Positions 1-64,000 of a stretch of DNA of 64,000 bases are shown in pieces. The number at the start of each line of letters is the position of its first letter. Position 1 is the stretch's first letter. The DNA is taken from positions 3,402-67,401 of the forward strand of contig JAIOYZ010000022.1 of the NCBI GenBank assembly GCA_021740845.1, in the 5' to 3' direction. Below the pieces are notes generated by a model. That model was given only the letters and a program-made list of their open reading frames with translations, was not told the DNA's origin and did no database searches. A program made the translations under genes and the position numbers. This DNA comes from Bacteroidia bacterium. Its GTDB lineage: Bacteria > Bacteroidota > Bacteroidia > UKL13-3.

Positions 1-765
1 GGTAGTGGTCGTGACCAAATGCTTAAATCTTCCATTGGTTTGAAATATTCTTTTGGCAAAAATAAACATGTAGATCGCTCCTTGGCATGGCAAGATAACC
101 GAGTGGATAGGTTACAAGCTAGAATGGACAAGCAAATTAATCAAGCTATTGTTGGAATGAAAGATACTTTGAATAAAGCCCTAACAGATTATATGAATCA
201 ACCAGGTCTTAAAGATTCTGATGATGATGGAATTATTGATAAGTTTGATAGATGCCCAGATATTGCAGGTTTGTTTTCAAATAATGGATGCCCTCCAGTT
301 GATGAATTAGCTAAAATTGCTAAAATAGATTCCTCTGCAACAAAAAGTGTTGAGTCTGCCGCCCAAATATTAGAAACAAAGGGCGGAGGTCCTATGTCAG
401 CTGAGGAAAAATATCGATTGAAAAATGAAATTCTAGTCGAAATGTATCCAATCCTTTTTGGTTATAATTCTTATCAATTAAATGAGGATGCTTATCGTCA
501 ACTTAATATTACAGCGGTTATTTTAAGGAATAACCCATCCTATAATTTGGCCTTAACTGGGTTTACTGATAATGTTGGTAGTGCTGATTATAACAAGAAA
601 TTAGCTAATCAACGTGCCAATGCGGTTTCTTTATATCTTCAAAGTAGAGGTATTGATAAATCGAGAATAAGAGTTACTGCAATTGGAAAAGATGGGGCTA
701 GAGATGATAATGGTTCAAAAGTTGGTAAAGCCAATAATCGAAGGGTGGAATGTAAATTAGATTAA
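1..765 (+). CDS. OmpA-family outer membrane protein (TSP3-like Ca-binding repeat plus OmpA C-terminal domain), 5'-truncated
   Basis: Frame is open from base 1; DSDDDGIIDKFDRCP repeat; GFTDNVGSADYNKKLANQRA and NRRVE peptidoglycan-binding motifs. Confidence 0.85.
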   Translation, partial: GSGRDQMLKSSIGLKYSFGKNKHVDRSLAWQDNRVDRLQARMDKQINQAIVGMKDTLNKALTDYMNQPGLKDSDDDGIIDKFDRCPDIAGLFSNNGCPPVDELAKIAKIDSSATKSVESAAQILETKGGGPMSAEEKYRLKNEILVEMYPILFGYNSYQLNEDAYRQLNITAVILRNNPSYNLALTGFTDNVGSADYNKKLANQRANAVSLYLQSRGIDKSRIRVTAIGKDGARDDNGSKVGKANNRRVECKLD

Positions 766-769
766 AAAT

Positions 770-800
770 AAAAAAAGGTGGTTATTCCACCTTTTTTTTT
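770..800. terminator. Intrinsic terminator, probably bidirectional
   Basis: A-run GGTGG-ttatt-CCACC T-run directly after the OmpA stop, between convergent genes. Confidence 0.8.
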
Positions 801-939
801 GGATGCTGAATTAAAAGTATAATTCTTATCAGTGTGGTTTTTATGCTTTATTCCTTAGCTTTTACTTCATTAACTTAGAAAGAGAGAATAAACTTGAATC
901 TATTTTTTTTATTTTTAATCAATCATTTTTTTTACCTCC

Positions 940-1869
940 CTATTTCACCAAATAAAACCGATAAATCAAATCTATTCTAAAGAGCAAGCCGTCTGCGAAA
1001 TCTGAATTGAGTTGCTTTCTTTTGTCGCCAAAACGGAAAGCGCTTAAGCCAAATGCAACCTTGTCTTGAATATCATATAGCCTATAATTTCTGCCTACAC
1101 TATAACCCAAATTAGCTTTTAAAATAATTCCCTTTTTAGGTTCAAACCCCAAGTAAGTATACAATTCATTGCTGGTCTTAGCTAAATATTCACCTTTGTC
1201 TTGGTAGTAAGTTTGGTGCAAATTATATGTTCTCACAAACGCATTAAAGCGCACGCCTGCATATACTTTTGGGTCGAAATGGTAATTGATATCTGCCATA
1301 AAAGGCAAGGTTAAATCTGCTTCAAATTTTTGGTTCAAACTTTTATAGTACAATCCCAACAAGGGTGAAATAAATGGTCCAAACAATTCTCCATTATAAT
1401 ACAAAGCCATCTTGTATTTGAGTTGTGGACTTTTGGCATATTTAAACAATAGCAATCCACCCAATTGAAAGTCTTCTTTTACAATTTTATTTATAATATC
1501 CGTCTTCACTAAATCAGATGCCAAGCGCGGAATTACAACTGCCGTTCCCGACCAGCGTTCGCTTATTTGTCGGTTCAAACCGGCCTTAAATATTATGCCT
1601 GTAACACTGCCGCTTTGCCCTGTTGGCGTTAAATTGGCGTACATCCATTCTACATCTAAACCTGTTATGAAATTTGTTTTATCGTTTATTTTTATGGGTA
1701 GGGTAGAGGAAAAACTTAAGTCTTGAACCCTCGTTTTGCTTAAGGAACTATCAAATTGGTTTAGTGGTGTATTGGTATAAAAAACATTCACCAAATCGAG
1801 GTAATTTTGGGCTTGAACCGAACCAAAAAAGGAGCAGCATAAAATAAGAAAAAGTTGAATTTTTTTCAT
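940..1869 (-). CDS. Outer membrane beta-barrel protein (DUF6268-like)
   Basis: Signal peptide, amphipathic beta strands, C-terminal YRF-type strand. Confidence 0.6.
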   Translation of the reverse strand: MKKIQLFLILCCSFFGSVQAQNYLDLVNVFYTNTPLNQFDSSLSKTRVQDLSFSSTLPIKINDKTNFITGLDVEWMYANLTPTGQSGSVTGIIFKAGLNRQISERWSGTAVVIPRLASDLVKTDIINKIVKEDFQLGGLLLFKYAKSPQLKYKMALYYNGELFGPFISPLLGLYYKSLNQKFEADLTLPFMADINYHFDPKVYAGVRFNAFVRTYNLHQTYYQDKGEYLAKTSNELYTYLGFEPKKGIILKANLGYSVGRNYRLYDIQDKVAFGLSAFRFGDKRKQLNSDFADGLLFRIDLIYRFYLVK

Positions 1870-1977
1870 AGGCGTAATGACTGTTGGAACTAACCTTTAA
1901 TCGAATATAATTTTTTTCAAGCTATTCCCTTAAAATTTGAATCAATCCTAGTATAATTTAGTAATTTCGGTTCAAAT

Positions 1978-3489
1978 ATGAAAATCTTAACAACCCTGCA
2001 AATTAAGGCTTGGGACAAATTTACAATACAAACAGAACCTGTTAGCAGTCTTGGTTTAATGGAGCGTGCAGCTGCAAGATGTTTTCAAGAAATGAAGGTG
2101 CATTTAATGGAAGAATTTTCATCACTTTCTAAATTGAATTTTCAAGTGTTTTGCGGACAAGGAAACAATGGTGGCGATGGTTTGGTAATTGCTCGTTTCT
2201 TAAAAATGGAAGGACTTTCAGTTGAAGTATTTATAGTAAATGAAAGGGAAAAAGGAAGTGAAGATTTTGAATTGAACCTAGCTCGTGCCAGCGCCATTGG
2301 TATAGTTCCGCAATTTATAGATTCAAATTTTGGTTTGAACCAAATCAAAAATGCCGATGTTTTAATTGATGCTTTATTGGGTTCTGGATTGAACAACCCA
2401 TTAACGGGTTTATACAAAGAATTAGTAAATATGCTCAATGAAAAACCAGGAATCAAACTCTCGGTTGATATACCTAGTGGCTTGTTTGGTGATATAGAAA
2501 CTGCCATTCAAAATATAGATTCAGCTTCCTTTAAAGCAGATAGGACCTATACCTTTCAAGTTCCAAAATCGAGTTTCCTCTTTGCAGAAACTGCCCAAAA
2601 TGTAGGTGAGTTTTCTACTATCAATATAGATTTGCATCCCGATTTTTTGGTTCAAACCGAAACCTCTTGGAACTATTTGCAACAGGAAGAATTAGAAAAC
2701 AGAAAGCATAGTAAGTTTGATTTTAAATGGCAAAAAGGTCATGCCTTAATAGTTGCCGGAAGTTATGGAAAAATAGGAGCAGCACTCTTGGCAGGCAAAG
2801 CATGTTTGAGCACGGGATGCGGCTTGCTAACAGCATTTACGCCCAAAGTAGGCTATATTCCTTTTCAATCTTCCTTTCCAGAATGCATGGTATTAACAGA
2901 TGAAGAAGAGTTGGAAATTAGAAACTTTCCAGCAATTACAAACTATAATGCAATAGGAGTTGGTCCTGGTTTGGGCACACATTTAGGCACCCAAAAAGCT
3001 TTAGAAAAATGGCTTTCCACTATTAATAAACCAATTGTAATAGATGCAGATGCACTTAATTGTTGTGCTGCTATTATTAACGCAAATCCAGATTTTAACT
3101 TTCCTGTAAACTGTATTTTAACACCACATGCCAAAGAGTTTGATAGATTATTTGGAGCTAGCAATAATGCATATGAGCGTTTGTTAAAGGCTGTTGAAAT
3201 GGCTAAGAAATACAATATAACTTTCGTTTTAAAAGGGGCACATACACAAATTGTTTCACCTTCTGGCCAAGTGTTTTTTAATTCAACAGGGAATAATTTA
3301 TTAGCAACTGCTGGAAGTGGAGATGTGCTTACTGGAATCATAACTTCCTTATTAGCTCAAGGTTATTCAACACTTTCGGCAGCTAAAAAAGGAGCGTTTT
3401 TGCATGGATTGCTTGCTGATAAACTTCAACAAAAAGGATTTAAGAATATTCTCGCAAGTGATATTATTAAAGAATTGAAGTTTTTATAA
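1978..3489 (+). CDS. nnr: Bifunctional NAD(P)H-hydrate epimerase/dehydratase
   Basis: LMERAA, CGQGNNGGDG, DALLGSG, DIPSG (YjeF-N); GPGLG, IDADAL, TPHAKEF, TAGSGDVLTG (YjeF-C). Confidence 0.95.
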   Translation: MKILTTLQIKAWDKFTIQTEPVSSLGLMERAAARCFQEMKVHLMEEFSSLSKLNFQVFCGQGNNGGDGLVIARFLKMEGLSVEVFIVNEREKGSEDFELNLARASAIGIVPQFIDSNFGLNQIKNADVLIDALLGSGLNNPLTGLYKELVNMLNEKPGIKLSVDIPSGLFGDIETAIQNIDSASFKADRTYTFQVPKSSFLFAETAQNVGEFSTINIDLHPDFLVQTETSWNYLQQEELENRKHSKFDFKWQKGHALIVAGSYGKIGAALLAGKACLSTGCGLLTAFTPKVGYIPFQSSFPECMVLTDEEELEIRNFPAITNYNAIGVGPGLGTHLGTQKALEKWLSTINKPIVIDADALNCCAAIINANPDFNFPVNCILTPHAKEFDRLFGASNNAYERLLKAVEMAKKYNITFVLKGAHTQIVSPSGQVFFNSTGNNLLATAGSGDVLTGIITSLLAQGYSTLSAAKKGAFLHGLLADKLQQKGFKNILASDIIKELKFL

Positions 3490-3954
3490 CTTAGCTAAAA
3501 TTTGTTCGTAATCGTATCTTAAATCTTCGTGTAATTTTCCCAATAATTTGGCAATTTTTTCTATTTGCCTTTGGTATATAGATTCAATGGCTTGGTATTT
3601 TCTCCAATAAGATTTGCAGTTTTTTAATTCCTCGCAAAAGTGCAATAACAATTCAATTTCTGTTTGAACCAATTTGCTGTACTGTGCGTATTGATTGACA
3701 ATGCGAAGGGTTTTACGAATATACTTAGTGCTAAAGAAAAGACTATTAGTAGGCATATTTACAAAGCGTTCGCTAATATCTTGCTTTGCTTGTTCAATAT
3801 ATTTGTCTTCATTTTGTGCTTCAAACAAAAGGTAATGTGCTAACTCTTTATTGGCTTTTTTAAACTTAGCCAATCGCAAACAAAGTTCAATCAATTCTGC
3901 TTGTGGCAAATGCTGAAGTTCTTTTTTTATATGTGCAATACTAGCAGCTTCCAT
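3484..3954 (-). CDS. Hypothetical helical protein
   Basis: 156-aa ORF 2 bp downstream of the epimerase; LRLAKFKKANKEL and KLHEDLRYDY resemble a Bacteroidota-conserved family. Confidence 0.75.
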   Translation of the reverse strand: MEAASIAHIKKELQHLPQAELIELCLRLAKFKKANKELAHYLLFEAQNEDKYIEQAKQDISERFVNMPTNSLFFSTKYIRKTLRIVNQYAQYSKLVQTEIELLLHFCEELKNCKSYWRKYQAIESIYQRQIEKIAKLLGKLHEDLRYDYEQILAKL

Positions 3955-3956
3955 GC

Positions 3957-4946
3957 TTAATAATTTTGATAAAAGATACCGTTTTCTTCTTTCAATAAAT
4001 GAAAGGGATCATTGCCAACTATTAAGCAACCATCCAAATCTGCGTATTGTACCAATGAACCTAAATTCCACGCACTGCTAATTCCCAAAGTAGTTTCAAC
4101 CATGCAGCCAATCATTGTTTTCAATCCTCTTGCCTTGGCCTCTTTTAAAATTCTAATTCCATTTAAATATCCTCCGGCTTTCATCAACTTCATGTTTATG
4201 CCATGAAATTGTTTTTCTAATTCATCAAAATTAGGTTGATCCAAAACGCTTTCATCTCCCATAATTGGCAAATAGCTTTTTGCTTTTAAATATTCGTAAG
4301 CAGCCTTTTCTGCAGCTGGCAAAGGTTGTTCTATAAATTCAATAGGATAGGCTTGCAACTTGGGTAAAAATCGAATCAATTCATCCACATCTTTCCATGC
4401 TTCATTGGCATCAATCATAATGGGGTGATTGCCCAATTTGCACAAGGCATTCACCATATCAATCGCAGCTGCATCGTTTATTTTTACTTTCAAAAAATGA
4501 AATCGGTTCAAGCCATACTGCTTATAAAAGCCAGCAATAGCGCTAGGTTCCATAATGGGTAGGGTATAGCAAGAGGCAACTTGTTTTGGTTTTTCTAATT
4601 CTAGAAATTCAAATAAATCTATTCCTGCTTGCAAGCAATGCGCATGCACAAATGCAGATTCTATTCCAAATCTCAAAGCATTGGGTAGCTTCAAATCAAG
4701 CAAGTATTTTTCAAATGCTGCGGGTTCGGTAGGACAATCCTTTAAGCCTTGTTCTGCTTTTGTAAAGGCCTCGGCAATGTTTTCTGGTGTTTCGTTATAA
4801 CGGATATTAGGTGCTACTTCTCCTTTTCCTATTGCTCCATTTAATTGACAACTTACTATAAAATTTTCTTTGTATTCACTGGTGTTTCGCGAAATTTTCC
4901 AGACATATTTCAACTCCAATTTTATCTTTTCTAGCTTCCATTCCAT
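3957..4946 (-). CDS. Dipeptide (L-Ala-D/L-Glu) epimerase, enolase superfamily
   Basis: KVK, DANEAW, EQP, GDES, KLMKAGG, GCMVET, DLDG motifs. Confidence 0.88.
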   Translation of the reverse strand: MEWKLEKIKLELKYVWKISRNTSEYKENFIVSCQLNGAIGKGEVAPNIRYNETPENIAEAFTKAEQGLKDCPTEPAAFEKYLLDLKLPNALRFGIESAFVHAHCLQAGIDLFEFLELEKPKQVASCYTLPIMEPSAIAGFYKQYGLNRFHFLKVKINDAAAIDMVNALCKLGNHPIMIDANEAWKDVDELIRFLPKLQAYPIEFIEQPLPAAEKAAYEYLKAKSYLPIMGDESVLDQPNFDELEKQFHGINMKLMKAGGYLNGIRILKEAKARGLKTMIGCMVETTLGISSAWNLGSLVQYADLDGCLIVGNDPFHLLKEENGIFYQNY

Positions 4947-5025
4947 CCTGCAAATTAAACCATTTGTATTTATAATTTAGGCCAAGCTAGAATTAGGTGT
5001 TTTAATTTCTTTACACGTTTTTATC

Positions 5026-6093
5026 CTATTGACTATTTGTTAAGAATGAGTTGAATCGATCAATGTCAATTTCATTAAACAAGGGCGTTCCTTCCTCTAA
5101 ATGCTGTAAATAATGCTCCGATAAAAAGGGCGCTTGCAACATTCCTTTTGTTCCCAATCCATTGAAAATATACAATTGATTTTTACTTGGATGTTCTCCC
5201 AAAATTGCTGCTCTATCTCTTGTAGTGGGCCTTATTCCAGCAAAATGATTGTCGATTTCAAAGGGTAATTCTATAATTTGTTTTACTTTCTCAATCAAAC
5301 TTTCCTTGCCTTTTTCGTTTATTGTTTCATCCTCAAAATCCCATTCGTAAGTGGCGCCCACTTTGTAAACATCTTCATATTGATGCACTAAGTAAACTCC
5401 TTTTTTCAATATATATCCAGGGTTTAAACCCTTGCATTTTATTTGCAATACTTGTCCTTTACAAAGTTTAAAAGGCAAGTAATTAAAGTATGGATTGTCT
5501 TGATTTTTATAGCCTTCACAAAATATCACTTTGTCGTAAATCTTGTTTTCGTATTCCCATTTTCCTTCTACTTGTTTTAAGTTTTCATAAGAAAATTCGG
5601 TTTGAACCAAATGCCCATTTTCTGATAAATAGTTTTGAAAATCACTTATCCATTCTGCCGTTTTTACCCAGCCTGTTTGGTTCACTTGAAAATAACCAAA
5701 TTCTTTTAACAATGGAGTTTCAACTTGAGGGTCGGCCTCTACGTATTGTTTGAAGTTCTCCTGATCTAATCGTGTACTAAAATCGTTGGATTCTTTTACG
5801 TTTCCAAAGCCTTGAAGTATGGGAGCTTTTACTAAATATTGTCTACCTAGCCAAGTTTCCATTTCATTAAAGGAAGCATGCAAACTGCTCAATAATTCAT
5901 TGGCTTTCCAATTAACGGTCATGCGTTTTCCACTGATTGGATTAAACATTCCAGCTGCCACTTTACTAGATGTAAACTCACTCTTTTTATCAACTAATAA
6001 GAATTGAATTTGGCGTTTTTTTAATTGGTAGGCAAGCATCAATCCTGCAATTCCTCCACCCACAATTAGGTATTTCTTTTCTGAATTATTCAT
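5026..6093 (-). CDS. FAD-dependent oxidoreductase (DAO family, MnmC C-terminal-like)
   Basis: GGGIAG FAD motif, SSKVAAGM, KGQ, GATY, AGIRPTT, GLGTKG; overlaps the mnmD stop by 8 bp. Confidence 0.85.
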   Translation of the reverse strand: MNNSEKKYLIVGGGIAGLMLAYQLKKRQIQFLLVDKKSEFTSSKVAAGMFNPISGKRMTVNWKANELLSSLHASFNEMETWLGRQYLVKAPILQGFGNVKESNDFSTRLDQENFKQYVEADPQVETPLLKEFGYFQVNQTGWVKTAEWISDFQNYLSENGHLVQTEFSYENLKQVEGKWEYENKIYDKVIFCEGYKNQDNPYFNYLPFKLCKGQVLQIKCKGLNPGYILKKGVYLVHQYEDVYKVGATYEWDFEDETINEKGKESLIEKVKQIIELPFEIDNHFAGIRPTTRDRAAILGEHPSKNQLYIFNGLGTKGMLQAPFLSEHYLQHLEEGTPLFNEIDIDRFNSFLTNSQ

Positions 6094-6778
6094 TTGGTAT
6101 TTGCAGTTTTATGGCGCGTAACATATGGCGTTTGTGTGGTGGACCTGCAATTTTCTCCACTTTAAAACCAACGGCTTGCAAATTCCTTCTTACATCTCCT
6201 TTGGCAGAATAGGTTACTAAAATTCCATTTTCTTGCAAGCAATTAAATAGCTTTTGAAACAATTCTATAGTCCAAAGTTCCGCTTGTTTTTCAGGACCAA
6301 ATGCATCAAAATAAATTAAATTATAGGATTCTTTTGGTTCAAACAATTCTAAACCTTGCTGTATTTTTTTTAAGGTAAATCTAGGTGTAATTTCTTCTTC
6401 TTTATTCCAAAAACAAGTATGAAGTTTTATAAAATCAGAATTTTGTTCAATCGTCCAATTTGCATTGTAATCAAGCATCTTCACCAAATCATAGCTTAGA
6501 GGTATGGTTTCTAAACTGTGATAAGTACAATTGAAATTTTGCTTCTTACTTTCCAATAAAGTTAGCATTGCATTTAAGCCGGTACCAAAACCAATTTCAA
6601 GAATTTTTATTTCTGTCAACTGCGTTTGGTTCAAACCAAAATTTAACCCAGCCTCTATAAAAACATGCTTGCTTTCTATAACAGCGCCATGCACCGAATG
6701 ATAGGTTTCATCAATATCTTTTCGGTAAAGTGTTTTTAATCCTTCTGTATTGCTTACTATTTCTGGAACAGTTGGCAT
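6086..6778 (-). CDS. mnmD: tRNA (mnm5s2U34)-methyltransferase MnmD
   Basis: YHSVHGAVIESKHVFI, EIGFGTGLN, YFDAFGP, TYSAKG, GPPHKRHML. Confidence 0.9.
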   Translation of the reverse strand: MPTVPEIVSNTEGLKTLYRKDIDETYHSVHGAVIESKHVFIEAGLNFGLNQTQLTEIKILEIGFGTGLNAMLTLLESKKQNFNCTYHSLETIPLSYDLVKMLDYNANWTIEQNSDFIKLHTCFWNKEEEITPRFTLKKIQQGLELFEPKESYNLIYFDAFGPEKQAELWTIELFQKLFNCLQENGILVTYSAKGDVRRNLQAVGFKVEKIAGPPHKRHMLRAIKLQIPNE

Positions 6779-7797
6779 TAGTTCATTTTAAGATATAAAT
6801 ACACAGGAAAATGATCGCTATATCCATTTAAGTATTTGCTGCCGCCAAATGTTCTTTTTGGACTGCCCTTATATTTTTCTTCCGTTTCTAACATCCATTC
6901 TTCTTTAAAAGTATGAGTTGAATTGCTTTCATAAACCAATTTACTTTTGCTAGATAATAGGTTTTGGTTCAAGAAAAATTGGTCTAAGAAATTCCATTCG
7001 CCTTTGTATTTATAGGAGCCTTCGCCAGCTTCCATTAATGAAAACATAGGATTATAGTATTGTCCTGACTTTAAATTGCTGGCATCACCTTTGGCTTGCA
7101 TGGTCTCTAAAATGCTAGTGTTGTTTGGGTAATCGTTAAAATCTCCCATCACCAAAATGGCAGTATTTTTATCTGCTTTTTGGATGCTATCGCAAATGCC
7201 TCTTAAAGTTTTAGCAACAAAAAGTCTTTTAAACTCGCTTTCTTTTTCGCCTTCTCTTCTGCTTGGCCAGTGGTTTACCAAAATTACCAAACGCGAATTG
7301 TTCTTCAAAAGAAAATCAGCCATCACAATTCCGCGTGTATTATCGCCGCCAATTGCATTGGTATCAATTAAGAAAATATGTTTGTTTAAATTCTTAACCA
7401 GGGTTTTGTTGTATAATAATGCATTGTCAATTCCTCTTTCATCAGGACTATCAAACCAAATATAATCGTAGTTATGTTCCTGTTTTTTTAATTCTTGAAC
7501 CAAACCTTTTACTGCTATTTCACTTTCAATTTCGCACATTCCTAAAAAATCTGGACCCTTTGCTTGGTTCATAGCGCCAATAACTTTGGCCATATTGTGC
7601 AATTTATTTTGATAGCGTTCGGTATTCCAATGGTATTTTCCTTGTGGTGTAAATTCCTCATCAAACTTGTTGGGAGTATCTAGTGTATCAAATAAATTCT
7701 CCTGATTATAAAAGGCTACGCATATTCTTTTGGCATTTTGTGCATGCAATTCAAAACAAAATGCGCTCAATAGAAGTATTATTACTTTGTATTTCAT
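6778..7797 (-). CDS. Secreted endonuclease/exonuclease/phosphatase family protein
   Basis: Signal peptide; FYNQENLFD, DERGID, NHWPSR, MGDFND, GYSDHFPV. Confidence 0.9.
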   Translation of the reverse strand: MKYKVIILLLSAFCFELHAQNAKRICVAFYNQENLFDTLDTPNKFDEEFTPQGKYHWNTERYQNKLHNMAKVIGAMNQAKGPDFLGMCEIESEIAVKGLVQELKKQEHNYDYIWFDSPDERGIDNALLYNKTLVKNLNKHIFLIDTNAIGGDNTRGIVMADFLLKNNSRLVILVNHWPSRREGEKESEFKRLFVAKTLRGICDSIQKADKNTAILVMGDFNDYPNNTSILETMQAKGDASNLKSGQYYNPMFSLMEAGEGSYKYKGEWNFLDQFFLNQNLLSSKSKLVYESNSTHTFKEEWMLETEEKYKGSPKRTFGGSKYLNGYSDHFPVYLYLKMN

Positions 7798-7872
7798 TTT
7801 GCGAAAATAAGATAAAGCGGCATTGCCTAGATTATTTTTACATAAATATTCAAGATTTGTGCTTTTGATTTC

Positions 7873-7880
7873 TAAATTTG
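7873..7880 (+). promoter_or_regulatory. Bacteroidota sigma-A -7 element (TAAATTTG)
   Basis: Matches TAnnTTTG, 10 nt before the VWA gene ATG. Confidence 0.6.
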
Positions 7881-7890
7881 ATCACTTACC

Positions 7891-8988
7891 ATGAAAGGCT
7901 ATTTATTTACAAAATATATTCCGGGACCAGAAGAGGAAAAAGGATTTCAGGAATTGTTGAACCTATTTCTTCAACTTCTTCAATACACAAATGGTGATGT
8001 TGCTGAGGCATTAGATTGGTTGAACCAAATAGATCAGCAACACCATTTCACAAGTGAAAGTTATGGAATGGGAAATTTTATTCAGGATTTAAAAGACAAA
8101 GGTTATGTAAAAGAAAACCCTTTGGATGGAAATTTTGCTCCTACCTCTAAAACCAATCAAACCATTCGAAAAAACAGTTTGGATGAGATTTTTGGTAAAT
8201 TAAAAAAGGGCGGAAAAGGAAATCACAATACCACCAAAACAGGCCAAGGGGATGAAATGAACAGTGAAGTTCGTAAATTTTCTTTCGGCGATTCCTTGGA
8301 TCAAATAGACCTAACCGCCAGCATTCACAACGCACAGGTAAACCATGGAATAGATAGTTTTCACCTCACTGAAGACGATTTAGAAATAAAAGAAAAAGAT
8401 CAAAAAACACAAACCTCCACCGTGTTAATGATTGATATTTCTCATAGCATGATTTTATATGGAGAAGATAGAATAACTCCTGCTAAAAAAGTAGCCATGG
8501 CCTTAGCCGAATTAATAAAAACACGTTACCCAAAAGATACCTTGGATATTCTTGTTTTTGGCAATGATGCCTGGCCAATTGAAGTTAAAGATTTACCTTA
8601 TTTACAAGTTGGTCCTTACCATACCAATACTTATGCTGGATTAGAATTGGCTTTAGATATGTTGCGCAAACGCCGCAATACAAACAAGCAAATTTTTATG
8701 ATTACCGATGGAAAACCAACCTGTTTAAAAGAGGGTGCTGGGTATTATCAGAACAGTTTTGGTTTAGATAGAAAAATAATAAATAAAACCCTTACCATGG
8801 CTGCACAGGCTAGGAGATTGGGCATTCCCATCACTACCTTTATGATTGCCACCGACCCGTATTTGCAAAAGTTTGTGCGTGAATTTACACAAACCAATAA
8901 CGGAAAAGCATATTACAGCGGATTAAATGGCTTGGGCGATTTTATCTTCGAAGATTTTGAAAAGAACAGAAAAAAGAACGTGAAATAG
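7891..8988 (+). CDS. VWA domain protein
   Basis: MIDAS DISHS, HTNT and ITDG motifs. Confidence 0.88.
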   Translation: MKGYLFTKYIPGPEEEKGFQELLNLFLQLLQYTNGDVAEALDWLNQIDQQHHFTSESYGMGNFIQDLKDKGYVKENPLDGNFAPTSKTNQTIRKNSLDEIFGKLKKGGKGNHNTTKTGQGDEMNSEVRKFSFGDSLDQIDLTASIHNAQVNHGIDSFHLTEDDLEIKEKDQKTQTSTVLMIDISHSMILYGEDRITPAKKVAMALAELIKTRYPKDTLDILVFGNDAWPIEVKDLPYLQVGPYHTNTYAGLELALDMLRKRRNTNKQIFMITDGKPTCLKEGAGYYQNSFGLDRKIINKTLTMAAQARRLGIPITTFMIATDPYLQKFVREFTQTNNGKAYYSGLNGLGDFIFEDFEKNRKKNVK

Positions 8989-8998
8989 AAAATAGTAT

Positions 8999-10483
8999 AT
9001 GGCAAAAAAAACTAATGTTTTAGAAATAAAAACACTTAAAGCTCTCAAAGATTTCGGCTACCAATCTCGTTCGGTTAAAGAAGAGATGAGAGCCAATTTA
9101 ATAAATAGTTTAAAAGCGGGTACCAATCCGTTTCAAGGCATTCAAGGTTATGATGATACTGTAATTCCACAGTTGCAAACTGCTATTTTATCAAGGCATA
9201 ATATTATTTTATTAGGCTTAAGAGGTCAGGCAAAAACACGTATTGCACGCTTAATGGTTAACCTTTTAGATGAGTATATTCCCGTTGTAGAAGGCAGTGA
9301 AATTAACGATGATCCTCTTGAACCTTTAAGTAGGTTTGCCATTGATTTAATAAATGATTTGGGAGATAATACTCCAATATCCTGGCTGCACAGAGATGCT
9401 AGATATACAGAAAAACTGGCTACTCCCGATGTTTCGGTTGCCGATTTAATTGGTGATGTAGATCCAATTAAAGCAGCAACTCTTAAAATGCATTATAACG
9501 ATGAACGGGTGATTCATTTTGGTTTGATTCCAAGAAGTAATCGGTGTTTATTTGTGATTAATGAATTGCCAGATTTACAAGCTAGAATTCAAGTTTCATT
9601 GTTTAATATTTTGCAAGAAGGCGATTTGCAAATTCGTGGTTTTAAATTGCGTTTGCCTTTGGATGTTCAGTTTGTTTTTACTGCAAATCCTGAGGATTAT
9701 ACCAATAGAGGAAGTATTGTTACGCCTTTAAAAGATAGGATTGATAGCCAAATTTTAACGCACTATCCAAAGACGCTTGAGTTGGCTAAAAAAGTAACAA
9801 CGCAAGAAGCTAAAATCACTCCAGAGCAAAGAAAAAATATTGTTGTAAGCGAATTGCTTTTAGATCTAATAGAACACATTGCTTTAGAAGCCAGATCGAG
9901 CGATTGGGTGGATCAAAAAAGTGGGGTTTCTGCTAGGTTAACAATTAGTGCATTAGAGAATTTATACAGTGCCGCAGAACGCAGAATGTTGTTAAGTGGC
10001 GATACCAAAACCCATGCACGGATAAGTGATGTATTTGGTGTTTTGCCAAGCATAACGGGTAAGGTTGAATTAGTTTATGAGGGTGAATTAGAAGGCTCAC
10101 AAAATGTGGCGCAAAGTCTTATCGGGAAAGCTATACGCACCTTGTTTACAGAGAAATTCCCTAACCCAGAAAAAGCAAAGAAATCGAAAAAAGAAAATCC
10201 ATATGCGCTAATTTTAAATTGGTTCAACGATGGATATTCTATTAGCACTTTAAACTTAAGCAATGAAGAAAATTACATCAATACTTTGCTTACTGTTGAG
10301 GGTTTGGGAGAGCTGGTAAAAGCTACTTACCCAAAATTACCTGAGTATGAAAAAGTGATTTTAATGGAATTGGTTTTACATGGTTTGGCAGAATATAGTC
10401 AGTTAAGCAAACATCCTTTGGTAAAAGGCTTTGAGTTTAAGGATTTAATGGCAGGCATGTTTAATATCGCAGAGGATAATTAG
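8999..10483 (+). CDS. Mg-chelatase/MoxR-like AAA+ ATPase, partner of the VWA protein
   Basis: Walker A GLRGQAKT, Walker B-like FVINELPDL, TANPEDY, PLKDR. Confidence 0.85.
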   Translation: MAKKTNVLEIKTLKALKDFGYQSRSVKEEMRANLINSLKAGTNPFQGIQGYDDTVIPQLQTAILSRHNIILLGLRGQAKTRIARLMVNLLDEYIPVVEGSEINDDPLEPLSRFAIDLINDLGDNTPISWLHRDARYTEKLATPDVSVADLIGDVDPIKAATLKMHYNDERVIHFGLIPRSNRCLFVINELPDLQARIQVSLFNILQEGDLQIRGFKLRLPLDVQFVFTANPEDYTNRGSIVTPLKDRIDSQILTHYPKTLELAKKVTTQEAKITPEQRKNIVVSELLLDLIEHIALEARSSDWVDQKSGVSARLTISALENLYSAAERRMLLSGDTKTHARISDVFGVLPSITGKVELVYEGELEGSQNVAQSLIGKAIRTLFTEKFPNPEKAKKSKKENPYALILNWFNDGYSISTLNLSNEENYINTLLTVEGLGELVKATYPKLPEYEKVILMELVLHGLAEYSQLSKHPLVKGFEFKDLMAGMFNIAEDN

Positions 10484-10524
10484 CCTTAACTAGGCACGTT
10501 TATCTTAAGTGTTTTGTATTTTAT

Positions 10525-10620
10525 TTCGGTTTGAACCAACCCATTTTTCAATAAGTTTTTAATTTATTGGAGAATGGGTTTCTTTTTGGCGCATTAAAAC
10601 TCCTTATTGGTTTGAACCAA
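10525..10620. repeat. Two same-orientation copies of the dispersed motif flanking a hairpin
   Basis: TTCGGTTTGAACCAA 10525-10539 and TTGGTTTGAACCAA 10607-10620. Confidence 0.85.
10538..10587 (+). terminator. Probable terminator hairpin
   Basis: AACCCATTTTTCAATAA ... TTATTGGAGAATGGGTT followed by T-rich run. Confidence 0.55.
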
Positions 10621-10641
10621 GCAATAGTTTAAATTGCTCAC

Positions 10642-11415
10642 ATGAAAACTAAAGAAGATATAGTAAACGATTGGCTACCCCGTTATACTGGCAGACCATT
10701 AACTGAGTTTGGTGAATATATTTTGCTTACTAATTTTATGAATTATGTGGAGCTATTTGCTCAACGTTTTGGAGTAGAAGTAATGGGCAAAGACAAACCT
10801 ATGCAAACTGCAACAGCAGAAAATATTACCATTATTAACTTTGGTATGGGAAGTGCCATGGCTGCAACTTGCATGGATTTATTAAGTGCTGTTCATCCAA
10901 AGGCCGCTTTGTTTTTAGGTAAATGTGGTGGCTTAAAAAAGGTAACTAAGATTGGAGATTTAATTCTTCCTATTGCTGCCATTAGAGGTGAAGGAACTAG
11001 TAACGATTATATCATGCCTGAAATACCTGCCTTGCCTTCCTTTCGTATGCAAAAAGCTGTTTCTGCTACCATAGTTAAACACGATATGGATTATTGGACA
11101 GGTACTGTTTATACCACCAACCGCCGCGTTTGGGAACACGATGAGGAATTTAAAAACTATCTCCGAAAAACCAGAGCAATGGGAATTGATATGGAAACTG
11201 CAACCATTTTTATTACCGGTTTTGTTAATGAAATTCCTAAAGGAGCTTTGTTATTAGTAAGCGATAATCCCATGGTTCCAGAAGGTGTAAAAACGTCTAA
11301 AAGTGATGTTTCTGTTACTGCCCAATTTGTAGCCAAACATCTAGAAATTGGCATAGATTCACTGATAGAACTTCGTGATTCTGGTGAATCAGTGAAGCAC
11401 TTGAGGTTTGAGTAA
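10642..11415 (+). CDS. amn: AMP nucleosidase (short PNP/UDP-family form)
   Basis: WLPRYTG, LLTNF, INFGMGS, GKCGGL, RGEGTS, TTNRRVWE, DMETAT. Confidence 0.9.
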   Translation: MKTKEDIVNDWLPRYTGRPLTEFGEYILLTNFMNYVELFAQRFGVEVMGKDKPMQTATAENITIINFGMGSAMAATCMDLLSAVHPKAALFLGKCGGLKKVTKIGDLILPIAAIRGEGTSNDYIMPEIPALPSFRMQKAVSATIVKHDMDYWTGTVYTTNRRVWEHDEEFKNYLRKTRAMGIDMETATIFITGFVNEIPKGALLLVSDNPMVPEGVKTSKSDVSVTAQFVAKHLEIGIDSLIELRDSGESVKHLRFE

Positions 11416-11431
11416 AATGGGATATAATTTG

Positions 11432-13243
11432 TTAGTCAGATAACAAGGTTGCCAGCAATTGTTCCTCCTCGCTAATTTCTTCTTCACCCAAAGTCATAGC
11501 AGTTTCTATTAATGCTAAATGCGAATAGGCCTGAGGGAAATTGCCTAAAAGCCTTTTGGTTTTAAAATCAATATCTTCACTAAACAAACCCAAATGGTTG
11601 GAGTATGATAATAATTTTTTGAACCTTGATTTGGCTTCTTTTTTATATCCAATTTTATAAAGGGAATTAATCAGCCAAAAGGTGCAAATGGTAAATGCAG
11701 AATTAGGTGTTCCAAAATCATCTTGGTTGCGGTACCTATAAAGTAAACCATCTTCCTCCAATTGATTCATAATTGCCAATACAGTTTTTTTATAACGTTC
11801 ATCTTGCACGTCAATAAAACCATAATCTTCCATTAGCAAAACAGATGCGTCCATATCATCTGAGCCATAGCTTTGCGCAAAACCTTGCGACTTTTCGCTC
11901 CAGGCTTTTTCAAAAATATCTTTCTTGATTGTTTTGGATAATAGGTTCCACTTTTCTGCATACTCAGTTTGGTTCAGCAATAGGGCGATTTTTTCTGCTC
12001 TATCAATTGCCACCCAACAAAGCACTTTGCTAAAAGTAAAATGCCTATCCTCTGTTCTAATTTCCCAAATACCTTTATCTGGTAATTGCCAATTTTCATC
12101 CACCCCTCTAACAATTCCCCTAACGATAGTCCAGAGTTCTTCACTTAAGCCAATATCAGTTGGGAATAGTAAAAAATGTTGATGAATAACGTCCATCAAA
12201 ATACCATAAATATCATTTTGCTTTTGTTCAAATGCAGCATTTCCAATTCTTACTGGTTTAGAATTTTTATACCCTGATAAATGATCGAGTTCCTTTTCAA
12301 CTAAATTTTTCTCACCACCAATGCCATACATAATTTGCATCTTATGACCTTTGTCGGGTAATAGACCAATAATAAATTTAAGGTAATCATTTGTAGAAAT
12401 GGTATGCCCCAATTTCACCTTTATTTTAATCACCATTGAGGCATCTCTAATCCAACAAAAACGATAATCCCAGTTTCTAACTTCTCCAATGGTTTCTGGT
12501 AATGAAGTGGTAATTGCTGCTAAAACAGCTCCAGATTTATGATAGGTAAGTAGTTTTAATGTTAAGGCACTTCTTATAATTTCCTCCGAATAAAATTTAA
12601 AAGTGGTAGTTTTATCCGACCAGTTGAGCCAATATAAACGTGTTCGTTGTAATTTTAAATAAGTTCGTTTTATATCTTGTTTTAGAATTTTTTGATTGTA
12701 GCTAAGTAACATAAACGAATCTGCCCTTAGTTCCTGCCATTCTTGTTTGGCAATTGAATTTAAATTTAATGCCGAGTATAAATATATTGAATCGTATTCG
12801 CCCTTTGCTGTATACGCTTTAATATAATTCTCTTTTATTTTAAACCTAGTTTCTGGCGCGGCATACTCTAATTTTGGTTCAAACCGAATACTTATAATTG
12901 GGCTACCATTAATAAGTTTAATATATCTAATTAGATCTGGTGGCAAATAAGCAATACCTCCTTCATGTTCATACCTTGGCATAAAATCATGTACCTCAAA
13001 TTGACCTTCTGTGCTAATAAATCCTGTAATTAAAATGCAAGTATTGGTCTCATAATGCTGGTAACTAGAAAGTAAATTTTTTACCTCAATTTTCCACGAA
13101 CCTCCTTTGTTTTCATCCAACAGAGCACCAAATGTAGACGGAGAATCAAACCTTGGTAAACATAGCCAATCTATTGAACCGTTTTTTGATACCAACGCTG
13201 CACTTTGGCAATTACCTATAACTCCATAATCTAAATTATCCAT
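11432..13243 (-). CDS. Glycoside hydrolase family 15 (trehalase/glucoamylase-like)
   Basis: IDWLCLPRFDS, TTSLPE, RNWDYRFCWIRD, GIWEIR, LGNFPQAYSH. Confidence 0.92.
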   Translation of the reverse strand: MDNLDYGVIGNCQSAALVSKNGSIDWLCLPRFDSPSTFGALLDENKGGSWKIEVKNLLSSYQHYETNTCILITGFISTEGQFEVHDFMPRYEHEGGIAYLPPDLIRYIKLINGSPIISIRFEPKLEYAAPETRFKIKENYIKAYTAKGEYDSIYLYSALNLNSIAKQEWQELRADSFMLLSYNQKILKQDIKRTYLKLQRTRLYWLNWSDKTTTFKFYSEEIIRSALTLKLLTYHKSGAVLAAITTSLPETIGEVRNWDYRFCWIRDASMVIKIKVKLGHTISTNDYLKFIIGLLPDKGHKMQIMYGIGGEKNLVEKELDHLSGYKNSKPVRIGNAAFEQKQNDIYGILMDVIHQHFLLFPTDIGLSEELWTIVRGIVRGVDENWQLPDKGIWEIRTEDRHFTFSKVLCWVAIDRAEKIALLLNQTEYAEKWNLLSKTIKKDIFEKAWSEKSQGFAQSYGSDDMDASVLLMEDYGFIDVQDERYKKTVLAIMNQLEEDGLLYRYRNQDDFGTPNSAFTICTFWLINSLYKIGYKKEAKSRFKKLLSYSNHLGLFSEDIDFKTKRLLGNFPQAYSHLALIETAMTLGEEEISEEEQLLATLLSD

Positions 13244-13303
13244 ACCAGTTTTATTTAGTTAACTTTGGAATATAATGTTTTTTTAATCTTTAATGTTACT
13301 TAA

Positions 13304-15511
13304 ATGGCTAAACTTCATATTATTTCAAACAGATTGCCCTTTAAAGTTTCCGAAGATGAATCGGAATTTTCTCTGATAGAAAGTGTTGGGGGCTTGGCAA
13401 CAGGCTTGTCTTCTGTATACAAACAATTAGGTGGTAATTGGATTGGTTGGGCTGGAATTTCCTCCGAAAATTATAATGAAAGTCAATTAGAAAAAATTGA
13501 TTATTTATTAAAGAAGGAAAATTGTTTATCTGTTCATTTAACCTCTCATGAAATAGATTATTACTACGAAGGTTTTAGTAATAATACCATTTGGCCTTTG
13601 TTTCATTACTTTGCTCAATACGCAGAATTTAATTATGAAAAATGGCAAGTCTTTAAAGATGTAAACCAAAAATTTGCAGATGCCGCTTTAGAAATTCTTG
13701 AGGATGGTGATACCATTTGGGTAAATGATTACCATTTGTTATTGGTTCCTGAAATGATAAAATCAAAAATGCCAAATGTGGCAATTGGTTTTTTTCTTCA
13801 TATTCCTTTTCCATCCTACGAAGTATTTAGATTATTGCCTTGGAGAAATGAATTGATTAATGGAATATTAGGTGCAGATTTAATTGGCTTTCATACCTTC
13901 GATTATGAACGTCATTTTATAAGTTGTGTTAGACGTTTAATTGGTTACGAAATAAACCTAAACCAAATTATTACTGATCAAAGAATTATTTTGGTGGATG
14001 CTTTTCCAATGGGTATTGATTACCAAAAATTTGCCGATTTATCTAATAATTTAAATAACCAACAAGGCAGTGAGAAATCAGATTTTTTGCTTGAACTAGA
14101 GCGGTTTTCTGAAATAGATCCAGAAAGAAAATTGGTACTTAGTATCGATCGCTTAGATTATACCAAAGGTATTCCAAATAGGCTAAGAGCATTCTCTAGA
14201 TTCTTAGAAAAATACCCAGAAATGATAGGGAAAATTTCTCTTTTGTTTTTAGCTGTTCCTAGCAGAGACCAAGTTTCGCATTACCAATTGTTGAAAAGAG
14301 AAGTAGACGAATTAGTGGGTGCCATAAATGGGCTTTATGGTGGAATCAACTATACACCTATTTGGTATTTTTATCGCTCCATGCCTTTTAATAATTTGGT
14401 AGAATTATACTTTAAATCAGACATTGCTTTGGTTACTCCAGTAAGAGATGGTATGAACCTAGTAGCTAAAGAATATATTGCTTCAAGAGCCAACCAAGAT
14501 GGTGTAATAATTTTAAGCGAAATGGCTGGTGTAGCAAAAGAAATGGGTGAGGCTATAATCATAAATCCCAATAACGAAGAAGAAATTGCAGATGCTATAT
14601 TCACTGCAGCCAATATGCCAATTGAAGAGCAAAAAACACGCATTTCTCAACTTCAGAAAAGATTGAAACGCTACGATTTGTTTAAATGGACTTCCGAGTT
14701 CCTAAAGAGCATTGAAAAAGTAAAATTGCTTCAGCAAGATTTTTATGCCAAAAAAATTACCGCTCAATTAGAAGATGAAATAAAAAAACAATTTACAAAT
14801 GCTGCTCATTCTGTCTTATTCTTGGATTACGATGGCACTTTATCTTCCTTTAAAAATAATCCTTCTATGGCTTATCCAGATGAAGAATTAAAAGAGTTGG
14901 TTTTTGGTTTGACCCAAACTCCCAATACAACTATTGTTATAATTAGTGGAAGAGATAAGGAAACTCTTGGAGATTGGTTTAGCAATTTTAAGGTTAATAT
15001 TATTGCAGAACATGGCGTTTGGATTCGTGAAATTGGAGGTGATTGGGAAATGCCTGTTTTTGCTTCCAAAACTTGGATGGATTCTATACGCCCTCTTTTA
15101 GAATCTTTTGTAGACAATACACCAGGAACTTTTATTGAAGAAAAAAACTTCTCCCTAGTTTGGCATTTTAGAAAAGCTGAGCCAGAACAGGGTGAAGGTC
15201 GTGCTTTAGCCTTAAAAGAAGAACTCCTAAATTTAATCGGGAATCAGAATATCGAGATAATGGAGGGCAACAAAGTAATTGAAGTTAAAAATGGTGGAAT
15301 TAACAAGGGTTTTGCTGCCAATAGATTTTTATTAGCCCATCCTGCCGATTTTATTATGGCAATTGGTGATGACTGGACAGATGAATTTATGTTTAAAGAA
15401 TTACCGCAAACTGCCATTACAATTAAGGTTGGCGTTAAACGAACCAATGCAAATTTTAAATTAGAATCAGTTGCTAGTGTGCGTGCATTTTTAAGAAATC
15501 TAATTAGCTAA
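13304..15511 (+). CDS. Bifunctional trehalose-6-phosphate synthase/phosphatase
   Basis: SNRLP, GGLA, WPLFHY, DYHL, HIPFP, DRLDYTKG, DGMNLVAKEY, then HAD domain DYDGTL and GDDWTDE. Confidence 0.95.
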   Translation: MAKLHIISNRLPFKVSEDESEFSLIESVGGLATGLSSVYKQLGGNWIGWAGISSENYNESQLEKIDYLLKKENCLSVHLTSHEIDYYYEGFSNNTIWPLFHYFAQYAEFNYEKWQVFKDVNQKFADAALEILEDGDTIWVNDYHLLLVPEMIKSKMPNVAIGFFLHIPFPSYEVFRLLPWRNELINGILGADLIGFHTFDYERHFISCVRRLIGYEINLNQIITDQRIILVDAFPMGIDYQKFADLSNNLNNQQGSEKSDFLLELERFSEIDPERKLVLSIDRLDYTKGIPNRLRAFSRFLEKYPEMIGKISLLFLAVPSRDQVSHYQLLKREVDELVGAINGLYGGINYTPIWYFYRSMPFNNLVELYFKSDIALVTPVRDGMNLVAKEYIASRANQDGVIILSEMAGVAKEMGEAIIINPNNEEEIADAIFTAANMPIEEQKTRISQLQKRLKRYDLFKWTSEFLKSIEKVKLLQQDFYAKKITAQLEDEIKKQFTNAAHSVLFLDYDGTLSSFKNNPSMAYPDEELKELVFGLTQTPNTTIVIISGRDKETLGDWFSNFKVNIIAEHGVWIREIGGDWEMPVFASKTWMDSIRPLLESFVDNTPGTFIEEKNFSLVWHFRKAEPEQGEGRALALKEELLNLIGNQNIEIMEGNKVIEVKNGGINKGFAANRFLLAHPADFIMAIGDDWTDEFMFKELPQTAITIKVGVKRTNANFKLESVASVRAFLRNLIS

Positions 15512-15597
15512 TTGCCTACCTCTCATCGACAAATTTCTCCCATTGATAGAAATATTGAAGGCTTGAAAATTTGCACCTTATATTTGCCGTTCATATT

Positions 15598-17484
15598 ATG
15601 GCAAAAAGAAGTTTCAATAGCAATGGTAACCTAAAGCAGGAACCAGAAAAAGCAAAAATAACCAAAGAGAGTTTAAGGGAGGCATTATCATTATTTGCCT
15701 ACATAAAGCCTTTTAAAGGCAAGTTTATTTTAAGTTTAATATTCATTGCCCTTTCGGCTTTTAGCACTATGATTTTTCCTTTCCTTTTAGGAAAAATGAT
15801 TGACGCTGCTGCTCCGGGTGCCAATGTGCAAATGCCTCAAGCTGGCATGAATACAGATGCCCTCGGATTTAACCTCAAAACCGTTCAGTGGAGTTTAAAT
15901 ACCATTTTACTGTTATTGTTTCTTCAACTTTCGGTTCAAACCATATTTTCTTTTATGCGTATTTACTTGCTTACCGAGGTGGGTGAGAAGTCTCTAGCAA
16001 ATATGCGCACAGATTTATACGGTAAGTTATTGAGCCAACCCATGAGCTTCTACAGCGACCAAAGGGTAGGGGATTTAAGCAATAGAATTAGTTCTGATTT
16101 ATCCCAAATACAAGATGCCATTTCCTTTACTTTGGCAGAATTTCTCAGAGGAATATTTACCCTGGTAATAGGCCTAAGTTTCATCTTCTGGATATCAACC
16201 GAATTGGCTTTGGTAATGTTAGCAGTGGTGCCTCTAATTGCAGTTGTTGCTGTAGTCTTTGGTGTTCGTATCCGCAAAATGGCTCGCAAAGCACAAGACC
16301 AATTAGCAGAAAGTGGTACCATTGTTCAAGAAACTTTCCAGGGTATTTCCATTGTAAAAGCTTTTACCAGCGAAGCCTACGAAATGGCTCGCTATAGAAA
16401 AAGTATTTTTGGCGTAGTAGAAACCGCTATTTCCAATGCTCGTTATAGAGGTGCCTTCGTATCCTTCATGATTTTTAGTGTTTTTGGTTCCATCGCTTTT
16501 GTAATGTGGTACGGCGCTGGCATGATTAAAAGTGGAAACCTTAGCGCTGGTGATTTAACCATGTTTGTTATATTCTCAGCATTTGTGGGTGGCACATTCG
16601 CCGGTTTTGCAGATATGTTTAGTCAGTTGCAAAAAACTTTAGGTGCCACGCAAAGAGTGAGAGAATTACTTCGTCAAAAGGGCGAAGAGGTAGATTTAGA
16701 AAAGACTTCAAGTAATTTCAAAAATCCTATTAGGGGTAATGTAAGCTTTCAAAATATTGCTTTTAGCTATCCTTCCCGACCAGATGTGCAAGTTCTCCAT
16801 GATATAAATATTGAAGTAGAATTTGGTCAGCAAGTTGCTTTGGTAGGTCCTAGTGGTGCGGGAAAAAGTACCATTGCTTCCTTGCTATTAAAGTTTTTTG
16901 AACCAAGTTCAGGTAAGATTTTTTTTGATACCATTTGCAGCCAAGATTTTGGATTAACTGATTTAAGAAGGCAAATTGCATTTGTGCCTCAAGATGTAAT
17001 TTTATTTGGTGGTTCCATTAAAGAAAATATCGCATATGGTAAGCCAGATGCAACATTAGAAGAGATAATGGCAGCTGCAACAAAGGCAAATGCACATGAG
17101 TTTATCAATCGCTTTCCAGAAGGTTATGATACCATTGTGGGAGAGAGGGGCATTAAATTAAGTGGTGGACAAAGACAGCGAATTGCCATAGCTCGTGCCA
17201 TTCTAAAAGATCCTGCCATTCTAATTTTGGATGAGGCAACTAGTTCTTTAGATAGCGAAAGCGAACAATTGGTTCAAGAAGCCTTAGATTACTTGATGAA
17301 AGGTAGAACCAGCTTTGTAATTGCCCATCGTTTGTCAACTGTGCGCAATGCAGATAAAATTATAGTAATAGATAAAGGTACCGTTCAAGAAATTGGTACC
17401 CACGAAGTTTTAATGAGTAAATCGGATGGCATTTACCGCAAATTGGTGGATTTACAATTAGAATGGTCTTCCCTTGAGAAATAG
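15598..17484 (+). CDS. ABC exporter, fused permease/ATPase (MsbA/MdlB-like)
   Basis: TM helices, GPSGAGKS, LSGGQRQR, ILDEATSSLD; start moved to ATG 15598 downstream of TATATTTG at 15579. Confidence 0.93.
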   Translation: MAKRSFNSNGNLKQEPEKAKITKESLREALSLFAYIKPFKGKFILSLIFIALSAFSTMIFPFLLGKMIDAAAPGANVQMPQAGMNTDALGFNLKTVQWSLNTILLLLFLQLSVQTIFSFMRIYLLTEVGEKSLANMRTDLYGKLLSQPMSFYSDQRVGDLSNRISSDLSQIQDAISFTLAEFLRGIFTLVIGLSFIFWISTELALVMLAVVPLIAVVAVVFGVRIRKMARKAQDQLAESGTIVQETFQGISIVKAFTSEAYEMARYRKSIFGVVETAISNARYRGAFVSFMIFSVFGSIAFVMWYGAGMIKSGNLSAGDLTMFVIFSAFVGGTFAGFADMFSQLQKTLGATQRVRELLRQKGEEVDLEKTSSNFKNPIRGNVSFQNIAFSYPSRPDVQVLHDINIEVEFGQQVALVGPSGAGKSTIASLLLKFFEPSSGKIFFDTICSQDFGLTDLRRQIAFVPQDVILFGGSIKENIAYGKPDATLEEIMAAATKANAHEFINRFPEGYDTIVGERGIKLSGGQRQRIAIARAILKDPAILILDEATSSLDSESEQLVQEALDYLMKGRTSFVIAHRLSTVRNADKIIVIDKGTVQEIGTHEVLMSKSDGIYRKLVDLQLEWSSLEK

Positions 17485-17614
17485 CATGTTGGCCTCAGAA
17501 AAATAGAAAAGTTTTTTCAATTGCTAAATTAAAATAAATTTGCTCCAAGTAGAATTAGGGTTTCGGTCTGAACCTACTCTAAATTAAAGACTTATATTAT
17601 CATTAAAAAGTACT

Positions 17615-18958
17615 ATGTCTGAATTTCAATTGGTAATGCCCAAAATGGGCGAAAGTATTGCAGAAGCCACCATTATCCGCTGGACAAAAAATGAAGGCGA
17701 TATGATTGCTGTTGATGAAACAGTTTTGGAAATTGCAACTGATAAAGTTGATTCTGAAGTTCCATCTCCTAAAGCGGGTAAATTAGTAAAATTATTGTTC
17801 AAAGAGGGAGATGTAGTTCCTGTTAATGCACCTATTGCAATTATTGCTTTAGAAGGTTCTGCAAGTGTTGCTAGCGCTGCACCTGCTGCTCCAAAGGCAG
17901 AAGCTCCAGTAGAAGTTAAAGCTGCGGTTCAACATGTTGAAAACACAATTGCTTCCGCCCAAGAAACTGTTTCAAGCCAAGGTGGTAATAGATTTTATTC
18001 TCCTTTGGTTCTTAATATTGCTCGTACCGAAAACATTGGTATGGCAGAGTTAGAAACCATTGCTGGAACTGGCGCTGAAGGAAGAGTTACTAAAAGAGAT
18101 ATTTTAGCCCACGTTCAAAATAGAGGAAATGCAATTCCGGTTGCAACTTCAACTACAAATGTTGCTCCTGTTGTAAGTGCTCCTGCACCAGCTGCTGTTG
18201 CATCTCCAGCAGTTTCTGCTCCACCAAAAGCTCCTGTTAGCGTATCTGGTGGCGACGAAATTATTGAAATGGATCGCATGCGTAAGTTAATTGCCGACCA
18301 TATGGTTATGAGCAAGCATGTAAGTCCACATGTTACCTCTTTTGTTGAAGCAGATGTTACCAATATGGTAGTTTGGCGCGATAAGGCTAAGAAAGTTTAT
18401 GAAAAAAGAGAAGGAGAGAAAATTACTTTCACTCCTATGTTTATAGAATGTGTGGCTCGCGCTATCAAAGATTATCCAATGATTAATGTTTCTGTTGATG
18501 GTACCAATATCATCAAACGCAAAAATATTAATATTGGAATGGCAGCTGCTCTTCCTAGTGGAAATTTAATTGTACCCGTAATTAAGGGTGCAGATGGTAT
18601 GAACCTATTGGGTTTAACCAAAACAGTTAACGATTTGGCCAATAGAGCACGTGCCAATAAGTTAGCTCCAGACGATATTCAAGGAGGAACTTTTACCTTA
18701 ACAAATGTGGGTGGTTTTGGAAATGTAATGGGAACACCCATTATTAACCAACCTCAAGTTGCTATTATGGCTACTGGTTCTATAAAGAAAAAACCTGCCG
18801 TTCTAGAAACTCCAATGGGCGATGTAATTGCAATTCGCCACATGATGTTCTTAAGTTTAAGTTACGATCACCGTGTTGTTGACGGTTCTTTAGGCGGTTC
18901 ATTCCTAAAAAGAGTTGCCGACTACATGGAAGCTTGGGATGTAAATCGCGAGATTTAA
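17615..18958 (+). CDS. 2-oxoacid dehydrogenase E2 (dihydrolipoamide acyltransferase, probably branched-chain type)
   Basis: Lipoyl domain ATDKVDSEV, E3-binding GTGAEGRVTKRD, catalytic DHRVVDG. Confidence 0.92.
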   Translation: MSEFQLVMPKMGESIAEATIIRWTKNEGDMIAVDETVLEIATDKVDSEVPSPKAGKLVKLLFKEGDVVPVNAPIAIIALEGSASVASAAPAAPKAEAPVEVKAAVQHVENTIASAQETVSSQGGNRFYSPLVLNIARTENIGMAELETIAGTGAEGRVTKRDILAHVQNRGNAIPVATSTTNVAPVVSAPAPAAVASPAVSAPPKAPVSVSGGDEIIEMDRMRKLIADHMVMSKHVSPHVTSFVEADVTNMVVWRDKAKKVYEKREGEKITFTPMFIECVARAIKDYPMINVSVDGTNIIKRKNINIGMAAALPSGNLIVPVIKGADGMNLLGLTKTVNDLANRARANKLAPDDIQGGTFTLTNVGGFGNVMGTPIINQPQVAIMATGSIKKKPAVLETPMGDVIAIRHMMFLSLSYDHRVVDGSLGGSFLKRVADYMEAWDVNREI

Positions 18959-18975
18959 TAACTAAAATAATTTAT

Positions 18976-19020
18976 AAAAGGGCCAAAAGACACCAATCGT
19001 CTTTTGGCCCTTTTTGTTTT
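18976..19020 (+). terminator. Intrinsic terminator
   Basis: AAAAGGGCCAAAAGAC-7 nt loop-GTCTTTTGGCCCTTTT plus T-run. Confidence 0.9.
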
Positions 19021-19030
19021 AATCCACCCC

Positions 19031-19141
19031 AAACCCTAAAACCCAAAACCCAAAACCCAAAACCCAAAACCCAAAACCCAAAACCCAAAACCCAAAACTC
19101 AAAACCCAAAACCCAAAACTCAAAACTCAAAACCCAAAACT
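19031..19141. repeat. Heptamer tandem repeat (AAAACCC/AAAACTC) x ~16
   Basis: Eight perfect AAAACCC units at 19038-19093, then mixed AAAACCC/AAAACTC units. Confidence 0.97.
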
Positions 19142-19185
19142 AAATCCCCCTGTTAACAACTTATTGAAAACAATCCCAAATACCC

Positions 19186-19217
19186 TTTGGTTGCTGTGGC
19201 ATCAAAACTTACTTTTG
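19186..19217 (+). promoter_or_regulatory. pyrG promoter (-33 TTTG, -7 TACTTTTG)
   Basis: TTTG 19186-19189, 20-nt spacer, TACTTTTG 19210-19217; Bacteroidota consensus. Confidence 0.7.
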
Positions 19218-19337
19218 CATCCCGTAAGTACACATTTACGGTTGAACCATTTTTCGCAAAACCTTGTTCTCTTGCCAACGATAACAAGTTCTCCCCTAAG
19301 TATTTAGCCGTTAATGGTGCCTGCTTTAATATTTTTT

Positions 19338-20948
19338 ATGACACCAAAATACATTTTCGTTACAGGCGGAGTAACCTCTTCATTGGGAAAAGGAATTATT
19401 GCTGCTTCATTGGCCAAATTATTACAGGCTAGAGGTTATTCAGTAACCATCCAAAAATTAGATCCTTATATCAATGTGGATCCAGGAACTCTAAACCCTT
19501 ATGAACATGGCGAATGTTATGTAACAGAAGATGGTGCTGAAACCGATTTGGATTTGGGTCATTACGAAAGATTTTTAAATATTCCAACCTCACAAGCTAA
19601 TAATGTTACTACTGGTAGAATCTACCAACACGTTATCAATCAGGAGAGAGAGGGTGCATTTTTAGGAAAAACTGTTCAAGTAATTCCTCATATTACAGAC
19701 GAAATCAAAAGAAGAATCAAGCTTTTAGGTGAAACCAAAGAATTTGAAATTGTAATTACAGAAATTGGTGGTACCGTTGGCGATATCGAATCACTTCCCT
19801 ATATTGAAGCGGTTCGTCAAATGCTTTGGGAATTAAAAGATGAAGATGCTTTGGTTATCCACTTAACCTTACTTCCTTATCTTAGCTCAACTAAAGAACT
19901 TAAAACAAAACCAACCCAACACAGTGTAAAATTGCTTTTGGAAAGTGGCGTTCAGCCTGATATTTTGGTTTGTAGAACAGAATATGCTATCACAAAAGAA
20001 ATGAGGAAGAAAATTGCCTTATTCTGTAATGTGGATTCCAATTCAGTTATAGAAGCCTTAGATGTTCCAACAATCTATGATGTTCCTTTGATGATGCTAA
20101 AGGAAAAATTGGATAAAACAGTTCTTTCAAAATTAAAACTTAGCACAAAGAGCGACCCAGATTTAGAAAGTTGGAAGACCTTCCTAACCCGACATAAAAA
20201 TCCTAAAAATGAAGTAAGGATTGGGTTAATTGGGAAATACATTGAATTGCCTGATGCCTATAAATCTATTATTGAAGCTTTCATTCATGCTGGTGCAACA
20301 AACGAGGCTCGTGTGCGTGTTCAATACATTCATAGTGAGTTATTAGCTGATGATAATGTAGAAAGTAAATTGGGTGAATTGGATGCTATTTTAGTTGCTC
20401 CAGGTTTCGGAGATAGAGGTATTGAAGGAAAAATTACAGCTATTAAATATGCTCGCGAAAATGAAGTTCCTTTCTTTGGAATTTGCCTAGGAATGCAAAT
20501 GGCCGTTATTGAATATGCAAGAAATGTAATTGGTTGGAAAGATGCTCATAGCACAGAAATGAATCCAAAAACCAAACATCCTGTTATTGATTTAATGCCA
20601 GAACAAAAGAAAATCACCAAGAAAGGTGGCACCATGCGTTTAGGTTCATATGCTTGCGAAATCTCAAAAGGCACCAAAGCATACAGCGCCTACGAAAAAT
20701 CAAAAACCACCGAACGTCACAGGCATCGTTACGAGTTCAATAACCAATACCAAGCAGATTTTGAAAAGAATGGAATGCAAATTACCGGCATTAACCCTGA
20801 TAGTAAATTGGCAGAAATCGTTGAAATAAAGAGTCATCCTTATTTTATAGGAGTTCAGTTTCATCCAGAATATAAAAGCACAGTTTTAACTCCACATCCC
20901 TTATTTGTGAAGTTTATCAAAGCTGCTGTAGCTTTTAGCCAAAGTTAG
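19338..20948 (+). CDS. pyrG: CTP synthase
   Basis: KYIFVTGGVTSSLGKG, DPYINVDPGT, GICLGMQ, RHRHRYE, QFHPE; start set at MTPKYIF. Confidence 0.98.
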   Translation: MTPKYIFVTGGVTSSLGKGIIAASLAKLLQARGYSVTIQKLDPYINVDPGTLNPYEHGECYVTEDGAETDLDLGHYERFLNIPTSQANNVTTGRIYQHVINQEREGAFLGKTVQVIPHITDEIKRRIKLLGETKEFEIVITEIGGTVGDIESLPYIEAVRQMLWELKDEDALVIHLTLLPYLSSTKELKTKPTQHSVKLLLESGVQPDILVCRTEYAITKEMRKKIALFCNVDSNSVIEALDVPTIYDVPLMMLKEKLDKTVLSKLKLSTKSDPDLESWKTFLTRHKNPKNEVRIGLIGKYIELPDAYKSIIEAFIHAGATNEARVRVQYIHSELLADDNVESKLGELDAILVAPGFGDRGIEGKITAIKYARENEVPFFGICLGMQMAVIEYARNVIGWKDAHSTEMNPKTKHPVIDLMPEQKKITKKGGTMRLGSYACEISKGTKAYSAYEKSKTTERHRHRYEFNNQYQADFEKNGMQITGINPDSKLAEIVEIKSHPYFIGVQFHPEYKSTVLTPHPLFVKFIKAAVAFSQS

Positions 20949-20967
20949 GTTTGAACCAAAACCACAG

Positions 20968-21017
20968 AAAGGCCTGTTGTTAAAGGAATCAATTGTTCTT
21001 TTACAACAGGCTTTTTA
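20968..21017 (+). terminator. Intrinsic terminator
   Basis: GCCTGTTGT ... ACAACAGGC followed by TTTTT. Confidence 0.75.
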
Positions 21018-21105
21018 TTTATCGATTAAGCCTCATATTTAATCGATTGTTCTATGTTATTTTCCCCTTAAATACCTATTTTCGCCCCGCTTTTAAAAAA
21101 TAATA

Positions 21106-22920
21106 ATGGATAGAAATTCGATCATTGGGCTAGGTTTGATCTTTTTAATTTTGATCACCTTTGCCTACATCAACCAACCTTCTCAGGCAGAATTAGACGC
21201 TGCTAAACGTCGCCAAGATTCAATAACTCTGGTTCGCGCTCAAAACGATAGTCTTGCCGCAACACTTGTGCCTATTGCCAATGCTGAAGCTATTAAAACA
21301 ATTGATAGCAGCGCGAAACAAAATGCATTTGGAACTTTTGCCAGCTTCTCAGAAGGCGAAAAATTATTTACAACCTTAGAAAATGAAGAGCTAAAGGTTA
21401 AAATAAGTAACAAAGGTGGAAGAATTTATCAGGTAGAATTAAAAAAATACCAACGTTCGGATGGCACACCTCTTTTATTAGTTGATGGTGATGCCAATGA
21501 TTTTTCTTACGGTTTTGCTACTCGCGATGCAAAAGCAATTTCAACCAAAGACCTATTTTTTAAAGCAATCCCCTCAGAAAATGGAAAAAGTGTCTCAATG
21601 GTCGTAAGCTTAGCTGATGGTCAATATATTGAGCATATTATTTCATTAAATGAAAATACAAACCTTGTTGATTTTAAAATTAATTTGGTGGGTATGGATG
21701 GCGTAATTGCTCCCAATAACAATTACCTAGATTTAAATTGGAAACACAATGTTCTTCAACAAGAAAAAACGCATGATGCAGAGGCAAAGACTACAACTGC
21801 ATATTATCGCCTTACAAATGAAGAACCCGATTATTTAGCCGAAACTAAAGACCTGAAAGAGGAAGTTAAAACTCCTCTCCAATGGATTTCTTTCAAACAA
21901 CAATACTTCAACGCGTCTTTAATTAGCTCCCAAAATTTTGATAATGCCGTTTTAGAAAGTAAATCAGATGAAAGCAAAAAGTTAGTTAAAACCTTAACCG
22001 CCAATATTGGATTAACCTTCAATCATTCTGCAAAAGAATCGTATTCAATGCAGTTTTATTTTGGTCCAAACCATTATAAAACATTAAAAGGCTTAAACCT
22101 AAATTTGGAGGCTATTGTGCCAATGGGTTGGGGTATTTTTGGTTGGGTTAATAAAATTCTAACTGTAAATGTTTTCTATTTCTTGGGTCAATACTTAAGC
22201 AATTTCGGAATCATTATTTTATTACTTACTGTTATTGTTAAAACCATTTTATTTCCACTCGTTTATCGCTCGTATAAATCATCCGCTAAAATGCGTGTGC
22301 TAAAACCAGAAATCGATGAAATAAAAGTGAAATACGGTAATGATATGGCTAAGGTTCAACAAGAAAACATGAAGATTTACCGCAAAGCTGGTGTAAATCC
22401 AATGGGTGGTTGTGTGCCTGTTTTGCTGCAAATGCCAATATTAATTGCCATGTTCCAATTCTTCCCTAGTGCTTTCGAATTAAGACAAAAAGCATTTTTA
22501 TGGAGTAGCGATTTATCTAGTTACGATAGCATTCTTAATTTACCTTTCGATATTCCTTTTTATGGTGATCACGTGAGTTTGTTTACCTTGTTAATGACTG
22601 TCTCTACTTTGGTTTATACCATGTACAACAATCAAATGACGGGTGTTACTGGTCAAATGAAAGTAATCAGTTATATCATGCCTGTAATGTTCTTAGGTTT
22701 CTTTAATAACTACGCAAGTGGCTTAACCTATTACTACTTCCTTTCCAACTTATTTACCATTGGCCAACAATTATTGATTCGCCAATTTGTAGATGATAAT
22801 GCTTTACATGCACAAATTCAGGAAAACAAAAAGAAACCTGTTGTTAAGTCCAAGTTCCAACTAAAATTAGAGGAAATGGCCAAGAAAAGAGGATTTGATA
22901 CTGATAAATTAGGTAAGTAA
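21106..22920 (+). CDS. yidC: Membrane protein insertase YidC
   Basis: N-terminal TM, FYFGP, GWGIFGW, GVNPMGGCVPVLLQMP, FLWSSDLS, GLTYYY. Confidence 0.97.
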   Translation: MDRNSIIGLGLIFLILITFAYINQPSQAELDAAKRRQDSITLVRAQNDSLAATLVPIANAEAIKTIDSSAKQNAFGTFASFSEGEKLFTTLENEELKVKISNKGGRIYQVELKKYQRSDGTPLLLVDGDANDFSYGFATRDAKAISTKDLFFKAIPSENGKSVSMVVSLADGQYIEHIISLNENTNLVDFKINLVGMDGVIAPNNNYLDLNWKHNVLQQEKTHDAEAKTTTAYYRLTNEEPDYLAETKDLKEEVKTPLQWISFKQQYFNASLISSQNFDNAVLESKSDESKKLVKTLTANIGLTFNHSAKESYSMQFYFGPNHYKTLKGLNLNLEAIVPMGWGIFGWVNKILTVNVFYFLGQYLSNFGIIILLLTVIVKTILFPLVYRSYKSSAKMRVLKPEIDEIKVKYGNDMAKVQQENMKIYRKAGVNPMGGCVPVLLQMPILIAMFQFFPSAFELRQKAFLWSSDLSSYDSILNLPFDIPFYGDHVSLFTLLMTVSTLVYTMYNNQMTGVTGQMKVISYIMPVMFLGFFNNYASGLTYYYFLSNLFTIGQQLLIRQFVDDNALHAQIQENKKKPVVKSKFQLKLEEMAKKRGFDTDKLGK

Positions 22921-22939
22921 TCTTCACATTAATTCAATC

Positions 22940-22978
22940 AAAAAAAGCTGCTTCAATTTTTGAAGCAGCTTTTTTTTT
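22940..22978 (+). terminator. Intrinsic terminator of yidC
   Basis: AGCTGCTTCAA-ttt-TTGAAGCAGCT with A and T runs. Confidence 0.9.
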
Positions 22979-23003
22979 GTCGAATTCTATATAATTATTT
23001 CTT

Positions 23004-23190
23004 TTGGTTCAAACCGAATTAAAATAAAAAAACCAATCTATGGCAAGTAGATTGGTTTTTTTGAGTATCAAGTAAAATGATTTTAGATATCAGCTAATGT
23101 GCCAATACTTTGCCAAATAATTTTTATTTCATTTTAATTTCATTAATCAGCTATTAATCAGTTGTTAAAAAGTTTTTCGGTTTGAACCAA
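23004..23190. repeat. Inverted pair of exact 15-mer motif copies
   Basis: TTGGTTCAAACCGAA 23004-23018 and TTCGGTTTGAACCAA 23176-23190. Confidence 0.88.
23026..23062 (-). terminator. Intrinsic terminator for the minus-strand tyrS operon
   Basis: AAAAAAACCAATCTA-loop-TAGATTGGTTTTTTT. Confidence 0.8.
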
Positions 23191-23273
23191 GCGCCTTTTT
23201 CTACTAAAAGTGACTACAAAAATGGAATCTGTTCCCCAAAAATAGACAGCATTTTTAGACACTTTTTGATCAA

Positions 23274-24173
23274 TTACTTGCTCAATAGGGTTTTCCAAGC
23301 TTCAACCACCTTTCCTTCCGATAAAAAGTCTTTCGCCAACTGGTGTAATAATTGGTTTTTACTTTCTTTTCCTAAGTCTTGGTTCATAATGGAATTTAAT
23401 GCCTTATTCATTCTTTGAAAAATGGCCACACTATCCAAATCTGGTAATTGCTCAATATTGGCCAACATACCTAGGTTATTTCCACTTAATATGGTGCTGT
23501 TTTTTATTTCTTCAGATAAATTGTCAAATCCAATTCCTAAATTTTTAGCAGGTTTAGCCACTTCAAAAAGGGCGTTTCCGCTGGCTCTTACGTACCAATC
23601 ACTGCCTAATCGCCCAACTAAATCTATTTTATGTTGGTCAATTTTGCCGTCTGCAGTTAAAACATCTGGAGAAATATGCATCAAAACCATTTCTGCAATA
23701 ATCAAATTTCCCGCTCCACCTTCTTTGCCTGTTTCAATAACATCAACCACTTTACATTCAAACTGTACCGGACTTTCCTTTACACGGAATGGTTTTACTT
23801 TTTCTGAGGCAATGGGAGTGAAGCCTGCTTTTTCAAACTCGCTAACTCCTTTTGGGTACTCACAACTCGATAAACTCATTTGTTGTACCATGGCATAGTT
23901 TACCACATTTATTACTACTTCTTTGGTAGCAATAGCATTTTCTAATGTATGCTTTATAGTATTATCTCTTACTCTTCTTGCTGGTGAAAAAATAAATCGG
24001 GTTGGGTTTGAACCAAAAATATTAAAAAAACTAAACGGACTTAAATTCGGATTTCCATCCTTATCAATCGTACTAGCAAAACAGATAGGTCGCGGTGCAA
24101 TAGCGGTTAACAATGCATTGTGAAATTCTGCTAAAGGTAAATCCTTTGGTCCAATGGTTTTCATTTTTTGCAT
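23274..24173 (-). CDS. Flavin reductase (DIM6/NTAB) family protein
   Basis: APRPICFAST, NLSPFSFFN, VKESPVQFEC, GRLGSDWY. Confidence 0.9.
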   Translation of the reverse strand: MQKMKTIGPKDLPLAEFHNALLTAIAPRPICFASTIDKDGNPNLSPFSFFNIFGSNPTRFIFSPARRVRDNTIKHTLENAIATKEVVINVVNYAMVQQMSLSSCEYPKGVSEFEKAGFTPIASEKVKPFRVKESPVQFECKVVDVIETGKEGGAGNLIIAEMVLMHISPDVLTADGKIDQHKIDLVGRLGSDWYVRASGNALFEVAKPAKNLGIGFDNLSEEIKNSTILSGNNLGMLANIEQLPDLDSVAIFQRMNKALNSIMNQDLGKESKNQLLHQLAKDFLSEGKVVEAWKTLLSK

Positions 24174-24184
24174 GATTTGTTTGC

Positions 24185-25471
24185 TTAAGCTACAATTAAT
24201 AAAAAATAATTTTTCTTGCCTTTTTGAACCATTAAATATTTTTGGTTCAATAAAGATTCTGAATTAATTACCTTTTCTTGGTCTGTTATTTTTTCCTTAT
24301 TAATGCTTATTCCACCTCCAATTAGCATTTTTCTTGCTTCTCCCTTGCTGGGGAAAATTTGAGTTTTTTCTGCCAACAACTCAATTATATTTATTCCTGC
24401 CGCAAGGTCATATTTATTAATCTGGTATTGAGGAACTCCTTCAAAAATATCCAAAAAGGTTTCTTCATCCAATGCTGCAAATGACTCGGCAGTAGAATTT
24501 CCAAAAAGGATAGAGGAGGCTTCAATTGCAGTATTCAAGGCTGTTTCTGAATGTACTTTTGTGGTAATTTCTTTTGCCAATGCTTTTTGCAAAATACGGG
24601 TATGCGGTGCCAAGGCATGTTCTGCTTCCAATGTCTCAATTTCCTCTTTGGAAAGTAATGTGAAAATACGAATCCAACTGGCAGCATCTTCGTCACTTGA
24701 GTTCAACCAAAATTGATAGAATTTATAAGGTGACGTTCTTTTTGGATCAAGCCAAACGGCCCCACTTTCGGTTTTCCCAAACTTAGTACCATCCGATTTT
24801 TTAATCAAATTGGTGGTAATAGCAAATGCTTCTCCTTGCGATTTTCTGCGAATTAATTCAGTTCCTGTAACAATATTTCCCCATTGGTCACTACCTCCCA
24901 TTTGCACTTGGCAATTGTGTTCCTTCCATAAATAATAGAAATCATAGCCTTGAACCAATTGGTAAGAAAATTCTGTGAAACTCATTCCTGTTTCTCCTTC
25001 TAACCTTTTTTTAACAGAATCTTTGGCCATCATATAATTTACAGTAATGTGCTTTCCAACATCCCTGATAAATTCTAAGAAATTAAATCTTTTAAACCAA
25101 TCGTAGTTGTTTACCATAACAGCAGAATTTGAACCTTCATTAAAATTCAAAAACTTAGACAACTGTTCCTCTAAACATTTAACATTATGAAATAATACTT
25201 CCTCTGATAATAAATTTCTTTCAGCAGATTTTCCACTTGGGTCGCCAACCATGCCTGTTGCTCCTCCAACCAATGCATAAGGCTTATGACCAGCCCTTTG
25301 AAAGTGAATCAATGTCATGATTTGAGTTAAATGGCCAACATGTAAACTGTCCGCTGTTGGGTCAAAACCAATATACCCAGAAATGGATCCTTTTGAAAGC
25401 AATTCTTCAGTTCCGGGCATCATATCGTGCAACATGCCACGCCATTTCATTTCTTCTACAAAATTTGTCAT
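24185..25471 (-). CDS. tyrS: Tyrosine--tRNA ligase
   Basis: [30 protein letters not shown]-terminal S4 domain; start set at [12 protein letters not shown]. Confidence 0.98.
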
Positions 25472-25570
25472 GCTGCGAAAATAAGTTTTAAGTAGTACAA
25501 TCGTAAAAATATACGCAGCATAATAGGGCAAATAAGTAAAAAGCTTTATTTTGTGTTGAATAAAAGCAAT

Positions 25571-26230
25571 TTGAATTTCCTTTCTCATTTTTACGTTCAC
25601 CAACAAGGCAATAACCCTTTGTTTAGTACAGGTTTGGTTTTTCCAGATTTGGCAAGGGGTTTTGGTAAACAAATTGGCAAACTCGAGCTACACCAATATG
25701 GCTCACTTTCAGAGTTGGCTTTAGGCTGTAAACACCACTACCAAGCGGACAAGATATTTCACAGTTCACCCTTTTTTGAGTGGGGAACTCAGGCCTGTAT
25801 CAATCAATTGAAGCAAGCCCAATTTGATACTCAGGTAGAACGAAAATGGTTTATTGGTCATATTTTATTTGAATTGCTTTTGGATAGAATTTTGGTTCGA
25901 CACCAAGCTCAAGTTGCTCATGATTTTTACACCCAATTAAATTTGGTGAGCCAAAGTCAATTGGAGGATTTTATTTCTTTGCATTCCTTTCAGGAGAAAG
26001 ATAGGTTTTTGAAATTTTATGCGCATTTTCGCAAAGCTGCTTATATTCGAAATTATACAGATAATAACCTATTTGCCTTTTCGTTAAGCAGGATAATACT
26101 TAGAGCAGGCTTGCCAGCATTAAGTCTTGCTGATAAGATTGTTTTACAAGAATGCGTTTTGAACCTAGAAAATATGGAGTTTAGAAACGCTCAGGGTATT
26201 TTATTTGAATTAAAAGAAGTATTTAAATGA
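25571..26230 (+). CDS. ACP phosphodiesterase (AcpH)-like protein
   Basis: (M)NFLSHF start at TTG 25571, [16 protein letters not shown] metal-binding pattern. Confidence 0.6.
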
Positions 26231-27297
26231 GGAGAACTATTTTATTCTTTTTCGCTTTGGGATTAAGCCAATTTATTTGGGCACAAACCTTAAAGTATAG
26301 CAACGAATTCTTAAATATAGGAATTGGTGGTAGAGCTATGGGAATGGGGAGTTGCGTTATTGCTAGCACCAATGATGTTACTTCAAGCTATTGGAATCCC
26401 GCTGGTTTATTGCAACTCAAAGATAATTTACAGATTTCTGGAATGCATAACGAGCAGTTTGCTGGTATTGCACGCCATGATTATGGTAGCGTGGGTTTTA
26501 AATTGAGTGATAATTCTGCAGCGGCAATTAGTATTATTAGATTAGGGGTAGATGGTATTCCAAATACTTTGTACCTAATGCAAGACGGACAAATAAATTA
26601 TGCGCTAATTAGAAGTTTCTCTGCAGTAGATTATGCTTTTGTGGGTTCGTATGCTCGTTCAACCAAAATTGAAGGTTTGGATATTGGTGGTAATGTTAAA
26701 ATAATTCGCAGAGTTGTTGGTGATTTTGGAGGTGCTTGGGGTTTTGGAATTGATGCTTCCGTTAAATATACAAATAATGATTGGCTTTTTGCCTTCATGG
26801 CCAGAGATATTACCACCACTTTTAATGCATGGAAATATACCATGACAGAAGCAGATAAAAAACAATTATTGGCTGCTGGAAATGCCATTCCTACTGGTGG
26901 TTTAGAATTAACCTTACCTCGTTTTACCTTTGGTGCAGCAAGAAAATTTAATTTAGGTTCAGAAAAATATACCGTTTTGCCAGAGTTTAATTTAGACTTA
27001 ACTACAGACGGACAAAGGAATGTTTTGATAAGTAGTAAGTACTTAAATTTAGATCCAAGGATAGGTGTGGAGTTTGGTTATAATGACTTCCTTTTTCTTC
27101 GCGGTGGCTACAGCACATTGCAACGTGTTATGGATTTTGATGGTAAGAAAACCCTAAATGGAATGCCGAGTATTGGCGTAGGTATTCAACTTAAGAAATT
27201 AGCTATTGATTATGCGCTTGGCAATGCCTTTAACCAAGGCTTAATTGGTATGAATAATATTATAAGTTTGAGGTTAGGTATCAACAGAAAAGGCTAA
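26227..27297 (+). CDS. PorV/PorQ-family outer membrane barrel (type IX secretion-associated, PorV2-like)
   Basis: Signal peptide; KYSNEFLNIGIGGRAMGMG, YWNPAGL, IDYA. Confidence 0.8.
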   Translation: MRRTILFFFALGLSQFIWAQTLKYSNEFLNIGIGGRAMGMGSCVIASTNDVTSSYWNPAGLLQLKDNLQISGMHNEQFAGIARHDYGSVGFKLSDNSAAAISIIRLGVDGIPNTLYLMQDGQINYALIRSFSAVDYAFVGSYARSTKIEGLDIGGNVKIIRRVVGDFGGAWGFGIDASVKYTNNDWLFAFMARDITTTFNAWKYTMTEADKKQLLAAGNAIPTGGLELTLPRFTFGAARKFNLGSEKYTVLPEFNLDLTTDGQRNVLISSKYLNLDPRIGVEFGYNDFLFLRGGYSTLQRVMDFDGKKTLNGMPSIGVGIQLKKLAIDYALGNAFNQGLIGMNNIISLRLGINRKG

Positions 27298-28736
27298 TTT
27301 TCTTCTAACTCCTCTGGGTTTTGATGGTATAAATCTAAGGCCGTTATCATGGCAATAAATCCCCAGAATAAAACAGCAATTTTATCTTGTTCACTGTAAC
27401 TATTTAATAGTCCATGAGTCAAATAGGTAACTAGCCCTAAAAGAATTCCTGCGCTAAATAGTCTTATATTAACCGTCCTGCCTCGATATACTAGTTTTAA
27501 GCCTTTAACAAAAACCACTATAATTATTAGAATAAAAGAAATCATTCCCATCCAACCACTTTCAGCTAATGGATTTAAATATTCCGAATGGGCATGACCT
27601 TGGTCGCCAAATGCTGTTGTTATAGGAGTTTGGAATTCTGGGTCTTGAAATGGGGCATAGGTAAATGAATACGCACCTGGGCCAAATCCAAAAACTGGTT
27701 TTTCTTTCACCATGTTTATAGCTGCCATCCAACGATTAACACGCTCCAAGTTGGATACATCGTTTCTAACATTGGAAACAGATTCTAAATGCTTTTCAAA
27801 TCCTTCTGCCGAGTTTTGTTTGTTTTGGTATAATTGAAAGAAAATATCGTCGAAATTGGAAATTACAAAAATGCTGGCAATAGCTACCACACCTAAAATA
27901 TGCCAAAGACGTAAGCGCAATACTAAAGCAATTCCAAAGAACAATGCTGCGGCTAAACTAATCCATCCAGCTCGAGTATAACTTAAAATAAGCCCAGAAC
28001 TTAACAGAATTAGAAAAAATAAGGAGCTTAAAACAGTTGCGAAGCTTAATTTTAATCTAAAACCCCATACCACAAAGAGAAATAGGAGTGGAATAAAAAA
28101 GGCAATGGCAGCAGCATAAATCCCATGAGCAATATAAAAAGGTGCCATTATTTCAAAGGAGGTTACCTGTGAAAAATTATCGAAACTATGCTTGTATAAG
28201 GTGTAAATAATTACAAAACCTAAAGGTATAATATAGGCCCATATATAGTATTTAATATATTCAAATTTTCTAAACATCACTACTGCTAGGAAATAGAAAA
28301 CCATCAAAAACCAAGAGCGAGATAAAAAGAATTTTATACTTACAATTTTCTCCATACTGGTAAATGAAGTAATTAAAATCCAAGCCAAATTAATAAGAAT
28401 TACAATGGAAATAGGGTGTTTCAAAACCCTAAAATCATATTCTCCATCAATGATAAATTTGAAAATAACGAGCAGAAAAATGCCAATTATTAATGGCTCA
28501 TCAGGGATAGATAATCCCATACCTAAAACCAAATCTTCTATATTAATAGATAATGGTACTAAAAAAACTAAAATGATAATTAGAACATCTAACTTAAGCA
28601 TTGCCAAAAGGGTAAGCAAGGCCAATGCAGGCAAAGCTGGAGTCCAATAAAACTCAAAAGCAATGCCAATAGAGTTGAGCAAAATAAACAGAATGCCCGT
28701 GCCTATCAGCCATTTATTCTTTGCTTCTAGGTTCAA
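27294..28736 (-). CDS. O-antigen ligase/polymerase family membrane protein
   Basis: Many TM helices; SYTRAGW, SNLER..RW, GFGPG, HAHSEYL. Confidence 0.88.
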   Translation of the reverse strand: MNLEAKNKWLIGTGILFILLNSIGIAFEFYWTPALPALALLTLLAMLKLDVLIIILVFLVPLSINIEDLVLGMGLSIPDEPLIIGIFLLVIFKFIIDGEYDFRVLKHPISIVILINLAWILITSFTSMEKIVSIKFFLSRSWFLMVFYFLAVVMFRKFEYIKYYIWAYIIPLGFVIIYTLYKHSFDNFSQVTSFEIMAPFYIAHGIYAAAIAFFIPLLFLFVVWGFRLKLSFATVLSSLFFLILLSSGLILSYTRAGWISLAAALFFGIALVLRLRLWHILGVVAIASIFVISNFDDIFFQLYQNKQNSAEGFEKHLESVSNVRNDVSNLERVNRWMAAINMVKEKPVFGFGPGAYSFTYAPFQDPEFQTPITTAFGDQGHAHSEYLNPLAESGWMGMISFILIIIVVFVKGLKLVYRGRTVNIRLFSAGILLGLVTYLTHGLLNSYSEQDKIAVLFWGFIAMITALDLYHQNPEELEEN

Positions 28737-28740
28737 ACCG

Positions 28741-29751
28741 TTAAGATATTAATGAGTCTTTGTTATGATTGAATTTCTCAATAAACAACAATACTATACA
28801 TGCAAGGACAAATGAACCCAAAACTGATCCAATTACAATGAAAAATCTTAATGGATAAGCTTTTCTTTCTGCTGGAGTTGCCGTTTGTAAAATAAATACA
28901 TTACTCAAATTACCTCCTACGTCAATTTTAGCTTGATCCAATTTCTTTTTCAATTCGTTGGCTTGTTCAACTTGCAATTCTAATGTACTATATAAACTTT
29001 GGAATTCAGCGCCGTATAAAGCTAAGTTATCTTGTATTTTACGGATATTTTCATTCATTCCATTTTTTCCTACCAACTCAGTTATTGCCTTAGATTGTTC
29101 TTCTACATTATAAACTCCTTTGGCACCCAACTCTTGCATTCGGCCTTTAATGGAATTAATTTCTTCCTCTTTACGCTTGTATTCAGTTTCAATAATGCTC
29201 AATGCTTGTAATGCCAATCTCCTTTGAACTTCTGTTTTTACACTATCCAAAATCATTACAATTCCATTTGCAACATCTGCTGCCTTAACTGGGTCTTCAT
29301 CTAAAACAATTACTTCAATAGATGCATATGGCGTTTTCTTGGCAGAAATGTTTTTGTTATACATTTTGCCCATTTTGTAATTAATCTCTTTGTCGCTGGT
29401 GTCTATTCTATAGTGCTCCACCAAATTAAATTGCTTAATCACTTTTCCTTTTAAGTAATCAGATTCCAAAATCTGAACGTATTGCTGCGCTGCTACTTGT
29501 TCTCCAAATTCTAATGGATCTTTTTGTTTCACCCTGCTATCCGTTAACAGTGCAGATGAAATTGAGTTATTGGTAGAAGGATAAAAAACTGCCGTTGATT
29601 GGAATTTTGGTTTAATAATCCAAGGACTCGAAATAATGATTGAGAGAATGGCTGAAATAGCACAAATGATAATTAGCTTTTTTCTCCATTTGATGATGAA
29701 TTGAAATACATCAATCAACTCAAAGTAATACTGTTTCTTTTTCTTATTCAT
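28741..29751 (-). CDS. Wzz/GumC chain-length determinant
   Basis: Two terminal TMs flanking a coiled coil; PKFQSTA, ATPAERKAYP. Confidence 0.85.
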   Translation of the reverse strand: MNKKKKQYYFELIDVFQFIIKWRKKLIIICAISAILSIIISSPWIIKPKFQSTAVFYPSTNNSISSALLTDSRVKQKDPLEFGEQVAAQQYVQILESDYLKGKVIKQFNLVEHYRIDTSDKEINYKMGKMYNKNISAKKTPYASIEVIVLDEDPVKAADVANGIVMILDSVKTEVQRRLALQALSIIETEYKRKEEEINSIKGRMQELGAKGVYNVEEQSKAITELVGKNGMNENIRKIQDNLALYGAEFQSLYSTLELQVEQANELKKKLDQAKIDVGGNLSNVFILQTATPAERKAYPLRFFIVIGSVLGSFVLACIVLLFIEKFNHNKDSLIS

Positions 29752-29782
29752 ACGTATATCCCACAAAAATATAAAAATTACC

Positions 29783-31234
29783 TCATTTACCGCTTTTTTC
29801 CTGCTTCGACTTTATTAATAACATGGCTTGATCCAAATTAAATATTTTCAAAATGACCATGCTAGCTAGGGTTCCGAACCCAATTACGAGGCTAGCTTGC
29901 CACCAATTTAAACTTAAATATTGGTTCAAAATCATTAATAAACTGATGGCAATTATGGAAACAAAGTATTTTAAAGGGAAATTAGGTTCAAACCGAATCT
30001 CTAGTTTTTTCTTTGCCAATAAGAAATTACTTAGGCCAATAAATCCTTGTGTGGCAAAGGCTGCTATTGCTGCTCCATATGCTTTGTGAATCGGAATAAG
30101 CCATAAATTTAAACAAAGGTTTAATACCAAAGCCATTGCTGCAAAGGTATTTAAAGCCTTGAAATTCCCATTTGCAGTTAATAAGGTTCCATAAATATAC
30201 ATGGTTGCCAAAGGGTAAAAGCAAATAATTACCATTCCAAAAACCTGTGCCGAATAATCTGTGCTTTGATGGTTTAGTAATTGGATAATAGGCAATTGGT
30301 AAATAAAGGCAACCAAGCAAAATGAAAATGCCGGAATAAGCATTAATCCTGTGCTAAATTGAACCAATGGATTCAAGTTCTCTTTATTGGAAATCATTTT
30401 CGAGAAAATTGGAAGTAACAACATTGCAACCAATGCGGCCATCATATTGGCTGCCTCTAAAAGCCTGTATGCAGAAGCGTAAATGCCATTTTGTAAATCT
30501 CCATCGCTTAATAATTTGGGTATTAACACAACATCTAAGCGAGTATAGAAAGTCATTAATAAAGATAGTAAGGCATATGGAACCATCTGTTTTACCACTT
30601 TCTTAAATAATATTGGATTGATTTTCCAAGAAAGGTGATGTAAATGGGGTTTGATTACCAAAAAAGAAATTAAAACTGCTACCAAATAAGAAACGGTTTG
30701 AGCCAAAATAAATGCCTTTATGCTAATCGAAAATAATCCAAACCAAAGCATTAATCCGCATAGGATAATCATTAAAGATCGGTCTACAACAGATAACATA
30801 GCATCCGTTTTAAATTTTTGCAATCCCCCAACGATACTTCTAAAATAGGTGTAGAAATAAGAAAGGATTTGGTTCAAACCTAATATCCACAACAATTTTA
30901 AACGGTCTATTGGATATCCATTTAGTAAACCCAAACCCAAAGTTAGCGCTATATAAATAAAACTAGAACTTAATTTAAAGGTTGTTAAGGCAGCAAACTC
31001 ATCCCTTAGTTTCTCTGGATTTTTGGCAATATTGGAGGATGTATAACTATTAATTCCTAAATCCAATAAGGTGATAAATAACATAGAAAAGGCAAACAAA
31101 TTGGTATAAATTCCATATTGTTCATATCCTACTGCATTTTGAACTCCTCTGTCAATCCCCAATATCCAAAAGGGCTTAATGAGTAGGTTAACCGACATTA
31201 ATAAAATAAAATTACTGACAAAGGTTTTTTTCAT
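29783..31234 (-). CDS. Oligosaccharide flippase (Wzx/MATE-like)
   Basis: About 12-14 TMs; NLLIKPFW, DLG, GIYASAYRL, LNLWLIP. Confidence 0.88.
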   Translation of the reverse strand: MKKTFVSNFILLMSVNLLIKPFWILGIDRGVQNAVGYEQYGIYTNLFAFSMLFITLLDLGINSYTSSNIAKNPEKLRDEFAALTTFKLSSSFIYIALTLGLGLLNGYPIDRLKLLWILGLNQILSYFYTYFRSIVGGLQKFKTDAMLSVVDRSLMIILCGLMLWFGLFSISIKAFILAQTVSYLVAVLISFLVIKPHLHHLSWKINPILFKKVVKQMVPYALLSLLMTFYTRLDVVLIPKLLSDGDLQNGIYASAYRLLEAANMMAALVAMLLLPIFSKMISNKENLNPLVQFSTGLMLIPAFSFCLVAFIYQLPIIQLLNHQSTDYSAQVFGMVIICFYPLATMYIYGTLLTANGNFKALNTFAAMALVLNLCLNLWLIPIHKAYGAAIAAFATQGFIGLSNFLLAKKKLEIRFEPNFPLKYFVSIIAISLLMILNQYLSLNWWQASLVIGFGTLASMVILKIFNLDQAMLLIKSKQEKSGK

Positions 31235-31335
31235 TTATCCCTTCCTGATTGGGCTGTAAATTTATTGATTCGTAGAAACTTTGTATCATTGTTGCTAAAA
31301 CAATTTTATTGTGCATACCAATAATTTATTTTTCA

Positions 31336-31935
31336 ATGGGTTTAATTCGCTTTTCTCAACGTAAATTAATTGAAGCTGGTTGCGATGAAGCTGGTCGAGG
31401 ATGCTTGGCTGGTCCTGTATTTGCTGCCGCTGTAATTCTTGATCCAAAAAAGAATATCAAGGGTTTAGATGATTCTAAGAAGCTCAATGAAAAAGCAAGA
31501 CAAGAACTTAGGTTAGAAATTGAAGCCAAGGCTATTGGCTTCGCGGTGGCAAGTTTAAGTAATGTGGAAATTGATAAATACAATATTCTTAAATCCTCTT
31601 TTATGGCAATGCACCGTGCTTTAAATATTTTAGAAGTAAGACCAAAGCTTTTATTAATTGACGGAAACCGATTTATTCCTTATCAAAATATATCCCATCA
31701 ATGCGAAATAAAAGGGGATGCCAGATTTCAAGCAATTGCCGCTGCATCAATTTTAGCCAAAACCTACAGGGATGATTTCATGGAAAAGGCGCATAATGAA
31801 TATCCAATGTATCATTGGAATCAAAATAAGGGTTACCCAACCATTAATCATAGAAAGGCAATTAAGGAATTTGGGCCTTGTAAATACCACAGGATGACTT
31901 TCCGTTTGTTAAACGAACAATTGAATTTATTTTAG
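31336..31935 (+). CDS. rnhB: Ribonuclease HII
   Basis: GCDEAGRGCLAGPV, DSKKL, IDGN, KGD, AAASILAK, NKGYPT. Confidence 0.97.
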   Translation: MGLIRFSQRKLIEAGCDEAGRGCLAGPVFAAAVILDPKKNIKGLDDSKKLNEKARQELRLEIEAKAIGFAVASLSNVEIDKYNILKSSFMAMHRALNILEVRPKLLLIDGNRFIPYQNISHQCEIKGDARFQAIAAASILAKTYRDDFMEKAHNEYPMYHWNQNKGYPTINHRKAIKEFGPCKYHRMTFRLLNEQLNLF

Positions 31936-32029
31936 TTTTCGCCTAAATTAATTCTCTGTTATTATTAAGTTAAATTGGTCATTTTGCTCATAAAAGACTA
32001 TTTTGCGAACTTTTAATTTTAACTTGTAC

Positions 32030-32830
32030 ATGTCAGAATTTTTCAAGCATAAAACAATTGTAATAACTGGTGCTTCCTCAGGCATAGGGAAGGCTTTGGC
32101 GTTACAAATGGCGGATGCTGGCGTTACTATAATTCTGGCGGCAAGGAGATTAGAGGAATTGGAATTGGTTCAACAAAATTGCCAAGCAAAAGGTGCCGTT
32201 TGTTATTGCTGGTTTCTTGATGTTGCCTCTCAAGATTCCATTACCGAATTTTCTCAAAAACTACTAGGATTTACCCAAACCGTTGATATTCTGATAAACA
32301 ATGCGGGAATTAGTCAACGTTCACATGCAGAAGAAACTTCAATTGAAGTAGATAGACGAATTATGGAAGTGAATTTCTTTGGGCAAGTTTCTTTAACCAA
32401 AAGCCTTTGGCCCTTGTTATGTAATTCTAAAAGAGCCAATATTGTTTTAATAAGTTCTGTAGTAGGTACTTTTGGTTTTCCTCAACGTAGTGCTTATTCT
32501 GCATCCAAACACGCTCTTGAAGGATTTTTTGAGTCGTGGTTTTTGGAAAATACCCGCGAAAATATTCACTTTACCACCGTTTCTCCTGGTAGAATTCAAA
32601 CCAATATTTCAATGTCGGCTCTAAAAGCAGATGGTACCTCTCACCAAGTAATGGATGATGGGCAATTGAAAGGAATTCCTTCAGAAGTTTGTGCCAATAA
32701 AATCATCAAAGGAATCGTAAAAAATCAACGTAAAATATACGTAGTACAAAACGAAATGGTATTGATAATTTTAAGAAAAGTAATGCCTTTTCTGTTTTTC
32801 AAATTAGTAAAAAAACTTAAACTCTCTTAA
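32030..32830 (+). CDS. Short-chain dehydrogenase/reductase (DHRS7-like)
   Basis: TGASSGIG, NNAG, YSASK. Confidence 0.92.
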   Translation: MSEFFKHKTIVITGASSGIGKALALQMADAGVTIILAARRLEELELVQQNCQAKGAVCYCWFLDVASQDSITEFSQKLLGFTQTVDILINNAGISQRSHAEETSIEVDRRIMEVNFFGQVSLTKSLWPLLCNSKRANIVLISSVVGTFGFPQRSAYSASKHALEGFFESWFLENTRENIHFTTVSPGRIQTNISMSALKADGTSHQVMDDGQLKGIPSEVCANKIIKGIVKNQRKIYVVQNEMVLIILRKVMPFLFFKLVKKLKLS

Positions 32831-32837
32831 TTAGCCC

Positions 32838-33881
32838 ATGGCCTTTATTTCCGGAATTCAACAAATTGGTATTGGATGCCAAAACTCCCCTGAAACATTC
32901 AAATGGTTACGAAAAACGTTTGGAATTAACGTTCAAATATTTGATGATGAAGCCCAAGCACCACTAATGACGCCCTATACCGGCGGTGAAGTTCATAGCA
33001 GAAGAGCTATTTTAGCTATGAACATGAATGGTGGTGGTGGTGCCGAAATATGGCAGTTTACAAGCAGAACATCTTCTCCAAGTCCTATAGTTCAATGGGG
33101 AGATTTAGGAATTAATGCTGTGAAAATGAAAGCCAGCATAGTTCATAAATCCTATGAAAAAATCAATAAGATTCATCCTATTGCTAAACCAGAGTTGGAT
33201 CCAGCTGGAAATGAAGTTTTCTGGGTAAAAGACGAAGCAGGTAACAATTATCAAGTTGTAAAAGATGAGTCTTGGTTCAAAAATGAAATTGAGATGCAAG
33301 GTGGTATTTGTGGAGCCATCATTGGTGTTTCTAATATAGATATCTCCATTGCTTTTTATCAAAATGGATTAGGCGTAAACCAAATTGCCTATGATGTTAC
33401 TGGCAAGTTTAACGACCTAGGTGAAGATAACAAGGATAAAACATTCCGTAGAGCTTTATTAACTTTCAAAAATCCTCAAACAGCGCCCTTTAGCAAACTT
33501 TTGGGTGATATTCAAATTGAATTAATCCAATGTTTAGATAGAGTTCCGATTAAGTTATTTGAAAATCGTTTTTGGGGAGATTTAGGTTTTATTCACCTTT
33601 GCTTTGATGTTCCAAGTATGGAGCGATTGAAGAAAAACCTTGAGAAGTTTAAATATTCTTTTACTGTAGATAGTGGCGATACTTTTGATATGGGTGAATC
33701 TGGAGGTAGGTTTGCTTATGTTGAAGATCCTGATGGAACACTTATAGAAATGGTGGAAACCCATAAAGTTCCCATTATGAAAAAATATGGATGGTACCTA
33801 AATCTTAAGAAAAGAGGTCAAGACAAACCTTTGCCAAATTGGATGGTAAGTTTGATGGGTCTTAATAAGATTAAGGATTAA
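32838..33881 (+). CDS. VOC/glyoxalase family protein (two domains)
   Basis: GIQQIGIG, HLCFDV, EDPDGTLIEMVE. Confidence 0.85.
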   Translation: MAFISGIQQIGIGCQNSPETFKWLRKTFGINVQIFDDEAQAPLMTPYTGGEVHSRRAILAMNMNGGGGAEIWQFTSRTSSPSPIVQWGDLGINAVKMKASIVHKSYEKINKIHPIAKPELDPAGNEVFWVKDEAGNNYQVVKDESWFKNEIEMQGGICGAIIGVSNIDISIAFYQNGLGVNQIAYDVTGKFNDLGEDNKDKTFRRALLTFKNPQTAPFSKLLGDIQIELIQCLDRVPIKLFENRFWGDLGFIHLCFDVPSMERLKKNLEKFKYSFTVDSGDTFDMGESGGRFAYVEDPDGTLIEMVETHKVPIMKKYGWYLNLKKRGQDKPLPNWMVSLMGLNKIKD

Positions 33882-34836
33882 AAATCGCTCCTAATAACAA
33901 TCCCAAGATTATTAAGTAAACTGGCCACAGAAATAAAACCAATCCAAATAATATTGAATCGAAAAATAAGGGTTGTTTAATAATTTTAGGCGCAAGCCAT
34001 TTGCTTAAAAAATACAAGGGAGCAAATAAAATGCTGTAAACAATAAAGGCAGGCTCTCTTAACTTGTTTTGGGAAGTTTCAATAGATTTAAGCGATTGAA
34101 TTATCTCCGAATTAGATTTATTTTCCTTCACAGCCTTTTGAAACTTTTTACGAAAATCTTGGTGCTCTAAACTTCCTTCAACTAAATTTGGATTTACATA
34201 AATTAAATCCTCCAAGCTATTGGAAATTTTCTCATTAAATTTTTTAACAAATAAAGCTTCATTTTCTATTTCAATTAACGATTCCCTTCCAAATGGCTTG
34301 CCGATATTTATTAATAGATTCTTTCCAATTCCAGTATAATGCTCATAGGTTAATCCAATAGGAATAATAACTAAATCTTTAGCTGGTGTCTGGCTATTCC
34401 AGGCTTTAATGGCGATTCTTGCTGGCCCCTTTTTTAAGGATCTCAAAGCCCAATTATTTTCACTTAAACCCTCCGCAAAAATAATTACTACCTTGTTTTC
34501 TTCTAGTATATTCTGGCAAGAATCAAATGTTTCAGAGTTCTTATTTAGGTTTTCTTTTCCTTCAGATAAACGGTAAACAGGTAACATGTTCAACGATTTC
34601 AAAATTGGTAAGGTGAACTTGTTTTTAAAAGCATCGCCTCTCGCCAAAAAATGGGTTGGTCTATTAATTGCCGCTCCAACAATTACAGCGTCCAAAAATG
34701 AGTTAGGGTGATTTATTGCCAATAAAACAGGTTTGTCTTTAGGAATGTTCTCCATGCCATTCACAAGAACATTATTATATAAAAGGTGAAAAATTAACCT
34801 CGTATTATATTTGCAATAGTTGTAAAAAATACCCAT
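33871..34836 (-). CDS. PlsC-family acyltransferase
   Basis: NHPNSFLD (HX4D), IFAEG, KKGPARIA, C-terminal TM. Confidence 0.88.
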   Translation of the reverse strand: MGIFYNYCKYNTRLIFHLLYNNVLVNGMENIPKDKPVLLAINHPNSFLDAVIVGAAINRPTHFLARGDAFKNKFTLPILKSLNMLPVYRLSEGKENLNKNSETFDSCQNILEENKVVIIFAEGLSENNWALRSLKKGPARIAIKAWNSQTPAKDLVIIPIGLTYEHYTGIGKNLLINIGKPFGRESLIEIENEALFVKKFNEKISNSLEDLIYVNPNLVEGSLEHQDFRKKFQKAVKENKSNSEIIQSLKSIETSQNKLREPAFIVYSILFAPLYFLSKWLAPKIIKQPLFFDSILFGLVLFLWPVYLIILGLLLGAIFNP

Positions 34837-34848
34837 TCACAATAGTAA

Positions 34849-35604
34849 TTAAGTTTCCTCATTCAGCCAAATTCTGTAGGCTTCATCAGCTTGTAAATGC
34901 AGCATTTCCAATCCGTTTTTTATCACTGCTCCTCGTTTTTCCGATTCTAATAAGAATTTCGTTTTCTCAGGTAAATAAATCAAATCAAAGCAAAAATGCT
35001 TGTCCGAAAGTCCTTCAAATGGAATTATTAAACTTTCATTTTCATTAGGAAACATGCCAACTGGTGTAGTTTGAATAAGCAGTTTATGAGCCCTAATAAT
35101 TTCCTTTGTCAACGCATCGTAATTCCAACTATTCTCAATCTTATTGGTTTTTCTAGTCACTTGTGAATAGGTAATTCCAATAGCATTTAATACAGCAATT
35201 ACTGCTTTTGCCGCTCCTCCATCTCCTAAAACAAGGGCTTTTAAATTTCGGTTTGAACCAATAAAGTTTTCCAACGATTTCTTGAATCCATAAAAATCGG
35301 TGTTAAACCCAGTTTTTTTACCATTATTGCTGATTTGAATGCAATTAACTGCCCCACATAATTTTGCACTCTCATCCAATTTATCCAAAAACGGAATAAC
35401 CAATGTTTTGTATGGGCGAGTTACATTCAATCCTTTTAAGTTTTTATGATTTTGGAAAATTTCCTTTAGCTCATCTATGGATTTTATTTCGAAATTTTGA
35501 TACGAATAGGGGAGTTTGTTTGCAAAGAACTTCGATTCAAAATAATTTTTTGAAAAGGTGTTTTTTAAAGGAAATCCAATAAGTCCAAATTCTTTTTCTT
35601 GCAT
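34849..35604 (-). CDS. aroE: Shikimate dehydrogenase
   Basis: NVTRPYK, GAVNC, GFNTD, GDGGAAKA, DLIY, NGLEML..QA. Confidence 0.92.
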   Translation of the reverse strand: MQEKEFGLIGFPLKNTFSKNYFESKFFANKLPYSYQNFEIKSIDELKEIFQNHKNLKGLNVTRPYKTLVIPFLDKLDESAKLCGAVNCIQISNNGKKTGFNTDFYGFKKSLENFIGSNRNLKALVLGDGGAAKAVIAVLNAIGITYSQVTRKTNKIENSWNYDALTKEIIRAHKLLIQTTPVGMFPNENESLIIPFEGLSDKHFCFDLIYLPEKTKFLLESEKRGAVIKNGLEMLHLQADEAYRIWLNEET

Positions 35605-35663
35605 CTGGCAAGCAAAATAATGTTTTTTTTTTACTCTCTATTTGGCAATAATTACATTAGTCG

Positions 35664-35697
35664 AAACATATTTTTAGATTAATCTAAAAATATGTTT
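35664..35697. promoter_or_regulatory. Perfect 34-bp palindrome, probable DtxR/MntR-type metal-responsive operator
   Basis: AAACATATTTTTAGATT|AATCTAAAAATATGTTT over the -33 region of the TonB receptor promoter. Confidence 0.7.
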
Positions 35698-35729
35698 TGT
35701 ACTTTCTAAAAAATGTTCATTTTTGCAGG

Positions 35730-37970
35730 GTGAAATATTTGTTAGGACTTATTCTTATTTTTTCAATTGCCAATGTTTACGGCAATAAAATTACCATTTC
35801 CGGTCGCGTAATTTCCGATAGAGGTTTTGTTTCTGAGGCAAGTATTACACTTTTGCCCAGCCAAAAACACGCATTAAGCAGTGAAAACGGGCAGTTTTTA
35901 TTTACTAATTTATTTCCTGGTAATTATCAAATTCAAATTGCTGCAATTGGTTTCCAAAATAAAGTACTGTTGCTAGAAAATCTTATAATGGATACTTTGT
36001 TAAATATCTATCTTGTTCCTCTAATGGGCGAATTGCAAGAATTAACCATCCACGGAAATGCCGGTGGAAGAATTAAATCTACTTCTCCAGCACCAATTGA
36101 GATTTTTGGAAAGAAATTCCTTCAGAAAAATGCTAGCAATAATTTGTTCGAGTCTTTGCAATTAATAAACGGAGTTCAACCAACTATAAACTGCAACGTT
36201 TGCAATACTGGAGAAATTAGGATTAATGGTTTGGATGGTCCTTATACATTAATTCTAATCGACGGAATGCCAATTGTAAGTTCCTTATCGTCTGTTTATG
36301 GATTAAATGGAATTCCTACCAGTTTAATAGAGCGTATTGAGATTGCCAAAGGCGTTGGTGAGAGCATCTATTCTAGCGAATCTGCTGCTGGAACCATTAA
36401 TATCATAACCAAACTTCCTCGCAATTCTTCTAAGTTTAATTTGGATTTTAAAACCTCAAGCTACTTCGAAAATAACTTGGATTTAGGCTTTGCCAAATCT
36501 CATGGAAAAATCGATTTTCTTCTTAGTTCCAATCTTTTCTATTTCAATAATCGTATCGACATAAATTCTGATAATTTCACAGATATTACCTTGCAAAAAA
36601 GGGCATCCCTTTTCTCCAAAATTCAATGGAATAGGAGTGCAGAACTAAGTTCACAATTTGCAGCTAGAGTTTTTTATGAAAATAGGTTTGGAGGAGAAAT
36701 GCAATGGACTCCTGAGTTTAGAGGTGGAGACAGTATTTATGGAGAGTCTATATATACCAAGCGTTTGGAGGTTTTAGCTAAGCACCCATTTTTTATAGGC
36801 TCCCAAAAATTAGATTACCATATTTCCTTTAATAGCCACAATCAAAATTCAGCATACGGATCCAATAATTTTCTTGCTCAACAAACTACTTTTTTTAACC
36901 AACTTCTTTATCAAAAAAAGATAAATATCAAGCACCAAGCAAAATTAGGAGCAACTTTCCGTTATGTTTTTTACGACGATAATTCTGGGGCAACCGCAAA
37001 TTCTTCTTCACTTCAAAACACTGTAGTTCCAGGTGTTTTTGCTCAAGACGAATGGAATCTTAATGAGAAAAATTCATTTTTATTGGGTTCAAGATTAGAT
37101 TATTATTCTGCTCATGGTTGGGTCTATTCTCCTAGAATTCATTATAAATTATTATTTGGTTCGAACCAAACCTTGCGATTGAGTTTGGGGAATGGATTTA
37201 GGGTGGTGAATATTTTTACCGAGGACCATGCAGCTTTAACAGGAGCTAGAGAAGTTATTTTGAAAGGACAGATAAAACCCGAAAAGAGTTGGAATGGAAA
37301 CCTACAATATTCTAAATTTAAGAATAAAAAAAAGGGTTTTTTCGAATGGGATTTGAATGCTTTTTATTCCTATTTCACCAATAAAATTATTCCAGATTAT
37401 ACTACTAATGCAAATCAAATAATTTACGCCAATACAAATGGTTTTGCTGTTTCTAGAGGAATTTCTGCAAATTTGGAAGCCACATTTTCATTTCCTTTAA
37501 AAGTAGATATCGGCTTTACTTGGATGCAAGTTTATTCTAAATCACAAGATTCATTGGGTGTTTATAGTAAACAAAATCAAATTCATGCTCCAGGATTTTC
37601 CTCCAATTTTTTACTTTCCTACCAAATAATAAAATGGAATTTAACTGTGGATTATACGGGTCAAATTTTTGGGCCTATGCGCATGCCTATTTTGCCAAAT
37701 GATTTTAGACCAGAATATTCTCCTTGGTATTCATTGCAAAACATTCAATTCACCAAAAAGTGGAATTCTACTTTTGAAATCTATTGTGGAGTGAAAAATC
37801 TCGGTAATTTCCTGCCCAAAAATCCCATCCTTCGTTGGTGGGATCCCTTTGATAAGCAGGCTTTAGATTCAACCCAAAATCCCAATGGATATACTTTTGA
37901 TCCTAATTACAACTATGCGCCAATGCAAGCCAGAAGAGTATTTGTAGGGCTACGATATACTCTTAAATAA
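35730..37970 (+). CDS. TonB-dependent receptor, probable metal uptake
   Basis: Carboxypeptidase-like N-domain, plug NCNVCNT/IRINGL/LIDGMP/IERIEIAKG/GTINIITK, terminal GLRYTLK; probable GTG start at 35730. Confidence 0.92.
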   Translation: MKYLLGLILIFSIANVYGNKITISGRVISDRGFVSEASITLLPSQKHALSSENGQFLFTNLFPGNYQIQIAAIGFQNKVLLLENLIMDTLLNIYLVPLMGELQELTIHGNAGGRIKSTSPAPIEIFGKKFLQKNASNNLFESLQLINGVQPTINCNVCNTGEIRINGLDGPYTLILIDGMPIVSSLSSVYGLNGIPTSLIERIEIAKGVGESIYSSESAAGTINIITKLPRNSSKFNLDFKTSSYFENNLDLGFAKSHGKIDFLLSSNLFYFNNRIDINSDNFTDITLQKRASLFSKIQWNRSAELSSQFAARVFYENRFGGEMQWTPEFRGGDSIYGESIYTKRLEVLAKHPFFIGSQKLDYHISFNSHNQNSAYGSNNFLAQQTTFFNQLLYQKKINIKHQAKLGATFRYVFYDDNSGATANSSSLQNTVVPGVFAQDEWNLNEKNSFLLGSRLDYYSAHGWVYSPRIHYKLLFGSNQTLRLSLGNGFRVVNIFTEDHAALTGAREVILKGQIKPEKSWNGNLQYSKFKNKKKGFFEWDLNAFYSYFTNKIIPDYTTNANQIIYANTNGFAVSRGISANLEATFSFPLKVDIGFTWMQVYSKSQDSLGVYSKQNQIHAPGFSSNFLLSYQIIKWNLTVDYTGQIFGPMRMPILPNDFRPEYSPWYSLQNIQFTKKWNSTFEIYCGVKNLGNFLPKNPILRWWDPFDKQALDSTQNPNGYTFDPNYNYAPMQARRVFVGLRYTLK

Positions 37971-37971
37971 A

Positions 37972-38604
37972 TTAGCGCATTTGAGCATTTTTTAGCTTCA
38001 ATACCTTGTTAAATTCTTTGTTCATTTTCTGTATTGCACCTAACATTTCTTCTCTTCCTCTCTTATCAAGTGAAGAGGTAACATATATCTCTGGTAATTC
38101 TTCCCAAGCCTCTAACATTGTTTCTTTAAATTGAGCAATGTTTTTTTCTGCTTCTGCATTCTTTAGTTTATCCAATTTAGTGAATACAATTTGAAAAGGA
38201 ATTCCTTTTTCTCCTAATTGATTGATAAACTCTAAATCTTTTTCTTGCGGCTCAATTCTAGAATCAATTAAAACAAATAGGTTCACCAAAGGGTCTCTTT
38301 TTTCTAGGTAATTCCAAAGAGTCTTCTCCCAAGATGCTCTCAAATCCTTTGATCTTTTTGCATATCCATAACCTGGCAAATCCACCACAAACCACTCTTC
38401 ATTTACAGAAAAGAAATTCATAGTAATAGTTTTCCCTGGTGTTCCAGAAGTTCTTGCAAGCTCTCTTCTTTGCAGAAGCATATTAATGAGCGAAGATTTG
38501 CCAACATTACTTCTACCAATAAAGGCATATTCTGGAAGTTCTGTTTTAGGGCAATCCTTAAGGCTGGCTGCGCTGGTTTTAAATGCTGCTGAAATAATAT
38601 CCAT
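37972..38604 (-). CDS. engB: Ribosome biogenesis GTPase YihA/YsxC
   Basis: GRSNVGKSSLIN, TPGKT, DLPGYGYA, TKLDK. Confidence 0.97.
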   Translation of the reverse strand: MDIISAAFKTSAASLKDCPKTELPEYAFIGRSNVGKSSLINMLLQRRELARTSGTPGKTITMNFFSVNEEWFVVDLPGYGYAKRSKDLRASWEKTLWNYLEKRDPLVNLFVLIDSRIEPQEKDLEFINQLGEKGIPFQIVFTKLDKLKNAEAEKNIAQFKETMLEAWEELPEIYVTSSLDKRGREEMLGAIQKMNKEFNKVLKLKNAQMR

Positions 38605-38627
38605 TTGGCAAAAATAGGCAAATAAAC

Positions 38628-39443
38628 TTATGCTTCTATGGTTTGAACCAAATGGCCGATTAACTTTGTCATATTAGGTTCTGCCTTTCCAGCGGCTTGT
38701 AAAACATCTTCCAAGCTTATTTTCTTAATCATACCAGGTACTCCCAAATCTGTAATCACAGAAACTGCAAATACTTTCATTCCCATATGTCGGGCAACAA
38801 TATTTTCTGGAACTGTACTCATTCCTACAGTATCTCCTCCAATAATTCTTAAGTATTTGTATTCTGCGGGTGTTTCCAAAGTTGGTCCTTGAACCACAAC
38901 ATAAACACCTTCTTGCACTTTTATTCCCAATTCACTCGCAAGCATTTTTGCTTTATCTATGAGTTTTTTATCATAGGCATCGCTCATATCTGGAAAACGA
39001 GGCCCAAACCTTTCGTCGTTTTTTCCTCTTAAAGGATGTTCTGGCAAAAGATTAATGTGATCCGTAATAATCATCAAATCACTTACTTCAAAGTCTGGGT
39101 TCAAACCTCCAGATGCATTTGAAATAATAAGATGCGAAATGCCTAATTGTTTCATTACTCTAATTGGTAGAGTAACTTCCTGCATAGAGTATCCTTCGTA
39201 ATAATGAAATCTTCCTTGCATTACCACCACTGGAACTTTGTTGAGGGTACCAAATAATAATCTTCCTTGGTGACTTTCTACTGTACTAACTGGGAAATTG
39301 GGAATTTCTCCATAAGGAATACTATGAGTTATTTCTAAATCATTTACCAAAGCACCTAAGCCTGTTCCTAAGATAATTCCTATTTTTGCCCCGTTCTTAT
39401 ATGCTTCAAGAAATTGGGTTGATTGCTCTATTTTGCTGTACAT
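38628..39443 (-). CDS. punA: Purine-nucleoside phosphorylase (trimeric type)
   Basis: ILGTGLG, STVESH, GRFHYYEG, GPTLETPAE, VGMSTVPE; start set at MYSKIE. Confidence 0.93.
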   Translation of the reverse strand: MYSKIEQSTQFLEAYKNGAKIGIILGTGLGALVNDLEITHSIPYGEIPNFPVSTVESHQGRLLFGTLNKVPVVVMQGRFHYYEGYSMQEVTLPIRVMKQLGISHLIISNASGGLNPDFEVSDLMIITDHINLLPEHPLRGKNDERFGPRFPDMSDAYDKKLIDKAKMLASELGIKVQEGVYVVVQGPTLETPAEYKYLRIIGGDTVGMSTVPENIVARHMGMKVFAVSVITDLGVPGMIKKISLEDVLQAAGKAEPNMTKLIGHLVQTIEA

Positions 39444-40470
39444 ATTCATTAATTTTTTTATCAAATACCTCTCCATCGCCTTCCAGAAAACTTACCTCAA
39501 TAGGTAAATAAAATATGGGCAGGTCTTTTAACAAATAGGCAAAAGACGACTGTAGAATTTTTTGATAATCTTTCTCTGTCGAAACAATAATTTTTTTGTC
39601 ACTCTGCAAATGATTAAACTCATCTATTAAAAGATGGATATCCTTTTCGGTAAAAGCATGGTGGTCTGGAAATTTTTTGAGGTTTACTTTTTTAGCTATT
39701 GTTTTCAAATAAGCTTCAAAATGTTGAGTATTGGCAATTCCCGAAAAGGCTAAAATTTCATTTGTTTCTTCCATTTTTACCTGCGGGTAATAAGATATTA
39801 AATCGCCATATTTAATGCAGGAGAAGAATAAACTTTGGTGCTCAAATGGATTAATTTTTTTTCGAATCAAGGCCTTTTCTTCACCACTTAATTTGGGATT
39901 ACATTTGGTAACAACTATTATATCGGCTCTTTTATAGGCAGATTTATACTCTCTTAAATAACCGGAAGGTACAAGAAAATCATCTGTAAATAGTTTTCCT
40001 TCTTCTGTAAGTAAGATATTGAGTCCTGGTGAAATTGCTCTGTGTTGATAGGCATCATCCAGAAGCACTACTTCTGTTTCTGGCGCATCAAATAATAAAT
40101 TAGGTAGACCTAAAACTCTGCTTTCTGCAACTCCCAATGCTATTTGAGGAAATTTATTAAAAATTTGAAAAGGCTCATCCCCAATACTAAAAACCGTTGC
40201 TTGTTCATTTGCAAATTGATAACCTATTGTTTTTCTTTTATATCCTCTACTCAAAACTCCAACACGATACGACTTTTGCAAAAGACGAATTAAATATTCG
40301 ATATGAGGCGTCTTGCCTGTCCCTCCAAAGGCTAAATTCCCTACATTAATAGTTGGAATATCAAATTCTGTTATTCCAAAAATTTCTTTTTCGTAGAGAT
40401 AATTCCTAAATCTTAAAACACCTTCATAGAGCAAAGAAATTGGAAGTAAAATGTATTGAAATGCTTTCAA
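39406..40470 (-). CDS. lpxK: Tetraacyldisaccharide 4'-kinase
   Basis: VGNLAFGGTGKTP, LSRGYKR, GDEP, LDDAYQHR, FPDHH, TEKD; start uncertain (TTG 40470 or ATG 40521). Confidence 0.95.
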   Translation of the reverse strand: MKAFQYILLPISLLYEGVLRFRNYLYEKEIFGITEFDIPTINVGNLAFGGTGKTPHIEYLIRLLQKSYRVGVLSRGYKRKTIGYQFANEQATVFSIGDEPFQIFNKFPQIALGVAESRVLGLPNLLFDAPETEVVLLDDAYQHRAISPGLNILLTEEGKLFTDDFLVPSGYLREYKSAYKRADIIVVTKCNPKLSGEEKALIRKKINPFEHQSLFFSCIKYGDLISYYPQVKMEETNEILAFSGIANTQHFEAYLKTIAKKVNLKKFPDHHAFTEKDIHLLIDEFNHLQSDKKIIVSTEKDYQKILQSSFAYLLKDLPIFYLPIEVSFLEGDGEVFDKKINEYVQQNRAINPIS

Positions 40471-40657
40471 ATTTGACAAGATATTAGAATTGCAAATTGA
40501 ATGAAATCCTTTAAAAAGCATGAATAATTGAAATATTGTGTCCTAATTGGTTCATTATTTGTTTGTTAGGTTATTTCGTTGTGGATACTTATCTTCGCGC
40601 TCGGTTTTTTAGGCCTAAGGAATACCTAACTTTGATGCCCCAACATTAGAATTGAAC

Positions 40658-41917
40658 ATGTTTGAAAAAAAATATATAGTATCCTTATTAGTTCTTTTTG
40701 CTTCGGCTACAGGAATTTTTGCCCAGCCTCTTGCAGGTGTTATGGGGCAAGATCGTGAGGCTGTTGTTGCAAGAATTGATAGCAATACTTTAAAACTTAG
40801 AAATAAACTTTATCCAATTAAAAGTGCAGGGGATTTGAATACCTACGGTTTTAACCAAGAGGATATTCCAGTTTATTCAGATTCTACTTATGCCTTTCGA
40901 TTAAGTTTATTAGAAACTGAAATTCCTTTAGAATATAATGAACAGGTTAGAGCTTATATTGATTTATATGCTAACCGTAAAAGGAAATTAGTTAGTAAAG
41001 TACTTGCAACCTCTAAATTCTATTTCCCAATATTTGAGGAGGTTTTTGATAGAGAAAATGTTCCTATGGAACTTAAGTATTTGGCTGTAATTGAAAGTGC
41101 CCTAAACCAAAAAGCAATATCGCCAGTTGGTGCTGCGGGCTTATGGCAGTTTATGGCGCCAACAGGTAGAATGTATGGACTTAGAACAGATACCTATATT
41201 GATGATAGAAAAGATATTATAAAATCTACAGAAGCAGCAGTTAAGTATTTCCAAAACTCCTATAGAATTTATGGTGATTGGTTATTGGTAATTGCTAGTT
41301 ATAACTGTGGACCTGGAAATGTTTCAAAAGCAATTAGAAGGTCTGGGGGAAAAAGAAATATTTGGGAAATAATGCCATATCTTCCTAGAGAAACTAGAGG
41401 TTATGTTCCTGCATTTATTGCCGCTGCATATGTAATGAATTATGCAAGTGAACACAATCTTTACCCTTCAGAGAATGAAGATATAAATTTTCATTTGGAT
41501 ACCATTATGGTAGACAATAGAACATCAATTGAAAAATTGGCTTTGTCGTTAAATGTAAGTGCGGAGGAAATTTTAAAATACAATCCTTCCATAAAAAGAG
41601 GTGTTATTCCATTTAATTCAAATGGAGTATCATTAACTTTACCATATCATTTGGCTGTTAAATTGGCTTCCATTAGAATGGATAGTAATTTTAACAATCA
41701 AGTGGATCATAATTTAATTGCATTAAATAAGGAAATTCAAAAATCTACTTCAACAAATAAGGTTGTATATCAGGTAAAGAGTGGTGATTATCTAGGTAAA
41801 ATTGCCAAGAAGTACAATGTTACTGTTGCAGATATTAAGAAGTGGAACAAAGGAACTATTAAAGGAAATACAGTTTATAAAGGACAAAAACTTAAAGTTT
41901 ATCCTAATAGAGGTTAA
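40658..41917 (+). CDS. mltD: Lytic murein transglycosylase with LysM (MltD-like)
   Basis: LAVIES, GAAGLWQFM, ASYNCG, LPRETRGYVP, LysM YQVKSGDYLGKIAKKY. Confidence 0.9.
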   Translation: MFEKKYIVSLLVLFASATGIFAQPLAGVMGQDREAVVARIDSNTLKLRNKLYPIKSAGDLNTYGFNQEDIPVYSDSTYAFRLSLLETEIPLEYNEQVRAYIDLYANRKRKLVSKVLATSKFYFPIFEEVFDRENVPMELKYLAVIESALNQKAISPVGAAGLWQFMAPTGRMYGLRTDTYIDDRKDIIKSTEAAVKYFQNSYRIYGDWLLVIASYNCGPGNVSKAIRRSGGKRNIWEIMPYLPRETRGYVPAFIAAAYVMNYASEHNLYPSENEDINFHLDTIMVDNRTSIEKLALSLNVSAEEILKYNPSIKRGVIPFNSNGVSLTLPYHLAVKLASIRMDSNFNNQVDHNLIALNKEIQKSTSTNKVVYQVKSGDYLGKIAKKYNVTVADIKKWNKGTIKGNTVYKGQKLKVYPNRG

Positions 41918-41918
41918 T

Positions 41919-43118
41919 TTATTTGCGGCAATGGTAAACCCATTTTTGCCCATTTTGAAGGGTGGTAAAGAATAAAAAGTCTTTGCCACCCTCTTTTATT
42001 TTATAGCTTTTTCTAATTTCATCAACTGATAAAGGAAAGTTTCTTTTAGTAATATTAGCCTGAACCAAAGCCTTTTTTGATAAGTAGGTTTTTAATTTGG
42101 ATTTAGAAAATTCGAATTGTTCTAAAATTTGGAAGCTCCTGCCAATGAAATTTTCTAAAAGAATAGAACTTGTATAAAACGAACTATTTTTCCCTATTTG
42201 TTTAAGCCCTAAATATTTACTGTATTCTTCGGTTAAACCTGCTTTTATAATACAATTGTGTGGCTCGTAAAAATAATTTTCTTGCAATAAATCCAGCCGA
42301 TTAGTCTCATTTGCTTTTGAACCAGTAGCGAAAGATTGAATAGGGTCCAAAAGAACAACGGCCTCCAATTCAATTTGAGTTTTTAGTGAATTTCTTTTCA
42401 TGACAACCAAAATTTCCTTCACCTCAGATTTGTCGCCCAAAATCCAAATTTTAGTTATTTCTGGCAAGGTGTTTTGGAGGTAAACCAAATCTATCATGGG
42501 TGAAAGTTTGAGCAAAATATTATCACTCAATTCAAAGCAGCGTTCTTTTAGTTCTAAAATATTGGGGGTGCCGTCCTCTAATAGGAATTGATTTTTTTCA
42601 TTCGGTCTTCTATCTGCATCTAAAAAAATCCAATCAAATTTGGGTATGTTTTGTGATTTAAGGTAATCTTCTGCCGTAGTATCTAATCGATTTATTTGGT
42701 TCAAACCGAGTTTTTTAAAGTTTAGCCTTACTAATTCATTGAGTTCTTTATTAGGGTCTAAGGTTATTATTTGGTTAAATGTTTTGGAAAAAGCCCAATC
42801 ATCTACACCTAAACCTCCAGATAAATCTAACAGTATTTCCCCGCCTATTAGTCCTGATTTATATAAAGCAGACGATTCACTGCTTGCTTGTTCATAACTT
42901 TTGGAGGTAAACCAACAATGATTTTCTGTAAAAGTGGGAAGTTTGTTTTTGGCCTTAGGGTAAATTTTTAGTTGGTCTGCTAAGAGTCTGTTTAACTCAT
43001 TTTTAGTATCTTTGTGACCTAATAAGAATTGAGTAGCATCTTGATGTTTGTTTTGGGTCAAAAAATCACCTAAATCAATTTCAAGTAATAGATTAATAAA
43101 AGAGCTCGTTGTGTTCAA
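41919..43118 (-). CDS. Class I SAM-dependent methyltransferase with THUMP-like domain
   Basis: EQASSE, DLSGGLGVD, DADRR, KLSPMID, RNFP. Confidence 0.82.
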   Translation of the reverse strand: MNTTSSFINLLLEIDLGDFLTQNKHQDATQFLLGHKDTKNELNRLLADQLKIYPKAKNKLPTFTENHCWFTSKSYEQASSESSALYKSGLIGGEILLDLSGGLGVDDWAFSKTFNQIITLDPNKELNELVRLNFKKLGLNQINRLDTTAEDYLKSQNIPKFDWIFLDADRRPNEKNQFLLEDGTPNILELKERCFELSDNILLKLSPMIDLVYLQNTLPEITKIWILGDKSEVKEILVVMKRNSLKTQIELEAVVLLDPIQSFATGSKANETNRLDLLQENYFYEPHNCIIKAGLTEEYSKYLGLKQIGKNSSFYTSSILLENFIGRSFQILEQFEFSKSKLKTYLSKKALVQANITKRNFPLSVDEIRKSYKIKEGGKDFLFFTTLQNGQKWVYHCRK

Positions 43119-43134
43119 TATAAATGTTAGTATT

Positions 43135-43248
43135 ATGAAAAAAATAATTTATGTTTTTGGTGTTTTTGCTCTGTTGAGCTTAAGCGCTTGCAAGGGAAGT
43201 TGCCCTAAATTTAAAATGCCAGTTCCTTCTATTAGCATTAATTTTTAA
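43135..43248 (+). CDS. Small putative lipoprotein (37 aa)
   Basis: MKKIIYVFGVFALLSLSA-C lipobox; fills the gap between two minus-strand genes. Confidence 0.6.
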   Translation: MKKIIYVFGVFALLSLSACKGSCPKFKMPVPSISINF

Positions 43249-43652
43249 TAAAAGTTAAAGTTTACGTTTTGAACCAAATCTGGATGTAAACTTTTTGCTA
43301 CTGGGCAATTTTTACCGGCCCAAATGAGCTTATTCATTTGTTCCTCTGTTAAATCTCCTTTTGGAATTTCAAGTATTACATCAATTTTGGCTACTCTTCT
43401 AGGCAAAGCAGCCATATGCTTGCCAATGCTGGCTTTTGCTCCGTCGATAGAAACATTTAAACGATTAGCCTCAATACCCATAATCGTAAGCATGCAATTT
43501 CCAAGTGAGGTTGCCAATAAATCTGTTGGTGAAAATGCTTCACCCTTTCCTTGGTTATCTGTTGGCGCATCTGTAAAAATTGTGCTTTCAGATTGTAAAT
43601 GTATTGCTTTACACCTTAATTCGCCTTCATAATATACTTCGGAAGTTGCCAT
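43245..43652 (-). CDS. OsmC family protein
   Basis: TDAP, FSPTDLLATSLGNC, CPVAKSL. Confidence 0.92.
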   Translation of the reverse strand: MATSEVYYEGELRCKAIHLQSESTIFTDAPTDNQGKGEAFSPTDLLATSLGNCMLTIMGIEANRLNVSIDGAKASIGKHMAALPRRVAKIDVILEIPKGDLTEEQMNKLIWAGKNCPVAKSLHPDLVQNVNFNFY

Positions 43653-43686
43653 ATTTTTTTATAAATTTGAATCAAAGTTAAGGAAG

Positions 43687-44442
43687 TTGAGAAAGTTCAT
43701 ACATAAAATTTTAGGATCATTGATTTTGATGGGGATAGGAAATCTATTCGCCCAAAATGCACCTATTACAGAACCTCAATTGATGTATACTCAAAGTAAT
43801 TTAATGGGAGTTAATCTTAATTCCTTTAAGTCTTGGGGTATAAATTACCGCTATGGTTGGCATAAAACAGGCAAACAACAGAGTCATTTAGAAATTGATT
43901 TCAACCGTATTAAGCATCCTAAAGAAGTTCGTAGACAAGGATATTCTGAAAGTCAAAGCCAATATTCATTTGGAAGATTGAATGCATTATTTTTCCTTAG
44001 AACAAGTTTGGGTCAAACCATTTCCATTACAGAACGCCCTTATAAAAATGCAGTTGGGTTAAACTTTGTTTATAGTATGGGTGCCAATGTGGCCTTTCTA
44101 AAACCTGTATATATAGATTATTTTTATCCTTATGATAATACACCAGGCCAAGGCTATTTGGTTAAAGAAAGGTATGATCCAGAGAAACATACAGATATTT
44201 ACAGAATTTTTGGAAATTCATCTTTTACAAAAGGTTTGGGTGAAACACAATTGAAATTGGGTGCTTTTGGTAGAGCAGGATTTCAGGTTGAATGGGGGCA
44301 GTATAGCGACGAGATTAGGTGCTTGGAGGCAGGAGTAACCTTGGATTTATTTTCTCAAGGTATTCCAATTTTGGCTCATCAAAATAACGACCAGCTGTTT
44401 TATGGTTTTTATGTATCGTATAATTGGGGAAATAGAAAATAA
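43687..44442 (+). CDS. Hypothetical outer membrane protein
   Basis: Signal peptide, KHPKE, beta-strand pattern, terminal WGNRK; 3 bp upstream of lipA. Confidence 0.7.
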   Translation: MRKFIHKILGSLILMGIGNLFAQNAPITEPQLMYTQSNLMGVNLNSFKSWGINYRYGWHKTGKQQSHLEIDFNRIKHPKEVRRQGYSESQSQYSFGRLNALFFLRTSLGQTISITERPYKNAVGLNFVYSMGANVAFLKPVYIDYFYPYDNTPGQGYLVKERYDPEKHTDIYRIFGNSSFTKGLGETQLKLGAFGRAGFQVEWGQYSDEIRCLEAGVTLDLFSQGIPILAHQNNDQLFYGFYVSYNWGNRK

Positions 44443-44445
44443 ATA

Positions 44446-45312
44446 ATGATTGAATTACCGGTATTAGGAGAAGAGAAAGTTAAGAAGCCAAGTTGGTTAA
44501 AAGTTAAATTACCTACAGGTGAGAATTATCGTCGTGTTAGAAAATTAGTTGACGAGCATAAATTACATACTATTTGCGAAAGTGGCAATTGCCCTAATAT
44601 GGGTGAGTGCTGGGGTGAGGGTACTGCTACCTTTATGATTTTAGGTAATACCTGTACTCGTAGTTGCTCGTTTTGCGCTGTTGCAACAGGTAGGGCAAAT
44701 AGTTATGATTTGGATGAACCAAGAAGAGTTGCCGAGGCTATTAAATTAATGGCTGTAAAACACGCCGTAATCACCTCAGTTAACCGCGATGAATTGCCGG
44801 ATAAAGGTGCAAAAGTATGGGCAGATACCATTCGGTTAATTAAACAGGAAAGTCCTGGTACCACAATGGAAACTTTAATTCCTGATTTTCTAACCAATTG
44901 GGATTTGTTATACCAAGTTATTGATGAAAAGCCAGAAGTGGTTTCTCACAATATGGAAACTGTAAAACGGTTGTACCGAAAAGTTAGACCTCAAGCTAAA
45001 TATGAACGTAGCTTGGAGCAAATTAAATTAACCAAAGAAAGAGGTAGGAGAACCAAAAGTGGAATCATGCTTGGCCTAGGCGAAACTGAAGCAGAGGTGT
45101 TAGAAGTAATGCAAGATTTACTCAACCACAAATGTGATGTAATAACTCTAGGGCAATATTTGCAGCCAACTAAAATGCATTTAAATGTAGAAGAATTTGT
45201 TACCCCCGAACAATTTGCCTATTACAAAGAAGCAGGATTGGCGATGGGATTTAATTATGTAGAATCTGGTGCTTTAGTGAGGTCGTCGTACCATGCGGAA
45301 AGACATATTTAA
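44446..45312 (+). CDS. lipA: Lipoyl synthase
   Basis: [26 protein letters not shown]. Confidence 0.98.
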
Positions 45313-45326
45313 AAGGAAAATAATCT

Positions 45327-45370
45327 AAAAAAAAATCCCTCAACTTTTATTAGTTGAGGGATTTTTTTTT
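45327..45370. terminator. Bidirectional intrinsic terminator
   Basis: A-run ATCCCTCAACT-loop-AGTTGAGGGAT T-run between convergent genes. Confidence 0.9.
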
Positions 45371-45830
45371 ATTTCTTATAGAACTTCTTTTTCATGTCCT
45401 TTAGAATGGGTTCCATTTGTTCGGCATTTTTATAACCAACAACCAACTCTGAACTTTTTCCTTTTGGATATAAAAAGATGGTTGTAGGATAACCATTAAT
45501 TTGATTATTGCTAATTACACCTGCCAATTGAGCTCCAGTGTATGATTTGCCCTCAAAAGTATAGGTTATACCTTGTTGTTCTGGATTAAATTTAACGGGA
45601 ATAAAATCTGCATTTACAGCCGAAATAATGTTCTCTTTTGCATATGCATCTCTATCCATTCTTTTACACCAACCACACCAGTCTGTATAAACATCAATAA
45701 TCATGATTTTATTTTTCTTCTTGGCCATTTCGTAGCCTTTGTTAAAATCAAGCCATTTGATTTCTTCTGCTGTTTTAAAAGAGCTTGCCATAATGGTAAG
45801 CAATAGAATTCCGATAATTTTAATCTTCAT
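45369..45830 (-). CDS. Periplasmic thioredoxin-family protein
   Basis: Signal peptide, YTDWCGWCKRMD, GYPT cis-Pro loop; start set at MKIKII. Confidence 0.88.
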   Translation of the reverse strand: MKIKIIGILLLTIMASSFKTAEEIKWLDFNKGYEMAKKKNKIMIIDVYTDWCGWCKRMDRDAYAKENIISAVNADFIPVKFNPEQQGITYTFEGKSYTGAQLAGVISNNQINGYPTTIFLYPKGKSSELVVGYKNAEQMEPILKDMKKKFYKK

Positions 45831-45926
45831 GTTTAATTGTTTTTCTATGAATAACAAGATTCGGTCCAAAATGTTGTTTGAACCCAATCTTGTTTCAAAC
45901 TAAGGAAATTAAGTTTTAAATTAATC

Positions 45927-47180
45927 TTAATTTTTCTCAGCCATATTAATTACTTTTTCTGAAGTATAAGCCCCATTTTTCAATTTCTCTCTAATTTCTA
46001 TGAAAGCTTTAATGGTTACATCAACTTGCTCCAAGTTATGAACTGCAGTAGGAATTAGACGTAATAAAATCATTCCTTTAGGAATAACAGGATATACTAC
46101 AACTGAACAGAAAATATTGTAGTTTTCTCTTAAATCATGAACTACTGAAGTAGATTCAGCAACCGTTCCATGCATTATTACTGGAGAAACCGGAGAGTTG
46201 GTTCTTCCTAAATCAAAACCTTCTGCTTTTAATCCTGATTGTAATGCTCTAACAACTGTCCAAAGATTTTCTCTAAATTCAGGATGGTTGCGGATCAAAT
46301 CTAATCTTTTCAATGCACCAATAACAATTGGCATAGGAACAGATTTCGCATAGATTTGAGAACGTAAATTGTATCTTAAAAATTTAACAACACTTTTATC
46401 AGCTGCAATAAAACCACCAATTAGTGCCATTGATTTAGCAAATGTTCCAAAATAAATATCGATGCCATCTTGGCAATTTTGTTCTTCGCCAGTTCCTGCT
46501 CCAGTTTTACCCATTGTTCCAAATCCATGTGCATCGTCTACAAATAAACGGAAGCTGTATTTTTCTTTAAGGGCAACAATATCTCTCAAGTTTCCTTGAG
46601 CACCAGTCATACCAAAAACTCCTTCGGTAATAACTAAAATTGCACCGCCAGATTCTTGGGTTAAGCGAGTTGCACGCTGCAATTGCTTCTCAAGACTCTC
46701 CATATCGTTGTGTTCAAAAACAAAACGTTTTCCCATATGAAGTCTAACACCGTCTACAATACAAGCATGACTTTCTGCATCATATACAATTACATCATGG
46801 CGATCAACCAATGCATCAATAGCACTTACCATTCCTTGGTAACCATAATTTAATAAAACAGCATCTTCTTTTGATTCAAATGCTGCTAATTCTCTATCCA
46901 ATTGTTCGTGGTAAACTGAGTTACCACTCATCATACGAGCACCCATTGGGTAACCTAAACCAAATTTTGCAGCTGCTTCAGCATCTACTTTTCTAACTTC
47001 TGGATGGTTAGCCAAACCTAAGTAGTTGTTTAAACTCCAATTAAGCATTTTTTGACCACGGAATTCCATTTCCGGACCAATTTCACCTTCCAATTTTGGA
47101 AACATGTAATAACCGTATGCATCATCTGCATATTGGCCTAATGGGCCCGCTTTTTTCTGTAGTTTTTCAAAAAGATCCAT
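45927..47180 (-). CDS. PLP-dependent alpha-oxoamine synthase, probable cysteate acyltransferase (sulfonolipid/capnine synthesis)
   Basis: NNYLGL, ESHAC, DDAHG, GTFAKS (PLP Lys249), SQIYAKS with Lys279; family certain, specificity inferred. Confidence 0.8.
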   Translation of the reverse strand: MDLFEKLQKKAGPLGQYADDAYGYYMFPKLEGEIGPEMEFRGQKMLNWSLNNYLGLANHPEVRKVDAEAAAKFGLGYPMGARMMSGNSVYHEQLDRELAAFESKEDAVLLNYGYQGMVSAIDALVDRHDVIVYDAESHACIVDGVRLHMGKRFVFEHNDMESLEKQLQRATRLTQESGGAILVITEGVFGMTGAQGNLRDIVALKEKYSFRLFVDDAHGFGTMGKTGAGTGEEQNCQDGIDIYFGTFAKSMALIGGFIAADKSVVKFLRYNLRSQIYAKSVPMPIVIGALKRLDLIRNHPEFRENLWTVVRALQSGLKAEGFDLGRTNSPVSPVIMHGTVAESTSVVHDLRENYNIFCSVVVYPVIPKGMILLRLIPTAVHNLEQVDVTIKAFIEIREKLKNGAYTSEKVINMAEKN

Positions 47181-47445
47181 TGTGTCTTAATAATTTGCCG
47201 CGAAAATAAGGAAACATTGGGGTAATACAAGCGTCAAAATGTTTGTTCAATCCTTTTTTTATTGCTTCATTTTTTGTACTAAATATCTTTATTTCAGTGT
47301 GTTTTATTTGTTTTGTCAATTGTTTGTTGGTAAATTTTATCTTATAATTTTTATCATGTTTTCAGTAATTAAATACATTTTCGGTTTGAACCAATAAATG
47401 GATTTTTGATTTGGTTACTTGCTCCCTTTTCCATTTTATTTGAAG

Positions 47446-48165
47446 ATGCCAAAAACAAATAAGCTTCTATTAATTGATGTTTTATCATCCTTAGATTTAT
47501 TAGTAAACCAGAAGAGAAAGGAATTTGGTGAAACTAGTTATCCCACCAAACTAAAAATTTTGGGTGTTGCCAATCCAGATTTAAAAAAGGTTTTAAAGGA
47601 AATTAAACTGGCCACCAAAGATTATTCGAGTATTGAAAAATTTAATTTTGCTTTGGATTTGGTTCAAACCGAAATATTAGAATGCCTTTTATTGGCCTAT
47701 GAGTTTTTAGGTTCAGATAAAGCTGCCTTGGCATTATTTGGGGAAAGTGATTTGAAAAAATTTGATATTGGATTTGATAATTGGGTTATAATTGATACTT
47801 ATGGGTCTTTTATTTTAGGAGTTGCTTGGAGAAACGGGCAAATAAAAACTGATACCATACATAAATTAACTCAACACCCAGATTTTTGGAAACGTAGGTT
47901 AGCATTGGTGGCCACGGTTCCATTAAATTTAAGATCACGCGGAGGAAAAGGTGATGCTGCAAAAACTTTAGCAGTATGTAAATTATTAGTAAATGATCAC
48001 CAAGATATGATAGTTAAAGCGCTTTCTTGGGCTCTTCGTTTGCTAAGCCATTTTCACCGAACTGAAGTGGAGGAATTTATGATAGAATATGATTTACAAT
48101 TGCACCCAAGAGTGAAAAGAGAGCTTACTAATAAATTAACCACCGGACTAAAAAATCCTCATTAG
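47446..48165 (+). CDS. DNA alkylation repair (AlkD-like HEAT-repeat) protein
   Basis: DNW..D, WKRR.ALV, IVKALSWALR. Confidence 0.82.
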   Translation: MPKTNKLLLIDVLSSLDLLVNQKRKEFGETSYPTKLKILGVANPDLKKVLKEIKLATKDYSSIEKFNFALDLVQTEILECLLLAYEFLGSDKAALALFGESDLKKFDIGFDNWVIIDTYGSFILGVAWRNGQIKTDTIHKLTQHPDFWKRRLALVATVPLNLRSRGGKGDAAKTLAVCKLLVNDHQDMIVKALSWALRLLSHFHRTEVEEFMIEYDLQLHPRVKRELTNKLTTGLKNPH

Positions 48166-50165
48166 AATTTATATCTCAATTGAATCTTATATTCTTCAAA
48201 ATGGTTGCTATTGATTTGGTCTAACCCACTTCCAATTGTAGTGGATTCAGGTAAATAGGTTTGCGAAAACCTCCAGTCTAAAACCAGATTTTTTGTAATT
48301 CTATAATTCCCCATAAGGTAGAATCTGATGCCCGTATTTTGCATTTGATAACTGCTATAATTGTATAAAATATCTCCTTCCAAAACATAAATTCTAGCCA
48401 AGTAATCCGAAACATTAAATAGCTGTATTCTGCCATGAAAACTATATTTCTTTTTGAGTTGATGCCAAGAGAAATCGTGGTACATCATATGTCCGCTCAC
48501 CCAAGTATTATCAGTCTTTTTTACCCAAATTTTCTCTGCTCTAAACCTATAGGTACTTTGGTCGGATATGCCTAATTGGTATTGGATTCTAAATTGATAT
48601 TTTTCTTCTGTTCCAAGTTTTTTGATGCTACTAATCTCTTTAGAAAAGTCTTTTTCTTTGTGAGTGAAAACACCTCTCAAATAAAGCTGACTAGTTTTAG
48701 AAAGACTCAAATTATAATCGGCAAAAAGTTCATATCCTTGAGAAGGGAATGACACTTGGTATCTCGGATTTTTGCTTTGAAATACATCAAGGTAAAAGCT
48801 ATATTTTATTTTCCTTTTTGGAGTGAATACCAAAGCGGTATAATAACCAATTTCATTTCCAATACTTCCATAAGTTGACCAAGCTTTTGAATAGGGATTA
48901 TTGTAAATTGCAGGGTAGTTTCTGTAAATAAAAATCCAGTCGGTTTTGCTGTTTAATGGGAGACTAATGTTAAACAGATAGGCTGTTTTCCCTTGAAAGG
49001 GCTTGGATATTTCACCACCTAAACTTGTGTTTTTTAATTGGTAGTTTCCATAAAATCCAATTTGTTTTTGGGCGGTTTGAACCAAATTTGTTGCTGTTAA
49101 ATTTGAGGAGGAGCCGGTTTGGTTCAAACAGAAAATTGAACCTAATTTGAGGCTTTTAAATTGATATTTTGTATGGAAACCACTTGACCATTGTAATCCT
49201 GAGTTTTTTCTTGAAAGCTCCAATGGTGTTCGGTGGTATCCTGATGAATTTATTGCAGATAAAAAGTCTTCTTGCATTAAACTGTCGTATTGAATTTGAG
49301 CAGTAAGGGGAGATGCGCTTAACCAAAAATCTGAATGGAATTTATTCTTTTCCATACTTACGGCGACACCTCTTAAAAAACCACTTTCACCTAGAGATCG
49401 GTAGGGTAGTATTCCATCTCTGTTGATTTGCGACTGCAAAACCATAGATGATTTGGCTCCAAAGCCAGATGTTCCCATATTTAACCCCATGCCAAGATTA
49501 AGATGGTAATCTCCAATTGCCAAGGTTTTTAATAATTTATTACCTTGATACATGATATGAAAAGTTTGGAAATCTCCCATTTTGCCAAAGGGTTCACCTG
49601 GGTCTTTTTCTATTCCAAATCCATAATACAAACGTTTTTGAAAATTACCCCTTAATCGAATGGATTGATGCAGTGGATTTCCTAAGTAGGCATCCTTGTC
49701 TAGGTAACCTTTAGCCTTAGGAAGTTTTATTTCACTACAAATAATTATTTCTTTTTGGCTTAGTTGAGTCATCTTCCATACCCTAAAATAATCGCTTTGT
49801 TTTGATTCGGTTAAGCTAATAAAATTGGCCATTAAGCTTGCCAATTCTGGAGAAAAGCCTTCAATGGCTTGGAGTTCGTATTTGCTAATAAACGGGCCAT
49901 TTGCTCTCTTATGTTTTAATATAGATTGAATTTGGTTTTGGTTCAAAAAGAATAATTTTTCTAGATCATTTTCATTGGCTTTATTAATTTGAATTGGGTT
50001 TTGAATTAAATCAAGCACTTGTGTTTCTAAAAAGCCAGGTTCAAAATAGCCTTGTTGGTTTTCTAGATAGGTTTCGAGTTTAATTTGCAAGGTTTTTGGA
50101 ATATCCTGCCCATAATTTCTAGAGAAAATAAGGCATAAAATTCCTATGAGAAATAGTCGATTCAT
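48162..50165 (-). CDS. Helix-hairpin-helix (ComEA-like) domain plus outer membrane beta-barrel protein
   Basis: PIQINKA...GPFISKYELQAIEGF HhH; EKDPGE, GDYHLNLGMGL, GYHRT; terminal LRYKF. Confidence 0.82.
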   Translation of the reverse strand: MNRLFLIGILCLIFSRNYGQDIPKTLQIKLETYLENQQGYFEPGFLETQVLDLIQNPIQINKANENDLEKLFFLNQNQIQSILKHKRANGPFISKYELQAIEGFSPELASLMANFISLTESKQSDYFRVWKMTQLSQKEIIICSEIKLPKAKGYLDKDAYLGNPLHQSIRLRGNFQKRLYYGFGIEKDPGEPFGKMGDFQTFHIMYQGNKLLKTLAIGDYHLNLGMGLNMGTSGFGAKSSMVLQSQINRDGILPYRSLGESGFLRGVAVSMEKNKFHSDFWLSASPLTAQIQYDSLMQEDFLSAINSSGYHRTPLELSRKNSGLQWSSGFHTKYQFKSLKLGSIFCLNQTGSSSNLTATNLVQTAQKQIGFYGNYQLKNTSLGGEISKPFQGKTAYLFNISLPLNSKTDWIFIYRNYPAIYNNPYSKAWSTYGSIGNEIGYYTALVFTPKRKIKYSFYLDVFQSKNPRYQVSFPSQGYELFADYNLSLSKTSQLYLRGVFTHKEKDFSKEISSIKKLGTEEKYQFRIQYQLGISDQSTYRFRAEKIWVKKTDNTWVSGHMMYHDFSWHQLKKKYSFHGRIQLFNVSDYLARIYVLEGDILYNYSSYQMQNTGIRFYLMGNYRITKNLVLDWRFSQTYLPESTTIGSGLDQINSNHFEEYKIQLRYKF

Positions 50166-50986
50166 TTTTTGACTTCCCTTTCTAATTGCAGTTCATAAAC
50201 AGGACTAATGGGTAAGTTTTGGTGAAATTGAAAACCAATAAGGTAGTGTAAATATTTTCTGTTTAATTTTATTCCAAGTCCTATTTGAAGCGGTTTTAGG
50301 TTAAATCCTGCTAGTAATTTAAAATCCTTGTTTACCTGATATTGCAGGCCAATTTTGCTTGTAGAACTTGTTACTCCTAATTGCTCTTGCTCTGCAACGA
50401 CAATTAAATTTGAGTTTAAGGAATATGAAATTGCCAATCTGTAGAGTGATGTAATAGGTTCAAGTTTTTCTAGTTTATATCGAGCTTGAAGAATATTTCC
50501 GCAATAAAATCCGAGTTTTATTTTGGGGGTTATTACAATTTGTCCTCCCAAATTTGCAGTTATATTACTTTTTGAACCCAATTGAATTTGTTGGGTCCTT
50601 AAATAATTAAATCCTAAACCCAATTGGAAATTTTTATGCAATGTCTTTGCAATTGAAAAATTGAATATTTGTTGTTTAAAAATGTCATTTCCTGATTGGA
50701 TCAAACCAAAACCCAAACTTGATTTTTTGACCTTTGTGGCATAGGATATTCCCGAAGTACAAAAGGTGGGTTCTAAAAATGGTATTTCTTGGTAAACGCA
50801 CCAATTGTTTTTTAAGAGATTTTGAAGTAGCGAGGGATTGTTAAAAGATTCAAATCCGCCTGAGGAGAGACAGGCTATTTTTCCTAAAAAAATAGCTTCC
50901 GCTCCAAATGGTTTTCCAATAAGTTGAGCATGAGCATTCTGCTTAAGGCAGGCAAATAATAGCAAGGGTAATAAAACGAATTTCAT
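50162..50986 (-). CDS. Hypothetical outer membrane barrel protein coupled to the HhH gene
   Basis: Signal peptide, NNPS, beta-strand pattern, 4-bp overlap with the downstream gene. Confidence 0.65.
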   Translation of the reverse strand: MKFVLLPLLLFACLKQNAHAQLIGKPFGAEAIFLGKIACLSSGGFESFNNPSLLQNLLKNNWCVYQEIPFLEPTFCTSGISYATKVKKSSLGFGLIQSGNDIFKQQIFNFSIAKTLHKNFQLGLGFNYLRTQQIQLGSKSNITANLGGQIVITPKIKLGFYCGNILQARYKLEKLEPITSLYRLAISYSLNSNLIVVAEQEQLGVTSSTSKIGLQYQVNKDFKLLAGFNLKPLQIGLGIKLNRKYLHYLIGFQFHQNLPISPVYELQLEREVKK

Positions 50987-51131
50987 AGGGGTAATTTTGT
51001 GCTCAAGAAAACAAAAATCTCTAACATGTTGATAGTTAGAGAAAATGAAGTTTTAAATTTACTTGTTTAAAATGCCTCGCAATCCCTATTTTTGCGACCT
51101 TCAAAAGAAAATACTAAAAATAGGAAAAACT

Positions 51132-53654
51132 ATGACAGAACTGATTTACCTAATTCCTGCCCTTGGGGTAGTTGGCCTAATAGTAATGGCCGTAAAAAGT
51201 GCCTGGGTATCCAAGCAAGATGCAGGCGATGCCAAAATGCAAGAGTTAGCAGGATACATTGCAGATGGAGCTATGGCCTTTCTTAAAGCAGAATGGAAAG
51301 TACTTGGAATCTTTGTAACTTTTGCTGCAATTTTATTGGCTTATTCAGGTACCATTCATGAAATTAATGGTAAACCAATCCATTCTAGTTGGATTATTTC
51401 TATAGCCTTTGTTATTGGTGCAGTTTTCTCTGCAACAGCTGGTTATATTGGAATGAAAGTAGCTACTAAAGCAAATGTAAGAACCACACAAGCTGCTCGT
51501 ACAAGCTTAAAGCAAGCTTTAAAAGTATCGTTTACTGGTGGTACAGTAATGGGCTTAGGAGTTGCTGGTTTAGCAGTATTGGGTTTAGGTGGTTTGTTTA
51601 TTGTTTTCTTATCTGTATTTAGTGATTTAGGTGCTGATCAAGTTAAAACTGCAATTGAAGTTTTAACAGGTTTCTCATTAGGAGCTGAATCTATTGCTTT
51701 ATTTGCCCGTGTTGGTGGAGGTATTTATACCAAAGCTGCAGACGTTGGAGCAGATTTAGTAGGAAAAGTAGAAGCTGGAATTCCAGAAGATGATGTTAGA
51801 AACCCTGCAACTATTGCCGATAATGTTGGTGATAACGTAGGTGATGTTGCTGGTATGGGTGCCGATTTATTTGGTTCTTATGTGGCTACTATTTTAGCTA
51901 CAATGGTTTTGGGTCAAGAAATTAATGTTGTAGATAATTACAACGGAATGTCGCCAATCTTGTTACCTATGGTAATTTGTGGATTAGGTATATTATTCTC
52001 TATCGTAGGAACTTGGTTTGTTACCATTAAGGATGAAAAATCAAGTGTACAAAATGCATTGAACTTAGGAAATTGGGCATCTATGTTATTGACAGTAGCT
52101 GCATCTTATTTTGTAGTTGATATGTTATTACCAGAAACCTTGAATTTACGCGGATATGAATTTTCGAAAATTAGTGTATTCTATGCGATATTGGTAGGTA
52201 CTGCGGTTGGTGCAATTATGAGTATAGTAACTGAATATTATACTGCAATGGGTAAAGGTCCAGTTTTATCTATTATACAACAATCTTCAACTGGCCATGC
52301 TACCAATATTATTGGTGGTTTATCTGTAGGTATGAAATCAACAGTTATTCCTATTTTAACTTTGGCAGGTGGTATTATGCTTTCTTACCATTTTGCTGGT
52401 TTATATGGTGTGGCAATTGCTGCTGCAGGTATGATGGCAACAACTGCTATGCAATTAGCAATTGATGCATTTGGTCCTATTGCAGATAATGCTGGTGGTA
52501 TTGCAGAAATGAGTCAATTACCTCCTGAAGTTCGCGAGCGTACAGATAATTTGGATGCTGTTGGTAATACAACTGCTGCAACTGGAAAAGGATTTGCAAT
52601 TGCTTCTGCTGCATTAACTTCATTAGCTTTATTTGCTGCCTTTGTTGGTATTGCAGGTATTGATGCTATTGATATTTACAAAGCACCAGTTTTAGCTGGT
52701 TTGTTTGTGGGTGGTATGATTCCATTTATTTTCTCCGCATTGTGTATTCAAGCGGTTGGTAAAGCAGCAATGGATATGGTTCAAGAAGTTCGCAGACAAT
52801 TCCGCGAAATTCCTGGTATTATGGAATACAAAGCAAAACCTGAATATGAAAAATGTGTAGCTATTTCTACACAAGCTTCTATTCGCGAAATGTTATTGCC
52901 AGGAGCTATTGCTTTAATTACTCCAGTATTAGTAGGATTTACTTTTGGTCCTGAAGTATTAGGTGGATTATTAGCTGGTGTTACCGTTAGTGGTGTATTG
53001 ATGGGTATTTTCCAATCAAATGCTGGTGGTGCTTGGGATAATGCTAAGAAATCGTTTGAAAAAGGTGTGATGATTAATGGTGAAATGTTCTACAAAAAAT
53101 CTGAGCCACACAAAGCATCTGTAACAGGTGATACTGTTGGAGATCCTTTTAAAGATACTTCTGGTCCATCTATGAATATCTTAATTAAATTGATGTCAAT
53201 CGTTTCTTTGGTTATTGCTCCTTATATCGCTGTTGAAGGTGGTATGAAGGCTGATCAAGCTAAATTGATGATGATGGGAATGGATCACCACATGCAATGT
53301 GCAGATATGGGTGATTGCGGAATGGATATGGGTAAATGTGATATGAGCCTTTGCAAAACCATGACTAAAGACGAATGCGCAGCTCATTGCGATAGCGTTG
53401 GATGTTCTGCTGAAGAAAAAGAAGCTTGTATGGCGATGTATGGTGCAGATGGCAAATTTGACGAAGCTAAGTGCAAGGAAATGTGCAAAGGAAAAATGGC
53501 AGGTTCATGCATGGAAGGTTGCGATAAAGGATGCAAAACTGCTGAAGAATGCAAAACTACTTGTGGTGATGCATGTGTTAAATCACACCAAACTACAGAA
53601 AAAAAAGGTGCTTGTTGTGATGAAGAAAAAAGCAAATCAGAGTGTAAACACTAA
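51132..53654 (+). CDS. hppA: K+-dependent Na+/H+-translocating membrane pyrophosphatase with Cys/Met-rich C-terminal extension
   Basis: [35 protein letters not shown] (Ala indicates K+ dependence), [14 protein letters not shown]; start set at MTELIY after TATTTTTG at 51087. Confidence 0.96.
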
Positions 53655-53677
53655 ATTGAAATAGAATTCATAAAATG

Positions 53678-53709
53678 AAAAAGCCAACTAATTTTAGTTG
53701 GCTTTTTTT
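53678..53709. terminator. Bidirectional intrinsic terminator
   Basis: AAAAAGCCAACTAA-tt-TTAGTTGGCTTTTT between convergent genes. Confidence 0.85.
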
Positions 53710-54367
53710 ATGCCTCAATTTTGGGTTGGCTTTTAAGAATGGCACCTAAAAAGATAATGTATAACCCAATATTCATTATCACATGACTAATATCTTTGTA
53801 ATTGAAATAGGTATGTAAGGAGAACTGCATGGTATGAACCAAGATAGACAAGGAACTAAACGCGAATCCGAATACTATCCACCCACTTCCCTTAATTCCT
53901 TTCTTATAGGTTTGAAAATGGGTAATAAGGGTAATTAATATGATTAAACCTGCATTTACTTTGATTAGTAGGAATTGATTAACACTTATAACCATTATAG
54001 CTAAAAGCAGGGTTACAATTGCAGAAGCAATGCTTAGTTTCTTTTTAGTGACTTCGTCCCATTTTGAAAGTTGAATATTTGCCTGCAAAAGGAAGTAGGA
54101 GGCAGGAATACTAGCTAGATTCATAAAAAGCCAGATATAATAAAACTCATTGGAACTAAAATGGTTTTTTAGGCCGTGGGTTAAAGCACCTACAAGTGTA
54201 GAAATTGCCATATATAGAAAGAAAAGTCTCCAATAGTATCCCAGTTTATGGTTTGAACCTAATTTGCTATAAAAATAGAAACAATAAATACTCATCACCA
54301 AATTGGTGAGAACAGTCATTGGCTCATTGATATTGAACTGAAATAAATTAAAACTTGTTTCCTGCAT
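53708..54367 (-). CDS. Seven-TM membrane protein (DUF6962-like)
   Basis: EPMTVLTN, GALTHG, FNYKDISH; hydrophobic helices. Confidence 0.7.
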   Translation of the reverse strand: MQETSFNLFQFNINEPMTVLTNLVMSIYCFYFYSKLGSNHKLGYYWRLFFLYMAISTLVGALTHGLKNHFSSNEFYYIWLFMNLASIPASYFLLQANIQLSKWDEVTKKKLSIASAIVTLLLAIMVISVNQFLLIKVNAGLIILITLITHFQTYKKGIKGSGWIVFGFAFSSLSILVHTMQFSLHTYFNYKDISHVIMNIGLYIIFLGAILKSQPKIEA

Positions 54368-54438
54368 AAACGATAATTTGCAAACCTATTGATTTTGAAG
54401 GAATCTTCTATGCAAGTGTGATAATTCTCGAAAAAATA

Positions 54439-55689
54439 CTATTCTAAATCGTACTGTTTTATTTTTCTATAAAGTGTCCTTTCTGAAATCCCCAATTCTT
54501 GAGCAGCTTTTTTTCTTTTGCCATTATGCTTTTTCAAAGATTTTCTAATGAGTTCAATTTCTTTATGTTCTAAACTCAATGATTCTGGTTCTGCGCTGGC
54601 TTCTGTAATATCTATAATATTAGAATTTGGGTGATTAGAATTGGTGTGATTAGAGGGGTTACTTGGAATGGATACAAATCCTGAAGGTTTACTAGGAATT
54701 GGGGCTTCTTCTCTCACAAAACTATTGGTAAAATTTGCCATTTGTTCAGCGCTATGGTTTCCTTGGTTCCCTTGCATCATATCAAATACGATGGTTTTTA
54801 GGTCGCTCAAATCCTTTCTCAGGTCGAATAATACCTTGTAAAAAATATCGCGTTCACTAAAATGTTGTTCTGGTGGATTATTACCTATAAGCATTGGTAA
54901 ACCGGGTTTTTCTGGAGGCAATACTCTAGAAAGTTCTGGTCCATTTACGATCTTATCTTCATCCAAAACAGAAAGTTGTTCTGCAATATTTTTTAGTTGT
55001 CTGATATTTCCTGGCCAGCTAAAATGTTGTAGGATGTTTAGTGCTTCTGGCTCAAGTGTAACAGGTTTAGAACGGTATTTTTCGGCAAAATCGGCGCTAA
55101 ATTTTCTAAATAATAAATGGATATCTTCTTTTCTATCTCTTAGGGCAGGAACCTTAATTGGTACGGTAGAAAGTCTGTAATACAAATCTTCTCTAAACTT
55201 GCCTTTGTAAGAGAGTTCCATTAGGTCTTTGTTGGTTGCAGCTACAATTCTTACATCTGTTTTTTGCACCTTACTTGATCCAACTTTTATGAATTCACCA
55301 CTTTCGAGAATTCTTAATAATCTAGCTTGAGTTTCTAAAGGAAGTTCACCAATTTCATCCAAAAAAATTGTGCCACCACTAACTGTTTCAAAATAACCTT
55401 TTCGTGTATCATGTGCACCAGTGAAAGATCCTTTTTCATGACCAAAAAGCTCGCTATCAATGGTGCCTTCTGGAATTGCACCACAATTAACTGCAATAAA
55501 TGGTCCGTGTTTACGATTGCTTAGGGAGTGAATAATTTTTGAAAAAGCTTCTTTTCCTACACCACTTTCACCATTGATTAAAACAGTAATATCGGTAGCA
55601 GAAACTTTAACTGCTGTTTCAAGGGCAATATTCAATAGGGGAGAGTTTCCTATTATTTCAAATCGTTGTTTAATGTCTTGTAAATTCAT
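54439..55689 (-). CDS. Sigma-54-interacting AAA+ transcriptional regulator, Fis HTH, no receiver domain
   Basis: GESGVGKE, SELFGHEKGSFTGA, FLDEIGE, WPGNIRQL, LGISERTLYRK; start set at MNLQDIK. Confidence 0.93.
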   Translation of the reverse strand: MNLQDIKQRFEIIGNSPLLNIALETAVKVSATDITVLINGESGVGKEAFSKIIHSLSNRKHGPFIAVNCGAIPEGTIDSELFGHEKGSFTGAHDTRKGYFETVSGGTIFLDEIGELPLETQARLLRILESGEFIKVGSSKVQKTDVRIVAATNKDLMELSYKGKFREDLYYRLSTVPIKVPALRDRKEDIHLLFRKFSADFAEKYRSKPVTLEPEALNILQHFSWPGNIRQLKNIAEQLSVLDEDKIVNGPELSRVLPPEKPGLPMLIGNNPPEQHFSERDIFYKVLFDLRKDLSDLKTIVFDMMQGNQGNHSAEQMANFTNSFVREEAPIPSKPSGFVSIPSNPSNHTNSNHPNSNIIDITEASAEPESLSLEHKEIELIRKSLKKHNGKRKKAAQELGISERTLYRKIKQYDLE

Positions 55690-55690
55690 G

Positions 55691-56986
55691 TTAATATAAT
55701 TCTCTATTTGCGATAATTGGAATTCCAATTAATCCATTTCTTATTTCGTAAACTACACCGTTAAAAAAGTGTTTTGGGTTAGTTGGGATTGTTTCAAAAC
55801 GCACAAATTTCCTTGCCGAAGGGGCATCCTCTAAAAAGCCATCGCTGTAGTTAAAAGTAACCTCAAATGTTGAAATCTGGTTGCTGTATTGATCTATTTT
55901 AGTGAACCCAATTATCTCGTGTTTGGTTTGCTTGGCTGTAAATCCATAACCATAGATTTGGTTCAAAAATAAAATGCCTGTTATTAAACATGGGCCATAG
56001 CCAAATATTCCATTTAAAACCAATAGCCAAGATTGTTTAAATAGGCCTAATTTTTTGAATTTCTTAAATAAAACTGCACTCAAAAAAAGGCCAGTTAAAA
56101 CCATTATCAAAACAAGGAAAATTGGATTGATCATATACTTATGGATTATAAAGTAAATGACCATGGGGCAGGCAGTGATGCCAAAAAAGGAAAAATTATA
56201 TAGCCAATGCCATTCTTTGTATTTGTAATGAATGGGAATTGAATTGGGGATTTCTACTAGTACATTTGATTTGCTTAATTTTTCTTTGTCAACCTTATAA
56301 TCCTCCGTAATATTTAAAGGATCTTGGTTCAGCAAAACACATAAATGAGCATAGGAGGTGGGAAGTTCTTTTTTGAAAATTGAGGGTTTTTCAAAAAACA
56401 TTTCTACACATTTAGTAAAAATATCATTTAAATCCTCCATCTCTTCGTCTAGGTTATGAGAATTTTCACTTCTTGATTTAAATGCACATTCTTTTTTTAT
56501 TATTTCGAACCAGGTATCTAAGTAACTACCAAATTTGAGGTCAAATTTTCTGCCATTGAGAACGGTTCTTACTAAGGCCAATGCGTATTGAGCGAAGCTT
56601 ACATTTTTGCCATCTTTTGGACTTAAATGATCCTTTGCAAAATCTTGCCACGAAAGCGCGATTATCTTAGAATTATAGGTAGATCCGGTAACTGCCTCAC
56701 TGGAATTTTTTATTGCAAAAGCTTCAGGATAAAGGTAAATATATTCATATCCATATAGCCAATATTCTTTTAATCCGAAGGTAAGTTGAACCAAATTTGA
56801 AACCACCAAAATTCGAATTTCATCGGTCATTTCCAAACCGTTTTTTCCTATAATTTTTACGTTATGGAAAATAGAATTTACCCTGTCGAGAAAACGATTT
56901 TTGCCCTCAATGCTAAGTTCCCTATAATACAAATGGTATTTGTATAGAAAGGGATCCCAAATGCTATGGAACAATTCTGATTTCAT
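55691..56986 (-). CDS. MtfA/M90 peptidase-like domain (degenerate) fused to a C-terminal membrane domain
   Basis: VQLTFGL, IYLYPEAF, IALSWQDF, DGKNV, EMFFEKP, LLNQDP; HEXXH absent; about 3 TMs. Confidence 0.7.
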   Translation of the reverse strand: MKSELFHSIWDPFLYKYHLYYRELSIEGKNRFLDRVNSIFHNVKIIGKNGLEMTDEIRILVVSNLVQLTFGLKEYWLYGYEYIYLYPEAFAIKNSSEAVTGSTYNSKIIALSWQDFAKDHLSPKDGKNVSFAQYALALVRTVLNGRKFDLKFGSYLDTWFEIIKKECAFKSRSENSHNLDEEMEDLNDIFTKCVEMFFEKPSIFKKELPTSYAHLCVLLNQDPLNITEDYKVDKEKLSKSNVLVEIPNSIPIHYKYKEWHWLYNFSFFGITACPMVIYFIIHKYMINPIFLVLIMVLTGLFLSAVLFKKFKKLGLFKQSWLLVLNGIFGYGPCLITGILFLNQIYGYGFTAKQTKHEIIGFTKIDQYSNQISTFEVTFNYSDGFLEDAPSARKFVRFETIPTNPKHFFNGVVYEIRNGLIGIPIIANRELY

Positions 56987-56992
56987 TAATTT

Positions 56993-58375
56993 TTATGGGT
57001 GCGGCACTTTTTCTATGGCTTTTCCTATAAGGCTAGTTTGGGTAGTCTTTTCAATTTTAACTCTAACGTAATCGCCCCTTTCAAAATTTTCTTTAGGGAA
57101 AATAACTATTGTATTAAATTCATTTCTACCTCTAAAATCTTGATCGGAACGTTTAGATAATCCTTCAACTAGCACAGTATGAATTTCACCTTCTTGGCTT
57201 CGGTTCAAACCAACACTTATTTCTTGTTGCGCGCTTATGATTTCTTGAAGTCTTCTTTTCTTATCTTCTAAATTTACATCATCTGCATGTCTTCTAGCAG
57301 CAAGTGTTCCAGGCCTTTCGCTATAAAAATACATATATGCAAAATGGAATCTAGCATACTTGATAAACTCTAATGTGTCTTTATGTTCCTCTTCCGTTTC
57401 TGTACAAAAGCCCGAAATGGTATCGGTAGAAAGGGCACAGTTGGGCAAAACCTCTCTAATTTTTGCCAAACGTTTTTTAAGCCATTCTTGGTCGTAGGTT
57501 CTATTCATTAATGAAAGAACTCTATCGTTACCCGACTGAATAGGGAAATGAATATGATTACAGATATTGCTATATTTTTTCATGGTATAGAGCACCTCAT
57601 CTGTAATGTCTTTTGGGTGTGAGCTACTAAATCTAACTCTTAAATCTGTAGCAATTTGGGCAACTTGTTCTAGTAGTTGGGCAAAATTACTTTGGATGTT
57701 TCCGTTTTCATCCAATTCTTTATAGGAATCTACGTTTTGACCCAATAAAGTTACTTCTTTATAACCAGCATTGTAAAGCTCTTGAGCCTCGTTAACAATG
57801 GATTTGACATCTCTGCTACGCTCTCTGCCTCTTGTAAAAGGAACTACACAAAAAGAGCACATATTATCGCAACCACGCATGATGCTGATAAATGCAGTTA
57901 CGCCATTGGAACTTAAACGAACTGGAGTGATTTCTGCATAAGTTTCTTCTCTAGAAAGCAAGACATTTACTGCTTTTTGGCCCTCTTCAACTTGCTTTAT
58001 TAATTGAGGAATATCTCTGTAAGCATCAGGACCAACAACGATATCTATGATTTGTTCTTTTTCTAAAAGTTGTGCTTTTAAACGCTCAGCCATGCAACCC
58101 AAAACGCCAATAATCATCCCCGGATTTTTGCGTTTATAAGGCCTCATTTCTTTTAATCTTCCCCAAACATGCGATTCTGCATTGTCTCTGATGGCGCAAG
58201 TGTTTACAAATATCACATCCGCATCGTCCATATTCTGCGTTGTTTTGAAACCTTTATCTGCCATAATGGAGGCAACCACTTCACTATCTGCTAGGTTCAT
58301 AGCACAGCCATATGTTTCTATATATAAGTTTCTAGTTGCTTGTTCTGATATTATATGAGAAGTAACTCCTTTCAT
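56993..58375 (-). CDS. miaB: tRNA-2-methylthio-N6-dimethylallyladenosine synthase
   Basis: [38 protein letters not shown] domain. Confidence 0.97.
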
Positions 58376-58528
58376 TTATCTCCTTTTTTTGGAGCTGCGA
58401 ATATAATCAATTTTATGACAGACTGGCAGGTTAATTGTAAAAAACCAATTTCATTTTGTAGGCAATTCTAAGCAAGGTATTTATGCCAATAAGCAAGGTT
58501 TGGTTGTTACTTGTTTTAATAATAATTT

Positions 58529-58609
58529 TTCGGTTTGAACCTAAAAATGCAGAAAATAGGATTTATTTAAGCATGAATTTTTCTTTACTGGCGCTTGGTT
58601 CAAACCGAA
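58529..58609. repeat. Inverted pair of motif copies in the divergent miaB/rmlD intergenic region
   Basis: TTCGGTTTGAACCTA 58529-58543 and TTGGTTCAAACCGAA 58595-58609. Confidence 0.85.
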
Positions 58610-58701
58610 ACTTTTTTGATAGATACAAATAAATAGATGAATTAACACAACTGAAATCGGTTCTTTTTATGGATATTGCAGCACCATTTTACAGATTTAT
58701 T

Positions 58702-59607
58702 ATGAAAGTATTAATTACAGGTAGCAATGGCCTTTTGGGTCAAAAATTAATTGAGTTATACCAAAGCAAAACGGAACATACCTTAATTGCTAGTGCAAGA
58801 GGTGAAGACCGATTTACCAACAAGGTGGGTTATGTTTATGAAAGTTTAGATATAACAAATGAATTGGAGGTTGAGCGAATAATTGAAAAGCACCAGCCGG
58901 ATGCTGTAATTAATACGGCTGCAATGACTAATGTGGATGCTTGTGAAAGCGAGCAGGAGGCTTGTGATAAATTAAATGTAGATGCTGTATCTTATTTGGT
59001 AAAAGCATGCAATAAACACAAAGCACATTTTATCCATGTTTCCACAGATTTTATTTTTGATGGAACTCATGGTCCAATAGATGAAACAGAAAAGCCTAAT
59101 CCATTAAGCTATTATGGACATTCTAAATTAAAAGCTGAGCAAGTGGTGATGGAACAATCTAATAGTTGGGCAATTGCAAGAACTGTTTTAGTGTTTGGAA
59201 TTGTGAGTGATATGAGTAGAAGTAATATTGTTTTGTGGGCAAAAGGAGCATTGGAAAGTGGGAAGGCAATTAATGTGGTTTCTGATCAATTTAGAACCCC
59301 AACTTTGGCAGAAGATTTAGCTATAGGTTGTTCCTTAATAGCGGAGAAAAAAGCAACTGGAATTTATAATATTTCTGGGTCGGATTTTATGAGTGTTTTT
59401 GATTTGGTTTATCGAGTGGCTGATTTCTGGAAATTGGATAAATCGTTAATGACTATTTCTACGAGTGAAGGAATAAAGCAACCAGCGAAAAGACCACCTA
59501 TTACTGGTTTTAGACTTGATAAGGCAAGAAAAGAATTGGGATATAATCCAAGAAGTTTTGAACAAGGTTTGGCCATTTTGAACGAACAATTAAATATACA
59601 AAAATGA
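58702..59607 (+). CDS. rmlD: dTDP-4-dehydrorhamnose reductase family (RmlD-like)
   Basis: ITGSNGLLG, AAMTNVDACE, STDFIFDG, YGHSK, DQFRTPT, AKRP. Confidence 0.82.
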   Translation: MKVLITGSNGLLGQKLIELYQSKTEHTLIASARGEDRFTNKVGYVYESLDITNELEVERIIEKHQPDAVINTAAMTNVDACESEQEACDKLNVDAVSYLVKACNKHKAHFIHVSTDFIFDGTHGPIDETEKPNPLSYYGHSKLKAEQVVMEQSNSWAIARTVLVFGIVSDMSRSNIVLWAKGALESGKAINVVSDQFRTPTLAEDLAIGCSLIAEKKATGIYNISGSDFMSVFDLVYRVADFWKLDKSLMTISTSEGIKQPAKRPPITGFRLDKARKELGYNPRSFEQGLAILNEQLNIQK

Positions 59608-59765
59608 GATTTATTTTATTAAAAGAACCTGAAGCAGCAGGATTTGTTTTTTGGTTTTTAACGGAGTTGTTTTTTGCGGGAGTGGTGGTGTTTTTATTGT
59701 ACTATTTTTTTATAAAGAATCCAAAAATAAATAAAACTCCAAGGAGAGATGAAGAAGAGGATTAA
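59604..59765 (+). CDS. Small single-pass membrane protein (53 aa), absent from the ORF track
   Basis: MRFILLKEPEAAGFVFWFLTELFFAGVVVFLLYYFFIKNPKINKTPRRDEEED; ATGA overlap with the rmlD stop. Confidence 0.65.
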   Translation: MRFILLKEPEAAGFVFWFLTELFFAGVVVFLLYYFFIKNPKINKTPRRDEEED

Positions 59766-60480
59766 TTATTTTATTAAGACTTATTTTTATTTTAATAATC
59801 AGGAGAAAAAGGGAGTTTTTTCTCTCCTGATTTTAATTGTCGTTTTTCAAATTTTGGCACTATTATTTAATCCATTTTTTGAGCCTAAAAAACAGCTTGT
59901 AGAAGCAACTGTTTTAAATGATTTTTTAGTTTCAAATGCTATTCAAAATTCAAACGATTTTTCTAAAGATTTTCAGTTTAAAAAAGCCACGTTTGCAAAG
60001 CAAGATTTTGAGAAAAATAATACCTTTAAATCCTATAGTAAGGATTCATCTTATTCCTCTAAAAAGGTGTTTGTAAAATTGCCTTTAGAAATGAATTCAT
60101 GTGATAGTGCTTCCTTAGTTTACTTGCCTAAAATTGGACCAGCATTGGCAAGCAGAATTATTAATTATCGCAATAGATTGGGCGGTTTTTATAACTTAGA
60201 GCAATTATGCGAAATTTATGGTTTTAAAGAAGATTTTTTGTATGATTTAGAAGGTAAGATTTGGATAGATAAAACTCTAGTAAAACCAATTTTGCTAAAC
60301 ACAATTTCATTAACAGAATTAAAAACACATCCTTATTTTAAATATACACTTTCTCAAGCAGTAATTAACTATAGAAAACAACATGGAGTTTTTGTTGAAA
60401 TGGAGGATTTGAAAAAAATAAAATTAGTGAACGATTCTATTTATAATTTGATATCACCTTATTGTTTTATAAACAAATAA
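59749..60480 (+). CDS. ComEA-like helix-hairpin-helix DNA-binding protein, membrane anchored
   Basis: N-terminal TM; LEMNSCDSASLVYLPKIGPALASRIINYRNRLGGF and a second HhH (INYRKQHGVF). Confidence 0.88.
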   Translation: MKKRINYFIKTYFYFNNQEKKGVFSLLILIVVFQILALLFNPFFEPKKQLVEATVLNDFLVSNAIQNSNDFSKDFQFKKATFAKQDFEKNNTFKSYSKDSSYSSKKVFVKLPLEMNSCDSASLVYLPKIGPALASRIINYRNRLGGFYNLEQLCEIYGFKEDFLYDLEGKIWIDKTLVKPILLNTISLTELKTHPYFKYTLSQAVINYRKQHGVFVEMEDLKKIKLVNDSIYNLISPYCFINK

Positions 60481-60618
60481 ATTTTTACTTTTATTTTTCG
60501 GTTTGAACCAATTAAAAGGAAAATATTGAAACAGAAAATTCTGGAATTGAATAAATTAAATTAGAATTCAATTTTAGTTGTAATTTCATTATACTTGCCC
60601 CAAATAATACACCCATTT

Positions 60619-61764
60619 ATGTTAAATTTTGAGACCACCGAAAACCAAACCATGATTGCGCAAATGGTGCGTGATTTTGCCGAAAAGAATATTCGTCCAA
60701 ATATCATGGATTGGGATGAAAGTCAGACTTTCCCATTAGAAACATTTAAAGAAATGGGGAAATTAGGTTTATTAGGTGTTTTGGTGCCAGAAGAATATGG
60801 CGGGGCAGGATTTGGTTACTTTGAATATGTTACCGCGATAGTTGAGCTTTCTAAAGTTTGCGGTTCCGTAGGATTAAGCATGGCTGCACACAATAGTTTG
60901 TGCACGGGTCATATTATGTATTTTGGTAACGAAGAGCAAAAGAAAAAATGGTTACCTCAATTGGCAAGTGGGGAAGCTATTGGAGCATGGGGTTTAACAG
61001 AAGCCAATACTGGAAGTGATGCAATGCGTATGCAATGTGTTGCCAAAGAAGATGGTGATGATTTTATATTAAACGGAACCAAGAATTGGATTACTCATGG
61101 TATTACTGGAAATATTGTAGTTGTTTTGGCCAGAACTGGAGAACTTTTGGATAGCAATGGTATTACTGCATTTGTGGTAGAACGTGGAACCCCAGGTTTT
61201 AGAGGTGGTAAAAAGGAAAATAAATTAGGCATGCGTGCCAGTGAAACAGCCGAATTGATCTTTGAAGATTGTAGAGTTCCTAAAGCAAATATTTTAGGAA
61301 ATATTGGAGATGGTTTTAAACAAGCCATGAAGGTATTGGATGGTGGAAGGATTTCCATTGCAGCTTTGTCGTTAGGAATTGCCAAAGGAGCTTATGAAGC
61401 GGCATTAAAATATTCAAAAGAGCGCCAACAATTTGGTCAACCCATTAGCAATTTCCAAGGAATTTCATTTAAGTTGGCAGATATGGCCACACAAATTGAG
61501 GCAGCCGAATTATTGATTTTTCAGGCAGCAGATAGAAAGAACAAACACCTTAGTGTAAATAAAGAAGGTGCTATGGCTAAATATTATGCTAGTGAAGTTG
61601 CTGTAAGAAATTCTACAGAAGCAGTTCAGATTTTTGGAGGATATGGTTATACCAAAGATTTTCCAGTAGAGAAGTTTTACAGGGATTCAAAATTATGCAC
61701 TATAGGCGAAGGAACCAGTGAAATTCAAAAGCTGGTTATATCTAGAGCCATTTTGAAGGATTAA
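60619..61764 (+). CDS. Acyl-CoA dehydrogenase
   Basis: GLTEANTGSD, NGTKNWIT, KLGMRAS, RQQFG, QIFGGYGY, IGEGTSEIQ. Confidence 0.95.
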   Translation: MLNFETTENQTMIAQMVRDFAEKNIRPNIMDWDESQTFPLETFKEMGKLGLLGVLVPEEYGGAGFGYFEYVTAIVELSKVCGSVGLSMAAHNSLCTGHIMYFGNEEQKKKWLPQLASGEAIGAWGLTEANTGSDAMRMQCVAKEDGDDFILNGTKNWITHGITGNIVVVLARTGELLDSNGITAFVVERGTPGFRGGKKENKLGMRASETAELIFEDCRVPKANILGNIGDGFKQAMKVLDGGRISIAALSLGIAKGAYEAALKYSKERQQFGQPISNFQGISFKLADMATQIEAAELLIFQAADRKNKHLSVNKEGAMAKYYASEVAVRNSTEAVQIFGGYGYTKDFPVEKFYRDSKLCTIGEGTSEIQKLVISRAILKD

Positions 61765-61769
61765 GTTTA

Positions 61770-62909
61770 ATGCCTCCTAAGGTTTGTCACTTTTCCTCTG
61801 TTCATCAGGTTTGGGATACACGGGTTTTTTATAGAGAATGTGTATCCTTGGCCAAAGAATTTGATGTAACATTAATTGCAATAGGCGAGGGGAATTACGT
61901 TAAACAAGGCGTTCGAGTTATTGGTATATCAAAGCCTAAAAATTTCTGGTATAGATATTTTATTACCATTTGGAAAGTTTTCATTTTGGCGGTAAAGGTA
62001 GATGCTAAAATTTACCATATCCACGATGCAGAAATGGTTCCATTTGGAATTGTTTTAAGCCTTCTTGGGAAAAAGGTAATTTATGATATCCATGAAAATA
62101 CCCATGGCGATATTTTATTAAAACCTTGGTTACCCAAACCCATTCGTAAAATCTTGGCATCACTTTACAATTTGGTATTGAGGATTGCCAGTAGGTTCAT
62201 GCATTTTATAATAGTAGTGGCTGATCCAAAATTTTTACCTAATTTTTTTGTGAAAGAGGAGGAGTGTACAATCATCCAAAACTTTGCCGACACATCAGAG
62301 ATGGAAGAGTTTAGAGTAATGGATAGACATTTATTGCCAGGCAACCATTTGTATTATGTAGGGATGATAAGGGATATGTATTATTCTATTGATCCGGTGC
62401 TAGAAGCTATTGCCATTTTGAAGGAGAAAGGCCTCCGCATAGATTTACATTTGGTTGGTTATTTTGGATCTAAGACTAGTACTAAATTGGATATAGTTCC
62501 ATGCTGGGAAAGTATTCAAGACCAGGTTCATTATTATGGATTTTTAGAAACTAAGGAAGCCTATAAGATATCAATGCAATGCAAAATTGGAATTTGCATA
62601 AAGAACCAACCCGAAGACATGTTGGTTTCTCATGAAAGGAAGCTGTTTGAATACATGGCAATTGGATTGCCTTCTATTTTTTGCAAAAGGAGTATTTATA
62701 CAGATTTAAATACCAAAACTTCTATAGGATTAGCTATAAATATAGAATCGCCTGATGAAATATCAGTTGCAATAGCAGATTTGTTGCAAAATGATAAAAA
62801 TTATGCTGCTAGTCAGAATAATTTTACACATTCCAATGCAGTTTATAATTGGCAAAAGGAGGAACAAAAATTGCTTGAATTGTATCGCATTTTGTTAACC
62901 ACCACTTAA
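61770..62909 (+). CDS. Glycosyltransferase family 4
   Basis: SSVH..D.R, HIHDAE, YDIHE, KLFEYMAIGLP, YNWQ. Confidence 0.88.
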   Translation: MPPKVCHFSSVHQVWDTRVFYRECVSLAKEFDVTLIAIGEGNYVKQGVRVIGISKPKNFWYRYFITIWKVFILAVKVDAKIYHIHDAEMVPFGIVLSLLGKKVIYDIHENTHGDILLKPWLPKPIRKILASLYNLVLRIASRFMHFIIVVADPKFLPNFFVKEEECTIIQNFADTSEMEEFRVMDRHLLPGNHLYYVGMIRDMYYSIDPVLEAIAILKEKGLRIDLHLVGYFGSKTSTKLDIVPCWESIQDQVHYYGFLETKEAYKISMQCKIGICIKNQPEDMLVSHERKLFEYMAIGLPSIFCKRSIYTDLNTKTSIGLAINIESPDEISVAIADLLQNDKNYAASQNNFTHSNAVYNWQKEEQKLLELYRILLTTT

Positions 62910-63148
62910 ATAAGAAAAGGAACTTCTCAAAAGGCTTTTCATTTCTCATTTTGAACCAAACCCTTTATCTCTCCCAATTTGAAACTTCATTTGCGACATT
63001 TAAAACCGCTATTAGGAAAATATTATCGCTATTTGTCATCATAATTATGACGCTTGTCATTTTCTTGCATGTATTTTTTTCTTGAATAATATCTTTTCAT
63101 AGTATTCGTACCCGAACTGCAAACCCTTTACTTAAAAATATATTGATT

Positions 63149-64000
63149 ATGAATTACAATTTTTTACTTAATTATCTAAAAAGGATAACATTTCTATTAG
63201 GGATTTTATTCCTACAGATAGGAATGATTAATGGTCAAACCCTAGACCAATCCTCCCCGACAAATGGAGATCAATACACGTTTCAAACAAGTTGTGCTGG
63301 TGTTTGTGTTATTGGACAATCATTTACCGCAGGAGTATCTGGTGAATTACATAGTATTCAACTGATAACTGCGGGTTCTAATGGAGCCTCTATTACCTAT
63401 GATTTCACTTTGTATGATGGTAGTGGAATTGGAGGTGCTGTTTTGAACAGCCAGACCTCATTATCAACGCCTGCAGGTGGAGGTGTAAATTTTTCAATTA
63501 CCATGCCTTCTGGAGTAAACTTAACTAATGGTAATACTTATACTTTTATTTTAAGTAACCCATCAGGAACTGCAAATATTTCTACTAATAATGGTTCTGG
63601 TTATTCAGGCGGTTCCCTTTACATTGTAGAAAATGGTATTACTTCTTTTGGTAATGGTGTTCAAGATATGTATTTTAATACATTTATGAATAGCAGTCCA
63701 ACAGTTTTAACTTCAGGGTCACTATTAGCGTTTACAAGTTGTTCAGGCACAGAATCTAATTATCAAAGTTTTACCGTTAGTGGTACGAATTTAAGCGCTA
63801 ATTTAGTTGTTACCGCTCCTACAGGTTTTGAAGTCTCTACTTCTTCTGGTGCTGGTTATGCTTCATTTGTTTCATTATCTCCTAGCAGCGGAACAGTAAA
63901 TTCAACAACAATATATGTTCGTTTAACCAATAGTGCTTCAGGAACACCATCTGGTAATGTTGCTTGTACCTCAACAGGTGCAACTACACAAAATGTTGCA
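63149..64000 (+). CDS. Large secreted/surface protein with Ig-like Ser/Thr/Gly-rich domains, 3'-truncated (probable T9SS cargo)
   Basis: Open frame from ATG 63149 to window end; signal peptide, GQSFTAG, SFTVSGTNLSANLVVTAPTGFEVS...TTIYVRL; C-terminal sorting domain not visible. Confidence 0.8.
   Translation, partial: MNYNFLLNYLKRITFLLGILFLQIGMINGQTLDQSSPTNGDQYTFQTSCAGVCVIGQSFTAGVSGELHSIQLITAGSNGASITYDFTLYDGSGIGGAVLNSQTSLSTPAGGGVNFSITMPSGVNLTNGNTYTFILSNPSGTANISTNNGSGYSGGSLYIVENGITSFGNGVQDMYFNTFMNSSPTVLTSGSLLAFTSCSGTESNYQSFTVSGTNLSANLVVTAPTGFEVSTSSGAGYASFVSLSPSSGTVNSTTIYVRLTNSASGTPSGNVACTSTGATTQNVA

Follow-up and report, generated by a model that had tools for sequence, protein, structure and literature searches.

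The question raised by a 64-kb stretch of the genome of a freshwater Bacteroidota (hereafter the window) is why one short DNA word recurs in it far more often than expected by chance. The original prediction, made from the window, was that the word is a signal for uptake of self-DNA, or else the site of a DNA-binding or DNA-modifying protein. This reading fits the pattern described below and is partly supported.

Results

Abundance of the word and comparison to null models

Dinucleotide shuffles, each of which contained 0-1 copies of the 10-mer core, served as the null model for the window. The core is present 29 times (14 on the plus strand and 15 on the minus strand), compared to a shuffle mean of 0.14 and a maximum of 1; the earlier chance estimate of ~0.07 core copies per window is of the same order as this mean. 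All 11 positions given for the exact 15-mer were recovered, and 0 of 100 shuffles produced even a single match. The listed one-mismatch copies are present for the 10-mer core (at 1332, 3661, 6336, 17565, 30695 and 49121); for the full 15-mer, only those at 3658 and 49119 stood. Allowing at most one mismatch, we found 52 matches to the core in the window versus 4.09 expected, and 21 matches to the 15-mer versus 0.01 expected.

The claimed enrichment was understated, and it persists genome-wide. The 4.09-Mb genome contains 1,323 copies of the core (676 on the plus and 647 on the minus strand) and 536 copies of the 15-mer, and the core belongs to the 10-mer family that ranks first by frequency in this genome. 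The Markov expectations for the core are 21 (order-3) and 94 (order-5). The enrichment was also kept under a codon-aware null model: there are 765 core copies in coding sequences, compared to 48-72 in 10 synonymous-codon shuffles (~13-fold) and 6-13 in five codon-order shuffles (~85-fold). These enrichments indicate that the proteome itself is biased toward motif-compatible peptides; a proteome imprint has likewise been reported for USS and DUS (PMC2817400).

The logo of the genomic copies shows a word that is discrete and asymmetric, ttCGGTTTGAACCaAa; its flanks are random, and information drops to zero past ~16 bp. In the single-mismatch spectrum, the TGAACC core is nearly invariant, while the left part is tolerant; there are 728 perfect 12-mers versus 815 one-off copies. 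The asymmetry is pronounced: the forms C..TG..A account for 387 + 341 copies, versus 17 + 19 for the mirror forms. One word of 12-16 bases is present in more than 1,000 copies across this genome, and it is also found genus-wide.

Placement of the copies

The word had been described as evenly dispersed, free of strand bias and present inside genes, and all three properties extend to the whole genome. Every large contig carries it, at 0.15-0.48 per kb among the 25 largest contigs. Neither strand nor replication polarity was detected (GC-skew table 208/196/191/189), the word is not confined to one chromosomal domain, and the gaps are close to random, with a median of 1,911 versus 1,935 expected for an exponential distribution of the same mean (2,792). 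By crude ORF calls, 764 of the 1,323 copies (58%) are coding, in five frame/strand combinations, 530 (40%) are intergenic and 29 lie at boundaries; the sixth combination is barred by an in-frame TGA. Spacers of all three types have densities of 1.06-1.49 per kb, whereas the 764 copies within 3.59 Mb of coding DNA correspond to ~0.21 per kb, which makes the word approximately five times denser between genes. Inverted pairs within 60 bp were found in 38 cases, and for these hairpins are possible. The word is missing from defence islands, from a TerY-PP2C-kinase cluster and from a polysaccharide locus. The copies in the window are listed in Table 1, together with two genes for candidate uptake proteins.

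Table 1. Copies of the word and candidate machinery genes in the window
Feature	Position	Strand	Context
Core 10-mer	1139..1148	-	inside ORF 940..1869(-)
Core copy	1572..1581	-	inside ORF 940..1869(-)
Core copy, 15-mer with 1 mismatch	2332..2341	+	inside ORF 1978..3489(+)
Exact 15-mer	2647..2661	-	inside ORF 1978..3489(+); conserved at orthologous place in G005
Exact 15-mer	5596..5610	+	inside ORF 5026..6093(-)
Core copy	6628..6637	-	ORF 6086..6778(-); G004 differs at 5/10 core positions, no indel; G005 alignment gapped
Exact 15-mer	10525..10539	+	intergenic (10483-10642)
Core copy	10609..10618	+	intergenic (10483-10642), shared with 15-mer at 10525
Exact 15-mer	12874..12888	-	inside ORF 11432..13243(-)
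Core copy	15933..15942	-	inside conserved ORF 15571..17484(+); kept in 6/6 aligned relatives
Core copy	20948..20957	+	overlaps final stop-codon base of ORF 19314..20948
Exact 15-mer	23004..23018	-	intergenic (22920-23274)
Exact 15-mer	23176..23190	+	intergenic (22920-23274); CG dialect at this place in G012
Core copy	24005..24014	+	inside ORF 23274..24173(-); GGTTCGAACC here in G004, G016, G012
Core copy	28730..28739	-	junction of ORFs 27294..28736(-) and 28741..29766(-)
Core copy	29985..29994	-	inside ORF 29783..31234(-)
Core copy	30871..30880	-	inside ORF 29783..31234(-); kept in G012, one mismatch in G004
Exact 15-mer	35247..35261	+	inside ORF 34849..35604(-); CG dialect here in G012, G005
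Palindromic dialect TGGTTCGAACCA, sole window copy	37157..37168	.	G000:C3:40558-40569
Core copy	38640..38649	+	inside ORF 38628..39476(-)
Core copy	39098..39107	-	inside ORF 38628..39476(-); 1-2 bases different in relatives
Core copy	42698..42707	-	inside ORF 41919..43118(-); 4-5 core positions differ in relatives
Exact 15-mer	47380..47394	+	intergenic (47180-47419)
Exact 15-mer	47659..47673	-	inside ORF 47419..48165(+)
Core copy	49074..49083	+	inside P0001 gene
Core copy	54250..54259	+	inside ORF 53708..54367(-)
Core copy	57202..57211	-	inside ORF 56993..58375(-)
Core copy	58532..58541	+	intergenic (58375-58669); inverted pair with 58595-58609
Exact 15-mer	58595..58609	-	intergenic (58375-58669)
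Exact 15-mer	60497..60511	+	17 bp past stop of ComEA-like gene (P0002)
P0002, 243 aa, candidate machinery	59749..60480	+	N-terminal hydrophobic segment, two ComEA-type HhH domains
P0001, 667 aa, candidate machinery	48162..50165	-	signal peptide, ComEA-type HhH, large predicted outer-membrane beta-barrel

Genus restriction, dialects and origin of the copies

The 13-mer occurs in 24 of 24 genomes of the genus, at 11-301 copies each, whereas 94 genomes from 16 sister genera have 0-3 copies, the level of the controls; reversed patterns, used as controls, gave 0-3 copies. The density of the word varies ~50-fold inside the genus. The assignment of the DNA to Bacteroidota is backed by the named organisms that carry the 15-mer and by the homologues identified. 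No earlier description of such a word for this phylum was present in the literature searched, as had been supposed, and a comparable word appears to be undescribed for Bacteroidota.

The dominant form is asymmetric, yet there is also a CG-centred dialect, TGGTTCGAACCA, which is a perfect 12-bp palindrome, with 65 sites in this genome, 0-74 per genome of the genus and 0-1 elsewhere. In relatives, the dialect is found at orthologous sites. A CpG-to-TpG transition separates the TG form from the CG form, and on the genus tree the TG form is expanded in at least three distinct branches. Neither the palindromic dialect nor the restriction to one genus was part of the original prediction.

Some sites are kept between species that are ~25% diverged (for example, the copy at 15933). 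Conversely, at 42698 the core sequence of the relatives deviates at 4-5 positions without any indel; therefore, this site arose by in-place substitutions. New copies of the word arise by point substitution in place, without indels (42698, and 6628 in the comparison to G004).

Transformation genes

ComEC, DprA and a ComEA-like protein are encoded in the genome, and a ComF-like ORF scores 86.8 bits, under the equivalog cut-off of 233.55. Because genes for ComEC, DprA and ComEA are near-universal, the presence of these four is weak evidence for uptake. All 25 genomes of the genus have an intact ComEC, and a homologue of P0001, a member of a widespread and uncharacterised Bacteroidota family, is present in 24 of 25; since both are nearly constant despite the ~50-fold range of density, no corresponding loss of genes is seen where the motif is scarce. 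In this 100%-complete genome, no PF00263 match (secretin) was found, and the best PF00437 match (PilB/PilT-type ATPase) reaches 18.9 bits, below the cut-off of 24.9. With no type IV pilus genes, a ComP-like pilin receptor is impossible, and uptake would need a route of the Bacteroidota type. The DUF5689 surface lipoprotein of the Riemerella machine has only a sub-cut-off match, within a 1,958-aa ORF. We know of no competent member of this lineage.

Discussion

The abundance of the word, its DNA-level nature, the lack of polarity, the origin by substitution, the restriction to a genus, the dialects and the absence from islands are direct observations. Most of them resemble the DUS of Neisseriaceae and the USS of Pasteurellaceae, which are likewise short (10-16 bp) asymmetric words with a sharp core and looser flanks, number in the hundreds to thousands, lie on both strands and in several gene frames, are denser in spacers, form some inverted pairs, are taxon-restricted, have dialects, are missing from foreign DNA and leave a proteome imprint. 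Unlike DUS and USS, the word described here belongs to another phylum, to a genome in which type IV pilus genes were not found, has one perfectly palindromic dialect and varies ~50-fold in density within one genus. Chi, KOPS and REP/BIME are over-represented short words, too; however, Chi and KOPS are strand-polarised and REP is intergenic and hairpin-forming, whereas the word here is neither.

By analogy with DUS and USS, we tentatively favour the explanation that the word is a lineage-specific tag of self-DNA, quite possibly built by biased uptake and recombination; that uptake is the biased step is what we infer. A sequence-specific step of uptake or transformation would prefer fragments with ttCGGTTTGAACCaAa or the palindromic TGGTTCGAACCA, and preferential import of conspecific DNA, followed by homologous recombination, would spread new copies. 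These would arise by point substitution where tolerated, most easily in spacers, so that the word would become the commonest of the genome and protein sequences would be reshaped. The proposed route would lead through the predicted outer-membrane HhH-barrel P0001, then the ComEA-like P0002, ComEC, the ComF-like protein and DprA. Pilus-free natural transformation has been documented in Bacteroidota (PMC8459023; PMC7965970), and the genome shares with the Riemerella type the phylum, ComEC, DprA, a ComF-like and an HhH DNA-binding protein and the absence of pili (PMC8459023), unlike which it has no DUF5689 partner above the cut-off. Riemerella columbina favours its own DNA, and no motif behind this preference has yet been reported (PMC8459023; PMC7965970); the leading entries of a k-mer table for Riemerella genomes are all A-rich words, so that no comparable motif is known there (PMC7965970). 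Variation in density while the uptake genes (ComEC, P0001) stay nearly constant counts against the uptake explanation, as do the missing secretin and pilus ATPase and the sub-cut-off DUF5689 match, and a palindromic dialect could be recognised by a dimeric DNA-binding protein of the cytoplasm just as well as by a surface receptor.

The main rival is a site for an abundant genus-specific DNA-binding protein, with selection keeping many copies for reasons unrelated to uptake; such a protein could serve in nucleoid organisation or in self-marking for defence or repair. We consider this explanation unlikely, with a substantial chance of being correct nonetheless. The ancestral-looking TGGTTCGAACCA is a perfect palindrome as for a dimeric binder, of the two half-sites TGAACCA hardly varies and the other tolerates changes, part of the sites are retained at orthologous positions, recently acquired islands are without the word, and its density is not tracked by uptake genes. 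However, the copies show neither domain confinement nor polarity, their spacing is nearly random, and no candidate protein was identified in this analysis. To our knowledge, no nucleoid or partition protein has sites that are this abundant within genes, and there in every frame, or that make up the most frequent k-mer of a genome.

Fixation of mutations toward the word may alternatively be favoured by a methyltransferase or biased repair that recognises it, in a process resembling that of HIP1 (GCGATCGC) of cyanobacteria. According to PMC4390886, HIP1 is highly iterated both within and between genes, its orthologous sites are conserved, certain lineages carry derivative forms instead of the canonical one, and constraint is strongest at the central positions; the palindromic dialect, the replacing derivatives, the central constraint and the site conservation found here parallel these features. 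The CG to TG change is a CpG-to-TpG transition, the genomic CpG observed/expected ratio is 0.65, and the genome (G000) has eight PF02384 matches (type I/IIG-like N6-adenine methylases) of unassigned specificity. Unlike the phylum-wide 8-bp HIP1, however, the word is confined to one genus, and its dominant form is asymmetric and 12-16 bp long. A conserved methylase cognate to the word was not found: both a C5-cytosine methylase (PF00145) and Vsr are missing from this 100%-complete genome, which weakens a HIP1-style methylation route; PF01555 is above the cut-off in 7 of 25 genomes of the genus (not in G000, G006, G010 or G007); and the Dam-like PF02086 is present in 7 of 25, the G000 match containing two stops. 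Therefore, the distribution of the word is not matched by that of a methylase from any of these three families. In addition, TTCGAA, present 1,500 times versus 1,538 expected, shows no sign of avoidance, and the concerted asymmetry of the copies is unlike random CpG decay. We regard this explanation as improbable. By analogy, methylated copies might also aid transformation; HIP1 was reported to raise transformation efficiency (bioRxiv 10.1101/2024.09.10.611283).

Spread by insertion, with the word being a REP/MITE-like footprint or terminus of a mobile element or a transposase target, would be compatible with the enrichment in spacers and the inverted pairs, but has very little probability: the flanks are random past ~16 bp, the copies in ORFs fall in five frame/strand combinations, sites differ by substitutions without an indel (at 6628 in the G004 alignment and at 42698 in all alignments), the word alone appears unable to form a hairpin, judging from its sequence, no longer repeat family includes it, and no Rfam family matches the window. 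The possibility raised earlier, that the word is the end of an IS or MITE, is not borne out, and the mobile-element explanation is largely refuted by the random flanks, the ORF copies and the substitution origin. An origin of the word as a side effect of base composition, codon usage or a common peptide, for which only the low GC content speaks, is refuted to near certainty by the codon-aware null and the control-level counts in sister genera of similar composition, with the dinucleotide shuffles, the order-5 Markov expectation and the 40% of copies in intergenic DNA standing against it as well.

If the word is indeed a tag for DNA uptake, it may represent the first uptake-sequence system beyond Proteobacteria, a possibility that we consider doubtful but worth stating: a Chitinophagales-like freshwater genus would tag its DNA with ttCGGTTTGAACCaAa or TGGTTCGAACCA, and pilus-independent import would proceed through a conduit formed by a large outer-membrane barrel of the P0001 family with its periplasmic ComEA-type HhH domain. 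In that case, the CG-to-TG dialect shift would record the co-evolution of receptor and tag within one genus.

Results

The exact 15-mer TTCGGTTTGAACCAA, i.e., the longer form of the iterated DNA motif (hereafter, the word), has 11 copies in the window, at every one of the positions listed in the original prediction, and has 0 matches in any of 100 dinucleotide-preserving shuffles; the 10-mer core GGTTTGAACC has 29 (14 plus, 15 minus) versus a shuffle mean of 0.14. With up to one mismatch allowed, there are 21 copies of the 15-mer versus 0.01 expected, and 52 copies of the core versus 4.09 expected, the latter including the one-mismatch copies previously noticed near 1331, 3661, 6334, 17561, 30664-30700 and 49119. 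The genome that holds the window (G000; 4,088,294 bp in 66 contigs, 34.8% GC, completeness rated 100%) contains 1,323 copies of the core (676 plus, 647 minus) and 536 copies of the 15-mer. The top eight 10-mers of this genome are overlapping pieces of the word, the commonest with 1,550 copies, and the leading A-rich low-complexity 10-mer has 322. Markov models of order 3 and order 5 predict 21 and 94 copies of the core, respectively.

Codon-aware null models were applied to 3,219 genes, defined crudely as the longest non-overlapping ORFs rather than by gene-finder calls and covering 87.6% of G000. The core is found 765 times inside these genes, compared to 48-72 copies in ten synonymous-codon shuffles (performed per gene, with the protein kept) and 6-13 copies in five codon-order shuffles. 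The enrichment thus persists under the codon-aware null that had been proposed as a check, and the gap between the two null models shows that the proteins themselves are enriched in motif-compatible peptides. These shuffles, together with the control-level counts in sister genera described below, rule out an artefact of codon usage or base composition.

In a logo of 1,322 copies, the core and its immediate surroundings, from about -3 to +12, hold all the information (ttCGGTTTGAACCaAa; position +11 is A in 98% of copies), and the flanking sequence is at background level; the repeat families of the window have only the word itself and A/T-richness in common. The limits of the information and the background-level flanks indicate a discrete word of 12-16 bp rather than the end of a longer element. 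The possibility that the word is an IS or MITE end, which the original prediction had raised against itself, was checked in this way, and a mobile-element end is ruled out by the random flanks, the copies within ORFs, the origin of copies by substitution (see below) and the lack of a longer shared repeat. The 12-mer frame CGGTTTGAACCA has 728 perfect copies (both strands pooled) versus 815 copies with a single substitution. Across the six bases TGAACC, each substitution is as rare as chance predicts (0-8 copies), the second A excepted, where A-to-T is found in 50 copies and A-to-G in 27. The left part of the 12-mer is tolerant: 193 copies have T instead of C at -1, and T replaces G at its two positions in 94 and 75 copies. 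The C..TG..A combination has 387 occurrences and its reverse complement 341, versus 17 and 19 for the mirror-image combinations. This concerted asymmetry indicates that the word is specifically asymmetric and is not a randomly decayed palindrome. The window has no match to an Rfam family at gathering thresholds. A separate repeat of the window is the CCCAAAA array (see the table), the G-rich strand of which could form quadruplexes or serve as a slippage-prone switch.

Using the crude ORF calls, we assigned 764 of the 1,323 core copies to ORFs, 530 to intergenic DNA and 29 to boundaries, i.e., 40% of the copies are intergenic compared to ~12% of the genome. The density per kb is 1.15 in tandem, 1.06 in divergent and 1.49 in convergent spacers, and ~0.21 in coding DNA (764 in 3.59 Mb). 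Five frame/strand classes are represented among the coding copies (261, 71, 111, 38 and 283), the sixth being empty because TGA would fall in frame. These copies are spread evenly over gene deciles (98, 74, 70, 73, 73, 75, 82, 74, 76 and 70). Local GC skew has no bearing on orientation (208/196/191/189), which rules out a polarised word of the Chi or KOPS kind. Each of the 25 largest contigs has 0.15-0.48 copies per kb with balanced orientations; thus, the even dispersal, absence of strand bias and presence within genes claimed in the original prediction all hold. Gaps between copies are approximately exponential (median 1,911, mean 2,792), although close pairs are modestly over-represented (6.9% of gaps under 100 bp versus 3.5% expected). 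Among the pairs less than 100 bp apart, 62 of 88 are inverted; 38 inverted pairs lie within 60 bp, and stems of 14-16 bp are possible. A fixed distance from gene starts, as for a promoter or operator, was not seen: all three spacer types are similarly dense, and the only structure within spacers is an accumulation of copies within 20 bp past stops and a depletion over the final 10 bp ahead of starts. This placement indicates a signal that acts on DNA, irrespective of the direction of transcription or replication.

The longest motif-free stretches of G000 include three entire small contigs and two contig ends. A Pfam scan of 20 of their larger ORFs (3 without a match) revealed proteins of the defence type (HipA-like, radical SAM, HD-CE with HATPase, caspase-like peptidase, ResIII/PLD/DUF3427 helicase-nucleases) and a cluster of TerY-C/VWA, PP2C, kinase and PRTase. 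It also revealed genes for polysaccharides (UDP-glucose dehydrogenase, MBOAT) and, among other proteins, one with multiple PAS domains, one with a TonB C-terminal domain and one of the SPFH/zinc-ribbon type. Most of these stretches are typical flexible-genome islands, which indicates that the word marks long-resident core DNA. The cluster on contig C52 looks like a stress or defence cluster of the tellurite-resistance-associated "TerY-P triad" type.

The 13-mer CGGTTTGAACCAA has 724 copies in G000 and 11-301 copies in each of the 24 other genomes of the genus (designated by G numbers below), and its reversed-pattern control has 0-3 copies. It has 0-3 copies in 94 genomes from 16 other genera of the same family (any match in 20 of the 94) and 0-2 copies in 16 genomes from other families of the class. 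Among the matches listed (at least 80 loci, named genomes), the only multi-copy carriers are uncultured freshwater Bacteroidota, labelled Bacteroidia, Bacteroidetes, Chitinophaga or Chitinophagales, and other phyla show single chance hits. A phage reservoir was rejected: among the viral stretches listed (80 of at least 120), 79 have one copy and one has two, no more than we would expect by chance from a 14-mer in such a collection. Counting of k-mers in the samples from motif-poor G013 (180 kb) and G024 (218 kb) revealed no replacement dialect, and the same core is weakly enriched in both (7 and 8 copies). The word is a real, very strong, DNA-level signal of a single genus, and it is apparently new to the literature. 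As originally claimed for Bacteroidota, we found no such motif described for the phylum in the literature on uptake sequences or k-mers in Bacteroidetes, Riemerella and Chitinophagaceae; the literature matches to the spellings of the word, among those listed, concern unrelated, mostly eukaryotic, viral and unrelated bacterial systems.

The relatives have 64-84% DNA identity to G000 and are syntenic with it, and at least one relative could be aligned at 13 of the 29 window sites. The core is kept in 6 of 6 relatives at site 15933 and in G005 at site 2649. At site 42698 (three relatives) and site 6628 (G004), 4-5 of the 10 core positions differ with no indel, indicating that these copies arose by in-place substitution; the G005 alignment of site 6628 contains a gap. 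At sites 24005, 35250 and 23179, relatives have GGTTCGAACC in place of the GGTTTGAACC of G000. It was through orthologous alignments, rather than k-mer counts, that this CG dialect, the 12-bp palindromic variant of the dominant asymmetric TG form, came to light. The perfect palindrome TGGTTCGAACCA has 65 sites in G000, 0-74 in other members of the genus (for example, 74 in G001, 49 in G004, 48 in G009, 46 in G012, 45 in G017, 42 in G015, 9-12 in G006, G007, G010 and G014, and 0-1 in G013, G021 and G024) and 0-1 in other genera. On an unrooted tree of two adjacent genes (G020 missing), most branches retain it at ~5-20 per Mb and one clade has almost lost it. The TG form has expanded separately, to 177 per Mb in G000, ~50 in G016 and G012, 36 in G002 and 66-84 in G006, G007, G010 and G014 (these dialect densities are our own arithmetic from the 13-mer and palindrome counts). 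Restriction avoidance of TTCGAA is ruled out as the driver of the CG-to-TG shift (1,500 sites versus 1,538 expected). That the same word rose separately in different branches implies that a sequence-specific agent persists throughout the genus.

ComEC and DprA are present in G000, and a ComF-like ORF of 235 aa scores 86.8 bits, under the equivalog cut-off. No secretin was found in this assembly, and the PilB/PilT-like match is sub-threshold only, so that a type IV pilus machine is lacking. Two proteins with helix-hairpin-helix (HhH) domains encoded in the window, P0001 and P0002, are candidate uptake machinery; an exact 15-mer lies 17 bp downstream of the P0002 stop. In the P0001 model (mean pLDDT 81.5, confident), ~530 residues form a barrel of ~26 strands with an aromatic last residue. 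Foldseek matches were limited to large outer-membrane barrels of a generic kind (MtrB, TonB-dependent transporters, AlgE, FimD; TM 0.3-0.47), so that no specific family can be named. At E <= 0.001, 314 homologues of P0001 are found across Bacteroidota, and their names go no further than "ComEA family", "helix-hairpin-helix domain-containing" or "predicted porin". P0001 is found in 24 of the 25 genus genomes but at only 30-43% identity, whereas the neighbouring DNA is ~70-80% identical. Loss of ComEC or P0001 in motif-poor genomes was not seen. In G000, the Riemerella-type DUF5689 partner has only sub-threshold matches.

Features of the window and of other contigs
Feature	Sequence	Coordinates	Strand	Description
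P0002	window	59749-60480		hydrophobic N-terminus, two ComEA-type HhH domains
P0001	window	48162-50165	minus	signal-peptide-like start, one ComEA-type HhH domain, predicted large outer-membrane barrel
ORF upstream of P0001	window	50162-50986	minus	274 aa; 4-bp overlap with P0001; no Pfam or NCBIfam match
DUF5689-like repeats	G000, contig C42	111554-112666		at least 2 sub-threshold repeats within a 1,958-aa open frame
Tandem array	window	19014-19153		~20 copies of 7-base CCCAAAA, CTCAAAA in places; spacer ahead of ORF 19314..20948
Second array	G000, contig C49	117216-117329		93% identical to the window array
Motif-free cluster	G000, contig C52 (13 kb), locus L140	2183-12789		TerY-C/VWA, PP2C phosphatase, protein kinase, ComF-like PRTase (PF15610), PrsW protease
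Dam-like methylase fragment	G000, contig C25	9614-9994		PF02086; two in-frame stops; apparently decayed gene
Different repeat family	G013, contig C2	1-180000		includes the 12-mers AAGAAAGCTGCT and AGCTGCTCCTAA; ~10 occurrences across the 180 kb

Discussion

Our leading, though tentative, reading is that the word serves as a tag for self DNA, accumulated through biased uptake and recombination. In every computable respect, its anatomy is like that of the uptake sequences of Neisseriaceae (DUS) and Pasteurellaceae (USS), from which the case differs in the absent pilus machinery. A Riemerella study (PMC8459023) describes transformation that requires ComEC, DprA, ComF, RecA, an HhH protein, a DUF5689 surface protein and a CarboxypepD_reg outer-membrane protein, and needs no pilus. 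According to another report (PMC7965970), R. columbina favours its own DNA, but the k-mer table has A-rich words only. A pilus-free uptake route in Bacteroidota is therefore plausible.

The sequence-specific agent could instead be an abundant DNA-binding protein, an explanation that we consider rather unlikely. More doubtful still is a HIP-like repair or methylation bias, HIP1 being the cyanobacterial iterated palindrome. We found no C5 methylase and no Vsr in G000; PF01555 is above the cut-off in 7 of the 25 genus genomes, G000 not among them, and PF02086 has matches in 7 of the 25, the match in G000 having two stops. G000 has eight type I/IIG-like N6 methylase matches, and its CpG observed/expected ratio is 0.65 (0.65-0.84 in relatives). 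The HIP1-like route is thus weakened. It should be noted that HIP1 is reported in a preprint to raise transformation (bioRxiv 10.1101/2024.09.10.611283), so that the HIP-like explanation and uptake may converge. A mobile-element or compositional explanation is essentially excluded.

The origin of genome-wide iterated words is a long-standing question, and, to our knowledge, sequence-specific DNA uptake is known from two proteobacterial families only. If the word is indeed an uptake signal, this genus would be a third independent case, in another phylum and without pili. The dialects, and a density that varies 50-fold between species that are otherwise syntenic, constitute a natural experiment on the origin of such words, the alternatives being uptake bias with recombination, a chromosomal protein, or biased repair. 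Motif oligonucleotides used as bait would give a direct handle on DNA uptake in Bacteroidota, and the word may serve as a practical marker for binning and for host assignment of mobile DNA, as well as in the design of transforming DNA for this freshwater group rich in uncultured members.
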